Assembly (NCBI GenBank): GCA_937625935.1
Contig: CALMHQ010000001.1
Location: 39,802-103,801 of the forward strand
Direction of reading: 5' to 3'
From: Tetramitus jugosus
Lineage: Eukaryota; Protista; Heterolobosea
Length of the DNA: 64,000 bases
Position numbers and translations under genes: made by a program. This document shows positions 1 through 64,000 of the stretch, in pieces. How positions within the stretch are numbered: the stretch's first letter is position 1; each line of letters opens with the position of its first letter. Under the pieces are notes generated by a model. It was not told the DNA's origin, ran no database searches, and worked only from the letters and a program-made list of their open reading frames with translations.

Positions 1-21
1 TTGCATCGTTCATGGTTGCCA

Positions 22-272
22 CCAGAAATGACTTTAAGTTTTAGGTGAATTTCACATGTCGCACTGCTAACCTTCTTATTTCTTTGATAGTCCTGATACT
101 GTCCAACCAATCAAGTGTGCTGTTGTGCAACAAGAGACATTGTTCTTAACTACCTCCAGAAATGACCTTAGGTTTTAGGTGAATTTCACATGCCGCGCTA
201 CTAACCTTCTCATCTCTGATACTGTCTAACCAATCAAGTGTTCTGTTGTGCAACAAGAGACGTTGGTCTTAA
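22..272 (+). repeat. Diverged ~125-bp tandem duplication (copies at ~32305-32555 - and ~42969-43219 +)
   Basis: CCAGAAATGAC..TTTTAGGTGAATTTCACATG..AACCAATCAAGTGT..TGTTGTGCAACAAGAGAC occurs twice. Confidence 0.85.
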
Positions 273-2055
273 CTTTGCTCCTAGAAAAAACTCAGTCAGT
301 TTATGTCTTATAGATGAATCGCTTGCACTGCTGTTTAATTAACAATGTTGTGTTCCATGCGTCATATTAGATTGGAGCAATCACGCCTCCATCTCACACT
401 TGACCTCGATCTCGACTTTGGCCTAAGAGGAAAAGTGACCCTCCTGTGTTTCATAAAGACGAACCGTGTGAGCTTCTTGTTTATTCAATAGTGTTGTATG
501 TTACTGGTTTAATTGGATTGGCCAAATGACGACCTTCGGGTCACACTCGATCTCGACTTTGGCCACAACTTCGCGTTCGACGTGACCACTTGTGTTTAAT
601 AGAGACTAACCGCTTGTGCTGTTTGTTTATCTGATAGTGTTATATGTTACTCGTTTCTTTGGATTGTATCAGATATGCTCCCCTAACAAAATTTCTAATT
701 TTCCGACACTAAAAAACGGCGCATTATCAAATGATTCTGCTAAAACTGCAACATATCAATATTTAATTTTGATTCTTCTCCACATAAAATTATCCCGCTA
801 TCTTGCTCCCCTGAGAGTTTCTATTTTCCCGACTTTTATCCACGCATAATTTTATTACTCCGCTTGCGTTGAATATATATATATATGTATACAGTAAATA
901 ATATCACAAGATAATTTCTCCGCATGCTCAGGGAAGGAGCTAAATTTTTCGGAGAAATATACGACGGGGTTATTGGGAACCTGACTGATGACATAGAGAG
1001 GAAATATAGATTATATAAAATGGTGCATGACAGAACCGGGCTAACTTGCTTCCTCTCCATTTTAGCTGTCAATAATTTTTTCGTGTTTTTGGGCTCCTGG
1101 AAAACATGAAATTTTGGCTACTTTGCGAGGAAGCATAGAATCGCCAAAGCGAAAAAACTGACGATATATATGTTCATATTCAAGGAAAAAAAAATACCCA
1201 TTTTTTGACGATTTTATTGATTTACGAAAAAATTCGCTACTTTGAGCGTGGTCGACCTTTTTTTGCTAAAAAAACATGTCTCTACTTCATCTGGTGACCA
1301 AATGGCCTTAAGTACGAACAGTAACTATAACATTTTAACATCGTTATATTTTTCGGTTAGGCTTAAATCCCCGCCAGTAAAAAGTTCCTTATGTTTTTTA
1401 AAATCGTAGGGGGGGGTTTACCGAAAATCACTTTTTGGGTGTTTTTGATTTTCTCGCGCTAATGATTTGCTCACTATATTGCATACTACCTCCATGCATA
1501 CTTTTTTTTCATTATGCTTCCTTTAGAAGTGTCGGAGTTCGGAGTATTAATAGGGGCATTATTACTGGTATCCATTGGAAGTACATACATACAATATATA
1601 TATTTGATATCTGTAGTTTTTCAGGGAAACTGTTTTATCATTCTTTCAGAGACTTACTTTTTCTGCCAGCAACAGAGAGAGAGTGATATGAGAAGACACA
1701 GATGACGCAGTGAAGAAATCACGAGCACGAGAGAATCAGCCAAACGAAGCTGTGGGAGACAGGCCACACACCTAGATCTGACTGCAGCTATCTCCCACAG
1801 TTGAATTTGATTACTCCACTATCGAACATGATTTCTTCTCTAGATCTTATACGACTTCCATGTTTACTTTTTCTTCATTATGCTTCCTTTAGAAGTGTCG
1901 GAGTTCGGAGTATTAATAGGGGCATAGTCAAAGTTCTCCATTGAAACTACATACATACAATATACTTATTTGATAGCTGTAGTTTTTCAGGGAAACTGTT
2001 TTATTACTATATTTGTGGCACGTTTCTGTTGCCGACCACATTCCACCCTCCATCC

Positions 2056-2636
2056 AACTTTTGCACTCGAAATATTGAGTTTCAAAGTGTCAATCGGCTC
2101 TCGCTCTACATAACTATCACAGTTGTGAGGTTCGTGCTCAAGTGAATTGAATATATGAAACACTTTATGTCACAATGGCTCTCGACTGGAGTAGGATTGG
2201 GTGAGCCACATTGTGACATAAAGTGTTTCATATATGGCATCTGCTCAAACACGAACCTCACAACAGCAATGGCTATGTAGAGCGAGAGCCGATTGAAACT
2301 ATGAAACTCAATATTTCGAGTGCAAAAGTTGTTAGTCGAGAGGTGGAGAGTGATGTAGTTAAAAGTCGTCTCACTATAATGAGTTTTGAATTATCAATCG
2401 GCTCTCGCTCTACATAGCTATCACAGTTGTGAGGTTCGTGCTCAAGTGAATTGAATATATGAAACACTTTATGTCACAATGGCTCTCGACTGGAGTAGGA
2501 TTGGGTGAGCCACATTGTGACATAAAGTGTTTCATATATGGGATCTGCTCGAGCACAAACATTATAACAGCAATAGATATACAGAGCGAGAGCCGATTGA
2601 AACTTTGAAACTCAATATTTCGCGCACAAAAGTTGC
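2056..2636. repeat. Two tandem fold-back (palindromic) elements, period 304 bp
   Basis: Perfect 27-bp IR ATATATGAAACACTTTATGTCACAATG (2151-2177 / 2209-2235) inside longer imperfect arms containing TCAATCGGCTCTCGCTC / GAGCGAGAGCCGATTGA. Further copies at ~14990-15250, 15455-15715, 29940-30520, 36300-36860, 38970-39230, 45005-45585 and 59810-60540. Confidence 0.93.
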
Positions 2637-3941
2637 GATGGAGGGTTGGGTGGTGATCGGCAACAGAAAAAGTGCCACAAATATAGTAATAAAACAGTTT
2701 CCCTGAAAAACTACAGCTATCAAATAAGTATATTGTATGTATGAAGTTTCAATGGAGACCAGTAACAATACTCCTATAAATACTCCGAACTCCGACACTT
2801 CTAAAGGAAGCATAGTAGAGAGAAAGCGAGTTGGGAGTAGCAAGCAATATAATAGACAAATGATTAGCGTGAGCGGAGTAACCAAATTCAACTGTGATGG
2901 ACAGAGTCGGATGACTTTCTGGGCGTCGGTCGGAGTTAAATATGACCATCATAGTTGAATATTATTAATCCGCTAGTGCTGATGATTTGATCTTAATATC
3001 TTATACAACTTCCATCTTTACTTTTTCTCTAAAATGCTCCGTTTCAATGTCGGAGAAATTAACTCTCTGAAAGAATAATAAAACAGTTTCCCTGAAAAAC
3101 TACAGCTATCAAATATTTATATATTACGCATACAATTTCAATGGAAAACTTCGACTATGCCCCTATTAATACTCCGAACTCCGACAAATGTAAAGGAAGC
3201 ATAATAGAGAAAAAGTAAAGATGGAAGTTGTAAGCAATATAGTGAAGAGAGGAATAGCACAAGCGAATTGACTGTACGAAACTAAAAAATGTGAAATTTA
3301 GAGAGTGAAATTTGGAGTGAGTTGGTCTGTCGACGAACATTCGTGTGATTTGTTTCGAAAACACCTATTTTCTAAACGGTGCATTGCTTTGGTCTAATTC
3401 TCGTGTTGTTTCATAGCTTCATAATATTGTCTCTGTGGCCCAAGAGTCAGTCAAATTAGACTGGCAGATTTCTTGTCGAAAAAAAAAAGTCCATGGAAAA
3501 GCATCGGAGAAATGATATTTATGGTGAATTAGAACAGAAAATTAATATTTTCTAGGTATTATGGACATAGATTATTAATCCGACATGCCGTTTTTGAGAA
3601 AAAAAGGATTGCTCCTCAGGGGAGTTTTTCCGACCCCTAGTGATGATACAAAAACGTAAAATTTTATGTTGAAATATATTTCATCGGTAGACGATTTACA
3701 ATTGGAGATAGTGATTTTTTGATTTTTTCCGAAAAATTCCAAAAAAGTACAGATGAAACTCCGATGCAGCTAAATGTGTGAACATAGAGTGACACAGGAT
3801 TTTTCGATTTTTGATTTTTGGCCAGATTATGTAGGGTGTCATAGCAACCAGTTTCACCCTGGATGTGCACATATATATATATAGCCGTGACTGGGACCGT
3901 CTCCCAGCCCCCCACGCAAAATACGGTTTTTTGGTGGGAGT

Positions 3942-4425
3942 AAGAGAAAAAAGAGAAAAAAAAAGAAGGAGAAGAGAGAAAAGAAGAAGGAGAAGAGAGA
4001 AAGAAGAAGGAGGAGAGGAGAAGAGAGAGAAGGAGGAGAGAAGGAGGAAGGGAAGAAGGAGGAGAGGAAGGGAGATGAAGGTAGGAGGAAGGAGAAGAGA
4101 AGAGGAAGGAGAAGAGAAGAAGAAAAAAGAAGGTAAGAGGGGAGGTAAGGTATCTAGAAAGTAGGTAAGAGGGGAGGTAAGGTATCTAGAAAGTAGGTAG
4201 AAGGAGGAAGGAGGTAGGCTGAAAGGAGGTAGGCTGAAAGGAGGTAGGCTGAAAGGAGGTAGGCTGAAAGGAGGTAGGAAGAAGGTGGGCCGAGAGAAGG
4301 AGGTAAGAAGGTAGGCCGAAAAGAAGGCAGGCTGAAAGGAGGTAGAAGGAGGTAAGGAGATAGGTAGAAAGGAGGTAGGTAGAAGGAGGTAAGAAGGTAG
4401 GCCGAAAGGAGGTAGGTAGAAAGGA
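3942..4425 (+). repeat. Polypurine tract and AGGTAG-based short repeats upstream of the rRNA unit (copies at ~28152-28635 - and ~46890-47373 +)
   Basis: G/A-only sequence from 3942 to ~4075, 31-bp AGGTAAGAGGGGAGGTAAGGTATCTAGAAAG(T)-type repeat x2, 15-bp AGGAGGTAGGCTGAA x4. Confidence 0.92.
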
Positions 4426-4550
4426 GGCGTGTAGTATAGAATCTAGTATTCTTAATATGAAGCTTATTGCGTCCTGGTGACGTAGTAGGAATAGTGCTTA
4501 TGGGGCTCATGCTTCAGTACAAGCGCACCAACAACTCGCGTTCCGAACAG
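4413..4550 (+). promoter_or_regulatory. Putative RNA Pol I promoter/initiation block of the rRNA unit (copies at 28027-28164 - and 47361-47498 +)
   Basis: 138-bp block ending 158 bp before the SSU, preceded by purine-rich repeats and duplicated elsewhere in the spacer. Function is inferred from position only. Confidence 0.55.
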
Positions 4551-4708
4551 TTTTATCAGTCGTAACTTCGGTTTGACTGCTTTTATAGGTGTTTAGAAAA
4601 ATCTAGTGAGTTTTACGACTCACAAGAACCAATAGATTTTTAATCTAGTTACTAGAAAGCTGCAAGCTTAGCACGCAGTCTTAATAGGGCTAGAGAGAAA
4701 ATCATGAT

Positions 4709-6060
4709 TACCTGGTTGATCCTGCCAGTAGTCATATGCTTGTCTCAAAGATTAAGCCATGCATGTGTAAGATCGGCATAGTTTTGGGAAGAGGTTCGCC
4801 TCAACCCTTATTCATTGTTAATCTGTGAAAGGCTCATTAAACAAGTTATGAATTTAGCCACCTGGTACAACCCTTCGGGGATGGGAATAACACTGTCAAC
4901 TGCAGCGATAATGCCTACGATTACTGTTGAATTAAGTAGACAGTAGACACTAGAGTAAGGGTGAGTCCGCTCTATTGTTAGCTGGGAGGATCCAAGATTC
5001 GTCGGAAGATCTGAACAGTTGTCGACCATTAGATTTTCGCTTGCTTGCAAGCGAATGCAGCGTGAATGACTTAGCGTCCTAATAAGACCTACGGCTTTCT
5101 TGTTGACTAGTGGCCAGGAAGATATGTTTCTAATCTATCAGCTCAGTAGTTTCGGTAAAGGCGAAACGAGGCTATAACGGATACGGGGGATTGGTGTCCA
5201 ACTCCGGAGAGAGAGCCTGAGAAACGGCTATCACATCTAAGGACGGCAGCAGGCGCGTAAATTACCCAATTCTAATTCAGAGAGGTAGTGACAAGACATA
5301 GCGACTTTACACCAAATGGTGGAAAGGTACCACTTTGTGGTTTGAAATGGATGGAGATTAAACCTCTCCATGAGTAGCAATTAGAGGACAAGTCTGGTGC
5401 CAGCACCCGCGGTAATTCCAGCTCTAAAAGTGTATATTAATACTGTTGTAGTTAAAACGCCCGTAGTAAACCAAAGGGTTATAGTTATTGATCTGATCAG
5501 TTCTGTTCATCATAGTCGGTCACGTATTGTGGCTGATTGGGTGAATAAGGACAGGTCCTCGGTCTCTAACGGAAGCGAAAGGGTCCGCCCAATTAGCATC
5601 CGCCATGGGATAGGTCAATGATTATGGCTCGTTCCCTATCAGTCCGTAAGGTCTGATAGGGCCAATTGGCACAACCGTAAACAAATCAGAGTGCTCCAAG
5701 CAGGCAATGTACGGGGTAACCCATTTGCTTGAATGATTTAGCATGGAATTGTCACGAAGCCGATCGGAAACTTCAAGGGATTTCCTGAGAAGTGGAAGAT
5801 CCGGCGTTCGCAATGAGACACTGATAGAGGATCCAAGTACTATGGCGCGAGAGGTGAAATTCAGTGACCGCTATATGACTATCTAATGCGAAAGCAGTTG
5901 TGATCCAGAGCGTGTCTGTCAATCAGGGACGAAAGTTAAGGGATCGAAGATGATTAGATACCGTCGTAGTCTTAACCGTAAACGATACCAACACGAGATT
6001 GGTAGTGAGACTTTTAGATCCTATCAGAATCCAAGGGAAACCGTTAAGTTTTTGGGTTCT

Positions 6061-6106
<46 letters not shown>

Positions 6107-6825
6107 AGGCACCACCAGGAGTGGAGTATGCGGCTTAATTCGACTCAACGCGGGGAAACTCACCAAGTTAGGATGTGAATATGATTGACAGATTAAGGTT
6201 CTTTCTTGATTTTACAGAAGGTGGTGCATGGTCGTTCTTAGTTCGTGGAGTGATTCGTCTTGTTAATTCAGTTAACGAGCGAGACCTTAACTTGCTAATT
6301 AAGGTACAGGGACTTCTTCGGTTGTCCATCGTTTCGTTGGGGGAATGTATATTTCCTCAGGAAACCTGTACTGTCACTGTTCGCAGTGATGCTTCTTAGA
6401 GGTACAGCACCCGCTTCAGGGTGAGGAAGTTTAAGGCAATAACAGATCTGTGATGCCCTTAGATATCTTGGGCTGCACGCGTACTACAATATTAATAGCA
6501 ACAAGTAACGTAGAGTCATCTTTCGGGATGCAACCCTGGTCCGAAAGGATTGGGAAATCTTATCAAAGATTAATGTGACAGGGATCGAGGTTTGTAAATC
6601 CTCGTGAACGAGGAATTCCTAGTAAGCATGATTCATCATGTCGTATTGGCTTCGTCCCTGCCTTTTGTACACACCGCCCGTCGCTCGTACCGACTGAATA
6701 GAGGTATGAATTTGATGGACCAGCGTTGCTCTAAGCAATGCGAGAAAATCAACTGAATTTCTCTATTTGTAGGAACGAGAAGTCGTAACAAGGTCTTCGT
6801 AGGTGAACCTGCGGAGGGATCATTT
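4709..6825 (+). rRNA. 18S (SSU) rRNA, copy 1, ~2.12 kb, no group I intron
   Basis: Starts TACCTGGTTGATCCTGCCAGTAGTCATATGCTTGTCTCAAAGATTAAGCCATGC. Internal GTGCCAGCACCCGCGGTAATTCC, AAACTTAAAGGAATTGACGG and TTGTACACACCGCCCGTCGC. Ends AAGTCGTAACAAGGTCTTCGTAGGTGAACCTGCGGAGGGATCATTT. Confidence 0.98.
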
Positions 6826-7067
6826 ATTCGGTTGCATCAACCAGGCAATCTTCGGATTGTCATGCAACCACTGACATTGTCAGAAGGTCAACATTGGAAT
6901 CTCCGTCCAATGTTAAGACTTGACTGGTAGGAGAGTAAAACAAAAGACATTGAAGTCGATCACATTTCGATGTGACGATGTCTTTTCACAACTAGTGTGT
7001 GTTTTGAGGAGTATCAGAAACAATCCGTTCTGATGCGTCACTTTGGTGAAACTCAGCGACTAGGATG
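6826..7067 (+). other. ITS1 (~240 nt, rich in hairpins)
   Basis: Lies between the SSU 3' end and 5.8S. Contains hairpins such as AAAAGACAT..GATCACATTTCGATGTGACGATGTCTTTT at ~6942-6985. Boundaries approximate. Confidence 0.85.
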
Positions 7068-7227
7068 GATGCTTTGCGATGGATGACTAGGGTCTTGTAT
7101 CGATGAAGAACGCGGTTAAACGTGACAGTTAATGTGACTTGCAACTCCCGTGAATCATCAAGATTTTGAACGCATACGGAACTCTTGCTGCTTTCGAGTA
7201 GCAAGGGTACTTGCTTGTGAGTGTCAG
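7068..7227 (+). rRNA. 5.8S rRNA, copy 1
   Basis: Conserved motifs TCGATGAAGAACGC, GTGAATCATCAAGATTTTGAACGCA and terminal TGAGTGTCA. Ends approximate. Confidence 0.93.
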
Positions 7228-7354
7228 TATCTCATTCATATTAGCTTTGGGAGGTCTTTCAACCAATTGATTTGGATTTAAGAACCCTCAGCTATCGTCA
7301 ATCTTAGGATTGGGTACAGAGATATCTTCGGATTTTTCATACATACTGATTTTT
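7228..7354 (+). other. ITS2 (~125 nt)
   Basis: Lies between 5.8S and the LSU start motif TGACCTC...ACCCACTGAATTTAAGCATAT. Boundaries approximate. Confidence 0.8.
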
Positions 7355-9832
7355 CTGACCTCATTTGTGAGTGGTTACCCACTGAATTTAAGCATATTAG
7401 TAAGTGGAGGAAAAGAAATCAAAAGAGATTCTCCTAGTAGCGGCGAGCGAAAAGAGAAAAGCCCATCCCTGAATCCGAACAATTGTTTGGAGTTGTAGGG
7501 TAAGAGTTGATCGCCTGGAGGCAAATAGAAGTAAAGTCTGTGTTTGGAATTACACGTCTCTTCGGAGGGCGAGACAGGGTGATAGCCCCGTCAGCTTCTA
7601 TAAGCTTTCGATCGGTGATCTTCTCATGAGTAGGATTCTTTGAAAGTAGAATCTGAATACGGGAGATGAACTTCTTCCAAGGCTAAATATTAATACAAGA
7701 CACCGATAGCAAACAAGTACCGAGAGGGAAAGTTGAAAAGATTCCTGGTAAGGAGCTGAAAAATGTCTGAAATCGCTGAGCAAAAAGCGGAACCAACAAG
7801 TTCTAGGACTGTAGTCTTGTACAATCTGGATTTATCCTGATGTACTCAAGGATTACTCAACCAACGCCATGTCTTCTGGGCACGGTAAAAAAGCAGGTTC
7901 TTCGGTCTGAAGACTGCTGGAAATCACCTATGAAGCTGAAGTCAGACACCTTATCTAAGATAGGGTAGACGGCTAAGGCCAGTGGGTGCTTCTCAGTAGT
8001 TCGAAAGCAATGGCCCCTGCAATCGTTGGTAAAGGACATTGGATCCGGCCCGTCTTGAAACACGGACCAAGGAGTTTGACATAATAGCGAGCAGTGGTGA
8101 TTTGAAATCATGTATGCGTAATGAATGTGAAATGTATTAGCTTCGGCGACGTACAGGCCAATCCAGTAGACTTCGGTCGTGGAATTGCGTTCTAGTTATT
8201 ATGTTAAGACCCGAAAGATGGTGATCTATACTTGAACAGATTGAAGCCAGGGTAACCTCTGGTGGAGGATCTTGTAACGATGTTGACGTGCAAATCGCTC
8301 GTCGCACTTGAGTATTGGAGCGAAAGACTCATCGAACCATCAGGTAGCTGGTTCCTTCCGAAATTTCCCTCAGGATAGCTAGAATCGGAATAACTTTGTG
8401 AGGTAAAGCTAATGATTAGAGGCCTTGGGGTTGGAAAGCCTTAACCTATTCTCAAACTTTAAATATGCAAAAAGTATTGGTTACTTAATCGAACCATGTC
8501 AATAGTATTGATTCTTAGTGGGCCGTGTTATGGTAAGCAGAACAGGCAATGTGGGTTAAACCGTGAGCAAGTGAGAAATGTGTCTAAATCTAAGCTTAGT
8601 CGAAACCATAAAAGGCGTTGGTTCATTTTGACAGCAGGACGGTGGCCATGGAAGCTGGAATCCGCTAAGGAGTGCGTAACAGCTCACCTGCCGAATGGAG
8701 CAGCCCTGAAAATGGATGACGCCAAAGCGTTGATACTTCTCTCATGCAGTTATCACTATTTTGTATGTGATGACTTGTAGGAAGGCGTGACGGTTGCGTA
8801 GAAGCTTATTTAGTGATAATGAGTGGAGCGGCCGTTAGTGCAGATCTTGGTAGTAGTAGCAACTATTCTGGAGAGACTCTGTGTCTTTATCTAGCAGGTG
8901 GTCCAACGTCAATGTTGGATAAAGAGCTTAAATCTTGAAGGTCGTAGTGGAGAAGGTTTCCTTGTCAATGGAAATCAGACAAGGGTTAGTCGGTCCTAAC
9001 TGTCTGGGTAACTCCTATTAGTAGCTTTCGAGCGGCTATGATGGGCAGGAAAGGGAATCAGGCTAAAATTCCTGAACTGTGGTTAGAAGAGTGCTGGTGT
9101 TCGCATCAGCATGAAGCTGCAAAGCCTCGTTCAGTTGGCGTAGCGTCTCGGTGGCTGTGGAAGAGTCCGCTTTTCTCCCTAACAGCGATTGGCCTCACGG
9201 CACTAACCTTGGTTGGTGTTGGAGGTTTATTATCTCCCATGAATTGTGTAGAACAGAGATTGGGAAATATTAGAGCTGAAAAGGCAGGCACTATTATTGT
9301 GGCTGTACAGTTCTCCGAAGCGTAAATAGAATGCCAATTGAATGTTATCATCTGACTCTTCTAACTGTAACCGTACCAGAATCCGCAACAGGTCTCCAAG
9401 GTTAAAAGCCTCTGACCAATTAGAACAATGTAAGTAAGGGAAGTCGGCAAAATGGATTTGTACTTTTGAAATAAAGGTTGGCTCTTGTGATAGGGTGCTT
9501 CGGGTGGCGCAAGAAGGGTATCACGCACGGTTAACCCCGTGTGAGTGGTGTGCAGAAATTGCGGATTGATGAGTAGGTTCGCCGAAAGTTAAGAAGCTTT
9601 ACACTGTGCATCCGGTACTTGGGCGGCGTCAAGCAGTGTGTTACGGGAGAACCTGTGACACACCGGCGGAGTACAATAAACTATTGTTCGAGAACTGACA
9701 GATCCCAGGAGAATTCGACTGTTTAATTAAAACAAAGCAAACAGATAACAGTTCAAAACGGATTGTGGCTGTTTGTGACTTCTGCCCAGTGCTCTGGATG
9801 TCAAAGTGAAGAGATTCGATCAAGCACGGGTT

Positions 9833-9882
<50 letters not shown>

Positions 9883-10495
9883 TTAATTTGTGACGTGCAT
9901 GAATGGAACAACGAAATTCTTACTGTCCCTATTTACGGTCTAGCGAACCTACAGCCAAGGGAACGGGCTTGGGTTAGTCAGCGGGGAAAGAAGACCCTGT
10001 TGAGTTTGACTCTAGTTTGGTTTTGTGGAATACCGAAAGAGATGTAGTATAGGTGGGAGAGCTTGCTCAACAATGAAATACCACTGCTTTTTACTGGTAT
10101 CTCACTCACTATATTAAAGAGCGAAGTATTCTATGGGTTTACCCATGGAAGACTCTTCTAGTATAGAAGCGCGTGGCTTCGGTCATGCGTAAGCTTATGA
10201 TTGATATGGGACATAACCAAGTGGGGAGTTTGGCTGGGGCGGCACATCTGTTAAAAGCTAACGCAGGTGTACAAAGGTTGGCACAGATAGGTCAGAAACC
10301 TATCGTAGCGAACAAGGTCAATAGCCAGCTTGACAAATACTTTCAGTACAAGTATTAGCCGTGAAAGCGTGTCCTAGCGATCCTTTAGCGAACATCACGT
10401 TTACGTGTAGTGCTTCAAAGTTCGAAGCTAGAGGTGTCAGAAAAATTACCATAGGGATAACTGGCTTGTGGCAGCCAAGCGTTCATAGCGACGTT

Positions 10496-10540
<45 letters not shown>

Positions 10541-10575
10541 GAATTCTCAAAGTGTTGGATTGTTCACCCACTAAC

Positions 10576-10630
<55 letters not shown>

Positions 10631-11095
10631 ACTTATTTTTGACGCGAAAGCGTCTGGTCCAGCGTGGCGGTAATAGGTTTTAGTACGAGAGGAACCACCT
10701 TATGATGCCTCTGGCTCACCTTTTATCGGCAACGATCGTGAAGAGTGTCTACGCATCTTGACCAACGCCTGAACGCCTCTAAGGCGGAAGTCATTCCGGA
10801 TCGCTGGATTATTGGTGTTGGACTTTATTTATACAAGTCAAAGCCTAGCTTAATCACTGTGGCCAATTTTAACCACTTCCTAACCGGGTGGGGTACGTGC
10901 ATTCCTATGAGTGTGCTTACTTCGTTCGAGGGTTGTGGTCAGAAGCCAGTTCGAATGCAAACAAGTGGTAGCAGTTACTCTTCTGGAAGACCACCAGGGA
11001 AGAAGATCGCAATCTTGCGGTATTTGGGCAAAGTGCAGGTGTACGATCATAAGGTGATTCAATCGCCGAATGACTGAGCCGAGCACGACTTGCCA
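7355..11095 (+). rRNA. 28S (LSU) rRNA, copy 1, no group I intron; 3' end approximate
   Basis: ACCCACTGAATTTAAGCATAT, CCGTCTTGAAACACGGACCAAGGAG, GACTCTCTTAAGGTAGCCAAATGCCTCGTC, the peptidyl-transferase region (GATGTCGGCTCTTCC, GAGCTGGGTTTAGACCGTCGTGAGACAGG) and the sarcin-ricin loop AGTACGAGAGGAACC at ~10682. Confidence 0.96.
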
Positions 11096-11317
11096 AGGAG
11101 GATAAGGTGATCCTTTGATCACGTTTTCGTGAAACAGAGGAAGGCCCGTAAAGGGAGAGAGGGGGATCCCAAGACCCGAAGAGGGAGAGGGAGGCCCAAG
11201 CCCAGAATGGATGGGGCAATCTAACTCTGACATGAGGCCCAAGGCCTTTCTGGCTCATCTTCTGCTTTCCTTGTCGCCTTGTTGGTTTGGATAGAAAGTG
11301 TTCCACTTGGTTGGGCC

Positions 11318-11366
11318 ATTATTTTTAAAAGTTTATATAAATTTTTCTTATTATTATTTTTTTTCA
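11318..11366 (+). terminator. T-rich tract after the 3' ETS, candidate Pol I transcript release site
   Basis: ATTATTTTTAAAAGTTTATATAAATTTTTCTTATTATTATTTTTTTTC immediately precedes the 625-bp array. Function inferred from position. Confidence 0.35.
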
Positions 11367-11370
11367 AATT

Positions 11371-13827
11371 GTGTCTTTTATCTTTTCTGCTTGCGCTGCT
11401 TGTTTATCTAATAGAGTTGTATGTTGTGCGTTTCATTTAGTTGGCCTGTGTATGCTTCCTCTTGCCCTTGTTCTTAGACAAGCCATTAAGTAAGCCTCAG
11501 TCGAAGTCAGATGGACAATGCTTCATCACCTTGGTACACTTATCGCTAGTGATCAGAGCAATTTCTGAGCAAGTGTCATAGAGCTGTCCTGCTTGCGCTG
11601 CTTGTTTATTCAATAGTGTTGTATGTTGTGCGTTTGATTAGATTGGTTCAGGCATGGCTTTTGTGCCACAAGTCATGTTGCTTTTAGGCAGACCTACAAA
11701 GGCGCGAGACTAGAGTAGGAGTGCCGTAGCGCCAAGCTGCTTGTGTTGTGTCTTTATTCAATAGTGTTGATATTATGCATTGGATCAGATTGGCGCAGGT
11801 ATGACTTTTGTGCCACAATTGATGTTGGTCTTGGGCACACCTCCAAGGCAGACAGTGTACCATTTTGTGTCGTAGAGCCGAACTGCTTGCGATGCTTGTT
11901 TATTTAATAATGTTGTATGTTGTTAGTTTGATTAGATTGGCGCACATATGCTCCAGTGGTCTGACTTTGCGCCAGTCGCGGCCCTAAAGTTACCAGTGTC
12001 TTTTATCTTTTCTGCTTGCGCTGCTTGTTTATCTAATAGAGTTGTATGTTGTGCGTTTCATTTAGTTGGCCTGTGTATGCTTCCTCTTGCCCTTGTTCTT
12101 AGACAAGCCATTAAGTAAGCCTCAGTCGAAGTCAGATGGACAATGCTTCATCACCTTGGTACACTTATCGCTAGTGATCAGAGCAATTTCTGAGCAAGTG
12201 TCATAGAGCTGTCCTGCTTGCGCTGCTTGTTTATTCAATAGTGTTGTATGTTGTGCGTTTGATTAGATTGGTTCAGGCATGGCTTTTGTGCCACAAGTCA
12301 TGTTGCTTTTAGGCAGACCTACAAAGGCGCGAGACTAGAGTAGGAGTGCCGTAGCGCCAAGCTGCTTGTGTTGTGTCTTTATTCAATAGTGTTGATATTA
12401 TGCATTGGATCAGATTGGCGCAGGTATGACTTTTGTGCCACAATTGATGTTGGTCTTGGGCACACCTCCAAGGCAGACAGTGTACCATTTTGTGTCGTAG
12501 AGCCGAACTGCTTGCGATGCTTGTTTATTTAATAATGTTGTATGTTGTTAGTTTGATTAGATTGGCGCACATATGCTCCAGTGGTCTGACTTTGCGCCAG
12601 TCGCGGCCCTAAAGTTACCAGTGTCTTTTATCTTTTCTGCTTGCGCTGCTTGTTTATCTAATAGAGTTGTATGTTGTGCGTTTCATTTAGTTGGCCTGTG
12701 TATGCTTCCTCTTGCCCTTGTTCTTAGACAAGCCATTAAGTAAGCCTCAGTCGAAGTCAGATGGACAATGCTTCATCACCTTGGTACACTTATCGCTAGT
12801 GATCAGAGCAATTTCTGAGCAAGTGTCATAGAGCTGTCCTGCTTGCGCTGCTTGTTTATTCAATAGTGTTGTATGTTGTGCGTTTGATTAGATTGGTTCA
12901 GGCATGGCTTTTGTGCCACAAGTCATGTTGCTTTTAGGCAGACCTACAAAGGCGCGAGACTAGAGTAGGAGTGCCGTAGCGCCAAGCTGCTTGTGTTGTG
13001 TCTTTATTCAATAGTGTTGATATTATGCATTGGATCAGATTGGCGCAGGTATGACTTTTGTGCCACAATTGATGTTGGTCTTGGGCACACCTCCAAGGCA
13101 GACAGTGTACCATTTTGTGTCGTAGAGCCGAACTGCTTGCGATGCTTGTTTATTTAATAATGTTGTATGTTGTTAGTTTGATTAGATTGGCGCACATATG
13201 CTCCAGTGGTCTGACTTTGCGCCAGTCGCGGCCCTAAAGTTACCAGTGTCTTTTATCTTTTCTGCTTGCGCTGCTTGTTTATCTAATAGAGTTGTATGTT
13301 GTGCGTTTCATTTAGTTGGCCTGTGTATGCTTCCTCTTGCCCTTGTTCTTAGACAAGCCATTAAGTAAGCCTCAGTCGAAGTCAGATGGACAATGCTTCA
13401 TCACCTTGGTACACTTATCGCTAGTGATCAGAGCAATTTCTGAGCAAGTGTCATAGAGCTGTCCTGCTTGCGCTGCTTGTTTATTCAATAGTGTTGTATG
13501 TTGTGCGTTTGATTAGATTGGTTCAGGCATGGCTTTTGTGCCACAAGTCATGTTGCTTTTAGGCAGACCTACAAAGGCGCGAGACTAGAGTAGGAGTGCC
13601 GTAGCGCCAAGCTGCTTGTGTTGTGTCTTTATTCAATAGTGTTGATATTATGCATTGGATCAGATTGGCGCAGGTATGACTTTTGTGCCACAATTGATGT
13701 TGGTCTTGGGCACACCTCCAAGGCAGACAGTGTACCATTTTGTGTCGTAGAGCCGAACTGCTTGCGATGCTTGTTTATTTAATAATGTTGTATGTTGTTA
13801 GTTTGATTAGATTGGCGCACATATGCT
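11371..13827 (+). repeat. 625-bp tandem array downstream of LSU, ~3.9 copies
   Basis: GTGTCTTTTATCTTTTCTGC recurs at 11371, 11996, 12621 and 13246. Confidence 0.97.
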
Positions 13828-13904
13828 CTCTCTTGTCATCGCCCCAAGAGTTTCGACGACAAATGTTCGGTTGTTGGGTGGGAAATCTCATGCCCTAGCT
13901 GTCT

Positions 13905-14372
13905 AAACAGTTTCCCTGTAAAACTAAGGTTATTAACTACCTATATTGTATGTATATACTTTCAATAGAATTCGGTATCAATGCCTCTAATAAAACTCCG
14001 AACTCCGACACTTCTAAAGGAAGCATAACGGAGAAAAAGTGAGAGAATACATAACAATTAATATACAGATAAAATCATGAGCGCGAGCAGAATGATCAAT
14101 CAACACTATGAGGGACAGGGTCGCCCATGTTTAAAGCAGTCTGCCGGGTTCAATCCTGTTCCTCATAGTTGTGTATCATCAATCTGCTCATGCTCGTGAT
14201 TTGTCTATTATGTTACTTGTAATTTCTATTCTCACTTTTTCTTTATTGTGCTTTATCTTTGTTTGTCGGAGTTCGGAGTATTAATAGGGGCATGGTACAA
14301 ACTTTTCATTGGAAATACATACATACAATATACATATTTGATAGCTGTAATTTTTCAGGGAAACTGTTTTGT
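13905..14372. repeat. Imperfect ~470-bp inverted repeat built from two copies of the dispersed 130-bp module (mirrors at ~16330-16797, 58729-59196, 61156-61623)
   Basis: AAACAGTTTCCCTG..CTCCGAACTCCGACA..ACTATGAGGGACAGG / CCTGTTCCTCATAGT..TGTCGGAGTTCGGAG..CAGGGAAACTGTTT. Confidence 0.85.
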
Positions 14373-15243
14373 CACTATATTTATAGCGCGCCCTCTGTCA
14401 TCGCCACCCCCGACCGACAACCATCGCACTCAAAATACTGGGCTTTGAATCTTTCATCGGCTCTCGCTCTGGATAGCTATCACAGTTGTGATGTTTGTGC
14501 TCAAGTGAATTGGTCGTACGAAACACTTTGTGCCACAATGGCTCTCAATTGGGTTGGGATTGGTTGGGTCACACTTTGGCTCTTATTGTTTCACATGAGC
14601 AATCTGCTCGAACACAAATGTCACAACTAAAATATATGCATGGAGCGAGAGCGAATTAATAATATACAACTATGAGGGCCATCGTTGAATTCATCAGAGC
14701 ACGCTGGACACAACAATCCTGTCCCTCACAGTTGAATTTGATTACTCCACTATCGAACATGATTTCTTCTCTAGATCTTATACGACTTCCATGTTTACTT
14801 TTTCTTCATTATGCTTCCTTTAGAAGTGTCGGAGTTCGGAGTATTAATAGGGGCATAGTCAAAGTTCTCCATTGAAACTACATACATACAATATACATAT
14901 TTGATAGCTTTAGTTTTTCAGGGAAACTGTTTTATTACTATATTTGTGGCACGTTTCTGTTGCCGACCACCACCCAACCCTCCATCGCAACTTTTGTGCG
15001 CGAAATATTGAGTTTCAAAGTTTCAATCGGCTCTCGCTCTGTATATCTATTGCTGTTATAATGTTTGTGCTCGAGCAGATCCCATATATGAAACACTTTA
15101 TGTCACAATGTGGCTCACCCAATCCTACTCCAGTCGAGAGCCATTGTGACATAAAGTGTTTCATATATTCAATTCACTTGAGCACGAACCTCACAACTGT
15201 GATAGCTATGTAGAGCGAGAGCCGATTGATAATTCAAAACTCA

Positions 15244-15458
15244 TTATAGTGAGACGACTTTTAACTACATCACTCTCCACCTCTCGACTAACAACTTTTG
15301 CACTCGAAATATTGAGTTTCATAGTTTCAATTGACTTGCGCTCTGCATAGCTATAGTGATTATCATGTGTAAGCACGAGCCAATTGAAAACGTATTTTGC
15401 AACATTTCGAGATGGTTGTGTCTCTCCCCCCAACCAACAACTTTTGCATCCAATATAT
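15244..15458 (+). other. Tail-to-tail junction spacer (215 bp), orientation A, with one 146-bp unit
   Basis: Flanked by inverted arms ending ...GATAATTCAAAACTCA / TGAGTTTTGAATTATC... Confidence 0.93.
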
Positions 15459-16874
15459 TGAGTTTTGAATTATCAATCGGCTCTCGCTCTACATAGCTAT
15501 CACAGTTGTGAGGTTCGTGCTCAAGTGAATTGAATATATGAAACACTTTATGTCACAATGGCTCTCGACTGGAGTAGGATTGGGTGAGCCACATTGTGAC
15601 ATAAAGTGTTTCATATATGGGATCTGCTCGAGCACAAACATTATAACAGCAATAGATATACAGAGCGAGAGCCGATTGAAACTTTGAAACTCAATATTTC
15701 GCGCACAAAAGTTGCGATGGAGGGTTGGGTGGTGGTCGGCAACAGAAACGTGCCACAAATATAGTAATAAAACAGTTTCCCTGAAAAACTAAAGCTATCA
15801 AATATGTATATTGTATGTATGTAGTTTCAATGGAGAACTTTGACTATGCCCCTATTAATACTCCGAACTCCGACACTTCTAAAGGAAGCATAATGAAGAA
15901 AAAGTAAACATGGAAGTCGTATAAGATCTAGAGAAGAAATCATGTTCGATAGTGGAGTAATCAAATTCAACTGTGAGGGACAGGATTGTTGTGTCCAGCG
16001 TGCTCTGATGAATTCAACGATGGCCCTCATAGTTGTATATTATTAATTCGCTCTCGCTCCATGCATATATTTTAGTTGTGACATTTGTGTTCGAGCAGAT
16101 TGCTCATGTGAAACAATAAGAGCCAAAGTGTGACCCAACCAATCCCAACCCAATTGAGAGCCATTGTGGCACAAAGTGTTTCGTACGACCAATTCACTTG
16201 AGCACAAACATCACAACTGTGATAGCTATCCAGAGCGAGAGCCGATGAAAGATTCAAAGCCCAGTATTTTGAGTGCGATGGTTGTCGGTCGGGGGTGGCG
16301 ATGACAGAGGGCGCGCTATAAATATAGTGACAAAACAGTTTCCCTGAAAAATTACAGCTATCAAATATGTATATTGTATGTATGTATTTCCAATGAAAAG
16401 TTTGTACCATGCCCCTATTAATACTCCGAACTCCGACAAACAAAGATAAAGCACAATAAAGAAAAAGTGAGAATAGAAATTACAAGTAACATAATAGACA
16501 AATCACGAGCATGAGCAGATTGATGATACACAACTATGAGGAACAGGATTGAACCCGGCAGACTGCTTTAAACATGGGCGACCCTGTCCCTCATAGTGTT
16601 GATTGATCATTCTGCTCGCGCTCATGATTTTATCTGTATATTAATTGTTATGTATTCTCTCACTTTTTCTCCGTTATGCTTCCTTTAGAAGTGTCGGAGT
16701 TCGGAGTTTTATTAGAGGCATTGATACCGAATTCTATTGAAAGTATATACATACAATATAGGTAGTTAATAACCTTAGTTTTACAGGGAAACTGTTTAGA
16801 CAGCTAGGGCATGAGATTTCCCACCCAACAACCGAACATTTGTCGTCGAAACTCTTGGGGCGATGACAAGAGAG

Positions 16875-19800
16875 AGCATATGTGCGCCAATCTAATCAAA
16901 CTAACAACATACAACATTATTAAATAAACAAGCATCGCAAGCAGTTCGGCTCTACGACACAAAATGGTACACTGTCTGCCTTGGAGGTGTGCCCAAGACC
17001 AACATCAATTGTGGCACAAAAGTCATACCTGCGCCAATCTGATCCAATGCATAATATCAACACTATTGAATAAAGACACAACACAAGCAGCTTGGCGCTA
17101 CGGCACTCCTACTCTAGTCTCGCGCCTTTGTAGGTCTGCCTAAAAGCAACATGACTTGTGGCACAAAAGCCATGCCTGAACCAATCTAATCAAACGCACA
17201 ACATACAACACTATTGAATAAACAAGCAGCGCAAGCAGGACAGCTCTATGACACTTGCTCAGAAATTGCTCTGATCACTAGCGATAAGTGTACCAAGGTG
17301 ATGAAGCATTGTCCATCTGACTTCGACTGAGGCTTACTTAATGGCTTGTCTAAGAACAAGGGCAAGAGGAAGCATACACAGGCCAACTAAATGAAACGCA
17401 CAACATACAACTCTATTAGATAAACAAGCAGCGCAAGCAGAAAAGATAAAAGACACTGGTAACTTTAGGGCCGCGACTGGCGCAAAGTCAGACCACTGGA
17501 GCATATGTGCGCCAATCTAATCAAACTAACAACATACAACATTATTAAATAAACAAGCATCGCAAGCAGTTCGGCTCTACGACACAAAATGGTACACTGT
17601 CTGCCTTGGAGGTGTGCCCAAGACCAACATCAATTGTGGCACAAAAGTCATACCTGCGCCAATCTGATCCAATGCATAATATCAACACTATTGAATAAAG
17701 ACACAACACAAGCAGCTTGGCGCTACGGCACTCCTACTCTAGTCTCGCGCCTTTGTAGGTCTGCCTAAAAGCAACATGACTTGTGGCACAAAAGCCATGC
17801 CTGAACCAATCTAATCAAACGCACAACATACAACACTATTGAATAAACAAGCAGCGCAAGCAGGACAGCTCTATGACACTTGCTCAGAAATTGCTCTGAT
17901 CACTAGCGATAAGTGTACCAAGGTGATGAAGCATTGTCCATCTGACTTCGACTGAGGCTTACTTAATGGCTTGTCTAAGAACAAGGGCAAGAGGAAGCAT
18001 ACACAGGCCAACTAAATGAAACGCACAACATACAACTCTATTAGATAAACAAGCAGCGCAAGCAGAAAAGATAAAAGACACTGGTAACTTTAGGGCCGCG
18101 ACTGGCGCAAAGTCAGACCACTGGAGCATATGTGCGCCAATCTAATCAAACTAACAACATACAACATTATTAAATAAACAAGCATCGCAAGCAGTTCGGC
18201 TCTACGACACAAAATGGTACACTGTCTGCCTTGGAGGTGTGCCCAAGACCAACATCAATTGTGGCACAAAAGTCATACCTGCGCCAATCTGATCCAATGC
18301 ATAATATCAACACTATTGAATAAAGACACAACACAAGCAGCTTGGCGCTACGGCACTCCTACTCTAGTCTCGCGCCTTTGTAGGTCTGCCTAAAAGCAAC
18401 ATGACTTGTGGCACAAAAGCCATGCCTGAACCAATCTAATCAAACGCACAACATACAACACTATTGAATAAACAAGCAGCGCAAGCAGGACAGCTCTATG
18501 ACACTTGCTCAGAAATTGCTCTGATCACTAGCGATAAGTGTACCAAGGTGATGAAGCATTGTCCATCTGACTTCGACTGAGGCTTACTTAATGGCTTGTC
18601 TAAGAACAAGGGCAAGAGGAAGCATACACAGGCCAACTAAATGAAACGCACAACATACAACTCTATTAGATAAACAAGCAGCGCAAGCAGAAAAGATAAA
18701 AGACACTGGTAACTTTAGGGCCGCGACTGGCGCAAAGTCAGACCACTGGAGCATATGTGCGCCAATCTAATCAAACTAACAACATACAACATTATTAAAT
18801 AAACAAGCATCGCAAGCAGTTCGGCTCTACGACACAAAATGGTACACTGTCTGCCTTGGAGGTGTGCCCAAGACCAACATCAATTGTGGCACAAAAGTCA
18901 TACCTGCGCCAATCTGATCCAATGCATAATATCAACACTATTGAATAAAGACACAACACAAGCAGCTTGGCGCTACGGCACTCCTACTCTAGTCTCGCGC
19001 CTTTGTAGGTCTGCCTAAAAGCAACATGACTTGTGGCACAAAAGCCATGCCTGAACCAATCTAATCAAACGCACAACATACAACACTATTGAATAAACAA
19101 GCAGCGCAAGCAGGACAGCTCTATGACACTTGCTCAGAAATTGCTCTGATCACTAGCGATAAGTGTACCAAGGTGATGAAGCATTGTCCATCTGACTTCG
19201 ACTGAGGCTTACTTAATGGCTTGTCTAAGAACAAGGGCAAGAGGAAGCATACACAGGCCAACTAAATGAAACGCACAACATACAACTCTATTAGATAAAC
19301 AAGCAGCGCAAGCAGAAAAGATAAAAGACACTGGTAACTTTAGGGCCGCGACTGGCGCAAAGTCAGACCACTGGAGCATATGTGCGCCAATCTAATCAAA
19401 CTAACAACATACAACATTATTAAATAAACAAGCATCGCAAGCAGTTCGGCTCTACGACACAAAATGGTACACTGTCTGCCTTGGAGGTGTGCCCAAGACC
19501 AACATCAATTGTGGCACAAAAGTCATACCTGCGCCAATCTGATCCAATGCATAATATCAACACTATTGAATAAAGACACAACACAAGCAGCTTGGCGCTA
19601 CGGCACTCCTACTCTAGTCTCGCGCCTTTGTAGGTCTGCCTAAAAGCAACATGACTTGTGGCACAAAAGCCATGCCTGAACCAATCTAATCAAACGCACA
19701 ACATACAACACTATTGAATAAACAAGCAGCGCAAGCAGGACAGCTCTATGACACTTGCTCAGAAATTGCTCTGATCACTAGCGATAAGTGTACCAAGGTG

Positions 19801-21206
19801 ATGAAGCATTGTCCATCTGACTTCGACTGAGGCTTACTTAATGGCTTGTCTAAGAACAAGGGCAAGAGGAAGCATACACAGGCCAACTAAATGAAACGCA
19901 CAACATACAACTCTATTAGATAAACAAGCAGCGCAAGCAGAAAAGATAAAAGACACTGGTAACTTTAGGGCCGCGACTGGCGCAAAGTCAGACCACTGGA
20001 GCATATGTGCGCCAATCTAATCAAACTAACAACATACAACATTATTAAATAAACAAGCATCGCAAGCAGTTCGGCTCTACGACACAAAATGGTACACTGT
20101 CTGCCTTGGAGGTGTGCCCAAGACCAACATCAATTGTGGCACAAAAGTCATACCTGCGCCAATCTGATCCAATGCATAATATCAACACTATTGAATAAAG
20201 ACACAACACAAGCAGCTTGGCGCTACGGCACTCCTACTCTAGTCTCGCGCCTTTGTAGGTCTGCCTAAAAGCAACATGACTTGTGGCACAAAAGCCATGC
20301 CTGAACCAATCTAATCAAACGCACAACATACAACACTATTGAATAAACAAGCAGCGCAAGCAGGACAGCTCTATGACACTTGCTCAGAAATTGCTCTGAT
20401 CACTAGCGATAAGTGTACCAAGGTGATGAAGCATTGTCCATCTGACTTCGACTGAGGCTTACTTAATGGCTTGTCTAAGAACAAGGGCAAGAGGAAGCAT
20501 ACACAGGCCAACTAAATGAAACGCACAACATACAACTCTATTAGATAAACAAGCAGCGCAAGCAGAAAAGATAAAAGACACTGGTAACTTTAGGGCCGCG
20601 ACTGGCGCAAAGTCAGACCACTGGAGCATATGTGCGCCAATCTAATCAAACTAACAACATACAACATTATTAAATAAACAAGCATCGCAAGCAGTTCGGC
20701 TCTACGACACAAAATGGTACACTGTCTGCCTTGGAGGTGTGCCCAAGACCAACATCAATTGTGGCACAAAAGTCATACCTGCGCCAATCTGATCCAATGC
20801 ATAATATCAACACTATTGAATAAAGACACAACACAAGCAGCTTGGCGCTACGGCACTCCTACTCTAGTCTCGCGCCTTTGTAGGTCTGCCTAAAAGCAAC
20901 ATGACTTGTGGCACAAAAGCCATGCCTGAACCAATCTAATCAAACGCACAACATACAACACTATTGAATAAACAAGCAGCGCAAGCAGGACAGCTCTATG
21001 ACACTTGCTCAGAAATTGCTCTGATCACTAGCGATAAGTGTACCAAGGTGATGAAGCATTGTCCATCTGACTTCGACTGAGGCTTACTTAATGGCTTGTC
21101 TAAGAACAAGGGCAAGAGGAAGCATACACAGGCCAACTAAATGAAACGCACAACATACAACTCTATTAGATAAACAAGCAGCGCAAGCAGAAAAGATAAA
21201 AGACAC
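16875..21206 (-). repeat. 625-bp tandem array, ~6.9 copies
   Basis: Reverse complement of the same unit, with three more copies than the first array. Confidence 0.97.
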
Positions 21207-21481
21207 AATTTGAAAAAAAATAATAATAAGAAAAATTTATATAAACTTTTAAAAATAATGGCCCAACCAAGTGGAACACTTTCTATCCAAACCAACAAGG
21301 CGACAAGGAAAGCAGAAGATGAGCCAGAAAGGCCTTGGGCCTCATGTCAGAGTTAGATTGCCCCATCCATTCTGGGCTTGGGCCTCCCTCTCCCTCTTCG
21401 GGTCTTGGGATCCCCCTCTCTCCCTTTACGGGCCTTCCTCTGTTTCACGAAAACGTGATCAAAGGATCACCTTATCCTCCT

Positions 21482-21946
21482 TGGCAAGTCGTGCTCGGCT
21501 CAGTCATTCGGCGATTGAATCACCTTATGATCGTACACCTGCACTTTGCCCAAATACCGCAAGATTGCGATCTTCTTCCCTGGTGGTCTTCCAGAAGAGT
21601 AACTGCTACCACTTGTTTGCATTCGAACTGGCTTCTGACCACAACCCTCGAACGAAGTAAGCACACTCATAGGAATGCACGTACCCCACCCGGTTAGGAA
21701 GTGGTTAAAATTGGCCACAGTGATTAAGCTAGGCTTTGACTTGTATAAATAAAGTCCAACACCAATAATCCAGCGATCCGGAATGACTTCCGCCTTAGAG
21801 GCGTTCAGGCGTTGGTCAAGATGCGTAGACACTCTTCACGATCGTTGCCGATAAAAGGTGAGCCAGAGGCATCATAAGGTGGTTCCTCTCGTACTAAAAC
21901 CTATTACCGCCACGCTGGACCAGACGCTTTCGCGTCAAAAATAAGT

Positions 21947-22001
<55 letters not shown>

Positions 22002-22036
22002 GTTAGTGGGTGAACAATCCAACACTTTGAGAATTC

Positions 22037-22081
<45 letters not shown>

Positions 22082-22694
22082 AACGTCGCTATGAACGCTT
22101 GGCTGCCACAAGCCAGTTATCCCTATGGTAATTTTTCTGACACCTCTAGCTTCGAACTTTGAAGCACTACACGTAAACGTGATGTTCGCTAAAGGATCGC
22201 TAGGACACGCTTTCACGGCTAATACTTGTACTGAAAGTATTTGTCAAGCTGGCTATTGACCTTGTTCGCTACGATAGGTTTCTGACCTATCTGTGCCAAC
22301 CTTTGTACACCTGCGTTAGCTTTTAACAGATGTGCCGCCCCAGCCAAACTCCCCACTTGGTTATGTCCCATATCAATCATAAGCTTACGCATGACCGAAG
22401 CCACGCGCTTCTATACTAGAAGAGTCTTCCATGGGTAAACCCATAGAATACTTCGCTCTTTAATATAGTGAGTGAGATACCAGTAAAAAGCAGTGGTATT
22501 TCATTGTTGAGCAAGCTCTCCCACCTATACTACATCTCTTTCGGTATTCCACAAAACCAAACTAGAGTCAAACTCAACAGGGTCTTCTTTCCCCGCTGAC
22601 TAACCCAAGCCCGTTCCCTTGGCTGTAGGTTCGCTAGACCGTAAATAGGGACAGTAAGAATTTCGTTGTTCCATTCATGCACGTCACAAATTAA

Positions 22695-22744
<50 letters not shown>

Positions 22745-25222
22745 AACCCGTGCTTGATCGAATCTCTTCACTTTGACATCCAGAGCACTGGGCAGAAGTC
22801 ACAAACAGCCACAATCCGTTTTGAACTGTTATCTGTTTGCTTTGTTTTAATTAAACAGTCGAATTCTCCTGGGATCTGTCAGTTCTCGAACAATAGTTTA
22901 TTGTACTCCGCCGGTGTGTCACAGGTTCTCCCGTAACACACTGCTTGACGCCGCCCAAGTACCGGATGCACAGTGTAAAGCTTCTTAACTTTCGGCGAAC
23001 CTACTCATCAATCCGCAATTTCTGCACACCACTCACACGGGGTTAACCGTGCGTGATACCCTTCTTGCGCCACCCGAAGCACCCTATCACAAGAGCCAAC
23101 CTTTATTTCAAAAGTACAAATCCATTTTGCCGACTTCCCTTACTTACATTGTTCTAATTGGTCAGAGGCTTTTAACCTTGGAGACCTGTTGCGGATTCTG
23201 GTACGGTTACAGTTAGAAGAGTCAGATGATAACATTCAATTGGCATTCTATTTACGCTTCGGAGAACTGTACAGCCACAATAATAGTGCCTGCCTTTTCA
23301 GCTCTAATATTTCCCAATCTCTGTTCTACACAATTCATGGGAGATAATAAACCTCCAACACCAACCAAGGTTAGTGCCGTGAGGCCAATCGCTGTTAGGG
23401 AGAAAAGCGGACTCTTCCACAGCCACCGAGACGCTACGCCAACTGAACGAGGCTTTGCAGCTTCATGCTGATGCGAACACCAGCACTCTTCTAACCACAG
23501 TTCAGGAATTTTAGCCTGATTCCCTTTCCTGCCCATCATAGCCGCTCGAAAGCTACTAATAGGAGTTACCCAGACAGTTAGGACCGACTAACCCTTGTCT
23601 GATTTCCATTGACAAGGAAACCTTCTCCACTACGACCTTCAAGATTTAAGCTCTTTATCCAACATTGACGTTGGACCACCTGCTAGATAAAGACACAGAG
23701 TCTCTCCAGAATAGTTGCTACTACTACCAAGATCTGCACTAACGGCCGCTCCACTCATTATCACTAAATAAGCTTCTACGCAACCGTCACGCCTTCCTAC
23801 AAGTCATCACATACAAAATAGTGATAACTGCATGAGAGAAGTATCAACGCTTTGGCGTCATCCATTTTCAGGGCTGCTCCATTCGGCAGGTGAGCTGTTA
23901 CGCACTCCTTAGCGGATTCCAGCTTCCATGGCCACCGTCCTGCTGTCAAAATGAACCAACGCCTTTTATGGTTTCGACTAAGCTTAGATTTAGACACATT
24001 TCTCACTTGCTCACGGTTTAACCCACATTGCCTGTTCTGCTTACCATAACACGGCCCACTAAGAATCAATACTATTGACATGGTTCGATTAAGTAACCAA
24101 TACTTTTTGCATATTTAAAGTTTGAGAATAGGTTAAGGCTTTCCAACCCCAAGGCCTCTAATCATTAGCTTTACCTCACAAAGTTATTCCGATTCTAGCT
24201 ATCCTGAGGGAAATTTCGGAAGGAACCAGCTACCTGATGGTTCGATGAGTCTTTCGCTCCAATACTCAAGTGCGACGAGCGATTTGCACGTCAACATCGT
24301 TACAAGATCCTCCACCAGAGGTTACCCTGGCTTCAATCTGTTCAAGTATAGATCACCATCTTTCGGGTCTTAACATAATAACTAGAACGCAATTCCACGA
24401 CCGAAGTCTACTGGATTGGCCTGTACGTCGCCGAAGCTAATACATTTCACATTCATTACGCATACATGATTTCAAATCACCACTGCTCGCTATTATGTCA
24501 AACTCCTTGGTCCGTGTTTCAAGACGGGCCGGATCCAATGTCCTTTACCAACGATTGCAGGGGCCATTGCTTTCGAACTACTGAGAAGCACCCACTGGCC
24601 TTAGCCGTCTACCCTATCTTAGATAAGGTGTCTGACTTCAGCTTCATAGGTGATTTCCAGCAGTCTTCAGACCGAAGAACCTGCTTTTTTACCGTGCCCA
24701 GAAGACATGGCGTTGGTTGAGTAATCCTTGAGTACATCAGGATAAATCCAGATTGTACAAGACTACAGTCCTAGAACTTGTTGGTTCCGCTTTTTGCTCA
24801 GCGATTTCAGACATTTTTCAGCTCCTTACCAGGAATCTTTTCAACTTTCCCTCTCGGTACTTGTTTGCTATCGGTGTCTTGTATTAATATTTAGCCTTGG
24901 AAGAAGTTCATCTCCCGTATTCAGATTCTACTTTCAAAGAATCCTACTCATGAGAAGATCACCGATCGAAAGCTTATAGAAGCTGACGGGGCTATCACCC
25001 TGTCTCGCCCTCCGAAGAGACGTGTAATTCCAAACACAGACTTTACTTCTATTTGCCTCCAGGCGATCAACTCTTACCCTACAACTCCAAACAATTGTTC
25101 GGATTCAGGGATGGGCTTTTCTCTTTTCGCTCGCCGCTACTAGGAGAATCTCTTTTGATTTCTTTTCCTCCACTTACTAATATGCTTAAATTCAGTGGGT
25201 AACCACTCACAAATGAGGTCAG
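21482..25222 (-). rRNA. 28S (LSU) rRNA, copy 2
   Basis: Reverse complement of copy 1 (mirror coordinates sum to 32577). Confidence 0.96.
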
Positions 25223-25349
25223 AAAAATCAGTATGTATGAAAAATCCGAAGATATCTCTGTACCCAATCCTAAGATTGACGATAGCTGAGGGTTCTTAAA
25301 TCCAAATCAATTGGTTGAAAGACCTCCCAAAGCTAATATGAATGAGATA

Positions 25350-25509
25350 CTGACACTCACAAGCAAGTACCCTTGCTACTCGAAAGCAGCAAGAGTTCCG
25401 TATGCGTTCAAAATCTTGATGATTCACGGGAGTTGCAAGTCACATTAACTGTCACGTTTAACCGCGTTCTTCATCGATACAAGACCCTAGTCATCCATCG
25501 CAAAGCATC
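25350..25509 (-). rRNA. 5.8S rRNA, copy 2
   Basis: Reverse complement of 7068-7227. Confidence 0.93.
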
Positions 25510-25751
25510 CATCCTAGTCGCTGAGTTTCACCAAAGTGACGCATCAGAACGGATTGTTTCTGATACTCCTCAAAACACACACTAGTTGTGAAAAGACATC
25601 GTCACATCGAAATGTGATCGACTTCAATGTCTTTTGTTTTACTCTCCTACCAGTCAAGTCTTAACATTGGACGGAGATTCCAATGTTGACCTTCTGACAA
25701 TGTCAGTGGTTGCATGACAATCCGAAGATTGCCTGGTTGATGCAACCGAAT

Positions 25752-26470
25752 AAATGATCCCTCCGCAGGTTCACCTACGAAGACCTTGTTACGACTTCTC
25801 GTTCCTACAAATAGAGAAATTCAGTTGATTTTCTCGCATTGCTTAGAGCAACGCTGGTCCATCAAATTCATACCTCTATTCAGTCGGTACGAGCGACGGG
25901 CGGTGTGTACAAAAGGCAGGGACGAAGCCAATACGACATGATGAATCATGCTTACTAGGAATTCCTCGTTCACGAGGATTTACAAACCTCGATCCCTGTC
26001 ACATTAATCTTTGATAAGATTTCCCAATCCTTTCGGACCAGGGTTGCATCCCGAAAGATGACTCTACGTTACTTGTTGCTATTAATATTGTAGTACGCGT
26101 GCAGCCCAAGATATCTAAGGGCATCACAGATCTGTTATTGCCTTAAACTTCCTCACCCTGAAGCGGGTGCTGTACCTCTAAGAAGCATCACTGCGAACAG
26201 TGACAGTACAGGTTTCCTGAGGAAATATACATTCCCCCAACGAAACGATGGACAACCGAAGAAGTCCCTGTACCTTAATTAGCAAGTTAAGGTCTCGCTC
26301 GTTAACTGAATTAACAAGACGAATCACTCCACGAACTAAGAACGACCATGCACCACCTTCTGTAAAATCAAGAAAGAACCTTAATCTGTCAATCATATTC
26401 ACATCCTAACTTGGTGAGTTTCCCCGCGTTGAGTCGAATTAAGCCGCATACTCCACTCCTGGTGGTGCCT

Positions 26471-26516
<46 letters not shown>

Positions 26517-27868
26517 AGAACCCAAAAACTTAACGGTTTCCCTTGGATTCTGATAGGATCTAAAAGTCTCACTACCAATCTCGTGTTGGTATCGTTTACG
26601 GTTAAGACTACGACGGTATCTAATCATCTTCGATCCCTTAACTTTCGTCCCTGATTGACAGACACGCTCTGGATCACAACTGCTTTCGCATTAGATAGTC
26701 ATATAGCGGTCACTGAATTTCACCTCTCGCGCCATAGTACTTGGATCCTCTATCAGTGTCTCATTGCGAACGCCGGATCTTCCACTTCTCAGGAAATCCC
26801 TTGAAGTTTCCGATCGGCTTCGTGACAATTCCATGCTAAATCATTCAAGCAAATGGGTTACCCCGTACATTGCCTGCTTGGAGCACTCTGATTTGTTTAC
26901 GGTTGTGCCAATTGGCCCTATCAGACCTTACGGACTGATAGGGAACGAGCCATAATCATTGACCTATCCCATGGCGGATGCTAATTGGGCGGACCCTTTC
27001 GCTTCCGTTAGAGACCGAGGACCTGTCCTTATTCACCCAATCAGCCACAATACGTGACCGACTATGATGAACAGAACTGATCAGATCAATAACTATAACC
27101 CTTTGGTTTACTACGGGCGTTTTAACTACAACAGTATTAATATACACTTTTAGAGCTGGAATTACCGCGGGTGCTGGCACCAGACTTGTCCTCTAATTGC
27201 TACTCATGGAGAGGTTTAATCTCCATCCATTTCAAACCACAAAGTGGTACCTTTCCACCATTTGGTGTAAAGTCGCTATGTCTTGTCACTACCTCTCTGA
27301 ATTAGAATTGGGTAATTTACGCGCCTGCTGCCGTCCTTAGATGTGATAGCCGTTTCTCAGGCTCTCTCTCCGGAGTTGGACACCAATCCCCCGTATCCGT
27401 TATAGCCTCGTTTCGCCTTTACCGAAACTACTGAGCTGATAGATTAGAAACATATCTTCCTGGCCACTAGTCAACAAGAAAGCCGTAGGTCTTATTAGGA
27501 CGCTAAGTCATTCACGCTGCATTCGCTTGCAAGCAAGCGAAAATCTAATGGTCGACAACTGTTCAGATCTTCCGACGAATCTTGGATCCTCCCAGCTAAC
27601 AATAGAGCGGACTCACCCTTACTCTAGTGTCTACTGTCTACTTAATTCAACAGTAATCGTAGGCATTATCGCTGCAGTTGACAGTGTTATTCCCATCCCC
27701 GAAGGGTTGTACCAGGTGGCTAAATTCATAACTTGTTTAATGAGCCTTTCACAGATTAACAATGAATAAGGGTTGAGGCGAACCTCTTCCCAAAACTATG
27801 CCGATCTTACACATGCATGGCTTAATCTTTGAGACAAGCATATGACTACTGGCAGGATCAACCAGGTA
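25752..27868 (-). rRNA. 18S (SSU) rRNA, copy 2
   Basis: Reverse complement of 4709-6825 (..GGCAGGATCAACCAGGTA ends at 27868). Confidence 0.98.
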
Positions 27869-30800
27869 ATCATGATTTTCTCTCTAGCCCTATTAAGACT
27901 GCGTGCTAAGCTTGCAGCTTTCTAGTAACTAGATTAAAAATCTATTGGTTCTTGTGAGTCGTAAAACTCACTAGATTTTTCTAAACACCTATAAAAGCAG
28001 TCAAACCGAAGTTACGACTGATAAAACTGTTCGGAACGCGAGTTGTTGGTGCGCTTGTACTGAAGCATGAGCCCCATAAGCACTATTCCTACTACGTCAC
28101 CAGGACGCAATAAGCTTCATATTAAGAATACTAGATTCTATACTACACGCCTCCTTTCTACCTACCTCCTTTCGGCCTACCTTCTTACCTCCTTCTACCT
28201 ACCTCCTTTCTACCTATCTCCTTACCTCCTTCTACCTCCTTTCAGCCTGCCTTCTTTTCGGCCTACCTTCTTACCTCCTTCTCTCGGCCCACCTTCTTCC
28301 TACCTCCTTTCAGCCTACCTCCTTTCAGCCTACCTCCTTTCAGCCTACCTCCTTTCAGCCTACCTCCTTCCTCCTTCTACCTACTTTCTAGATACCTTAC
28401 CTCCCCTCTTACCTACTTTCTAGATACCTTACCTCCCCTCTTACCTTCTTTTTTCTTCTTCTCTTCTCCTTCCTCTTCTCTTCTCCTTCCTCCTACCTTC
28501 ATCTCCCTTCCTCTCCTCCTTCTTCCCTTCCTCCTTCTCTCCTCCTTCTCTCTCTTCTCCTCTCCTCCTTCTTCTTTCTCTCTTCTCCTTCTTCTTTTCT
28601 CTCTTCTCCTTCTTTTTTTTTCTCTTTTTTCTCTTACTCCCACCAAAAAACCGTATTTTGCGTGGGGGGCTGGGAGACGGTCCCAGTCACGGCTATATAT
28701 ATATATGTGCACATCCAGGGTGAAACTGGTTGCTATGACACCCTACATAATCTGGCCAAAAATCAAAAATCGAAAAATCCTGTGTCACTCTATGTTCACA
28801 CATTTAGCTGCATCGGAGTTTCATCTGTACTTTTTTGGAATTTTTCGGAAAAAATCAAAAAATCACTATCTCCAATTGTAAATCGTCTACCGATGAAATA
28901 TATTTCAACATAAAATTTTACGTTTTTGTATCATCACTAGGGGTCGGAAAAACTCCCCTGAGGAGCAATCCTTTTTTTCTCAAAAACGGCATGTCGGATT
29001 AATAATCTATGTCCATAATACCTAGAAAATATTAATTTTCTGTTCTAATTCACCATAAATATCATTTCTCCGATGCTTTTCCATGGACTTTTTTTTTTCG
29101 ACAAGAAATCTGCCAGTCTAATTTGACTGACTCTTGGGCCACAGAGACAATATTATGAAGCTATGAAACAACACGAGAATTAGACCAAAGCAATGCACCG
29201 TTTAGAAAATAGGTGTTTTCGAAACAAATCACACGAATGTTCGTCGACAGACCAACTCACTCCAAATTTCACTCTCTAAATTTCACATTTTTTAGTTTCG
29301 TACAGTCAATTCGCTTGTGCTATTCCTCTCTTCACTATATTGCTTACAACTTCCATCTTTACTTTTTCTCTATTATGCTTCCTTTACATTTGTCGGAGTT
29401 CGGAGTATTAATAGGGGCATAGTCGAAGTTTTCCATTGAAATTGTATGCGTAATATATAAATATTTGATAGCTGTAGTTTTTCAGGGAAACTGTTTTATT
29501 ATTCTTTCAGAGAGTTAATTTCTCCGACATTGAAACGGAGCATTTTAGAGAAAAAGTAAAGATGGAAGTTGTATAAGATATTAAGATCAAATCATCAGCA
29601 CTAGCGGATTAATAATATTCAACTATGATGGTCATATTTAACTCCGACCGACGCCCAGAAAGTCATCCGACTCTGTCCATCACAGTTGAATTTGGTTACT
29701 CCGCTCACGCTAATCATTTGTCTATTATATTGCTTGCTACTCCCAACTCGCTTTCTCTCTACTATGCTTCCTTTAGAAGTGTCGGAGTTCGGAGTATTTA
29801 TAGGAGTATTGTTACTGGTCTCCATTGAAACTTCATACATACAATATACTTATTTGATAGCTGTAGTTTTTCAGGGAAACTGTTTTATTACTATATTTGT
29901 GGCACTTTTTCTGTTGCCGATCACCACCCAACCCTCCATCGCAACTTTTGTGCGCGAAATATTGAGTTTCAAAGTTTCAATCGGCTCTCGCTCTGTATAT
30001 CTATTGCTGTTATAATGTTTGTGCTCGAGCAGATCCCATATATGAAACACTTTATGTCACAATGTGGCTCACCCAATCCTACTCCAGTCGAGAGCCATTG
30101 TGACATAAAGTGTTTCATATATTCAATTCACTTGAGCACGAACCTCACAACTGTGATAGCTATGTAGAGCGAGAGCCGATTGATAATTCAAAACTCATTA
30201 TAGTGAGACGACTTTTAACTACATCACTCTCCACCTCTCGACTAACAACTTTTGCACTCGAAATATTGAGTTTCATAGTTTCAATCGGCTCTCGCTCTAC
30301 ATAGCCATTGCTGTTGTGAGGTTCGTGTTTGAGCAGATGCCATATATGAAACACTTTATGTCACAATGTGGCTCACCCAATCCTACTCCAGTCGAGAGCC
30401 ATTGTGACATAAAGTGTTTCATATATTCAATTCACTTGAGCACGAACCTCACAACTGTGATAGTTATGTAGAGCGAGAGCCGATTGACACTTTGAAACTC
30501 AATATTTCGAGTGCAAAAGTTGGATGGAGGGTGGAATGTGGTCGGCAACAGAAACGTGCCACAAATATAGTAATAAAACAGTTTCCCTGAAAAACTACAG
30601 CTATCAAATAAGTATATTGTATGTATGTAGTTTCAATGGAGAACTTTGACTATGCCCCTATTAATACTCCGAACTCCGACACTTCTAAAGGAAGCATAAT
30701 GAAGAAAAAGTAAACATGGAAGTCGTATAAGATCTAGAGAAGAAATCATGTTCGATAGTGGAGTAATCAAATTCAACTGTGGGAGATAGCTGCAGTCAGA

Positions 30801-33034
30801 TCTAGGTGTGTGGCCTGTCTCCCACAGCTTCGTTTGGCTGATTCTCTCGTGCTCGTGATTTCTTCACTGCGTCATCTGTGTCTTCTCATATCACTCTCTC
30901 TCTGTTGCTGGCAGAAAAAGTAAGTCTCTGAAAGAATGATAAAACAGTTTCCCTGAAAAACTACAGATATCAAATATATATATTGTATGTATGTACTTCC
31001 AATGGATACCAGTAATAATGCCCCTATTAATACTCCGAACTCCGACACTTCTAAAGGAAGCATAATGAAAAAAAAGTATGCATGGAGGTAGTATGCAATA
31101 TAGTGAGCAAATCATTAGCGCGAGAAAATCAAAAACACCCAAAAAGTGATTTTCGGTAAACCCCCCCCTACGATTTTAAAAAACATAAGGAACTTTTTAC
31201 TGGCGGGGATTTAAGCCTAACCGAAAAATATAACGATGTTAAAATGTTATAGTTACTGTTCGTACTTAAGGCCATTTGGTCACCAGATGAAGTAGAGACA
31301 TGTTTTTTTAGCAAAAAAAGGTCGACCACGCTCAAAGTAGCGAATTTTTTCGTAAATCAATAAAATCGTCAAAAAATGGGTATTTTTTTTTCCTTGAATA
31401 TGAACATATATATCGTCAGTTTTTTCGCTTTGGCGATTCTATGCTTCCTCGCAAAGTAGCCAAAATTTCATGTTTTCCAGGAGCCCAAAAACACGAAAAA
31501 ATTATTGACAGCTAAAATGGAGAGGAAGCAAGTTAGCCCGGTTCTGTCATGCACCATTTTATATAATCTATATTTCCTCTCTATGTCATCAGTCAGGTTC
31601 CCAATAACCCCGTCGTATATTTCTCCGAAAAATTTAGCTCCTTCCCTGAGCATGCGGAGAAATTATCTTGTGATATTATTTACTGTATACATATATATAT
31701 ATATTCAACGCAAGCGGAGTAATAAAATTATGCGTGGATAAAAGTCGGGAAAATAGAAACTCTCAGGGGAGCAAGATAGCGGGATAATTTTATGTGGAGA
31801 AGAATCAAAATTAAATATTGATATGTTGCAGTTTTAGCAGAATCATTTGATAATGCGCCGTTTTTTAGTGTCGGAAAATTAGAAATTTTGTTAGGGGAGC
31901 ATATCTGATACAATCCAAAGAAACGAGTAACATATAACACTATCAGATAAACAAACAGCACAAGCGGTTAGTCTCTATTAAACACAAGTGGTCACGTCGA
32001 ACGCGAAGTTGTGGCCAAAGTCGAGATCGAGTGTGACCCGAAGGTCGTCATTTGGCCAATCCAATTAAACCAGTAACATACAACACTATTGAATAAACAA
32101 GAAGCTCACACGGTTCGTCTTTATGAAACACAGGAGGGTCACTTTTCCTCTTAGGCCAAAGTCGAGATCGAGGTCAAGTGTGAGATGGAGGCGTGATTGC
32201 TCCAATCTAATATGACGCATGGAACACAACATTGTTAATTAAACAGCAGTGCAAGCGATTCATCTATAAGACATAAACTGACTGAGTTTTTTCTAGGAGC
32301 AAAGTTAAGACCAACGTCTCTTGTTGCACAACAGAACACTTGATTGGTTAGACAGTATCAGAGATGAGAAGGTTAGTAGCGCGGCATGTGAAATTCACCT
32401 AAAACCTAAGGTCATTTCTGGAGGTAGTTAAGAACAATGTCTCTTGTTGCACAACAGCACACTTGATTGGTTGGACAGTATCAGGACTATCAAAGAAATA
32501 AGAAGGTTAGCAGTGCGACATGTGAAATTCACCTAAAACTTAAAGTCATTTCTGGTGGCAACCATGAACGATGCAAACATAAGTAACATAGTTTGACATC
32601 TATAGTTTAATCCATTTCGAAATTAGTAAAAAACAGGGTATTTTTGGCGTAAAGGGCACTCAAACGGCTTATGAAGAAAGAAGAAGGGACTCTCGGCACT
32701 AGGTACCTAAGTGTTCATACTTTTTCAAAACGTCTGTCAAGCATACACCATAATGGGGTGTGCTGGGCTTTGCCTGTGTCCGGGGCCAGAGATCTGGATA
32801 GGCCCATGGGATATACCCACCTTTCCTTTGCCACCAACCCGTAAGCTGATGCAGCGCCAGAAAGCTGCCCAATGTGCCAGACAAAGAGTAGGACCGAAGT
32901 CAACTTCCTCAATACTGACACACCAGGTGAACACAAACGAGGTGACGAATCATCCCTACCTCATGAATTTGAAACTACTGACTAAACTACTGACATACAA
33001 CCCATACCCACACACTTCCACTTCTGTCCTTACA

Positions 33035-33723
33035 CTCGGCTTCATGTTGCGGCCTGGGTTCAAGCCCGGACTGCCAATTCCCCATCCCCCAGTTGATGTG
33101 TAACTCCCGATGGCACTCCATTGGTGAGCTCTCAGCGTCATTTCACTCCATTGGTGGGAACGCATAATGGTAACTCCCTCATTATGACCCAATGGCGCTC
33201 TACTCAACTGAGACCAATGGTGACTTCCACCAGTGTCCGATGGAGCTTTACTTACTAGTGAGACTAGTGAGTGTGCTCCATTATATACACAGTCGGCGCT
33301 TGCTCTTCGCTAATCCGTAGCTAGGAGCCACTTTTCCGATGTAATCCACGTTCATTTGGTGCACATCCATTGAGCTAGCTTGGATCGATCGGACATGAAT
33401 ACCTCCATTTGCCGCTAACCCTGCTCTCGGCCTGCGTGTTGCGGCCTGGGTTCAAGCACGGACCGCCAATTATCTATTCCCCAGTTGATGTGTAACTCCC
33501 GATGGCACTCCATTGGTGAGCTCTCAGCGTCATTTCACTCCATTGGTGGGAACGCATAATGGTAACTCCCTCATTATGACCCAATGGCGCTCTACTCAAC
33601 TGAGACCAATGGTGACTTCCACCAGTGTCCGATGGAGCTTTACTTACTAGTGAGACTAGTGAGTGTGCTCCATTATATACACAGTCGGCGCTTGCTCTTC
33701 GCTAATCCGTAGCTAGGAGCCAC
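33035..33723. repeat. ~290-bp direct duplication, offset 392 (33035-33331 / 33426-33723; mirror ~41801-42489)
   Basis: CCCCAGTTGATGTGTAACTCCCGATGG...TAGCTAGGAGCCAC is present twice; the 5' ~50 bp are diverged. Confidence 0.92.
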
Positions 33724-33957
33724 GCACCCTCAGCAGGCAATAACGCCTCCTTTCCGTATTCAAGCTTTCAGATCCAAAGTACCTCGCTGCTGATAATCGC
33801 CAACAACATCTTCTCCACGTCCAGTCAGTTTTCACTGACCTTCTATGGGTCCGAGTTTGTCATTGATGATCAGCAATGGATGCGAGTTAGAGTATGACTG
33901 CATGCTTTCATTTCCAACTTGACGTCTGGGTTTTAACATGTGTCTTATTCTAACTCC

Positions 33958-34279
33958 ACGCAGCTTTTTATCACAAAACAATGAATGATCCCGTTAACTT
34001 TACGCAGCTTTTACCACAAAACAATGATGATCACGTTAACTTTATGCTGCTTTTTATCACAAAACAATGAATGATCCCGTTAACTTTACGCAGCTTTTTA
34101 TCACAACACTTTATCACAATGATTTGATCCCGTTAACTTTATGCTGCTTTTTATCACAAAACAATGATGATCACGTTAACTTTACGCAGCTTTTACCACA
34201 AAACAATGATGATCCCGTTAACTTTATGCTGCTTTTTACCACAAAACAATGAATGATCACGTTAACTTTATGCTGCTTT
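33958..34279 (-). repeat. 42-44-bp tandem repeats, mirror copy
   Basis: Reverse complement of 41245-41566. Confidence 0.93.
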
Positions 34280-34428
34280 TGCACAATGTCCGCCCATATT
34301 TTCACACTACGTCAATTGCATGGCATCCAGGGAGGGTCAACGGTCGATTATGGAAGTGGGATTCTTCACTAAAATCGGATTTAACCGAGAACGCCTGAGC
34401 GCTCTCCCGTCCTGGTTCTATCACCCAC

Positions 34429-34566
34429 CTGTTCGGAACGCGAGTTGTTGGTGCGCTTGTACTGAAGCATGAGCCCCATAAGCACTATTCCTACTACGTC
34501 ACCAGGACGCAATAAGCTTCATATTAAGAATACTAGATTCTATACTACGCGCCTCCTTTCTACCTA
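34429..34566 (-). promoter_or_regulatory. Putative spacer promoter, mirror copy
   Basis: Reverse complement of 40958-41095. Confidence 0.55.
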
Positions 34567-36929
34567 GCTCCTTTCGGCCTACCTTCTTACCTCCTTCTAC
34601 CTCCTTTCGGCCTACTTTCTACCTAGCTCTAGGTACCTTCTAGGCACCTTCTACCTACTTTCGGCCTACTTTCGGCCTACTTTCTACCTAGCTCCTTTCG
34701 GCCTACCTTCTTACCTCCTTCTACCTCCTTTCGGCCTACTTTCTACCTAGCTCTAGGTACCTTCTAGGCACCTTCTACCTACTTTCGGCCTACTTTCGGC
34801 CTACTTTCTACCTAGCTCCTTTCGGCCTACCTTCTTACCTCCTTCTACCTCCTTTACCTAGCTCCTTTCTACCTAGCTCTAGGTACCTTCCAGGTACCTT
34901 CTACCTACTTTTGCACTGGCAAAAATTTTTTGAAAAGGGGATCCCCCCCCTATTTTGGCCAGAAAAGGGCCAAAAAAGACCGGACAAAACCCACACCACA
35001 CAAAAAACCGTATTTTGCGTGGGGGGCTGGGAGACGGTCCCAGTCACGGCTATATATATATATGTGCACATCCAGGGTGAAACTGGTTGCTATGACACCC
35101 TACATAATCTGGCCAAAAATCAAAAATCGAAAAATCCTGTGTCACTCTATGTTCACACATTTAGCTGCATCGGAGTTTCATCTGTACTTTTTTGGAATTT
35201 TTCGGAAAAAATCAAAAAATCACTATCTCCAATTGTAAATCGTCTACCGATGAAATATATTTCAACATAAAATTTTACGTTTTTGTATCATCACTAGGGG
35301 TCGGAAAAACTCCCCTGAGGAGCAATCCTTTTTTTCTCAAAAACGGCATGTCGGATTAATAATCTATGTCCATAATACCTAGAAAATATTAATTTTCTGT
35401 TCTAATTCACCATAAATATCATTTCTCCGATGCTTTTCCATGGACTTTTTTTTTTCGACAAGAAATCTGCCAGTCTAATTTGACTGACTCTTGGGCCACA
35501 GAGACAATATTATGAAGCTATGAAACAACACGAGAATTAGACCAAAGCAATGCACCGTTTAGAAAATAGGTGTTTTCGAAACAAATCACACGAATGTTCG
35601 TCGACAGACCAACTCACTCCAAATTTCACTCTCTAAATTTCACATTTTTTAGTTTCGTACAGTCAATTCGCTTGTGCTATTCCTCTCTTCACTATATTGC
35701 TTACAACTTCCATCTTTACTTTTTCTCTATTATGCTTCCTTTACATTTGTCGGAGTTCGGAGTATTAATAGGGGCATAGTCGAAGTTTTCCATTGAAATT
35801 GTATGCGTAATATATAAATATTTGATAGCTGTAGTTTTTCAGGGAAACTGTTTTATTATTCTTTCAGAGAGTTAATTTCTCCGACATTGAAACGGAGCAT
35901 TTTAGAGAAAAAGTAAAGATGGAAGTTGTATAAGATATTAAGATCAAATCATCAGCACTAGCGGATTAATAATATTCAACTATGATGGTCATATTTAACT
36001 CCGACCGACGCCCAGAAAGTCATCCGACTCTGTCCATCACAGTTGAATTTGGTTACTCCGCTCACGCTAATCATTTGTCTATTATATTGCTTGCTACTCC
36101 CAACTCGCTTTCTCTCTACTATGCTTCCTTTAGAAGTGTCGGAGTTCGGAGTATTTATAGGAGTATTGTTACTGGTCTCCATTGAAACTTCATACATACA
36201 ATATACTTATTTGATAGCTGTAGTTTTTCAGGGAAACTGTTTTATTACTATATTTGTGGCACTTTTTCTGTTGCCGATCACCACCCAACCCTCCATCGCA
36301 ACTTTTGTGCGCGAAATATTGAGTTTCAAAGTTTCAATCGGCTCTCGCTCTGTATATCTATTGCTGTTATAATGTTTGTGCTCGAGCAGATCCCATATAT
36401 GAAACACTTTATGTCACAATGTGGCTCACCCAATCCTACTCCAGTCGAGAGCCATTGTGACATAAAGTGTTTCATATATTCAATTCACTTGAGCACGAAC
36501 CTCACAACTGTGATAGCTATGTAGAGCGAGAGCCGATTGATAATTCAAAACTCATTATAGTGAGACGACTTTTAACTACATCACTCTCCACCTCTCGACT
36601 AACAACTTTTGCACTCGAAATATTGAGTTTCATAGTTTCAATCGGCTCTCGCTCTACATAGCCATTGCTGTTGTGAGGTTCGTGTTTGAGCAGATGCCAT
36701 ATATGAAACACTTTATGTCACAATGTGGCTCACCCAATCCTACTCCAGTCGAGAGCCATTGTGACATAAAGTGTTTCATATATTCAATTCACTTGAGCAC
36801 GAACCTCACAACTGTGATAGCTATGTAGAGCGAGAGCCGATTGATAATTCAAAACTCATTATAGTGAGACGACTTTTAACTACATCACTCTCCACCTCTC
36901 GACTAACAACTTTTGCACTCGAAATATTG

Positions 36930-38970
36930 AGTTTCATAGTTTCAATTGACTTGCGCTCTGCATAGCTATAGTGATTATCATGTGTAAGCACGAGCCAATT
37001 GAAAACGTATTTTGCAACATTTCGAGATGGTTGTGTCTCTCCCCCCAACCAACAACTTTTGCATCCAATATATTGAGTTTTAGATTTTCAATTGACTTGC
37101 GCTCTGCATAGCTATAGTGATTATCATGTGTAAGCACGAGCCAATTGAAAACGTATTTTGCAACATTTCGAGATGGTTGTGTCTCTCCCCCCAACCAACA
37201 ACTTTTGCATCCAATATATTGAGTTTTAGATTTTCAATTGACTTGCGCTCTGCATAGCTATAGTGATTATCATGTGTAAGCACGAGCCAATTGAAAACGT
37301 ATTTTGCAACATTTCGAGATGGTTGTGTCTCTCCCCCCAACCAACAACTTTTGCATCCAATATATTGAGTTTTAGATTTTCAATTGACTTGCGCTCTGCA
37401 TAGCTATAGTGATTATCATGTGTAAGCACGAGCCAATTGAAAACGTATTTTGCAACATTTCGAGATGGTTGTGTCTCTCCCCCCAACCAACAACTTTTGC
37501 ATCCAATATATTGAGTTTTAGATTTTCAATTGACTTGCGCTCTGCATAGCTATAGTGATTATCATGTGTAAGCACGAGCCAATTGAAAACGTATTTTGCA
37601 ACATTTCGAGATGGTTGTGTCTCTCCCCCCAACCAACAACTTTTGCATCCAATATATTGAGTTTTAGATTTTCAATTGACTTGCGCTCTGCATAGCTATA
37701 GTGATTATCATGTGTAAGCACGAGCCAATTGAAAACGTATTTTGCAACATTTCGAGATGGTTGTGTCTCTCCCCCCAACCAACAACTTTTGCATCCAATA
37801 TATTGAGTTTTAGATTTTCAATTGACTTGCGCTCTGCATAGCTATAGTGATTATCATGTGTAAGCACGAGCCAATTGAAAACGTATTTTGCAACATTTCG
37901 AGATGGTTGTGTCTCTCCCCCCAACCAACAACTTTTGCATCCAATATATTGAGTTTTAGATTTTCAATTGACTTGCGCTCTGCATAGCTATAGTGATTAT
38001 CATGTGTAAGCACGAGCCAATTGAAAACGTATTTTGCAACATTTCGAGATGGTTGTGTCTCTCCCCCCAACCAACAACTTTTGCATCCAATATATTGAGT
38101 TTTAGATTTTCAATTGACTTGCGCTCTGCATAGCTATAGTGATTATCATGTGTAAGCACGAGCCAATTGAAAACGTATTTTGCAACATTTCGAGATGGTT
38201 GTGTCTCTCCCCCCAACCAACAACTTTTGCATCCAATATATTGAGTTTTAGATTTTCAATTGACTTGCGCTCTGCATAGCTATAGTGATTATCATGTGTA
38301 AGCACGAGCCAATTGAAAACGTATTTTGCAACATTTCGAGATGGTTGTGTCTCTCCCCCCAACCAACAACTTTTGCATCCAATATATTGAGTTTTAGATT
38401 TTCAATTGACTTGCGCTCTGCATAGCTATAGTGATTATCATGTGTAAGCACGAGCCAATTGAAAACGTATTTTGCAACATTTCGAGATGGTTGTGTCTCT
38501 CCCCCCAACCAACAACTTTTGCATCCAATATATTGAGTTTTAGATTTTCAATTGACTTGCGCTCTGCATAGCTATAGTGATTATCATGTGTAAGCACGAG
38601 CCAATTGAAAACGTATTTTGCAACATTTCGAGATGGTTGTGTCTCTCCCCCCAACCAACAACTTTTGCATCCAATATATTGAGTTTTAGATTTTCAATTG
38701 ACTTGCGCTCTGCATAGCTATAGTGATTATCATGTGTAAGCACGAGCCAATTGAAAACGTATTTTGCAACATTTCGAGATGGTTGTGTCTCTCCCCCCAA
38801 CCAACAACTTTTGCATCCAATATATTGAGTTTTAGATTTTCAATTGACTTGCGCTCTGCATAGCTATAGTGATTATCATGTGTAAGCACGAGCCAATTGA
38901 AAACGTATTTTGCAACATTTCGAGATGGTTGTGTCTCTCCCCCCAACCAACAACTTTTGCATCCAATATA
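36930..38970 (+). repeat. 146-bp tandem array, 14 copies, at the head-to-head symmetry centre
   Basis: CCCCCCAACC recurs every 146 bp from 37041 to 38939. Confidence 0.97.
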
Positions 38971-40612
38971 ATGAGTTTTGAATTATCAATCGGCTCTCGC
39001 TCTACATAGCTATCACAGTTGTGAGGTTCGTGCTCAAGTGAATTGAATATATGAAACACTTTATGTCACAATGGCTCTCGACTGGAGTAGGATTGGGTGA
39101 GCCACATTGTGACATAAAGTGTTTCATATATGGGATCTGCTCGAGCACAAACATTATAACAGCAATAGATATACAGAGCGAGAGCCGATTGAAACTTTGA
39201 AACTCAATATTTCGCGCACAAAAGTTGCGATGGAGGGTTGGGTGGTGATCGGCAACAGAAAAAGTGCCACAAATATAGTAATAAAACAGTTTCCCTGAAA
39301 AACTACAGCTATCAAATAAGTATATTGTATGTATGAAGTTTCAATGGAGACCAGTAACAATACTCCTATAAATACTCCGAACTCCGACACTTCTAAAGGA
39401 AGCATAGTAGAGAGAAAGCGAGTTGGGAGTAGCAAGCAATATAATAGACAAATGATTAGCGTGAGCGGAGTAACCAAATTCAACTGTGATGGACAGAGTC
39501 GGATGACTTTCTGGGCGTCGGTCGGAGTTAAATATGACCATCATAGTTGAATATTATTAATCCGCTAGTGCTGATGATTTGATCTTAATATCTTATACAA
39601 CTTCCATCTTTACTTTTTCTCTAAAATGCTCCGTTTCAATGTCGGAGAAATTAACTCTCTGAAAGAATAATAAAACAGTTTCCCTGAAAAACTACAGCTA
39701 TCAAATATTTATATATTACGCATACAATTTCAATGGAAAACTTCGACTATGCCCCTATTAATACTCCGAACTCCGACAAATGTAAAGGAAGCATAATAGA
39801 GAAAAAGTAAAGATGGAAGTTGTAAGCAATATAGTGAAGAGAGGAATAGCACAAGCGAATTGACTGTACGAAACTAAAAAATGTGAAATTTAGAGAGTGA
39901 AATTTGGAGTGAGTTGGTCTGTCGACGAACATTCGTGTGATTTGTTTCGAAAACACCTATTTTCTAAACGGTGCATTGCTTTGGTCTAATTCTCGTGTTG
40001 TTTCATAGCTTCATAATATTGTCTCTGTGGCCCAAGAGTCAGTCAAATTAGACTGGCAGATTTCTTGTCGAAAAAAAAAAGTCCATGGAAAAGCATCGGA
40101 GAAATGATATTTATGGTGAATTAGAACAGAAAATTAATATTTTCTAGGTATTATGGACATAGATTATTAATCCGACATGCCGTTTTTGAGAAAAAAAGGA
40201 TTGCTCCTCAGGGGAGTTTTTCCGACCCCTAGTGATGATACAAAAACGTAAAATTTTATGTTGAAATATATTTCATCGGTAGACGATTTACAATTGGAGA
40301 TAGTGATTTTTTGATTTTTTCCGAAAAATTCCAAAAAAGTACAGATGAAACTCCGATGCAGCTAAATGTGTGAACATAGAGTGACACAGGATTTTTCGAT
40401 TTTTGATTTTTGGCCAGATTATGTAGGGTGTCATAGCAACCAGTTTCACCCTGGATGTGCACATATATATATATAGCCGTGACTGGGACCGTCTCCCAGC
40501 CCCCCACGCAAAATACGGTTTTTTGTGTGGTGTGGGTTTTGTCCGGTCTTTTTTGGCCCTTTTCTGGCCAAAATAGGGGGGATCCCCTTTTCAAAAAATT
40601 TTTGCCAGTGCA

Positions 40613-40970
40613 AAAGTAGGTAGAAGGTACCTGGAAGGTACCTAGAGCTAGGTAGAAAGGAGCTAGGTAAAGGAGGTAGAAGGAGGTAAGAAGGTAGGCC
40701 GAAAGGAGCTAGGTAGAAAGTAGGCCGAAAGTAGGCCGAAAGTAGGTAGAAGGTGCCTAGAAGGTACCTAGAGCTAGGTAGAAAGTAGGCCGAAAGGAGG
40801 TAGAAGGAGGTAAGAAGGTAGGCCGAAAGGAGCTAGGTAGAAAGTAGGCCGAAAGTAGGCCGAAAGTAGGTAGAAGGTGCCTAGAAGGTACCTAGAGCTA
40901 GGTAGAAAGTAGGCCGAAAGGAGGTAGAAGGAGGTAAGAAGGTAGGCCGAAAGGAGCTAGGTAGAAAGGA
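40613..40970 (+). repeat. AGGTAG/TAGGCCGAAAG purine-rich repeats upstream of the spacer promoter (mirror ~34555-34910)
   Basis: Repeated AGGTAGAA, TAGGCCGAAAG and GAAGGTACCTAGAGCTAGG, including a ~124-bp higher-order duplication. Confidence 0.9.
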
Positions 40971-41095
40971 GGCGCGTAGTATAGAATCTAGTATTCTTAA
41001 TATGAAGCTTATTGCGTCCTGGTGACGTAGTAGGAATAGTGCTTATGGGGCTCATGCTTCAGTACAAGCGCACCAACAACTCGCGTTCCGAACAG
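40958..41095 (+). promoter_or_regulatory. Putative spacer promoter: duplicate of the 138-bp pre-SSU block
   Basis: Matches 4413-4550 except GCGCG vs GCGTG. Homology stops abruptly after TTCCGAACAG. Confidence 0.55.
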
Positions 41096-41244
41096 GTGGG
41101 TGATAGAACCAGGACGGGAGAGCGCTCAGGCGTTCTCGGTTAAATCCGATTTTAGTGAAGAATCCCACTTCCATAATCGACCGTTGACCCTCCCTGGATG
41201 CCATGCAATTGACGTAGTGTGAAAATATGGGCGGACATTGTGCA

Positions 41245-41566
41245 AAAGCAGCATAAAGTTAACGTGATCATTCATTGTTTTGTGGTAAAAAGCAGCATAA
41301 AGTTAACGGGATCATCATTGTTTTGTGGTAAAAGCTGCGTAAAGTTAACGTGATCATCATTGTTTTGTGATAAAAAGCAGCATAAAGTTAACGGGATCAA
41401 ATCATTGTGATAAAGTGTTGTGATAAAAAGCTGCGTAAAGTTAACGGGATCATTCATTGTTTTGTGATAAAAAGCAGCATAAAGTTAACGTGATCATCAT
41501 TGTTTTGTGGTAAAAGCTGCGTAAAGTTAACGGGATCATTCATTGTTTTGTGATAAAAAGCTGCGT
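41245..41566 (+). repeat. 42-44-bp tandem repeats, 7 copies plus a partial, with a GTTAAC core
   Basis: AAAAGCWGCRTAAAGTTAACGKGATCA(T)TCATTGTTTTGTGRT. GTTAAC at 41258, 41302, 41344, 41387, 41440, 41484 and 41526. Confidence 0.93.
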
Positions 41567-44500
41567 GGAGTTAGAATAAGACACATGTTAAAACCCAGAC
41601 GTCAAGTTGGAAATGAAAGCATGCAGTCATACTCTAACTCGCATCCATTGCTGATCATCAATGACAAACTCGGACCCATAGAAGGTCAGTGAAAACTGAC
41701 TGGACGTGGAGAAGATGTTGTTGGCGATTATCAGCAGCGAGGTACTTTGGATCTGAAAGCTTGAATACGGAAAGGAGGCGTTATTGCCTGCTGAGGGTGC
41801 GTGGCTCCTAGCTACGGATTAGCGAAGAGCAAGCGCCGACTGTGTATATAATGGAGCACACTCACTAGTCTCACTAGTAAGTAAAGCTCCATCGGACACT
41901 GGTGGAAGTCACCATTGGTCTCAGTTGAGTAGAGCGCCATTGGGTCATAATGAGGGAGTTACCATTATGCGTTCCCACCAATGGAGTGAAATGACGCTGA
42001 GAGCTCACCAATGGAGTGCCATCGGGAGTTACACATCAACTGGGGAATAGATAATTGGCGGTCCGTGCTTGAACCCAGGCCGCAACACGCAGGCCGAGAG
42101 CAGGGTTAGCGGCAAATGGAGGTATTCATGTCCGATCGATCCAAGCTAGCTCAATGGATGTGCACCAAATGAACGTGGATTACATCGGAAAAGTGGCTCC
42201 TAGCTACGGATTAGCGAAGAGCAAGCGCCGACTGTGTATATAATGGAGCACACTCACTAGTCTCACTAGTAAGTAAAGCTCCATCGGACACTGGTGGAAG
42301 TCACCATTGGTCTCAGTTGAGTAGAGCGCCATTGGGTCATAATGAGGGAGTTACCATTATGCGTTCCCACCAATGGAGTGAAATGACGCTGAGAGCTCAC
42401 CAATGGAGTGCCATCGGGAGTTACACATCAACTGGGGGATGGGGAATTGGCAGTCCGGGCTTGAACCCAGGCCGCAACATGAAGCCGAGTGTAAGGACAG
42501 AAGTGGAAGTGTGTGGGTATGGGTTGTATGTCAGTAGTTTAGTCAGTAGTTTCAAATTCATGAGGTAGGGATGATTCGTCACCTCGTTTGTGTTCACCTG
42601 GTGTGTCAGTATTGAGGAAGTTGACTTCGGTCCTACTCTTTGTCTGGCACATTGGGCAGCTTTCTGGCGCTGCATCAGCTTACGGGTTGGTGGCAAAGGA
42701 AAGGTGGGTATATCCCATGGGCCTATCCAGATCTCTGGCCCCGGACACAGGCAAAGCCCAGCACACCCCATTATGGTGTATGCTTGACAGACGTTTTGAA
42801 AAAGTATGAACACTTAGGTACCTAGTGCCGAGAGTCCCTTCTTCTTTCTTCATAAGCCGTTTGAGTGCCCTTTACGCCAAAAATACCCTGTTTTTTACTA
42901 ATTTCGAAATGGATTAAACTATAGATGTCAAACTATGTTACTTATGTTTGCATCGTTCATGGTTGCCACCAGAAATGACTTTAAGTTTTAGGTGAATTTC
43001 ACATGTCGCACTGCTAACCTTCTTATTTCTTTGATAGTCCTGATACTGTCCAACCAATCAAGTGTGCTGTTGTGCAACAAGAGACATTGTTCTTAACTAC
43101 CTCCAGAAATGACCTTAGGTTTTAGGTGAATTTCACATGCCGCGCTACTAACCTTCTCATCTCTGATACTGTCTAACCAATCAAGTGTTCTGTTGTGCAA
43201 CAAGAGACGTTGGTCTTAACTTTGCTCCTAGAAAAAACTCAGTCAGTTTATGTCTTATAGATGAATCGCTTGCACTGCTGTTTAATTAACAATGTTGTGT
43301 TCCATGCGTCATATTAGATTGGAGCAATCACGCCTCCATCTCACACTTGACCTCGATCTCGACTTTGGCCTAAGAGGAAAAGTGACCCTCCTGTGTTTCA
43401 TAAAGACGAACCGTGTGAGCTTCTTGTTTATTCAATAGTGTTGTATGTTACTGGTTTAATTGGATTGGCCAAATGACGACCTTCGGGTCACACTCGATCT
43501 CGACTTTGGCCACAACTTCGCGTTCGACGTGACCACTTGTGTTTAATAGAGACTAACCGCTTGTGCTGTTTGTTTATCTGATAGTGTTATATGTTACTCG
43601 TTTCTTTGGATTGTATCAGATATGCTCCCCTAACAAAATTTCTAATTTTCCGACACTAAAAAACGGCGCATTATCAAATGATTCTGCTAAAACTGCAACA
43701 TATCAATATTTAATTTTGATTCTTCTCCACATAAAATTATCCCGCTATCTTGCTCCCCTGAGAGTTTCTATTTTCCCGACTTTTATCCACGCATAATTTT
43801 ATTACTCCGCTTGCGTTGAATATATATATATATGTATACAGTAAATAATATCACAAGATAATTTCTCCGCATGCTCAGGGAAGGAGCTAAATTTTTCGGA
43901 GAAATATACGACGGGGTTATTGGGAACCTGACTGATGACATAGAGAGGAAATATAGATTATATAAAATGGTGCATGACAGAACCGGGCTAACTTGCTTCC
44001 TCTCCATTTTAGCTGTCAATAATTTTTTCGTGTTTTTGGGCTCCTGGAAAACATGAAATTTTGGCTACTTTGCGAGGAAGCATAGAATCGCCAAAGCGAA
44101 AAAACTGACGATATATATGTTCATATTCAAGGAAAAAAAAATACCCATTTTTTGACGATTTTATTGATTTACGAAAAAATTCGCTACTTTGAGCGTGGTC
44201 GACCTTTTTTTGCTAAAAAAACATGTCTCTACTTCATCTGGTGACCAAATGGCCTTAAGTACGAACAGTAACTATAACATTTTAACATCGTTATATTTTT
44301 CGGTTAGGCTTAAATCCCCGCCAGTAAAAAGTTCCTTATGTTTTTTAAAATCGTAGGGGGGGGGTTTACCGAAAATCACTTTTTGGGTGTTTTTGATTTT
44401 CTCGCGCTAATGATTTGCTCACTATATTGCATACTACCTCCATGCATACTTTTTTTTCATTATGCTTCCTTTAGAAGTGTCGGAGTTCGGAGTATTAATA

Positions 44501-47500
44501 GGGGCATTATTACTGGTATCCATTGGAAGTACATACATACAATATATATATTTGATATCTGTAGTTTTTCAGGGAAACTGTTTTATCATTCTTTCAGAGA
44601 CTTACTTTTTCTGCCAGCAACAGAGAGAGAGTGATATGAGAAGACACAGATGACGCAGTGAAGAAATCACGAGCACGAGAGAATCAGCCAAACGAAGCTG
44701 TGGGAGACAGGCCACACACCTAGATCTGACTGCAGCTATCTCCCACAGTTGAATTTGATTACTCCACTATCGAACATGATTTCTTCTCTAGATCTTATAC
44801 GACTTCCATGTTTACTTTTTCTTCATTATGCTTCCTTTAGAAGTGTCGGAGTTCGGAGTATTAATAGGGGCATAGTCAAAGTTCTCCATTGAAACTACAT
44901 ACATACAATATACTTATTTGATAGCTGTAGTTTTTCAGGGAAACTGTTTTATTACTATATTTGTGGCACGTTTCTGTTGCCGACCACATTCCACCCTCCA
45001 TCCAACTTTTGCACTCGAAATATTGAGTTTCAAAGTGTCAATCGGCTCTCGCTCTACATAACTATCACAGTTGTGAGGTTCGTGCTCAAGTGAATTGAAT
45101 ATATGAAACACTTTATGTCACAATGGCTCTCGACTGGAGTAGGATTGGGTGAGCCACATTGTGACATAAAGTGTTTCATATATGGCATCTGCTCAAACAC
45201 GAACCTCACAACAGCAATGGCTATGTAGAGCGAGAGCCGATTGAAACTATGAAACTCAATATTTCGAGTGCAAAAGTTGTTAGTCGAGAGGTGGAGAGTG
45301 ATGTAGTTAAAAGTCGTCTCACTATAATGAGTTTTGAATTATCAATCGGCTCTCGCTCTACATAGCTATCACAGTTGTGAGGTTCGTGCTCAAGTGAATT
45401 GAATATATGAAACACTTTATGTCACAATGGCTCTCGACTGGAGTAGGATTGGGTGAGCCACATTGTGACATAAAGTGTTTCATATATGGGATCTGCTCGA
45501 GCACAAACATTATAACAGCAATAGATATACAGAGCGAGAGCCGATTGAAACTTTGAAACTCAATATTTCGCGCACAAAAGTTGCGATGGAGGGTTGGGTG
45601 GTGATCGGCAACAGAAAAAGTGCCACAAATATAGTAATAAAACAGTTTCCCTGAAAAACTACAGCTATCAAATAAGTATATTGTATGTATGAAGTTTCAA
45701 TGGAGACCAGTAACAATACTCCTATAAATACTCCGAACTCCGACACTTCTAAAGGAAGCATAGTAGAGAGAAAGCGAGTTGGGAGTAGCAAGCAATATAA
45801 TAGACAAATGATTAGCGTGAGCGGAGTAACCAAATTCAACTGTGATGGACAGAGTCGGATGACTTTCTGGGCGTCGGTCGGAGTTAAATATGACCATCAT
45901 AGTTGAATATTATTAATCCGCTAGTGCTGATGATTTGATCTTAATATCTTATACAACTTCCATCTTTACTTTTTCTCTAAAATGCTCCGTTTCAATGTCG
46001 GAGAAATTAACTCTCTGAAAGAATAATAAAACAGTTTCCCTGAAAAACTACAGCTATCAAATATTTATATATTACGCATACAATTTCAATGGAAAACTTC
46101 GACTATGCCCCTATTAATACTCCGAACTCCGACAAATGTAAAGGAAGCATAATAGAGAAAAAGTAAAGATGGAAGTTGTAAGCAATATAGTGAAGAGAGG
46201 AATAGCACAAGCGAATTGACTGTACGAAACTAAAAAATGTGAAATTTAGAGAGTGAAATTTGGAGTGAGTTGGTCTGTCGACGAACATTCGTGTGATTTG
46301 TTTCGAAAACACCTATTTTCTAAACGGTGCATTGCTTTGGTCTAATTCTCGTGTTGTTTCATAGCTTCATAATATTGTCTCTGTGGCCCAAGAGTCAGTC
46401 AAATTAGACTGGCAGATTTCTTGTCGAAAAAAAAAAGTCCATGGAAAAGCATCGGAGAAATGATATTTATGGTGAATTAGAACAGAAAATTAATATTTTC
46501 TAGGTATTATGGACATAGATTATTAATCCGACATGCCGTTTTTGAGAAAAAAAGGATTGCTCCTCAGGGGAGTTTTTCCGACCCCTAGTGATGATACAAA
46601 AACGTAAAATTTTATGTTGAAATATATTTCATCGGTAGACGATTTACAATTGGAGATAGTGATTTTTTGATTTTTTCCGAAAAATTCCAAAAAAGTACAG
46701 ATGAAACTCCGATGCAGCTAAATGTGTGAACATAGAGTGACACAGGATTTTTCGATTTTTGATTTTTGGCCAGATTATGTAGGGTGTCATAGCAACCAGT
46801 TTCACCCTGGATGTGCACATATATATATATAGCCGTGACTGGGACCGTCTCCCAGCCCCCCACGCAAAATACGGTTTTTTGGTGGGAGTAAGAGAAAAAA
46901 GAGAAAAAAAAAGAAGGAGAAGAGAGAAAAGAAGAAGGAGAAGAGAGAAAGAAGAAGGAGGAGAGGAGAAGAGAGAGAAGGAGGAGAGAAGGAGGAAGGG
47001 AAGAAGGAGGAGAGGAAGGGAGATGAAGGTAGGAGGAAGGAGAAGAGAAGAGGAAGGAGAAGAGAAGAAGAAAAAAGAAGGTAAGAGGGGAGGTAAGGTA
47101 TCTAGAAAGTAGGTAAGAGGGGAGGTAAGGTATCTAGAAAGTAGGTAGAAGGAGGAAGGAGGTAGGCTGAAAGGAGGTAGGCTGAAAGGAGGTAGGCTGA
47201 AAGGAGGTAGGCTGAAAGGAGGTAGGAAGAAGGTGGGCCGAGAGAAGGAGGTAAGAAGGTAGGCCGAAAAGAAGGCAGGCTGAAAGGAGGTAGAAGGAGG
47301 TAAGGAGATAGGTAGAAAGGAGGTAGGTAGAAGGAGGTAAGAAGGTAGGCCGAAAGGAGGTAGGTAGAAAGGAGGCGTGTAGTATAGAATCTAGTATTCT
47401 TAATATGAAGCTTATTGCGTCCTGGTGACGTAGTAGGAATAGTGCTTATGGGGCTCATGCTTCAGTACAAGCGCACCAACAACTCGCGTTCCGAACAGTT

Positions 47501-47656
47501 TTATCAGTCGTAACTTCGGTTTGACTGCTTTTATAGGTGTTTAGAAAAATCTAGTGAGTTTTACGACTCACAAGAACCAATAGATTTTTAATCTAGTTAC
47601 TAGAAAGCTGCAAGCTTAGCACGCAGTCTTAATAGGGCTAGAGAGAAAATCATGAT

Positions 47657-49008
47657 TACCTGGTTGATCCTGCCAGTAGTCATATGCTTGTCTCAAAGAT
47701 TAAGCCATGCATGTGTAAGATCGGCATAGTTTTGGGAAGAGGTTCGCCTCAACCCTTATTCATTGTTAATCTGTGAAAGGCTCATTAAACAAGTTATGAA
47801 TTTAGCCACCTGGTACAACCCTTCGGGGATGGGAATAACACTGTCAACTGCAGCGATAATGCCTACGATTACTGTTGAATTAAGTAGACAGTAGACACTA
47901 GAGTAAGGGTGAGTCCGCTCTATTGTTAGCTGGGAGGATCCAAGATTCGTCGGAAGATCTGAACAGTTGTCGACCATTAGATTTTCGCTTGCTTGCAAGC
48001 GAATGCAGCGTGAATGACTTAGCGTCCTAATAAGACCTACGGCTTTCTTGTTGACTAGTGGCCAGGAAGATATGTTTCTAATCTATCAGCTCAGTAGTTT
48101 CGGTAAAGGCGAAACGAGGCTATAACGGATACGGGGGATTGGTGTCCAACTCCGGAGAGAGAGCCTGAGAAACGGCTATCACATCTAAGGACGGCAGCAG
48201 GCGCGTAAATTACCCAATTCTAATTCAGAGAGGTAGTGACAAGACATAGCGACTTTACACCAAATGGTGGAAAGGTACCACTTTGTGGTTTGAAATGGAT
48301 GGAGATTAAACCTCTCCATGAGTAGCAATTAGAGGACAAGTCTGGTGCCAGCACCCGCGGTAATTCCAGCTCTAAAAGTGTATATTAATACTGTTGTAGT
48401 TAAAACGCCCGTAGTAAACCAAAGGGTTATAGTTATTGATCTGATCAGTTCTGTTCATCATAGTCGGTCACGTATTGTGGCTGATTGGGTGAATAAGGAC
48501 AGGTCCTCGGTCTCTAACGGAAGCGAAAGGGTCCGCCCAATTAGCATCCGCCATGGGATAGGTCAATGATTATGGCTCGTTCCCTATCAGTCCGTAAGGT
48601 CTGATAGGGCCAATTGGCACAACCGTAAACAAATCAGAGTGCTCCAAGCAGGCAATGTACGGGGTAACCCATTTGCTTGAATGATTTAGCATGGAATTGT
48701 CACGAAGCCGATCGGAAACTTCAAGGGATTTCCTGAGAAGTGGAAGATCCGGCGTTCGCAATGAGACACTGATAGAGGATCCAAGTACTATGGCGCGAGA
48801 GGTGAAATTCAGTGACCGCTATATGACTATCTAATGCGAAAGCAGTTGTGATCCAGAGCGTGTCTGTCAATCAGGGACGAAAGTTAAGGGATCGAAGATG
48901 ATTAGATACCGTCGTAGTCTTAACCGTAAACGATACCAACACGAGATTGGTAGTGAGACTTTTAGATCCTATCAGAATCCAAGGGAAACCGTTAAGTTTT
49001 TGGGTTCT

Positions 49009-49054
<46 letters not shown>

Positions 49055-49773
49055 AGGCACCACCAGGAGTGGAGTATGCGGCTTAATTCGACTCAACGCG
49101 GGGAAACTCACCAAGTTAGGATGTGAATATGATTGACAGATTAAGGTTCTTTCTTGATTTTACAGAAGGTGGTGCATGGTCGTTCTTAGTTCGTGGAGTG
49201 ATTCGTCTTGTTAATTCAGTTAACGAGCGAGACCTTAACTTGCTAATTAAGGTACAGGGACTTCTTCGGTTGTCCATCGTTTCGTTGGGGGAATGTATAT
49301 TTCCTCAGGAAACCTGTACTGTCACTGTTCGCAGTGATGCTTCTTAGAGGTACAGCACCCGCTTCAGGGTGAGGAAGTTTAAGGCAATAACAGATCTGTG
49401 ATGCCCTTAGATATCTTGGGCTGCACGCGTACTACAATATTAATAGCAACAAGTAACGTAGAGTCATCTTTCGGGATGCAACCCTGGTCCGAAAGGATTG
49501 GGAAATCTTATCAAAGATTAATGTGACAGGGATCGAGGTTTGTAAATCCTCGTGAACGAGGAATTCCTAGTAAGCATGATTCATCATGTCGTATTGGCTT
49601 CGTCCCTGCCTTTTGTACACACCGCCCGTCGCTCGTACCGACTGAATAGAGGTATGAATTTGATGGACCAGCGTTGCTCTAAGCAATGCGAGAAAATCAA
49701 CTGAATTTCTCTATTTGTAGGAACGAGAAGTCGTAACAAGGTCTTCGTAGGTGAACCTGCGGAGGGATCATTT
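47657..49773 (+). rRNA. 18S (SSU) rRNA, copy 3
   Basis: Direct copy of copy 1 at offset 42948. Confidence 0.98.
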
Positions 49774-50015
49774 ATTCGGTTGCATCAACCAGGCAATCTT
49801 CGGATTGTCATGCAACCACTGACATTGTCAGAAGGTCAACATTGGAATCTCCGTCCAATGTTAAGACTTGACTGGTAGGAGAGTAAAACAAAAGACATTG
49901 AAGTCGATCACATTTCGATGTGACGATGTCTTTTCACAACTAGTGTGTGTTTTGAGGAGTATCAGAAACAATCCGTTCTGATGCGTCACTTTGGTGAAAC
50001 TCAGCGACTAGGATG

Positions 50016-50175
50016 GATGCTTTGCGATGGATGACTAGGGTCTTGTATCGATGAAGAACGCGGTTAAACGTGACAGTTAATGTGACTTGCAACTCCCGTG
50101 AATCATCAAGATTTTGAACGCATACGGAACTCTTGCTGCTTTCGAGTAGCAAGGGTACTTGCTTGTGAGTGTCAG
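50016..50175 (+). rRNA. 5.8S rRNA, copy 3
   Basis: Direct copy of copy 1 at offset 42948. Confidence 0.93.
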
Positions 50176-50302
50176 TATCTCATTCATATTAGCTTTGGGA
50201 GGTCTTTCAACCAATTGATTTGGATTTAAGAACCCTCAGCTATCGTCAATCTTAGGATTGGGTACAGAGATATCTTCGGATTTTTCATACATACTGATTT
50301 TT

Positions 50303-52780
50303 CTGACCTCATTTGTGAGTGGTTACCCACTGAATTTAAGCATATTAGTAAGTGGAGGAAAAGAAATCAAAAGAGATTCTCCTAGTAGCGGCGAGCGAAA
50401 AGAGAAAAGCCCATCCCTGAATCCGAACAATTGTTTGGAGTTGTAGGGTAAGAGTTGATCGCCTGGAGGCAAATAGAAGTAAAGTCTGTGTTTGGAATTA
50501 CACGTCTCTTCGGAGGGCGAGACAGGGTGATAGCCCCGTCAGCTTCTATAAGCTTTCGATCGGTGATCTTCTCATGAGTAGGATTCTTTGAAAGTAGAAT
50601 CTGAATACGGGAGATGAACTTCTTCCAAGGCTAAATATTAATACAAGACACCGATAGCAAACAAGTACCGAGAGGGAAAGTTGAAAAGATTCCTGGTAAG
50701 GAGCTGAAAAATGTCTGAAATCGCTGAGCAAAAAGCGGAACCAACAAGTTCTAGGACTGTAGTCTTGTACAATCTGGATTTATCCTGATGTACTCAAGGA
50801 TTACTCAACCAACGCCATGTCTTCTGGGCACGGTAAAAAAGCAGGTTCTTCGGTCTGAAGACTGCTGGAAATCACCTATGAAGCTGAAGTCAGACACCTT
50901 ATCTAAGATAGGGTAGACGGCTAAGGCCAGTGGGTGCTTCTCAGTAGTTCGAAAGCAATGGCCCCTGCAATCGTTGGTAAAGGACATTGGATCCGGCCCG
51001 TCTTGAAACACGGACCAAGGAGTTTGACATAATAGCGAGCAGTGGTGATTTGAAATCATGTATGCGTAATGAATGTGAAATGTATTAGCTTCGGCGACGT
51101 ACAGGCCAATCCAGTAGACTTCGGTCGTGGAATTGCGTTCTAGTTATTATGTTAAGACCCGAAAGATGGTGATCTATACTTGAACAGATTGAAGCCAGGG
51201 TAACCTCTGGTGGAGGATCTTGTAACGATGTTGACGTGCAAATCGCTCGTCGCACTTGAGTATTGGAGCGAAAGACTCATCGAACCATCAGGTAGCTGGT
51301 TCCTTCCGAAATTTCCCTCAGGATAGCTAGAATCGGAATAACTTTGTGAGGTAAAGCTAATGATTAGAGGCCTTGGGGTTGGAAAGCCTTAACCTATTCT
51401 CAAACTTTAAATATGCAAAAAGTATTGGTTACTTAATCGAACCATGTCAATAGTATTGATTCTTAGTGGGCCGTGTTATGGTAAGCAGAACAGGCAATGT
51501 GGGTTAAACCGTGAGCAAGTGAGAAATGTGTCTAAATCTAAGCTTAGTCGAAACCATAAAAGGCGTTGGTTCATTTTGACAGCAGGACGGTGGCCATGGA
51601 AGCTGGAATCCGCTAAGGAGTGCGTAACAGCTCACCTGCCGAATGGAGCAGCCCTGAAAATGGATGACGCCAAAGCGTTGATACTTCTCTCATGCAGTTA
51701 TCACTATTTTGTATGTGATGACTTGTAGGAAGGCGTGACGGTTGCGTAGAAGCTTATTTAGTGATAATGAGTGGAGCGGCCGTTAGTGCAGATCTTGGTA
51801 GTAGTAGCAACTATTCTGGAGAGACTCTGTGTCTTTATCTAGCAGGTGGTCCAACGTCAATGTTGGATAAAGAGCTTAAATCTTGAAGGTCGTAGTGGAG
51901 AAGGTTTCCTTGTCAATGGAAATCAGACAAGGGTTAGTCGGTCCTAACTGTCTGGGTAACTCCTATTAGTAGCTTTCGAGCGGCTATGATGGGCAGGAAA
52001 GGGAATCAGGCTAAAATTCCTGAACTGTGGTTAGAAGAGTGCTGGTGTTCGCATCAGCATGAAGCTGCAAAGCCTCGTTCAGTTGGCGTAGCGTCTCGGT
52101 GGCTGTGGAAGAGTCCGCTTTTCTCCCTAACAGCGATTGGCCTCACGGCACTAACCTTGGTTGGTGTTGGAGGTTTATTATCTCCCATGAATTGTGTAGA
52201 ACAGAGATTGGGAAATATTAGAGCTGAAAAGGCAGGCACTATTATTGTGGCTGTACAGTTCTCCGAAGCGTAAATAGAATGCCAATTGAATGTTATCATC
52301 TGACTCTTCTAACTGTAACCGTACCAGAATCCGCAACAGGTCTCCAAGGTTAAAAGCCTCTGACCAATTAGAACAATGTAAGTAAGGGAAGTCGGCAAAA
52401 TGGATTTGTACTTTTGAAATAAAGGTTGGCTCTTGTGATAGGGTGCTTCGGGTGGCGCAAGAAGGGTATCACGCACGGTTAACCCCGTGTGAGTGGTGTG
52501 CAGAAATTGCGGATTGATGAGTAGGTTCGCCGAAAGTTAAGAAGCTTTACACTGTGCATCCGGTACTTGGGCGGCGTCAAGCAGTGTGTTACGGGAGAAC
52601 CTGTGACACACCGGCGGAGTACAATAAACTATTGTTCGAGAACTGACAGATCCCAGGAGAATTCGACTGTTTAATTAAAACAAAGCAAACAGATAACAGT
52701 TCAAAACGGATTGTGGCTGTTTGTGACTTCTGCCCAGTGCTCTGGATGTCAAAGTGAAGAGATTCGATCAAGCACGGGTT

Positions 52781-52830
<50 letters not shown>

Positions 52831-53443
52831 TTAATTTGTGACGTGCATGAATGGAACAACGAAATTCTTACTGTCCCTATTTACGGTCTAGCGAACCTAC
52901 AGCCAAGGGAACGGGCTTGGGTTAGTCAGCGGGGAAAGAAGACCCTGTTGAGTTTGACTCTAGTTTGGTTTTGTGGAATACCGAAAGAGATGTAGTATAG
53001 GTGGGAGAGCTTGCTCAACAATGAAATACCACTGCTTTTTACTGGTATCTCACTCACTATATTAAAGAGCGAAGTATTCTATGGGTTTACCCATGGAAGA
53101 CTCTTCTAGTATAGAAGCGCGTGGCTTCGGTCATGCGTAAGCTTATGATTGATATGGGACATAACCAAGTGGGGAGTTTGGCTGGGGCGGCACATCTGTT
53201 AAAAGCTAACGCAGGTGTACAAAGGTTGGCACAGATAGGTCAGAAACCTATCGTAGCGAACAAGGTCAATAGCCAGCTTGACAAATACTTTCAGTACAAG
53301 TATTAGCCGTGAAAGCGTGTCCTAGCGATCCTTTAGCGAACATCACGTTTACGTGTAGTGCTTCAAAGTTCGAAGCTAGAGGTGTCAGAAAAATTACCAT
53401 AGGGATAACTGGCTTGTGGCAGCCAAGCGTTCATAGCGACGTT

Positions 53444-53488
<45 letters not shown>

Positions 53489-53523
53489 GAATTCTCAAAG
53501 TGTTGGATTGTTCACCCACTAAC

Positions 53524-53578
<55 letters not shown>

Positions 53579-54043
53579 ACTTATTTTTGACGCGAAAGCG
53601 TCTGGTCCAGCGTGGCGGTAATAGGTTTTAGTACGAGAGGAACCACCTTATGATGCCTCTGGCTCACCTTTTATCGGCAACGATCGTGAAGAGTGTCTAC
53701 GCATCTTGACCAACGCCTGAACGCCTCTAAGGCGGAAGTCATTCCGGATCGCTGGATTATTGGTGTTGGACTTTATTTATACAAGTCAAAGCCTAGCTTA
53801 ATCACTGTGGCCAATTTTAACCACTTCCTAACCGGGTGGGGTACGTGCATTCCTATGAGTGTGCTTACTTCGTTCGAGGGTTGTGGTCAGAAGCCAGTTC
53901 GAATGCAAACAAGTGGTAGCAGTTACTCTTCTGGAAGACCACCAGGGAAGAAGATCGCAATCTTGCGGTATTTGGGCAAAGTGCAGGTGTACGATCATAA
54001 GGTGATTCAATCGCCGAATGACTGAGCCGAGCACGACTTGCCA
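50303..54043 (+). rRNA. 28S (LSU) rRNA, copy 3
   Basis: Direct copy of copy 1 at offset 42948. Confidence 0.96.
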
Positions 54044-54318
54044 AGGAGGATAAGGTGATCCTTTGATCACGTTTTCGTGAAACAGAGGAAGGCCCGTAAA
54101 GGGAGAGAGGGGGATCCCAAGACCCGAAGAGGGAGAGGGAGGCCCAAGCCCAGAATGGATGGGGCAATCTAACTCTGACATGAGGCCCAAGGCCTTTCTG
54201 GCTCATCTTCTGCTTTCCTTGTCGCCTTGTTGGTTTGGATAGAAAGTGTTCCACTTGGTTGGGCCATTATTTTTAAAAGTTTATATAAATTTTTCTTATT
54301 ATTATTTTTTTTCAAATT

Positions 54319-57300
54319 GTGTCTTTTATCTTTTCTGCTTGCGCTGCTTGTTTATCTAATAGAGTTGTATGTTGTGCGTTTCATTTAGTTGGCCTGTGTA
54401 TGCTTCCTCTTGCCCTTGTTCTTAGACAAGCCATTAAGTAAGCCTCAGTCGAAGTCAGATGGACAATGCTTCATCACCTTGGTACACTTATCGCTAGTGA
54501 TCAGAGCAATTTCTGAGCAAGTGTCATAGAGCTGTCCTGCTTGCGCTGCTTGTTTATTCAATAGTGTTGTATGTTGTGCGTTTGATTAGATTGGTTCAGG
54601 CATGGCTTTTGTGCCACAAGTCATGTTGCTTTTAGGCAGACCTACAAAGGCGCGAGACTAGAGTAGGAGTGCCGTAGCGCCAAGCTGCTTGTGTTGTGTC
54701 TTTATTCAATAGTGTTGATATTATGCATTGGATCAGATTGGCGCAGGTATGACTTTTGTGCCACAATTGATGTTGGTCTTGGGCACACCTCCAAGGCAGA
54801 CAGTGTACCATTTTGTGTCGTAGAGCCGAACTGCTTGCGATGCTTGTTTATTTAATAATGTTGTATGTTGTTAGTTTGATTAGATTGGCGCACATATGCT
54901 CCAGTGGTCTGACTTTGCGCCAGTCGCGGCCCTAAAGTTACCAGTGTCTTTTATCTTTTCTGCTTGCGCTGCTTGTTTATCTAATAGAGTTGTATGTTGT
55001 GCGTTTCATTTAGTTGGCCTGTGTATGCTTCCTCTTGCCCTTGTTCTTAGACAAGCCATTAAGTAAGCCTCAGTCGAAGTCAGATGGACAATGCTTCATC
55101 ACCTTGGTACACTTATCGCTAGTGATCAGAGCAATTTCTGAGCAAGTGTCATAGAGCTGTCCTGCTTGCGCTGCTTGTTTATTCAATAGTGTTGTATGTT
55201 GTGCGTTTGATTAGATTGGTTCAGGCATGGCTTTTGTGCCACAAGTCATGTTGCTTTTAGGCAGACCTACAAAGGCGCGAGACTAGAGTAGGAGTGCCGT
55301 AGCGCCAAGCTGCTTGTGTTGTGTCTTTATTCAATAGTGTTGATATTATGCATTGGATCAGATTGGCGCAGGTATGACTTTTGTGCCACAATTGATGTTG
55401 GTCTTGGGCACACCTCCAAGGCAGACAGTGTACCATTTTGTGTCGTAGAGCCGAACTGCTTGCGATGCTTGTTTATTTAATAATGTTGTATGTTGTTAGT
55501 TTGATTAGATTGGCGCACATATGCTCCAGTGGTCTGACTTTGCGCCAGTCGCGGCCCTAAAGTTACCAGTGTCTTTTATCTTTTCTGCTTGCGCTGCTTG
55601 TTTATCTAATAGAGTTGTATGTTGTGCGTTTCATTTAGTTGGCCTGTGTATGCTTCCTCTTGCCCTTGTTCTTAGACAAGCCATTAAGTAAGCCTCAGTC
55701 GAAGTCAGATGGACAATGCTTCATCACCTTGGTACACTTATCGCTAGTGATCAGAGCAATTTCTGAGCAAGTGTCATAGAGCTGTCCTGCTTGCGCTGCT
55801 TGTTTATTCAATAGTGTTGTATGTTGTGCGTTTGATTAGATTGGTTCAGGCATGGCTTTTGTGCCACAAGTCATGTTGCTTTTAGGCAGACCTACAAAGG
55901 CGCGAGACTAGAGTAGGAGTGCCGTAGCGCCAAGCTGCTTGTGTTGTGTCTTTATTCAATAGTGTTGATATTATGCATTGGATCAGATTGGCGCAGGTAT
56001 GACTTTTGTGCCACAATTGATGTTGGTCTTGGGCACACCTCCAAGGCAGACAGTGTACCATTTTGTGTCGTAGAGCCGAACTGCTTGCGATGCTTGTTTA
56101 TTTAATAATGTTGTATGTTGTTAGTTTGATTAGATTGGCGCACATATGCTCCAGTGGTCTGACTTTGCGCCAGTCGCGGCCCTAAAGTTACCAGTGTCTT
56201 TTATCTTTTCTGCTTGCGCTGCTTGTTTATCTAATAGAGTTGTATGTTGTGCGTTTCATTTAGTTGGCCTGTGTATGCTTCCTCTTGCCCTTGTTCTTAG
56301 ACAAGCCATTAAGTAAGCCTCAGTCGAAGTCAGATGGACAATGCTTCATCACCTTGGTACACTTATCGCTAGTGATCAGAGCAATTTCTGAGCAAGTGTC
56401 ATAGAGCTGTCCTGCTTGCGCTGCTTGTTTATTCAATAGTGTTGTATGTTGTGCGTTTGATTAGATTGGTTCAGGCATGGCTTTTGTGCCACAAGTCATG
56501 TTGCTTTTAGGCAGACCTACAAAGGCGCGAGACTAGAGTAGGAGTGCCGTAGCGCCAAGCTGCTTGTGTTGTGTCTTTATTCAATAGTGTTGATATTATG
56601 CATTGGATCAGATTGGCGCAGGTATGACTTTTGTGCCACAATTGATGTTGGTCTTGGGCACACCTCCAAGGCAGACAGTGTACCATTTTGTGTCGTAGAG
56701 CCGAACTGCTTGCGATGCTTGTTTATTTAATAATGTTGTATGTTGTTAGTTTGATTAGATTGGCGCACATATGCTCCAGTGGTCTGACTTTGCGCCAGTC
56801 GCGGCCCTAAATGTTACCAGTGTCTTTTATCTTTTCTGCTTGCGCTGCTTGTTTATCTAATAGAGTTGTATGTTGTGCGTTTCATTTAGTTGGCCTGTGT
56901 ATGCTTCCTCTTGCCCTTGTTCTTAGACAAGCCATTAAGTAAGCCTCAGTCGAAGTCAGATGGACAATGCTTCATCACCTTGGTACACTTATCGCTAGTG
57001 ATCAGAGCAATTTCTGAGCAAGTGTCATAGAGCTGTCCTGCTTGCGCTGCTTGTTTATTCAATAGTGTTGTATGTTGTGCGTTTGATTAGATTGGTTCAG
57101 GCATGGCTTTTGTGCCACAAGTCATGTTGCTTTTAGGCAGACCTACAAAGGCGCGAGACTAGAGTAGGAGTGCCGTAGCGCCAAGCTGCTTGTGTTGTGT
57201 CTTTATTCAATAGTGTTGATATTATGCATTGGATCAGATTGGCGCAGGTATGACTTTTGTGCCACAATTGATGTTGGTCTTGGGCACACCTCCAAGGCAG

Positions 57301-58651
57301 ACAGTGTACCATTTTGTGTCGTAGAGCCGAACTGCTTGCGATGCTTGTTTATTTAATAATGTTGTATGTTGTTAGTTTGATTAGATTGGCGCACATATGC
57401 TCCAGTGGTCTGACTTTGCGCCAGTCGCGGCCCTAAAGTTACCAGTGTCTTTTATCTTTTCTGCTTGCGCTGCTTGTTTATCTAATAGAGTTGTATGTTG
57501 TGCGTTTCATTTAGTTGGCCTGTGTATGCTTCCTCTTGCCCTTGTTCTTAGACAAGCCATTAAGTAAGCCTCAGTCGAAGTCAGATGGACAATGCTTCAT
57601 CACCTTGGTACACTTATCGCTAGTGATCAGAGCAATTTCTGAGCAAGTGTCATAGAGCTGTCCTGCTTGCGCTGCTTGTTTATTCAATAGTGTTGTATGT
57701 TGTGCGTTTGATTAGATTGGTTCAGGCATGGCTTTTGTGCCACAAGTCATGTTGCTTTTAGGCAGACCTACAAAGGCGCGAGACTAGAGTAGGAGTGCCG
57801 TAGCGCCAAGCTGCTTGTGTTGTGTCTTTATTCAATAGTGTTGATATTATGCATTGGATCAGATTGGCGCAGGTATGACTTTTGTGCCACAATTGATGTT
57901 GGTCTTGGGCACACCTCCAAGGCAGACAGTGTACCATTTTGTGTCGTAGAGCCGAACTGCTTGCGATGCTTGTTTATTTAATAATGTTGTATGTTGTTAG
58001 TTTGATTAGATTGGCGCACATATGCTCCAGTGGTCTGACTTTGCGCCAGTCGCGGCCCTAAAGTTACCAGTGTCTTTTATCTTTTCTGCTTGCGCTGCTT
58101 GTTTATCTAATAGAGTTGTATGTTGTGCGTTTCATTTAGTTGGCCTGTGTATGCTTCCTCTTGCCCTTGTTCTTAGACAAGCCATTAAGTAAGCCTCAGT
58201 CGAAGTCAGATGGACAATGCTTCATCACCTTGGTACACTTATCGCTAGTGATCAGAGCAATTTCTGAGCAAGTGTCATAGAGCTGTCCTGCTTGCGCTGC
58301 TTGTTTATTCAATAGTGTTGTATGTTGTGCGTTTGATTAGATTGGTTCAGGCATGGCTTTTGTGCCACAAGTCATGTTGCTTTTAGGCAGACCTACAAAG
58401 GCGCGAGACTAGAGTAGGAGTGCCGTAGCGCCAAGCTGCTTGTGTTGTGTCTTTATTCAATAGTGTTGATATTATGCATTGGATCAGATTGGCGCAGGTA
58501 TGACTTTTGTGCCACAATTGATGTTGGTCTTGGGCACACCTCCAAGGCAGACAGTGTACCATTTTGTGTCGTAGAGCCGAACTGCTTGCGATGCTTGTTT
58601 ATTTAATAATGTTGTATGTTGTTAGTTTGATTAGATTGGCGCACATATGCT
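54319..58651 (+). repeat. 625-bp tandem array, ~6.9 copies
   Basis: Same unit; one copy has a single-base insertion near 56812. Confidence 0.97.
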
Positions 58652-60067
58652 CTCTCTTGTCATCGCCCCAAGAGTTTCGACGACAAATGTTCGGTTGTTG
58701 GGTGGGAAATCTCATGCCCTAGCTGTCTAAACAGTTTCCCTGTAAAACTAAGGTTATTAACTACCTATATTGTATGTATATACTTTCAATAGAATTCGGT
58801 ATCAATGCCTCTAATAAAACTCCGAACTCCGACACTTCTAAAGGAAGCATAACGGAGAAAAAGTGAGAGAATACATAACAATTAATATACAGATAAAATC
58901 ATGAGCGCGAGCAGAATGATCAATCAACACTATGAGGGACAGGGTCGCCCATGTTTAAAGCAGTCTGCCGGGTTCAATCCTGTTCCTCATAGTTGTGTAT
59001 CATCAATCTGCTCATGCTCGTGATTTGTCTATTATGTTACTTGTAATTTCTATTCTCACTTTTTCTTTATTGTGCTTTATCTTTGTTTGTCGGAGTTCGG
59101 AGTATTAATAGGGGCATGGTACAAACTTTTCATTGGAAATACATACATACAATATACATATTTGATAGCTGTAATTTTTCAGGGAAACTGTTTTGTCACT
59201 ATATTTATAGCGCGCCCTCTGTCATCGCCACCCCCGACCGACAACCATCGCACTCAAAATACTGGGCTTTGAATCTTTCATCGGCTCTCGCTCTGGATAG
59301 CTATCACAGTTGTGATGTTTGTGCTCAAGTGAATTGGTCGTACGAAACACTTTGTGCCACAATGGCTCTCAATTGGGTTGGGATTGGTTGGGTCACACTT
59401 TGGCTCTTATTGTTTCACATGAGCAATCTGCTCGAACACAAATGTCACAACTAAAATATATGCATGGAGCGAGAGCGAATTAATAATATACAACTATGAG
59501 GGCCATCGTTGAATTCATCAGAGCACGCTGGACACAACAATCCTGTCCCTCACAGTTGAATTTGATTACTCCACTATCGAACATGATTTCTTCTCTAGAT
59601 CTTATACGACTTCCATGTTTACTTTTTCTTCATTATGCTTCCTTTAGAAGTGTCGGAGTTCGGAGTATTAATAGGGGCATAGTCAAAGTTCTCCATTGAA
59701 ACTACATACATACAATATACATATTTGATAGCTTTAGTTTTTCAGGGAAACTGTTTTATTACTATATTTGTGGCACGTTTCTGTTGCCGACCACCACCCA
59801 ACCCTCCATCGCAACTTTTGTGCGCGAAATATTGAGTTTCAAAGTTTCAATCGGCTCTCGCTCTGTATATCTATTGCTGTTATAATGTTTGTGCTCGAGC
59901 AGATCCCATATATGAAACACTTTATGTCACAATGTGGCTCACCCAATCCTACTCCAGTCGAGAGCCATTGTGACATAAAGTGTTTCATATATTCAATTCA
60001 CTTGAGCACGAACCTCACAACTGTGATAGCTATGTAGAGCGAGAGCCGATTGATAATTCAAAACTCA

Positions 60068-60283
60068 ATATATTGGATGCAAAAGTTGTTGGTTGGGGGG
60101 GAGAGACACAACCATCTCGAAATGTTGCAAAATACGTTTTCAATTGGCTCGTGCTTACACATGATAATCACTATAGCTATGCAGAGCGCAAGTCAATTGA
60201 AACTATGAAACTCAATATTTCGAGTGCAAAAGTTGTTAGTCGAGAGGTGGAGAGTGATGTAGTTAAAAGTCGTCTCACTATAA
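60068..60283 (-). other. Tail-to-tail junction spacer, orientation B (reverse complement of 15244-15458)
   Basis: Reads ATATATTGGATGCAAAAGTTG...CGTCTCACTATAA on the + strand, i.e. inverted relative to the first junction. Confidence 0.93.
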
Positions 60284-61700
60284 TGAGTTTTGAATTATCA
60301 ATCGGCTCTCGCTCTACATAGCTATCACAGTTGTGAGGTTCGTGCTCAAGTGAATTGAATATATGAAACACTTTATGTCACAATGGCTCTCGACTGGAGT
60401 AGGATTGGGTGAGCCACATTGTGACATAAAGTGTTTCATATATGGGATCTGCTCGAGCACAAACATTATAACAGCAATAGATATACAGAGCGAGAGCCGA
60501 TTGAAACTTTGAAAACTCAATATTTCGCGCACAAAAGTTGCGATGGAGGGTTGGGTGGTGGTCGGCAACAGAAACGTGCCACAAATATAGTAATAAAACA
60601 GTTTCCCTGAAAAACTAAAGCTATCAAATATGTATATTGTATGTATGTAGTTTCAATGGAGAACTTTGACTATGCCCCTATTAATACTCCGAACTCCGAC
60701 ACTTCTAAAGGAAGCATAATGAAGAAAAAGTAAACATGGAAGTCGTATAAGATCTAGAGAAGAAATCATGTTCGATAGTGGAGTAATCAAATTCAACTGT
60801 GAGGGACAGGATTGTTGTGTCCAGCGTGCTCTGATGAATTCAACGATGGCCCTCATAGTTGTATATTATTAATTCGCTCTCGCTCCATGCATATATTTTA
60901 GTTGTGACATTTGTGTTCGAGCAGATTGCTCATGTGAAACAATAAGAGCCAAAGTGTGACCCAACCAATCCCAACCCAATTGAGAGCCATTGTGGCACAA
61001 AGTGTTTCGTACGACCAATTCACTTGAGCACAAACATCACAACTGTGATAGCTATCCAGAGCGAGAGCCGATGAAAGATTCAAAGCCCAGTATTTTGAGT
61101 GCGATGGTTGTCGGTCGGGGGTGGCGATGACAGAGGGCGCGCTATAAATATAGTGACAAAACAGTTTCCCTGAAAAATTACAGCTATCAAATATGTATAT
61201 TGTATGTATGTATTTCCAATGAAAAGTTTGTACCATGCCCCTATTAATACTCCGAACTCCGACAAACAAAGATAAAGCACAATAAAGAAAAAGTGAGAAT
61301 AGAAATTACAAGTAACATAATAGACAAATCACGAGCATGAGCAGATTGATGATACACAACTATGAGGAACAGGATTGAACCCGGCAGACTGCTTTAAACA
61401 TGGGCGACCCTGTCCCTCATAGTGTTGATTGATCATTCTGCTCGCGCTCATGATTTTATCTGTATATTAATTGTTATGTATTCTCTCACTTTTTCTCCGT
61501 TATGCTTCCTTTAGAAGTGTCGGAGTTCGGAGTTTTATTAGAGGCATTGATACCGAATTCTATTGAAAGTATATACATACAATATAGGTAGTTAATAACC
61601 TTAGTTTTACAGGGAAACTGTTTAGACAGCTAGGGCATGAGATTTCCCACCCAACAACCGAACATTTGTCGTCGAAACTCTTGGGGCGATGACAAGAGAG

Positions 61701-64000
61701 AGCATATGTGCGCCAATCTAATCAAACTAACAACATACAACATTATTAAATAAACAAGCATCGCAAGCAGTTCGGCTCTACGACACAAAATGGTACACTG
61801 TCTGCCTTGGAGGTGTGCCCAAGACCAACATCAATTGTGGCACAAAAGTCATACCTGCGCCAATCTGATCCAATGCATAATATCAACACTATTGAATAAA
61901 GACACAACACAAGCAGCTTGGCGCTACGGCACTCCTACTCTAGTCTCGCGCCTTTGTAGGTCTGCCTAAAAGCAACATGACTTGTGGCACAAAAGCCATG
62001 CCTGAACCAATCTAATCAAACGCACAACATACAACACTATTGAATAAACAAGCAGCGCAAGCAGGACAGCTCTATGACACTTGCTCAGAAATTGCTCTGA
62101 TCACTAGCGATAAGTGTACCAAGGTGATGAAGCATTGTCCATCTGACTTCGACTGAGGCTTACTTAATGGCTTGTCTAAGAACAAGGGCAAGAGGAAGCA
62201 TACACAGGCCAACTAAATGAAACGCACAACATACAACTCTATTAGATAAACAAGCAGCGCAAGCAGAAAAGATAAAAGACACTGGTAACTTTAGGGCCGC
62301 GACTGGCGCAAAGTCAGACCACTGGAGCATATGTGCGCCAATCTAATCAAACTAACAACATACAACATTATTAAATAAACAAGCATCGCAAGCAGTTCGG
62401 CTCTACGACACAAAATGGTACACTGTCTGCCTTGGAGGTGTGCCCAAGACCAACATCAATTGTGGCACAAAAGTCATACCTGCGCCAATCTGATCCAATG
62501 CATAATATCAACACTATTGAATAAAGACACAACACAAGCAGCTTGGCGCTACGGCACTCCTACTCTAGTCTCGCGCCTTTGTAGGTCTGCCTAAAAGCAA
62601 CATGACTTGTGGCACAAAAGCCATGCCTGAACCAATCTAATCAAACGCACAACATACAACACTATTGAATAAACAAGCAGCGCAAGCAGGACAGCTCTAT
62701 GACACTTGCTCAGAAATTGCTCTGATCACTAGCGATAAGTGTACCAAGGTGATGAAGCATTGTCCATCTGACTTCGACTGAGGCTTACTTAATGGCTTGT
62801 CTAAGAACAAGGGCAAGAGGAAGCATACACAGGCCAACTAAATGAAACGCACAACATACAACTCTATTAGATAAACAAGCAGCGCAAGCAGAAAAGATAA
62901 AAGACACTGGTAACTTTAGGGCCGCGACTGGCGCAAAGTCAGACCACTGGAGCATATGTGCGCCAATCTAATCAAACTAACAACATACAACATTATTAAA
63001 TAAACAAGCATCGCAAGCAGTTCGGCTCTACGACACAAAATGGTACACTGTCTGCCTTGGAGGTGTGCCCAAGACCAACATCAATTGTGGCACAAAAGTC
63101 ATACCTGCGCCAATCTGATCCAATGCATAATATCAACACTATTGAATAAAGACACAACACAAGCAGCTTGGCGCTACGGCACTCCTACTCTAGTCTCGCG
63201 CCTTTGTAGGTCTGCCTAAAAGCAACATGACTTGTGGCACAAAAGCCATGCCTGAACCAATCTAATCAAACGCACAACATACAACACTATTGAATAAACA
63301 AGCAGCGCAAGCAGGACAGCTCTATGACACTTGCTCAGAAATTGCTCTGATCACTAGCGATAAGTGTACCAAGGTGATGAAGCATTGTCCATCTGACTTC
63401 GACTGAGGCTTACTTAATGGCTTGTCTAAGAACAAGGGCAAGAGGAAGCATACACAGGCCAACTAAATGAAACGCACAACATACAACTCTATTAGATAAA
63501 CAAGCAGCGCAAGCAGAAAAGATAAAAGACACTGGTAACTTTAGGGCCGCGACTGGCGCAAAGTCAGACCACTGGAGCATATGTGCGCCAATCTAATCAA
63601 ACTAACAACATACAACATTATTAAATAAACAAGCATCGCAAGCAGTTCGGCTCTACGACACAAAATGGTACACTGTCTGCCTTGGAGGTGTGCCCAAGAC
63701 CAACATCAATTGTGGCACAAAAGTCATACCTGCGCCAATCTGATCCAATGCATAATATCAACACTATTGAATAAAGACACAACACAAGCAGCTTGGCGCT
63801 ACGGCACTCCTACTCTAGTCTCGCGCCTTTGTAGGTCTGCCTAAAAGCAACATGACTTGTGGCACAAAAGCCATGCCTGAACCAATCTAATCAAACGCAC
63901 AACATACAACACTATTGAATAAACAAGCAGCGCAAGCAGGACAGCTCTATGACACTTGCTCAGAAATTGCTCTGATCACTAGCGATAAGTGTACCAAGGT
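61701..64000 (-). repeat. 625-bp tandem array, >=3.7 copies (truncated by the window)
   Basis: Reverse complement of the same unit. Confidence 0.96.

Follow-up and report, generated by a model that had tools for sequence, protein, structure and literature searches.

The locus analysed here raises the question of which kind of molecule carries the ribosomal DNA of Tetramitus jugosus. Heterolobosea are the textbook case of rDNA located solely on single-unit circles, namely the CERE of Naegleria. The 64-kb stretch studied (64,000 nucleotides, hereafter the window) contains three complete rRNA units in the order +,-,+, together with the tail of a fourth unit (-). Rfam cmscan places unit 1 at 4709-11104 on the plus strand (SSU 4709-6825, 5.8S 7068-7226, LSU 7356-11104), unit 2 at 21473-27868 on the minus strand (LSU 21473-25221, 5.8S 25351-25509, SSU 25752-27868), and unit 3 at 47657-54052 on the plus strand (SSU 47657-49773, 5.8S 50016-50174, LSU 50304-54052). 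These are the alternating orientations claimed in the preliminary description of this DNA. For unit 4 (60276-64000, minus strand), the 3' spacer alone lies inside the window. Two complete inverted units meet at each junction, 1(+)/2(-) and 2(-)/3(+) (Rfam and self-BLAST), with distinct spacers between them: an upstream one at the head hinge (36560-38963) and a downstream one at the tail hinge (15252-15450). According to self-BLAST, the 64-kb window holds tail-to-tail and head-to-head junctions only, with no head-to-tail junction and no unique flanking DNA.

The absence of coding sequences and of telomeric repeats, both noted earlier, is borne out. The spacer ORFs reach at most 130 aa, the eight largest are without a Pfam match, and no short tandem telomere-like repeats of 5-8 nt occur in the window. 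The window likewise contains no tRNA genes, no Rfam families beyond rRNA (hence no 5S), and no recognisable gene for a recombinase (FLP-like) or any other gene on the element. A telomere-capped linear palindrome was considered and rejected, because the tail ends are joined to another unit via a hinge and telomere repeats are absent.

The three symmetry centres proposed at 22.4-kb intervals were recovered by self-BLAST and lie far beyond chance. They are located at 15351 (inverted match 11371-15251 vs 19331-15451), about 37764 (11528-36562 vs 64000-38964, 99.97% over 25 kb), and 60176 (56351-60075 vs 64000-60276). The centres themselves are not palindromic and consist of asymmetric spacers of 199 bp (15252-15450) and 2.4 kb (36560-38963). 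The whole window can be described as a segment X (11528-36559), the head spacer, and the reverse complement of X; its right and left halves differ by six single-base indels, mostly in homopolymer runs. Because centre 60176 is the mirror image of 15351, just two junctions are independently observed. Self-BLAST also shows that positions 1-13828 correspond to 42948-56776 at an offset of 42,947 bp, one 1-bp indel apart. Past 56776, unit 3 has seven 625-bp repeats instead of four and the tail spacer is flipped, which is the pattern of a mirror and not of a simple second lap.

The 625-bp tandem repeats are located 3' of the LSU gene. A self-BLAST ladder gives 3.9 copies in unit 1 (11371-13828, plus strand), within which TRF detects 147-bp sub-repeats. 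By self-BLAST, unit 2 carries 6.9 copies (16874-21206, minus strand), three more than unit 1, unit 3 also carries 6.9 (54319-58652, plus strand), and unit 4 carries at least 3.7 (61700-64000, minus strand), its array being cut by the window end. An arm with four repeats measures 20.5 kb and an arm with seven measures 22.4 kb. The arms are unequal across the tail junction (3.9 vs 6.9 copies, a difference of 1,875 bp in self-BLAST) and equal in repeat number across the head junction (6.9 vs 6.9). Since the copy number differs between units 1 and 2, their rRNA genes are symmetric about 16288 and not about 15351. Of the ~22.4-kb monomer described earlier, the spacing of the centres therefore stands (22.41 kb each), while the length of the monomer varies with the number of 625-bp repeats. 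Ordered by repeat number, the arms read 4 and 7, followed by 7 and at least 3.7 at the window end. One circle unrolled would give 4, 7, 4, 7, and the observed order differs from this. Consequently, the concatemer with higher multimers put forward previously is not demonstrated. The mirror layout and the arm order indicate that the long-range order could be an assembler walk through identical arms of ~21-22 kb.

Both hinges are versions of one module, composed of E(+), a 38-bp link, 146-bp units, and E(-). The E element is ~450 bp long, and an inverted pair of E elements flanks an asymmetric core at each centre, the flanks of the tail centre and the head centre sharing 95-96% identity. There is one copy of the 146-bp unit at the tail hinge and there are 14 at the head hinge. 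At the tail-to-tail hinge, E(+) (14801-15251, plus strand) is the reverse complement of E(-) (15451-15901, minus strand; self-BLAST), with one mismatch, 15244 vs 15458, situated 7-8 bases off the spacer edge. The same E(+) shows 96% identity to 29752-30305 and 36109-36662 (self-BLAST). The asymmetric spacer enclosed by this pair (15252-15450, plus strand) consists of the 38-bp link (15253-15290) and a variant 146-bp unit denoted U* (15290-15435), after which ~15 nt from the start of a further unit follow. The second tail-to-tail spacer (60073-60275, minus strand) is inverted relative to 15252-15450, of which it is the mirror image, and carries U* at 60237-60094 on the minus strand. The head-to-head spacer (36560-38963, plus strand), resolved by TRF, nhmmer, and unit comparison, contains 38-bp links at 36564 and 36868, then U* (36905-37050) and an array of 13 directly oriented copies of the 146-bp unit, all identical (37051-38948). 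It is bounded on the right by E(-) at 38964-39417 (minus strand; self-BLAST). Identical copies of the 38-bp link occur at 15253, 30207, 36564, and 36868, and U* of the tail hinge (15290-15435) and the first array unit of the head hinge (36905-37050) obtain an equal score of 122.7 bits against the unit model.

A relic third hinge is present within the spacer, at the end of the proximal copy of a 1.87-kb direct duplication. The promoter-proximal copy (28640-30505, plus strand) and the distal copy (34996-36862, plus strand) are 99.6% identical at an offset of 6,356 bp. The distal copy includes the E(+) that flanks the head hinge (36109-36559). In the relic at the end of the proximal copy (29752-30781), E(+) and the 38-bp link are accompanied by a U-like unit, and E(-) has degenerated to 82-87% identity.

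The sequencing data provide a further view of the stretch. In the probable source run (X15), its summed word depth is ~1e6, which should not be read as a copy number. The part comprising the tail arm and the hinge occurs in 20 runs belonging to 15 studies and is therefore not confined to this assembly. Contigs that cross 15251/15252 are not diagnostic, because the sequence there is identical at all four hinge copies. No read or contig examined extends across a hinge into arm-specific sequence at both ends.

The features observed are thus two junction types with a shared modular build, unequal arms, and an absence of telomere repeats and genes. The best explanation for them, held with roughly even confidence, is a high-copy extrachromosomal inverted-dimer rDNA replicon, probably a circle of ~43-45 kb with mixed repeat number and hinge orientation. 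The inverted-dimer circle of ~45 kb suggested in the preliminary description is therefore retained, though not its multimers; it fits the two junction types, the absent telomere repeats, and published statements placing the rDNA of Heterolobosea on circular plasmids (PMC4167309; PMC5805870; PMC7714845). The two rDNA units would constitute a very large inverted repeat, its arms of ~20.5-22.4 kb kept apart by two short asymmetric hinges, and the cellular form would be a circle like that of Entamoeba histolytica. Homologous recombination between the long arms would invert one hinge with respect to the other and so produce flip and flop isomers, and unequal exchange would vary the number of 625-bp repeats; together, these two processes would produce a mixed population. 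Such a population, or an assembler artefact, is needed because the arm order and the flipped tail spacer are not an exact unrolling of a circle. The long alternating contig may accordingly have arisen either because the assembler walked through identical arms or because multimers were sampled.

Several other explanations have to be weighed against the inverted dimer. It is unlikely, though conceivable, that the cell truly contains long alternating multimers or giant palindromes, generated by fold-back copying after a break at a hinge or by double rolling-circle replication of an inverted-repeat circle, which would spin out extended +,-,+,- arrays in the manner of the yeast 2-micron plasmid. 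In palindrome formation of the Tetrahymena type, inverted repeats at a break fold back and are copied into an exact mirror duplicate. The window is indeed exactly mirrored at the head hinge: the arms measure at least 26 kb and contain an asymmetric tail junction, and seven repeats lie on either side of the hinge. Moreover, each hinge has short inverted repeats on either side of a non-palindromic core, an arrangement shared with the head-to-head centre of the Tetrahymena palindrome, whose core is short. However, an assembler that follows a unitig and then returns on its reverse complement would yield the same mirror, and just six single-base indels between the halves are what reuse of the same reads would leave. 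If the assembly is based on HiFi data, typical reads would also be too short to link the head hinge with the 625-bp arrays 15 kb off on each side. An equally doubtful extension of this idea regards the shared fold-back hinge as an amplification device acting in cis. Fold-back copying or double rolling-circle replication would be set off when the DNA breaks or a fork stalls at either hinge, and real long +,-,+,- multimers would interconvert with dimer, perhaps also monomer, circles. It is less likely still that the main form is a Naegleria-like single-unit circle of ~22 kb, in which a head-to-tail hinge made up of tail-type E(+), units, and head-type E(-) would complete the ring. The inverted junctions would then be minority by-products of template switching or recombination at the hinge that are over-represented in this contig. 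Every sequenced Naegleria CERE has one unit (PMC5805870, PMC7714845, PMC10112140), and the monomer ends are inverted E copies of 96% identity; a head-to-tail hinge would look locally alike. Nevertheless, the head-to-tail junction is absent from the 64-kb window, and at each hinge the two E flanks belong to one type and agree up to the spacer edge, save for the single mismatch at the tail hinge, as in stable inverted dimers.

The linear ~22-kb replicon with hairpin ends, also raised earlier, is disfavoured and appears very improbable. Its junctions would represent hairpin read-through or replicative junctions like those in poxvirus or telomere-resolvase concatemers. The alternation of head-head and tail-tail junctions and the presence of both orientations of the tail spacer would agree with it; a natural hairpin would be read by the sequencing polymerase as arm, loop, arm. 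However, the cores are not self-complementary (the DNA fold of the 199-bp tail spacer gives z = -1.86, and the other core consists of 2.4 kb of direct repeats), and with inverted-repeat arms, flip and flop are the same sequence on the other strand. In addition, the arms of the tail junction are unequal by three 625-bp repeats (1,875 bp), which is impossible for the strands of one hairpin; arms of four and seven repeats favour a duplex junction. A chromosomal array of alternately inverted rDNA units would account for a long contig without closure. It is nonetheless a most improbable reading given the lack of unique flanking DNA in the window, the very high summed depth in X15, and the stated plasmid location of heterolobosean rDNA (PMC4167309). 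There is an equally slight chance that the inverted junctions are library or assembly chimeras absent from the cell. None of the reads and contigs examined independently confirms either junction with arm-specific flanks, but both lie within the same specialised module and not at random positions, their cores are structured and non-palindromic, and a diverged relic of the module resides in the spacer (29752-30781). These are evolved features, unlike those of random fold-back chimeras.

If the inverted dimer is correct, the architecture of the rDNA replicon changes within Heterolobosea and an Entamoeba-type layout arose independently. No earlier report of it for a heterolobosean was found in the accessible literature, the Clark and Cross 1988 survey falling outside that scope, which agrees with the novelty assumed in the preliminary description. 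If the hinge is an amplification device, thousands of rDNA copies would be maintained without genes or a recombinase, a mode of upkeep for which the literature searched holds no heterolobosean description. The common hinge module and the spacer relic offer a concrete element to test in inversion, dimer formation, and copy-number control. Furthermore, identical inverted arms of ~21-22 kb lead assemblers to long mirror contigs, which should not be taken as molecules without single-molecule support.

Within the same amoeba group, the closest comparison is the Naegleria CERE, a closed circular extrachromosomal rDNA element of 14-16 kb. Both systems have one SSU-5.8S-LSU cistron per unit, a repeat-rich spacer, and no 5S, and the copy number of the CERE is very high (PMC5805870, PMC7714845). 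However, the CERE has a single unit per circle, whereas the T. jugosus units are joined head-to-head and tail-to-tail, are ~50% longer, and lack credible ORFs. Strong amplification outside the chromosomes characterises the linear palindromes of Tetrahymena, Physarum, and Dictyostelium (PMC2111919, PMC6759168). They are giant inverted rDNA repeats, as here, but have one centre and telomere-capped ends, in place of which T. jugosus has a second, tail-to-tail junction. Concatemers of poxviruses and hairpin-telomere replicons resemble the window in alternating head-head and tail-tail junctions and in their flip and flop forms; their junctions are near-perfect palindromes between identical arms, in contrast to the asymmetric cores and unequal arms described above. 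In the yeast 2-micron plasmid and in chloroplast genomes, two inverted repeats separate two unique regions, as in the proposed dimer, and recombination produces orientation isomers. Inversion during replication can drive double rolling-circle amplification. In contrast, no recombinase gene (FLP-like) or other gene lies on the T. jugosus element, and the repeats make up ~95% of the molecule. The proposed dimer most resembles EhR1 of Entamoeba histolytica, a 24.5-kb circle with two inverted units and with upstream and downstream spacers, although its host belongs to the unrelated Amoebozoa. EhR1 is extrachromosomal and multicopy, and the same is proposed for T. jugosus, where we infer circularity. 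Some Entamoeba circles carry one unit instead of the two inverted ones, and recombination between inverted repeats inverts the enclosed segment both at chromosomal SINE pairs and on a transfected plasmid (PMC10285105). Compared with EhR1, the arms of ~21-22 kb turn nearly the entire T. jugosus replicon into an inverted repeat, and the unique regions, at 199 bp and 2.4 kb, are very small and constitute two versions of one hinge module.

Three complete SSU-5.8S-LSU rRNA units were located by Rfam in the window, at 4709-11104 on the plus strand (unit 1), 21473-27868 on the minus strand (unit 2), and 47657-54052 on the plus strand (unit 3). No further Rfam family was found in the 64-kb window, and tRNA genes and tandem repeats of 5-8 nt, that is, telomere-like repeats, are likewise absent from it. 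The spacer ORFs do not exceed 130 aa, with a Pfam match for none of the eight largest. In the self-comparison, a single repeated monomer accounts for every base. Positions 32576-18749 are the exact reverse complement of 1-13828, while 64000-38964 are the reverse complement of 11528-36562 (99.97% over 25 kb). By the innermost symmetric pairs, the centres fall at 15351, ~37764, and 60176, with a spacing of 22.41 kb each. The alternating strands and the three equally spaced centres of the preliminary description are thus borne out by Rfam and the self-comparison.

The centres are not palindromes. The tail-to-tail centre contains an asymmetric 199-bp spacer (15252-15450), and the head-to-head centre a 2.4-kb spacer (36560-38963) composed mostly of 14 copies of a 146-bp unit, all in one direction. 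The window is laid out as the segment 11528-36559, the head-to-head spacer, and the reverse complement of that segment, the mirror halves differing by six single-base indels, most of which fall in homopolymer runs. The second tail-to-tail spacer (60073-60275) is inverted relative to 15252-15450 because it is its mirror image. Consequently, the window provides two independent junction observations, not three.

Both junctions follow one plan, which was established with a model of the 146-bp unit and by direct sequence comparison. In this fold-back module, or hinge, an element of ~450 bp on the plus strand is followed by a 38-bp link, a variant 146-bp unit, any further 146-bp units, and the same element on the minus strand. 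The link is identical at 15253, 30207, 36564, and 36868. The variant units at 15290-15435 and 36905-37050 obtain the same score from the model (122.7 bits), and the number of 146-bp units that follow is zero at the tail-to-tail hinge and 13 at the head-to-head hinge. These thirteen tandem units (37051-38948) are all identical to one another, which points to a very recent expansion or strong homogenisation; their length is that of nucleosome-core DNA. In the self-comparison, the flanking elements of the tail-to-tail centre are 95-96% identical to those of the head-to-head centre. The two flanks of any one centre belong to the same type and agree right to the edge of the spacer, except for one mismatch at the tail-to-tail hinge, 7-8 bases from that edge. 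A third, decayed hinge lies at 29752-30781 in the upstream spacer, inside a duplicated segment of 1.87 kb. That the hinges are evolved structures tied to particular positions speaks against an origin as random fold-back chimeras during library preparation or assembly.

The upstream spacer contains several further repeats. The 1.87-kb duplication is direct, its copies (28640-30505 and 34996-36862) being 99.6% identical and 6,356 bp apart; recombination between them would excise a circle of ~6.4 kb. Both copies terminate in a hinge-like structure. In the unique part of the spacer, a 43-bp repeat is present in about seven copies with an 86-bp higher order (33951-34280, mirrored at 41244-41561). 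These repeats look iteron-like and could be a candidate origin or protein-binding array. Strongly purine/pyrimidine-skewed repeats of 101-124 bp (4199-4386, 28191-28378, 34551-34911, and 40613-40973) are located directly upstream of each SSU and again ~6.4 kb further upstream.

Downstream of the LSU lies a 625-bp repeat, whose position suggests a candidate terminator or fork-barrier array. It is present in 3.9 copies in unit 1, in 6.9 copies in units 2 and 3, and in at least 3.7 copies in unit 4, which is truncated. Each repeat contains ~2.5 copies of a 147-bp sub-repeat (11371-13828, 16874-21206, and 54319-58652). The order of arms by repeat number is therefore 4, 7 | 7, at least 3.7, not the 4, 7, 4, 7 expected of one unrolled circle. 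The assembly of Tetramitus jugosus CCAP 1588/3C comprises 26.3 Mb in 52 pseudomolecules and was built with hifiasm from 37x PacBio HiFi data plus Arima2 Hi-C; its rDNA is not described in the assembly paper (PMC11106597). If the HiFi reads are of typical length, single reads should be able to span each hinge, and also the whole tail-to-tail junction including the two 625-bp arrays (~10 kb), which makes it probable that the 4|7 asymmetry at this junction is real. The arrays on either side of the head-to-head hinge lie 15 kb from it, too far for such reads to bridge in both directions, and the arm order could reflect an assembler that followed a unitig outward and then returned on its reverse complement. 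Of the alternating concatemer proposed in the preliminary description, the alternation and the local structure hold; the concatemer itself is not demonstrated, since the window is a mirror and its arm order is unlike that of one unrolled circle.

Twenty public runs, belonging to 15 studies, contain the stretch comprising the tail arm and hinge; among them are soil, rhizosphere, bioreactor, rock, insect, and freshwater metagenomes. It follows that the organism has a wide distribution and that the sequence is not confined to a single assembly. For the non-coding tail spacer (13829-16873), 60-80% of the sampled 31-mers are present in metagenomes from 15 studies; this spacer shows remarkably little variation. 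Comparison with public reads was confined to sequence outside the rRNA-coding parts; four runs, each in the form of Logan contigs, were aligned to 13829-15800. In three independent studies, contigs run across the boundary between arm and spacer without mismatch. These contigs do not prove tail-to-tail linkage, because the 156-bp piece concerned (15176-15331) does not differ between the four hinge copies and is hence not diagnostic. None of the contigs in the four runs extends across the whole tail spacer into arm-specific sequence at both ends. One run, X15, the probable source run, has an enormous summed depth on 13829-15800, which is not a copy number. It also contains many low-level joints in this interval, most of them at or adjoining GATC, GANTC, or TTAA sites. 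Biological rearrangement was rejected as their origin, the positions being those expected from a four-enzyme Hi-C library; the joints are probably Hi-C ligation products, and X15 is probably the source sample's Hi-C library. Exact searches returned no match for a tail-arm 36-mer in the metagenome contig collection, nor for a hinge 30-mer in the metagenome, prokaryote-genome, and viral contig collections. A look-up for independent contigs found no record of three spacer ORFs, and no homologues were found for the 123-aa tail-arm ORF.

The best-supported form is an inverted-dimer replicon, in which two units form a giant inverted repeat with two hinges between them. It probably measures ~43-45 kb. 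It is probably circular, as heterolobosean rDNA is stated to lie on circular plasmids (PMC4167309) and telomere repeats are absent; the rDNA of Naegleria is carried by circular extrachromosomal elements, CEREs (PMC5805870, PMC7714845). Recombination between the ~21-22-kb arms would generate isomers of hinge orientation, and unequal exchange would produce 625-bp arrays of variable length. The evidence disfavours a linear replicon with hairpin ends: neither core is self-complementary, the 199-bp core having a fold z of -1.86 and the 2.4-kb core being made up of direct repeats, and the arms at the tail-to-tail junction are unequal by 1,875 bp. Poxvirus-like flip/flop was considered as evidence for hairpins and rejected, because with inverted arms flop is flip on the other strand.

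Real long palindromic multimers, arising by fold-back copying at the hinge or by double rolling-circle replication, are possible and would account for the exact mirror of the window. So is a population in which circles with a single unit predominate. The local structure of the junctions is real.

In the heterolobosean rDNA literature searched, which did not extend to the 1988 survey by Clark and Cross, only single-unit circles are described and not the present layout. That survey, of 'schizopyrenid' rDNA plasmids, may include one vahlkampfiid whose plasmid reportedly carries two inverted units. The closest precedent for the inverted-dimer reading is the 24.5-kb circle of Entamoeba with two inverted units, where inverted repeats recombine and flip the DNA between them (PMC10285105). 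On this reading, the rDNA layout described here is an Entamoeba-like inverted replicon, but in an unrelated lineage and with the same hinge module at both junctions.

Follow-up and report, generated by a model that had tools for sequence, protein, structure and literature searches.

Extrachromosomal and palindromic rDNAs are classic models of gene amplification, origin control and palindrome formation. In Tetrahymena, Physarum and Dictyostelium the rDNA is a giant linear palindrome with a short non-palindromic centre, derived from a small inverted repeat. Clark and Cross reportedly described circular rDNA in amoebae of the kind studied here in 1987/1988, with one relative said to carry two inverted units per circle. 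Outside rDNA, the 2-micron plasmid possesses its own recombinase and a short FRT core, and the flip-flop of the plastid inverted repeat uses general recombination. In Naegleria the rDNA resides only on high-copy circles (CERE) of 13-16 kb that carry one rDNA unit and a non-ribosomal part rich in direct and inverted repeats (PMC7714845, PMC5805870), and in Entamoeba histolytica two inverted rDNA units share the 24.5-kb circle EhR1, in an organism where inverted repeats are recombinogenic (PMC10285105). Finally, the product of ODIRA in yeast is an autonomously replicating inverted dimer (PMC4689423).

Here we analyse a 64-kb stretch of Tetramitus jugosus DNA (the window), which contains three rDNA units in alternating orientation: 4709-11104 and 47657-54052 on the plus strand, with the middle unit on the minus strand (Table 1). 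Neighbouring units are inverted and have two different spacers between them. The arrangement resembles that of EhR1 in its two inverted rDNA units, in upstream and downstream spacers that are rich in tandem repeats, and in belonging to an amoeboid protist whose rDNA is, in our case presumably, extrachromosomal. It differs in that EhR1 is circular, whereas the form here is read from a contig, and the units are about 21 kb long with an additional 'mini-unit'; in that one hairpin-ended module (module E, a flank plus an imperfect hairpin, FB) is used at both centres and at a third site, a feature unmentioned in the part of the EhR1 review covered here (PMC10285105); and in that the Entamoeba lineage is unrelated to Heterolobosea.

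The whole window is a palindrome about the head-head centre (H), and the contig takes the form U - H - reverse complement of U. Its direct period of 42,947 bp consists of a unit with four copies of a 625-bp 3' spacer repeat, the tail loop, a unit with seven copies and the head loop; the four copies lie in the arm left of the tail-tail centre T1 (11371-13828). A 1.87-kb duplication connects 28640-30505 with 34996-36862. Head-head and tail-tail centres alternate, unlike in rDNAs of the Tetrahymena type with their single head-head centre and telomeric ends, and we found no telomere-like short repeats in 11000-48000, so the locus does not belong with that type. The spacers contain short ORFs of low complexity, and none of 140 aa or more lies in the same interval, which covers one full unit and both centres; for this reason a site-specific system resembling that of 2-micron, as suggested in the preliminary description, is not supported, and no short core site was identified either.

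Table 1. Features of the window discussed in the text (positions count from its first letter)
Feature	Position	Strand	Remarks
SSU-5.8S-LSU, middle rDNA unit	21473-27868	-	flanked by T1 and site I
625-bp 3' spacer repeat, seven copies	16874-21206	-	
Module E, tail type, T1 left arm	14700-15251	+	~300-bp flank and FB hairpin 15003-15243
T1 loop	15252-15450	+	53-nt linker and one 146-bp unit; 100% identical to 36867-37065
Module E, tail type, inverted, T1 right arm	15451-16002	-	99.6% identity with 14700-15251 reverse-complemented
Second tail-tail centre, T2	59524-60828	-	reverse complement of T1: E, 203-nt loop (60073-60275), E'
Module E, head type, H left arm	36109-36562	+	
Additional 304-bp unit in H, with FB2 (36616-36862) between two linkers	36563-36919	+	period 304, 2.2 copies
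Unidirectional array, 14 units of 146 bp	36920-38963	+	
Module E, head type, inverted, H right arm	38964-39496	-	
Site I, left half: head-type module E (flank and FB), then linker	29752-30258	+	identical to head-centre copy; within 1.87-kb duplication
Site I, right half: second FB (+ orientation), then tail-type flank (- orientation) into mini-unit	30259-30781	-	
Site I, left-hand unit, mirror copy	1796-2904	-	
Site I, right-hand unit, mirror copy	44744-45852	-	

The T1 centre reads FB hairpin, linker (GTGAGACGAC...), one 146-bp unit and inverted FB (15459-15700), with arms at 11371-15251 and 15451-19331 that are unequal (four versus seven repeats) around a non-palindromic loop of 199 nt. The hairpin itself has arms of ~105-119 nt and a 31-nt loop, and folds as single-stranded DNA with -67.8 kcal/mol (z = -12.5). 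The arms of H (11528-36562 and 38964-64000) are 25 kb each and 99.97% identical, homopolymer indels being the sole differences, and enclose a loop of 2401 nt composed of a linker, a second FB, another linker and 14.4 units of 146 bp. The 146-bp unit is the 304-bp unit minus the inner arms and loop of the hairpin, and a cyclic unitig of 176 nt (146+30) represents it in three independent runs. That the tail and head centres share one cassette in the same orientation, as the preliminary description had it, holds at 100% identity over the 285-nt flank and the 199-nt tail loop; the 14 units that it assigned to the head stand as well, but the order is not quite the same, as the head also has an extra 304-bp FB-plus-linker unit. 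The T1 and head cassettes do form direct repeats separated by 21.6 kb, and the T2 cassette is inverted with respect to that of the head. We rejected 'flip versus flop' of the two tail loops as evidence: with the entire window palindromic about H, T2 is merely T1 reverse-complemented, arm asymmetry included. A linear monomer with natural hairpin ends that HiFi sequencing had read through was also rejected, given the 2.4-kb head 'loop' and the four versus seven repeats of the tail arms.

Each unit contains a third convergent pair of E modules, site I, inside the 5' spacer. Site I connects the tail of the 6.4-kb 'mini-unit' with the rDNA head; its left flank is of the head type and its right-half flank is of the tail type across alignment columns 210-453. 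The join is collinear in three independent contigs (L002, L005 and L007). With module E present at this site too, it serves at joints of all three kinds, tail-tail, head-head and head-tail. The flank at site I also has mosaic SNPs (alignment columns 380 and 393), which were considered as recombination evidence and rejected, as ordinary descent explains them.

In an alignment of 12 module copies, tail- and head-type flanks are 100% identical over the 285 nt beside the loop, differ at ~12 sites over the following 125 nt, and lose all homology past ~440 nt. This agrees well with the ~310 bp of near-identity and the extension of similarity to ~430 bp reported earlier, and the two flank SNP markers proposed at the time are among the ~12 sites. 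Identity between the T and H modules thus steps from 100% beside the loop to about 90% farther out: if the adjoining ~10% divergence held throughout, an unbroken run of 484 identical bases would arise with a probability of ~1e-22. The conserved core consists of flank and hairpin.

Within the window, the tail-type flanks of T match those of I at 97.4%, and within a second strain at 95%, as compared to only 83-86% between strains; the flanks evolve in concert within strains. Furthermore, the head copies are 99.87% identical here versus 89.8% in the relative represented by L005. Concerted flank evolution and the identity of the head copies constitute comparative evidence for the exchange between junction modules that had been proposed.

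The junctions were also sought in independent contigs. A 20.2-kb metagenome contig from another sample (L004) carries two convergent rDNA units with unequal 625-bp arrays and a single FB at the centre, and the tail-tail junction type is therefore not an assembly artefact. The concern that inverted junctions exist only in the assembly is thereby answered for the tail-tail type; the whole head-head centre had no match among the independent contigs. In both L004 and L002, which come from related strains, the centre is a single FB with neither linker nor 146-bp unit, from which it follows that the linker and 146-bp cassette are dispensable; a dedicated site for recombination or resolution is accordingly not supported. 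L003 has its 146-bp array in inverted orientation between the FBs. The 31-nt FB loop is flipped relative to the arms in L002, L003 and L004, and it is in this flip that L002 differs from the otherwise near-identical L006. In three independent runs, Logan contigs, which do not bridge the 285 identical bases between a loop and the first type-specific SNP, confirmed the tail-type flank, the unitig of the 146-bp array and the joint between FB and linker. Loop sequences are present in runs from 14 studies. Run X15 shows many low-level 'joints', which were rejected as rearrangements: they carry GAT/ATC letters, and we read them as Hi-C ligation noise. Exact-pattern scans of metagenome contigs (two patterns), viral contigs and genome contigs gave no match. 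The same was true of window ORFs searched by exact product, except for one 1.2-kb contig ending at the repeat boundary 36245; this search translates TTG and GTG starts literally from the DNA reference and is blind to them.

Head-to-tail junctions had been predicted, and the window itself contains no rDNA-tail to rDNA-head junction. Two contigs from two samples, L008 and L009, which are identical over 975 nt, comprise promoter, head-type E, FBs, tail flank, 3' spacer and 625-bp repeat and thus carry such a join, unless they are assembler chimeras. In L006, possibly also a chimera, the tail of the mini-unit leads through an FB into the rDNA 3' spacer, i.e. to the rDNA tail. The L008/L009 and L006 joins are the two reciprocal products expected of one crossover between tail-type flanks, although all three contigs are metagenome assemblies, probably short-read, in which a chimera could form across a 170-nt block that is identical in both flanks. 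Instead of the ~22-kb monomer circle proposed earlier, the L008/L009 join bounds an rDNA module of ~13-15 kb that extends from the tail centre to the third site. This module has the size of a Naegleria CERE and its tail-to-head join, if not chimeric, is the one that a one-unit circle would have; CERE have one unit per circle, whereas the window has inverted units, an extra mini-unit and hairpin modules.

With moderate confidence, we favour homology-driven recombination at long palindromic modules of a segmental rDNA replicon. The replicon is assembled from segments, namely the rDNA module, the 6.4-kb mini-unit and their inverted copies, with every segment end carrying the same ~550-bp module E, made up of the flank and the 240-nt imperfect hairpin. 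Where segments meet, two E modules converge to form a long palindrome, the centre of which is either a single FB or a short run of FB-derived units (304 bp or 146 bp) that all point one way. Because E copies occur both direct and inverted, ordinary homology-driven processes between them could invert or excise segments while keeping the modules alike: crossing-over, gene conversion, and fold-back at the hairpin or a switch of template there. Such processes would generate the palindromic arrangement and its isomers. We infer that E modules still recombine within a cell line, that they do so without the need for a dedicated enzyme, and that the replicon exists as an extrachromosomal inverted dimer or multimer. 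Frequent exchange of whole cassettes between head and tail centres is unlikely in this strain, because the tail loop (one unit) and the head loop (14 units and the extra FB) differ greatly and the outer flanks are 4-10% diverged.

The centres taken by themselves are also what a one-off replication error of the ODIRA or fold-back kind would leave behind, with forks reversed at pre-existing FBs on either side of a segment that contains an origin, a hairpin-capped 'dog-bone' and a stably inherited inverted dimer that bears the centres as scars. Head-head and tail-tail junctions alike are centred on an interrupted inverted repeat with the non-palindromic loop kept and the arms symmetric outward; the centre in relatives is exactly one FB, matching the junction signature of ODIRA inverted dimers (PMC4689423); and the stable difference between tail and head loops suits a fixed structure. 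We nevertheless consider a single event unlikely: on its own it does not account for the head-tail joint made from the same module, for flanks that evolve in concert within strains, for head copies of 1.57 kb that have recently been homogenised or for the alternative joins of L006, L008 and L009, and it sits poorly with the unequal tail arms. The yeast repeats are short, as compared to a 240-nt hairpin within 440-bp homologous flanks here, and the yeast case is an experimental amplification, whereas we are dealing with a stable natural genome component in several wild strains. An enzyme devoted to the cassette, either a site-specific recombinase or a hairpin resolvase, with its gene elsewhere in the genome and with 2-micron-like inversion, double-rolling-circle amplification and monomer resolution as its effects, would find the right geometry of direct and inverted cassettes, and both the perfect identity near the loop and the flipping of the hairpin loop would suit it. 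We regard it as quite unlikely given the lack of any ORF of 140 aa or more in 11000-48000 and of an identified core site, the related-strain centres that do without linker and 146-bp unit, and the apparent exchange points, which differ between L008 (tail flank) and L006 (far end of the FB): if these contigs are not chimeric, such scatter is as homology predicts and unlike one fixed site. Large inverted repeats let intervening segments flip in the 2-micron plasmid and in plastids as they may here, and, by analogy, the plastid flip-flop is the closer mechanistic parallel; neither the recombinase nor the short FRT core of 2-micron was seen.

The shared sequence could instead be kept by selection on a cis function (replication origin, fork barrier, Pol I enhancer or terminator) with no role in rearrangement. 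The modules adjoin promoters and transcription-unit ends, the duplicated promoter has the 146-bp array on its upstream side, where other rDNAs have spacer enhancer repeats, and the module is conserved across strains. Selection would, however, rarely produce 484 nt of perfect identity beside 10% divergence, it does not cluster paralogues by strain, and the array and linker are dispensable in relatives; as the sole explanation it is very unlikely, while cis function and recombination could operate together. That hifiasm created the alternation simply by walking through tangled repeats, with inverted junctions absent from the cell, is highly improbable. The ~21-kb units are probably longer than most HiFi reads, the order of centres along the contig may be assembly-derived, and the form U - H - reverse complement of U would come out of any graph that contains an inverted edge, whether genuine or spurious; the long alternating rDNA contig of the reference assembly cannot be read as true long-range structure. 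Each centre (1.3 kb and 3.4 kb) is, however, short enough for single HiFi reads and has native sequence and not adapter in the middle. L004, from another sample, contains a tail-tail junction built in its own way, and the loop sequences occur across studies as described above.

There is a slim chance that the flank-plus-hairpin is a dedicated cis-acting isomerisation site, cut or extruded by a host-encoded enzyme such as a hairpin or cruciform resolvase, allowing deliberate switching between monomer circle, inverted dimer and higher palindromes; if so, it would represent programmed copy-number control of nuclear rDNA, akin to the amplification of 2-micron except that the enzyme would act in trans. 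This natural replicon has one hairpin-ended module at all its segment joints, and wild relatives combine the same module differently. Should the recombinant joins be real, they would provide a natural case of reshuffling driven by inverted repeats, as has been proposed to underlie gene amplification in yeast and in cancer cells, and a bridge between the single-unit circle of the Naegleria type and the inverted dimers of the Entamoeba type.

The three complete SSU-5.8S-LSU units that Rfam detects across the whole window alternate in orientation, and the window sequence has a direct period of 42,947 bp. The arms of the head-head centre are 99.97% complementary, five homopolymer lengths being the sole differences, and the second tail centre (60073-60275) repeats the first as its reverse complement. 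The rDNA units A and B match at 100% across 13.8 kb; the exception to unit identity is the 625-bp 3' repeat, of which the assembly places four copies to the left and seven to the right of the first tail centre. Unequal 625-bp arms (about 6 vs 4-5) are also seen in L004, one of the independent public contigs from other samples (L001-L009).

Coordinates of rDNA units, symmetry centres and repeats in the window
Feature	Position	Strand	Basis or remark
rDNA unit SSU-5.8S-LSU	4709-11104	+	Rfam
rDNA unit SSU-5.8S-LSU	21473-27868	-	Rfam
rDNA unit SSU-5.8S-LSU	47657-54052	+	Rfam
Tail-tail centre	arms 11371-15251 and 15451-19331, loop 199 nt		self-comparison
Head-head centre	25-kb arms 11528-36562 and 38964-64000, loop 2401 nt		self-comparison
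625-bp 3' repeat arrays	11371-13828, 16874-21206, 54319-58652		copy number unequal between tail-centre arms
Third site	29752-30781; mirror copies 1796-2904, 44744-45852		within 5' spacer

Both centres are built from one element. The tail centre reads, in order, a 240-nt fold-back hairpin (FB, 15003-15243), a linker (GTGAGACGAC...), a single 146-bp unit and an inverted FB; the head centre reads FB, linker, a second FB (36616-36862), linker, 14.4 units of 146 bp and an inverted FB. The preliminary description had the same cassette in the same orientation at both centres, and this is borne out: positions 36867-37065 equal the tail loop at 100% identity and in the same orientation. Its unit count for the head centre also holds, the second FB and its linker being additional. 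Hairpin folding of FB is predicted to be strong, with a free energy of -67.8 kcal/mol and z = -12.5. We aligned the 12 window copies of FB with its ~300-bp flank (module E): tail-type and head-type copies show no differences over the last 285 nt before the loop, are separated by approximately 12 sites, among them both SNP markers cited earlier, over the next 125 nt outward, and are unrelated past ~440 nt from the loop.

Module E occurs solely as convergent pairs, of which there are three kinds per unit. The two junction kinds previously described are both present in the window sequence, and the third pair had been overlooked. It lies beside a 6.4-kb mini-unit bounded by a 1.87-kb duplication of the promoter region (28640-30505 / 34996-36862). 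Since its left flank is of head type and its right flank of tail type, equal to the tail-centre flank at alignment columns 210-453, the third site joins the mini-unit tail to the rDNA head, in head-to-tail fashion. One module is thus common to tail-tail, head-head and head-tail joints. The 1.2-kb contig L001 (ENA ERZ23314332, coverage 129) corresponds to window 35028-36245 at 99.3% identity; it ends at exactly 36245, the point where the head-type flank turns nearly identical to the tail type, and its start lies close to the border of the 1.87-kb duplication, as a shared repeat architecture in that sample would predict.

On the larger scale, the contig has the form of a unit U, the head loop and the reverse complement of U, which is compatible with a 42.9-kb inverted dimer and equally with dimer isomers or longer arrays. 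The Tetramitus jugosus genome note reports a hifiasm assembly built from HiFi reads at 37x and is silent on how the rDNA is arranged (PMC11106597). As the ~21-kb unit probably exceeds most HiFi reads, reads joining the tail to the head centre are unlikely, and the same limit applies to reads that would bridge the 15-18 kb from the head centre to the 625-bp arrays. That the two tail loops face opposite ways was rejected as evidence of flip-flop, for it follows from the U / reverse-complement-U form. The 2.4-kb head loop and the unequal tail arms make a linear monomer with natural hairpin ends improbable.

Most 31-mers of the tail centre are present in 20 public runs from 14 studies, including soil, rhizosphere, rock, freshwater and bioreactor metagenomes. 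Among Logan contigs, none of which spans the 285 nt between a loop and the first type-specific SNP, the FB-to-linker joint and tail-specific flank contigs were seen in three independent runs, and the 146-bp array as a cyclic unitig of 176 nt (146+30) in three independent runs. Relative to the single-copy 3' spacer contig, the depth of the 146-bp unitig is 5.5-fold in run X1, 3.6-fold in X16 and 9.0-fold in X4 (the window predicts about 7.7); these rough contig depths suggest that array length (window 36920-38963) varies among wild strains. The deepest run, X15, shows hundreds of low-level joints over window 14000-16700 with GAT or ATC at the break, the mark left by Hi-C ligation at GATC sites; X15 is probably the Hi-C library of the source sample rather than independent support.

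Exact-pattern scans of metagenome, viral and prokaryote collections returned no match; the L contigs were retrieved by searching protein collections with meaningless ORFs that cross the joints by chance and taking the contigs behind the hits. L004 (ENA ERZ25039568; 20.2 kb) contains a convergent pair of rDNA units whose 625-bp arrays differ in length, and its centre consists of flank, a single FB and ~100 nt of inverted flank, followed by truncation. Because this is an independent tail-tail junction of its own design, the junction type is not an artefact of the window's assembly. The right arm of L004 is shortened (10436-10941), the inverted flank running into degenerate 625-like sequence, and ~1.3 kb of 3' spacer is absent from one side of the centre. 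Collinearity with the window extends across the third site in L002, L005 and L007, and in L002 the site is one FB between convergent flanks. Single-FB centres in L002 and L004 therefore define flank plus FB as the conserved core, with the linker and 146-bp unit as optional expansions.

Several comparisons point to exchange between copies independently of the alternative joins described below. Within the window, the tail-type flanks of the tail centre and third site agree at 97.4%, and within a second strain (L002 and L006) at 95%; the figure between strains is only 83-86%. Paralogues group by strain, a case of concerted evolution. The window's two head copies (E plus promoter, 1.57 kb; 38964-40530 vs 45320-46885) share 99.87% identity, and those of L005 (10-1592 vs 6566-8130) only 89.8%; the H-side (upstream) copy of L005 matches the L002 rDNA head at 96.3%. 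This pattern suggests that the window's lineage underwent gene conversion recently, or that modules were swapped and left a mosaic, and the drop in identity from 100% to ~90% between tail and head modules fits conversion tracts starting at the hairpin. Speaking against frequent head-tail cassette exchange in the window strain are the loops of 1 vs 14 units and the diverged outer flanks. In L002 (8618), L003 (49 and 353) and L004 (10279) the 31-nt FB loop sits between its imperfect arms in the orientation opposite to that of all 13 window copies (15090, 30044, 36401 and others). L002 and L006, otherwise nearly identical at FB, differ by this flip (20 mismatches within the 31 nt), and therefore the hairpin inverts in nature; judged from sequence, the flip is a small-inversion polymorphism at the hairpin loop.

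Other contigs carry alternative joins. L008 and L009 (two JGI samples; identical across 975 nt) read promoter and head-type E, FB-linker-FB, tail flank, full 3' spacer (94% identical to the window) and 625-bp repeat. We read this as a junction of rDNA tail with rDNA head, and on balance favour the join being real. L006 reads mini-unit payload, tail flank, FB, inverted tail flank, 3' spacer and 625-bp repeat. Together, L006 and L008/L009 match exactly the two reciprocal products that a single crossover between the tail-type flanks of the third site and of a tail centre would give. These joins could also be assembler chimeras: the flanks share a 170-nt identical block (alignment columns 210-379), and a chimera across it gives the same sequence as a crossover. 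A crossover of this kind would invert the 13-15-kb rDNA module or excise it as a circle the size of the Naegleria CERE. In L003, FB-linker-FB is followed by inverted 146-bp units, and the array may have flipped between its two inverted FBs.

The cassettes had earlier been read as candidate recombination/resolution sites, with a resemblance to 2-micron or plastid inversion. A dedicated site-specific system is unsupported, because a full unit contains no ORF of at least 140 aa, no core site was identified and the apparent exchange points lie at different places in different contigs. The reading that these sequences support best has homology drive exchange among the dispersed copies, direct and inverted, of a long palindromic module, with the hairpin probably acting as the initiating lesion or template-switch point. 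For the inverted arrangement itself an origin by ODIRA/fold-back fits: in that scheme interrupted inverted repeats yield hairpin-capped linears, and replication of these gives inverted dimers (PMC4689423).

The closest known systems are the inverted-dimer rDNA circle of Entamoeba (PMC10285105), the Naegleria CERE with one rDNA unit per circle, the ODIRA dimers of yeast and, in ciliates and slime moulds, linear palindromic rDNA. What is new is the use of a single hairpin-ended module for all joint kinds, a mini-unit built on the same chassis as the rDNA unit and, as the public contigs suggest, other combinations of the modules carried by wild relatives.
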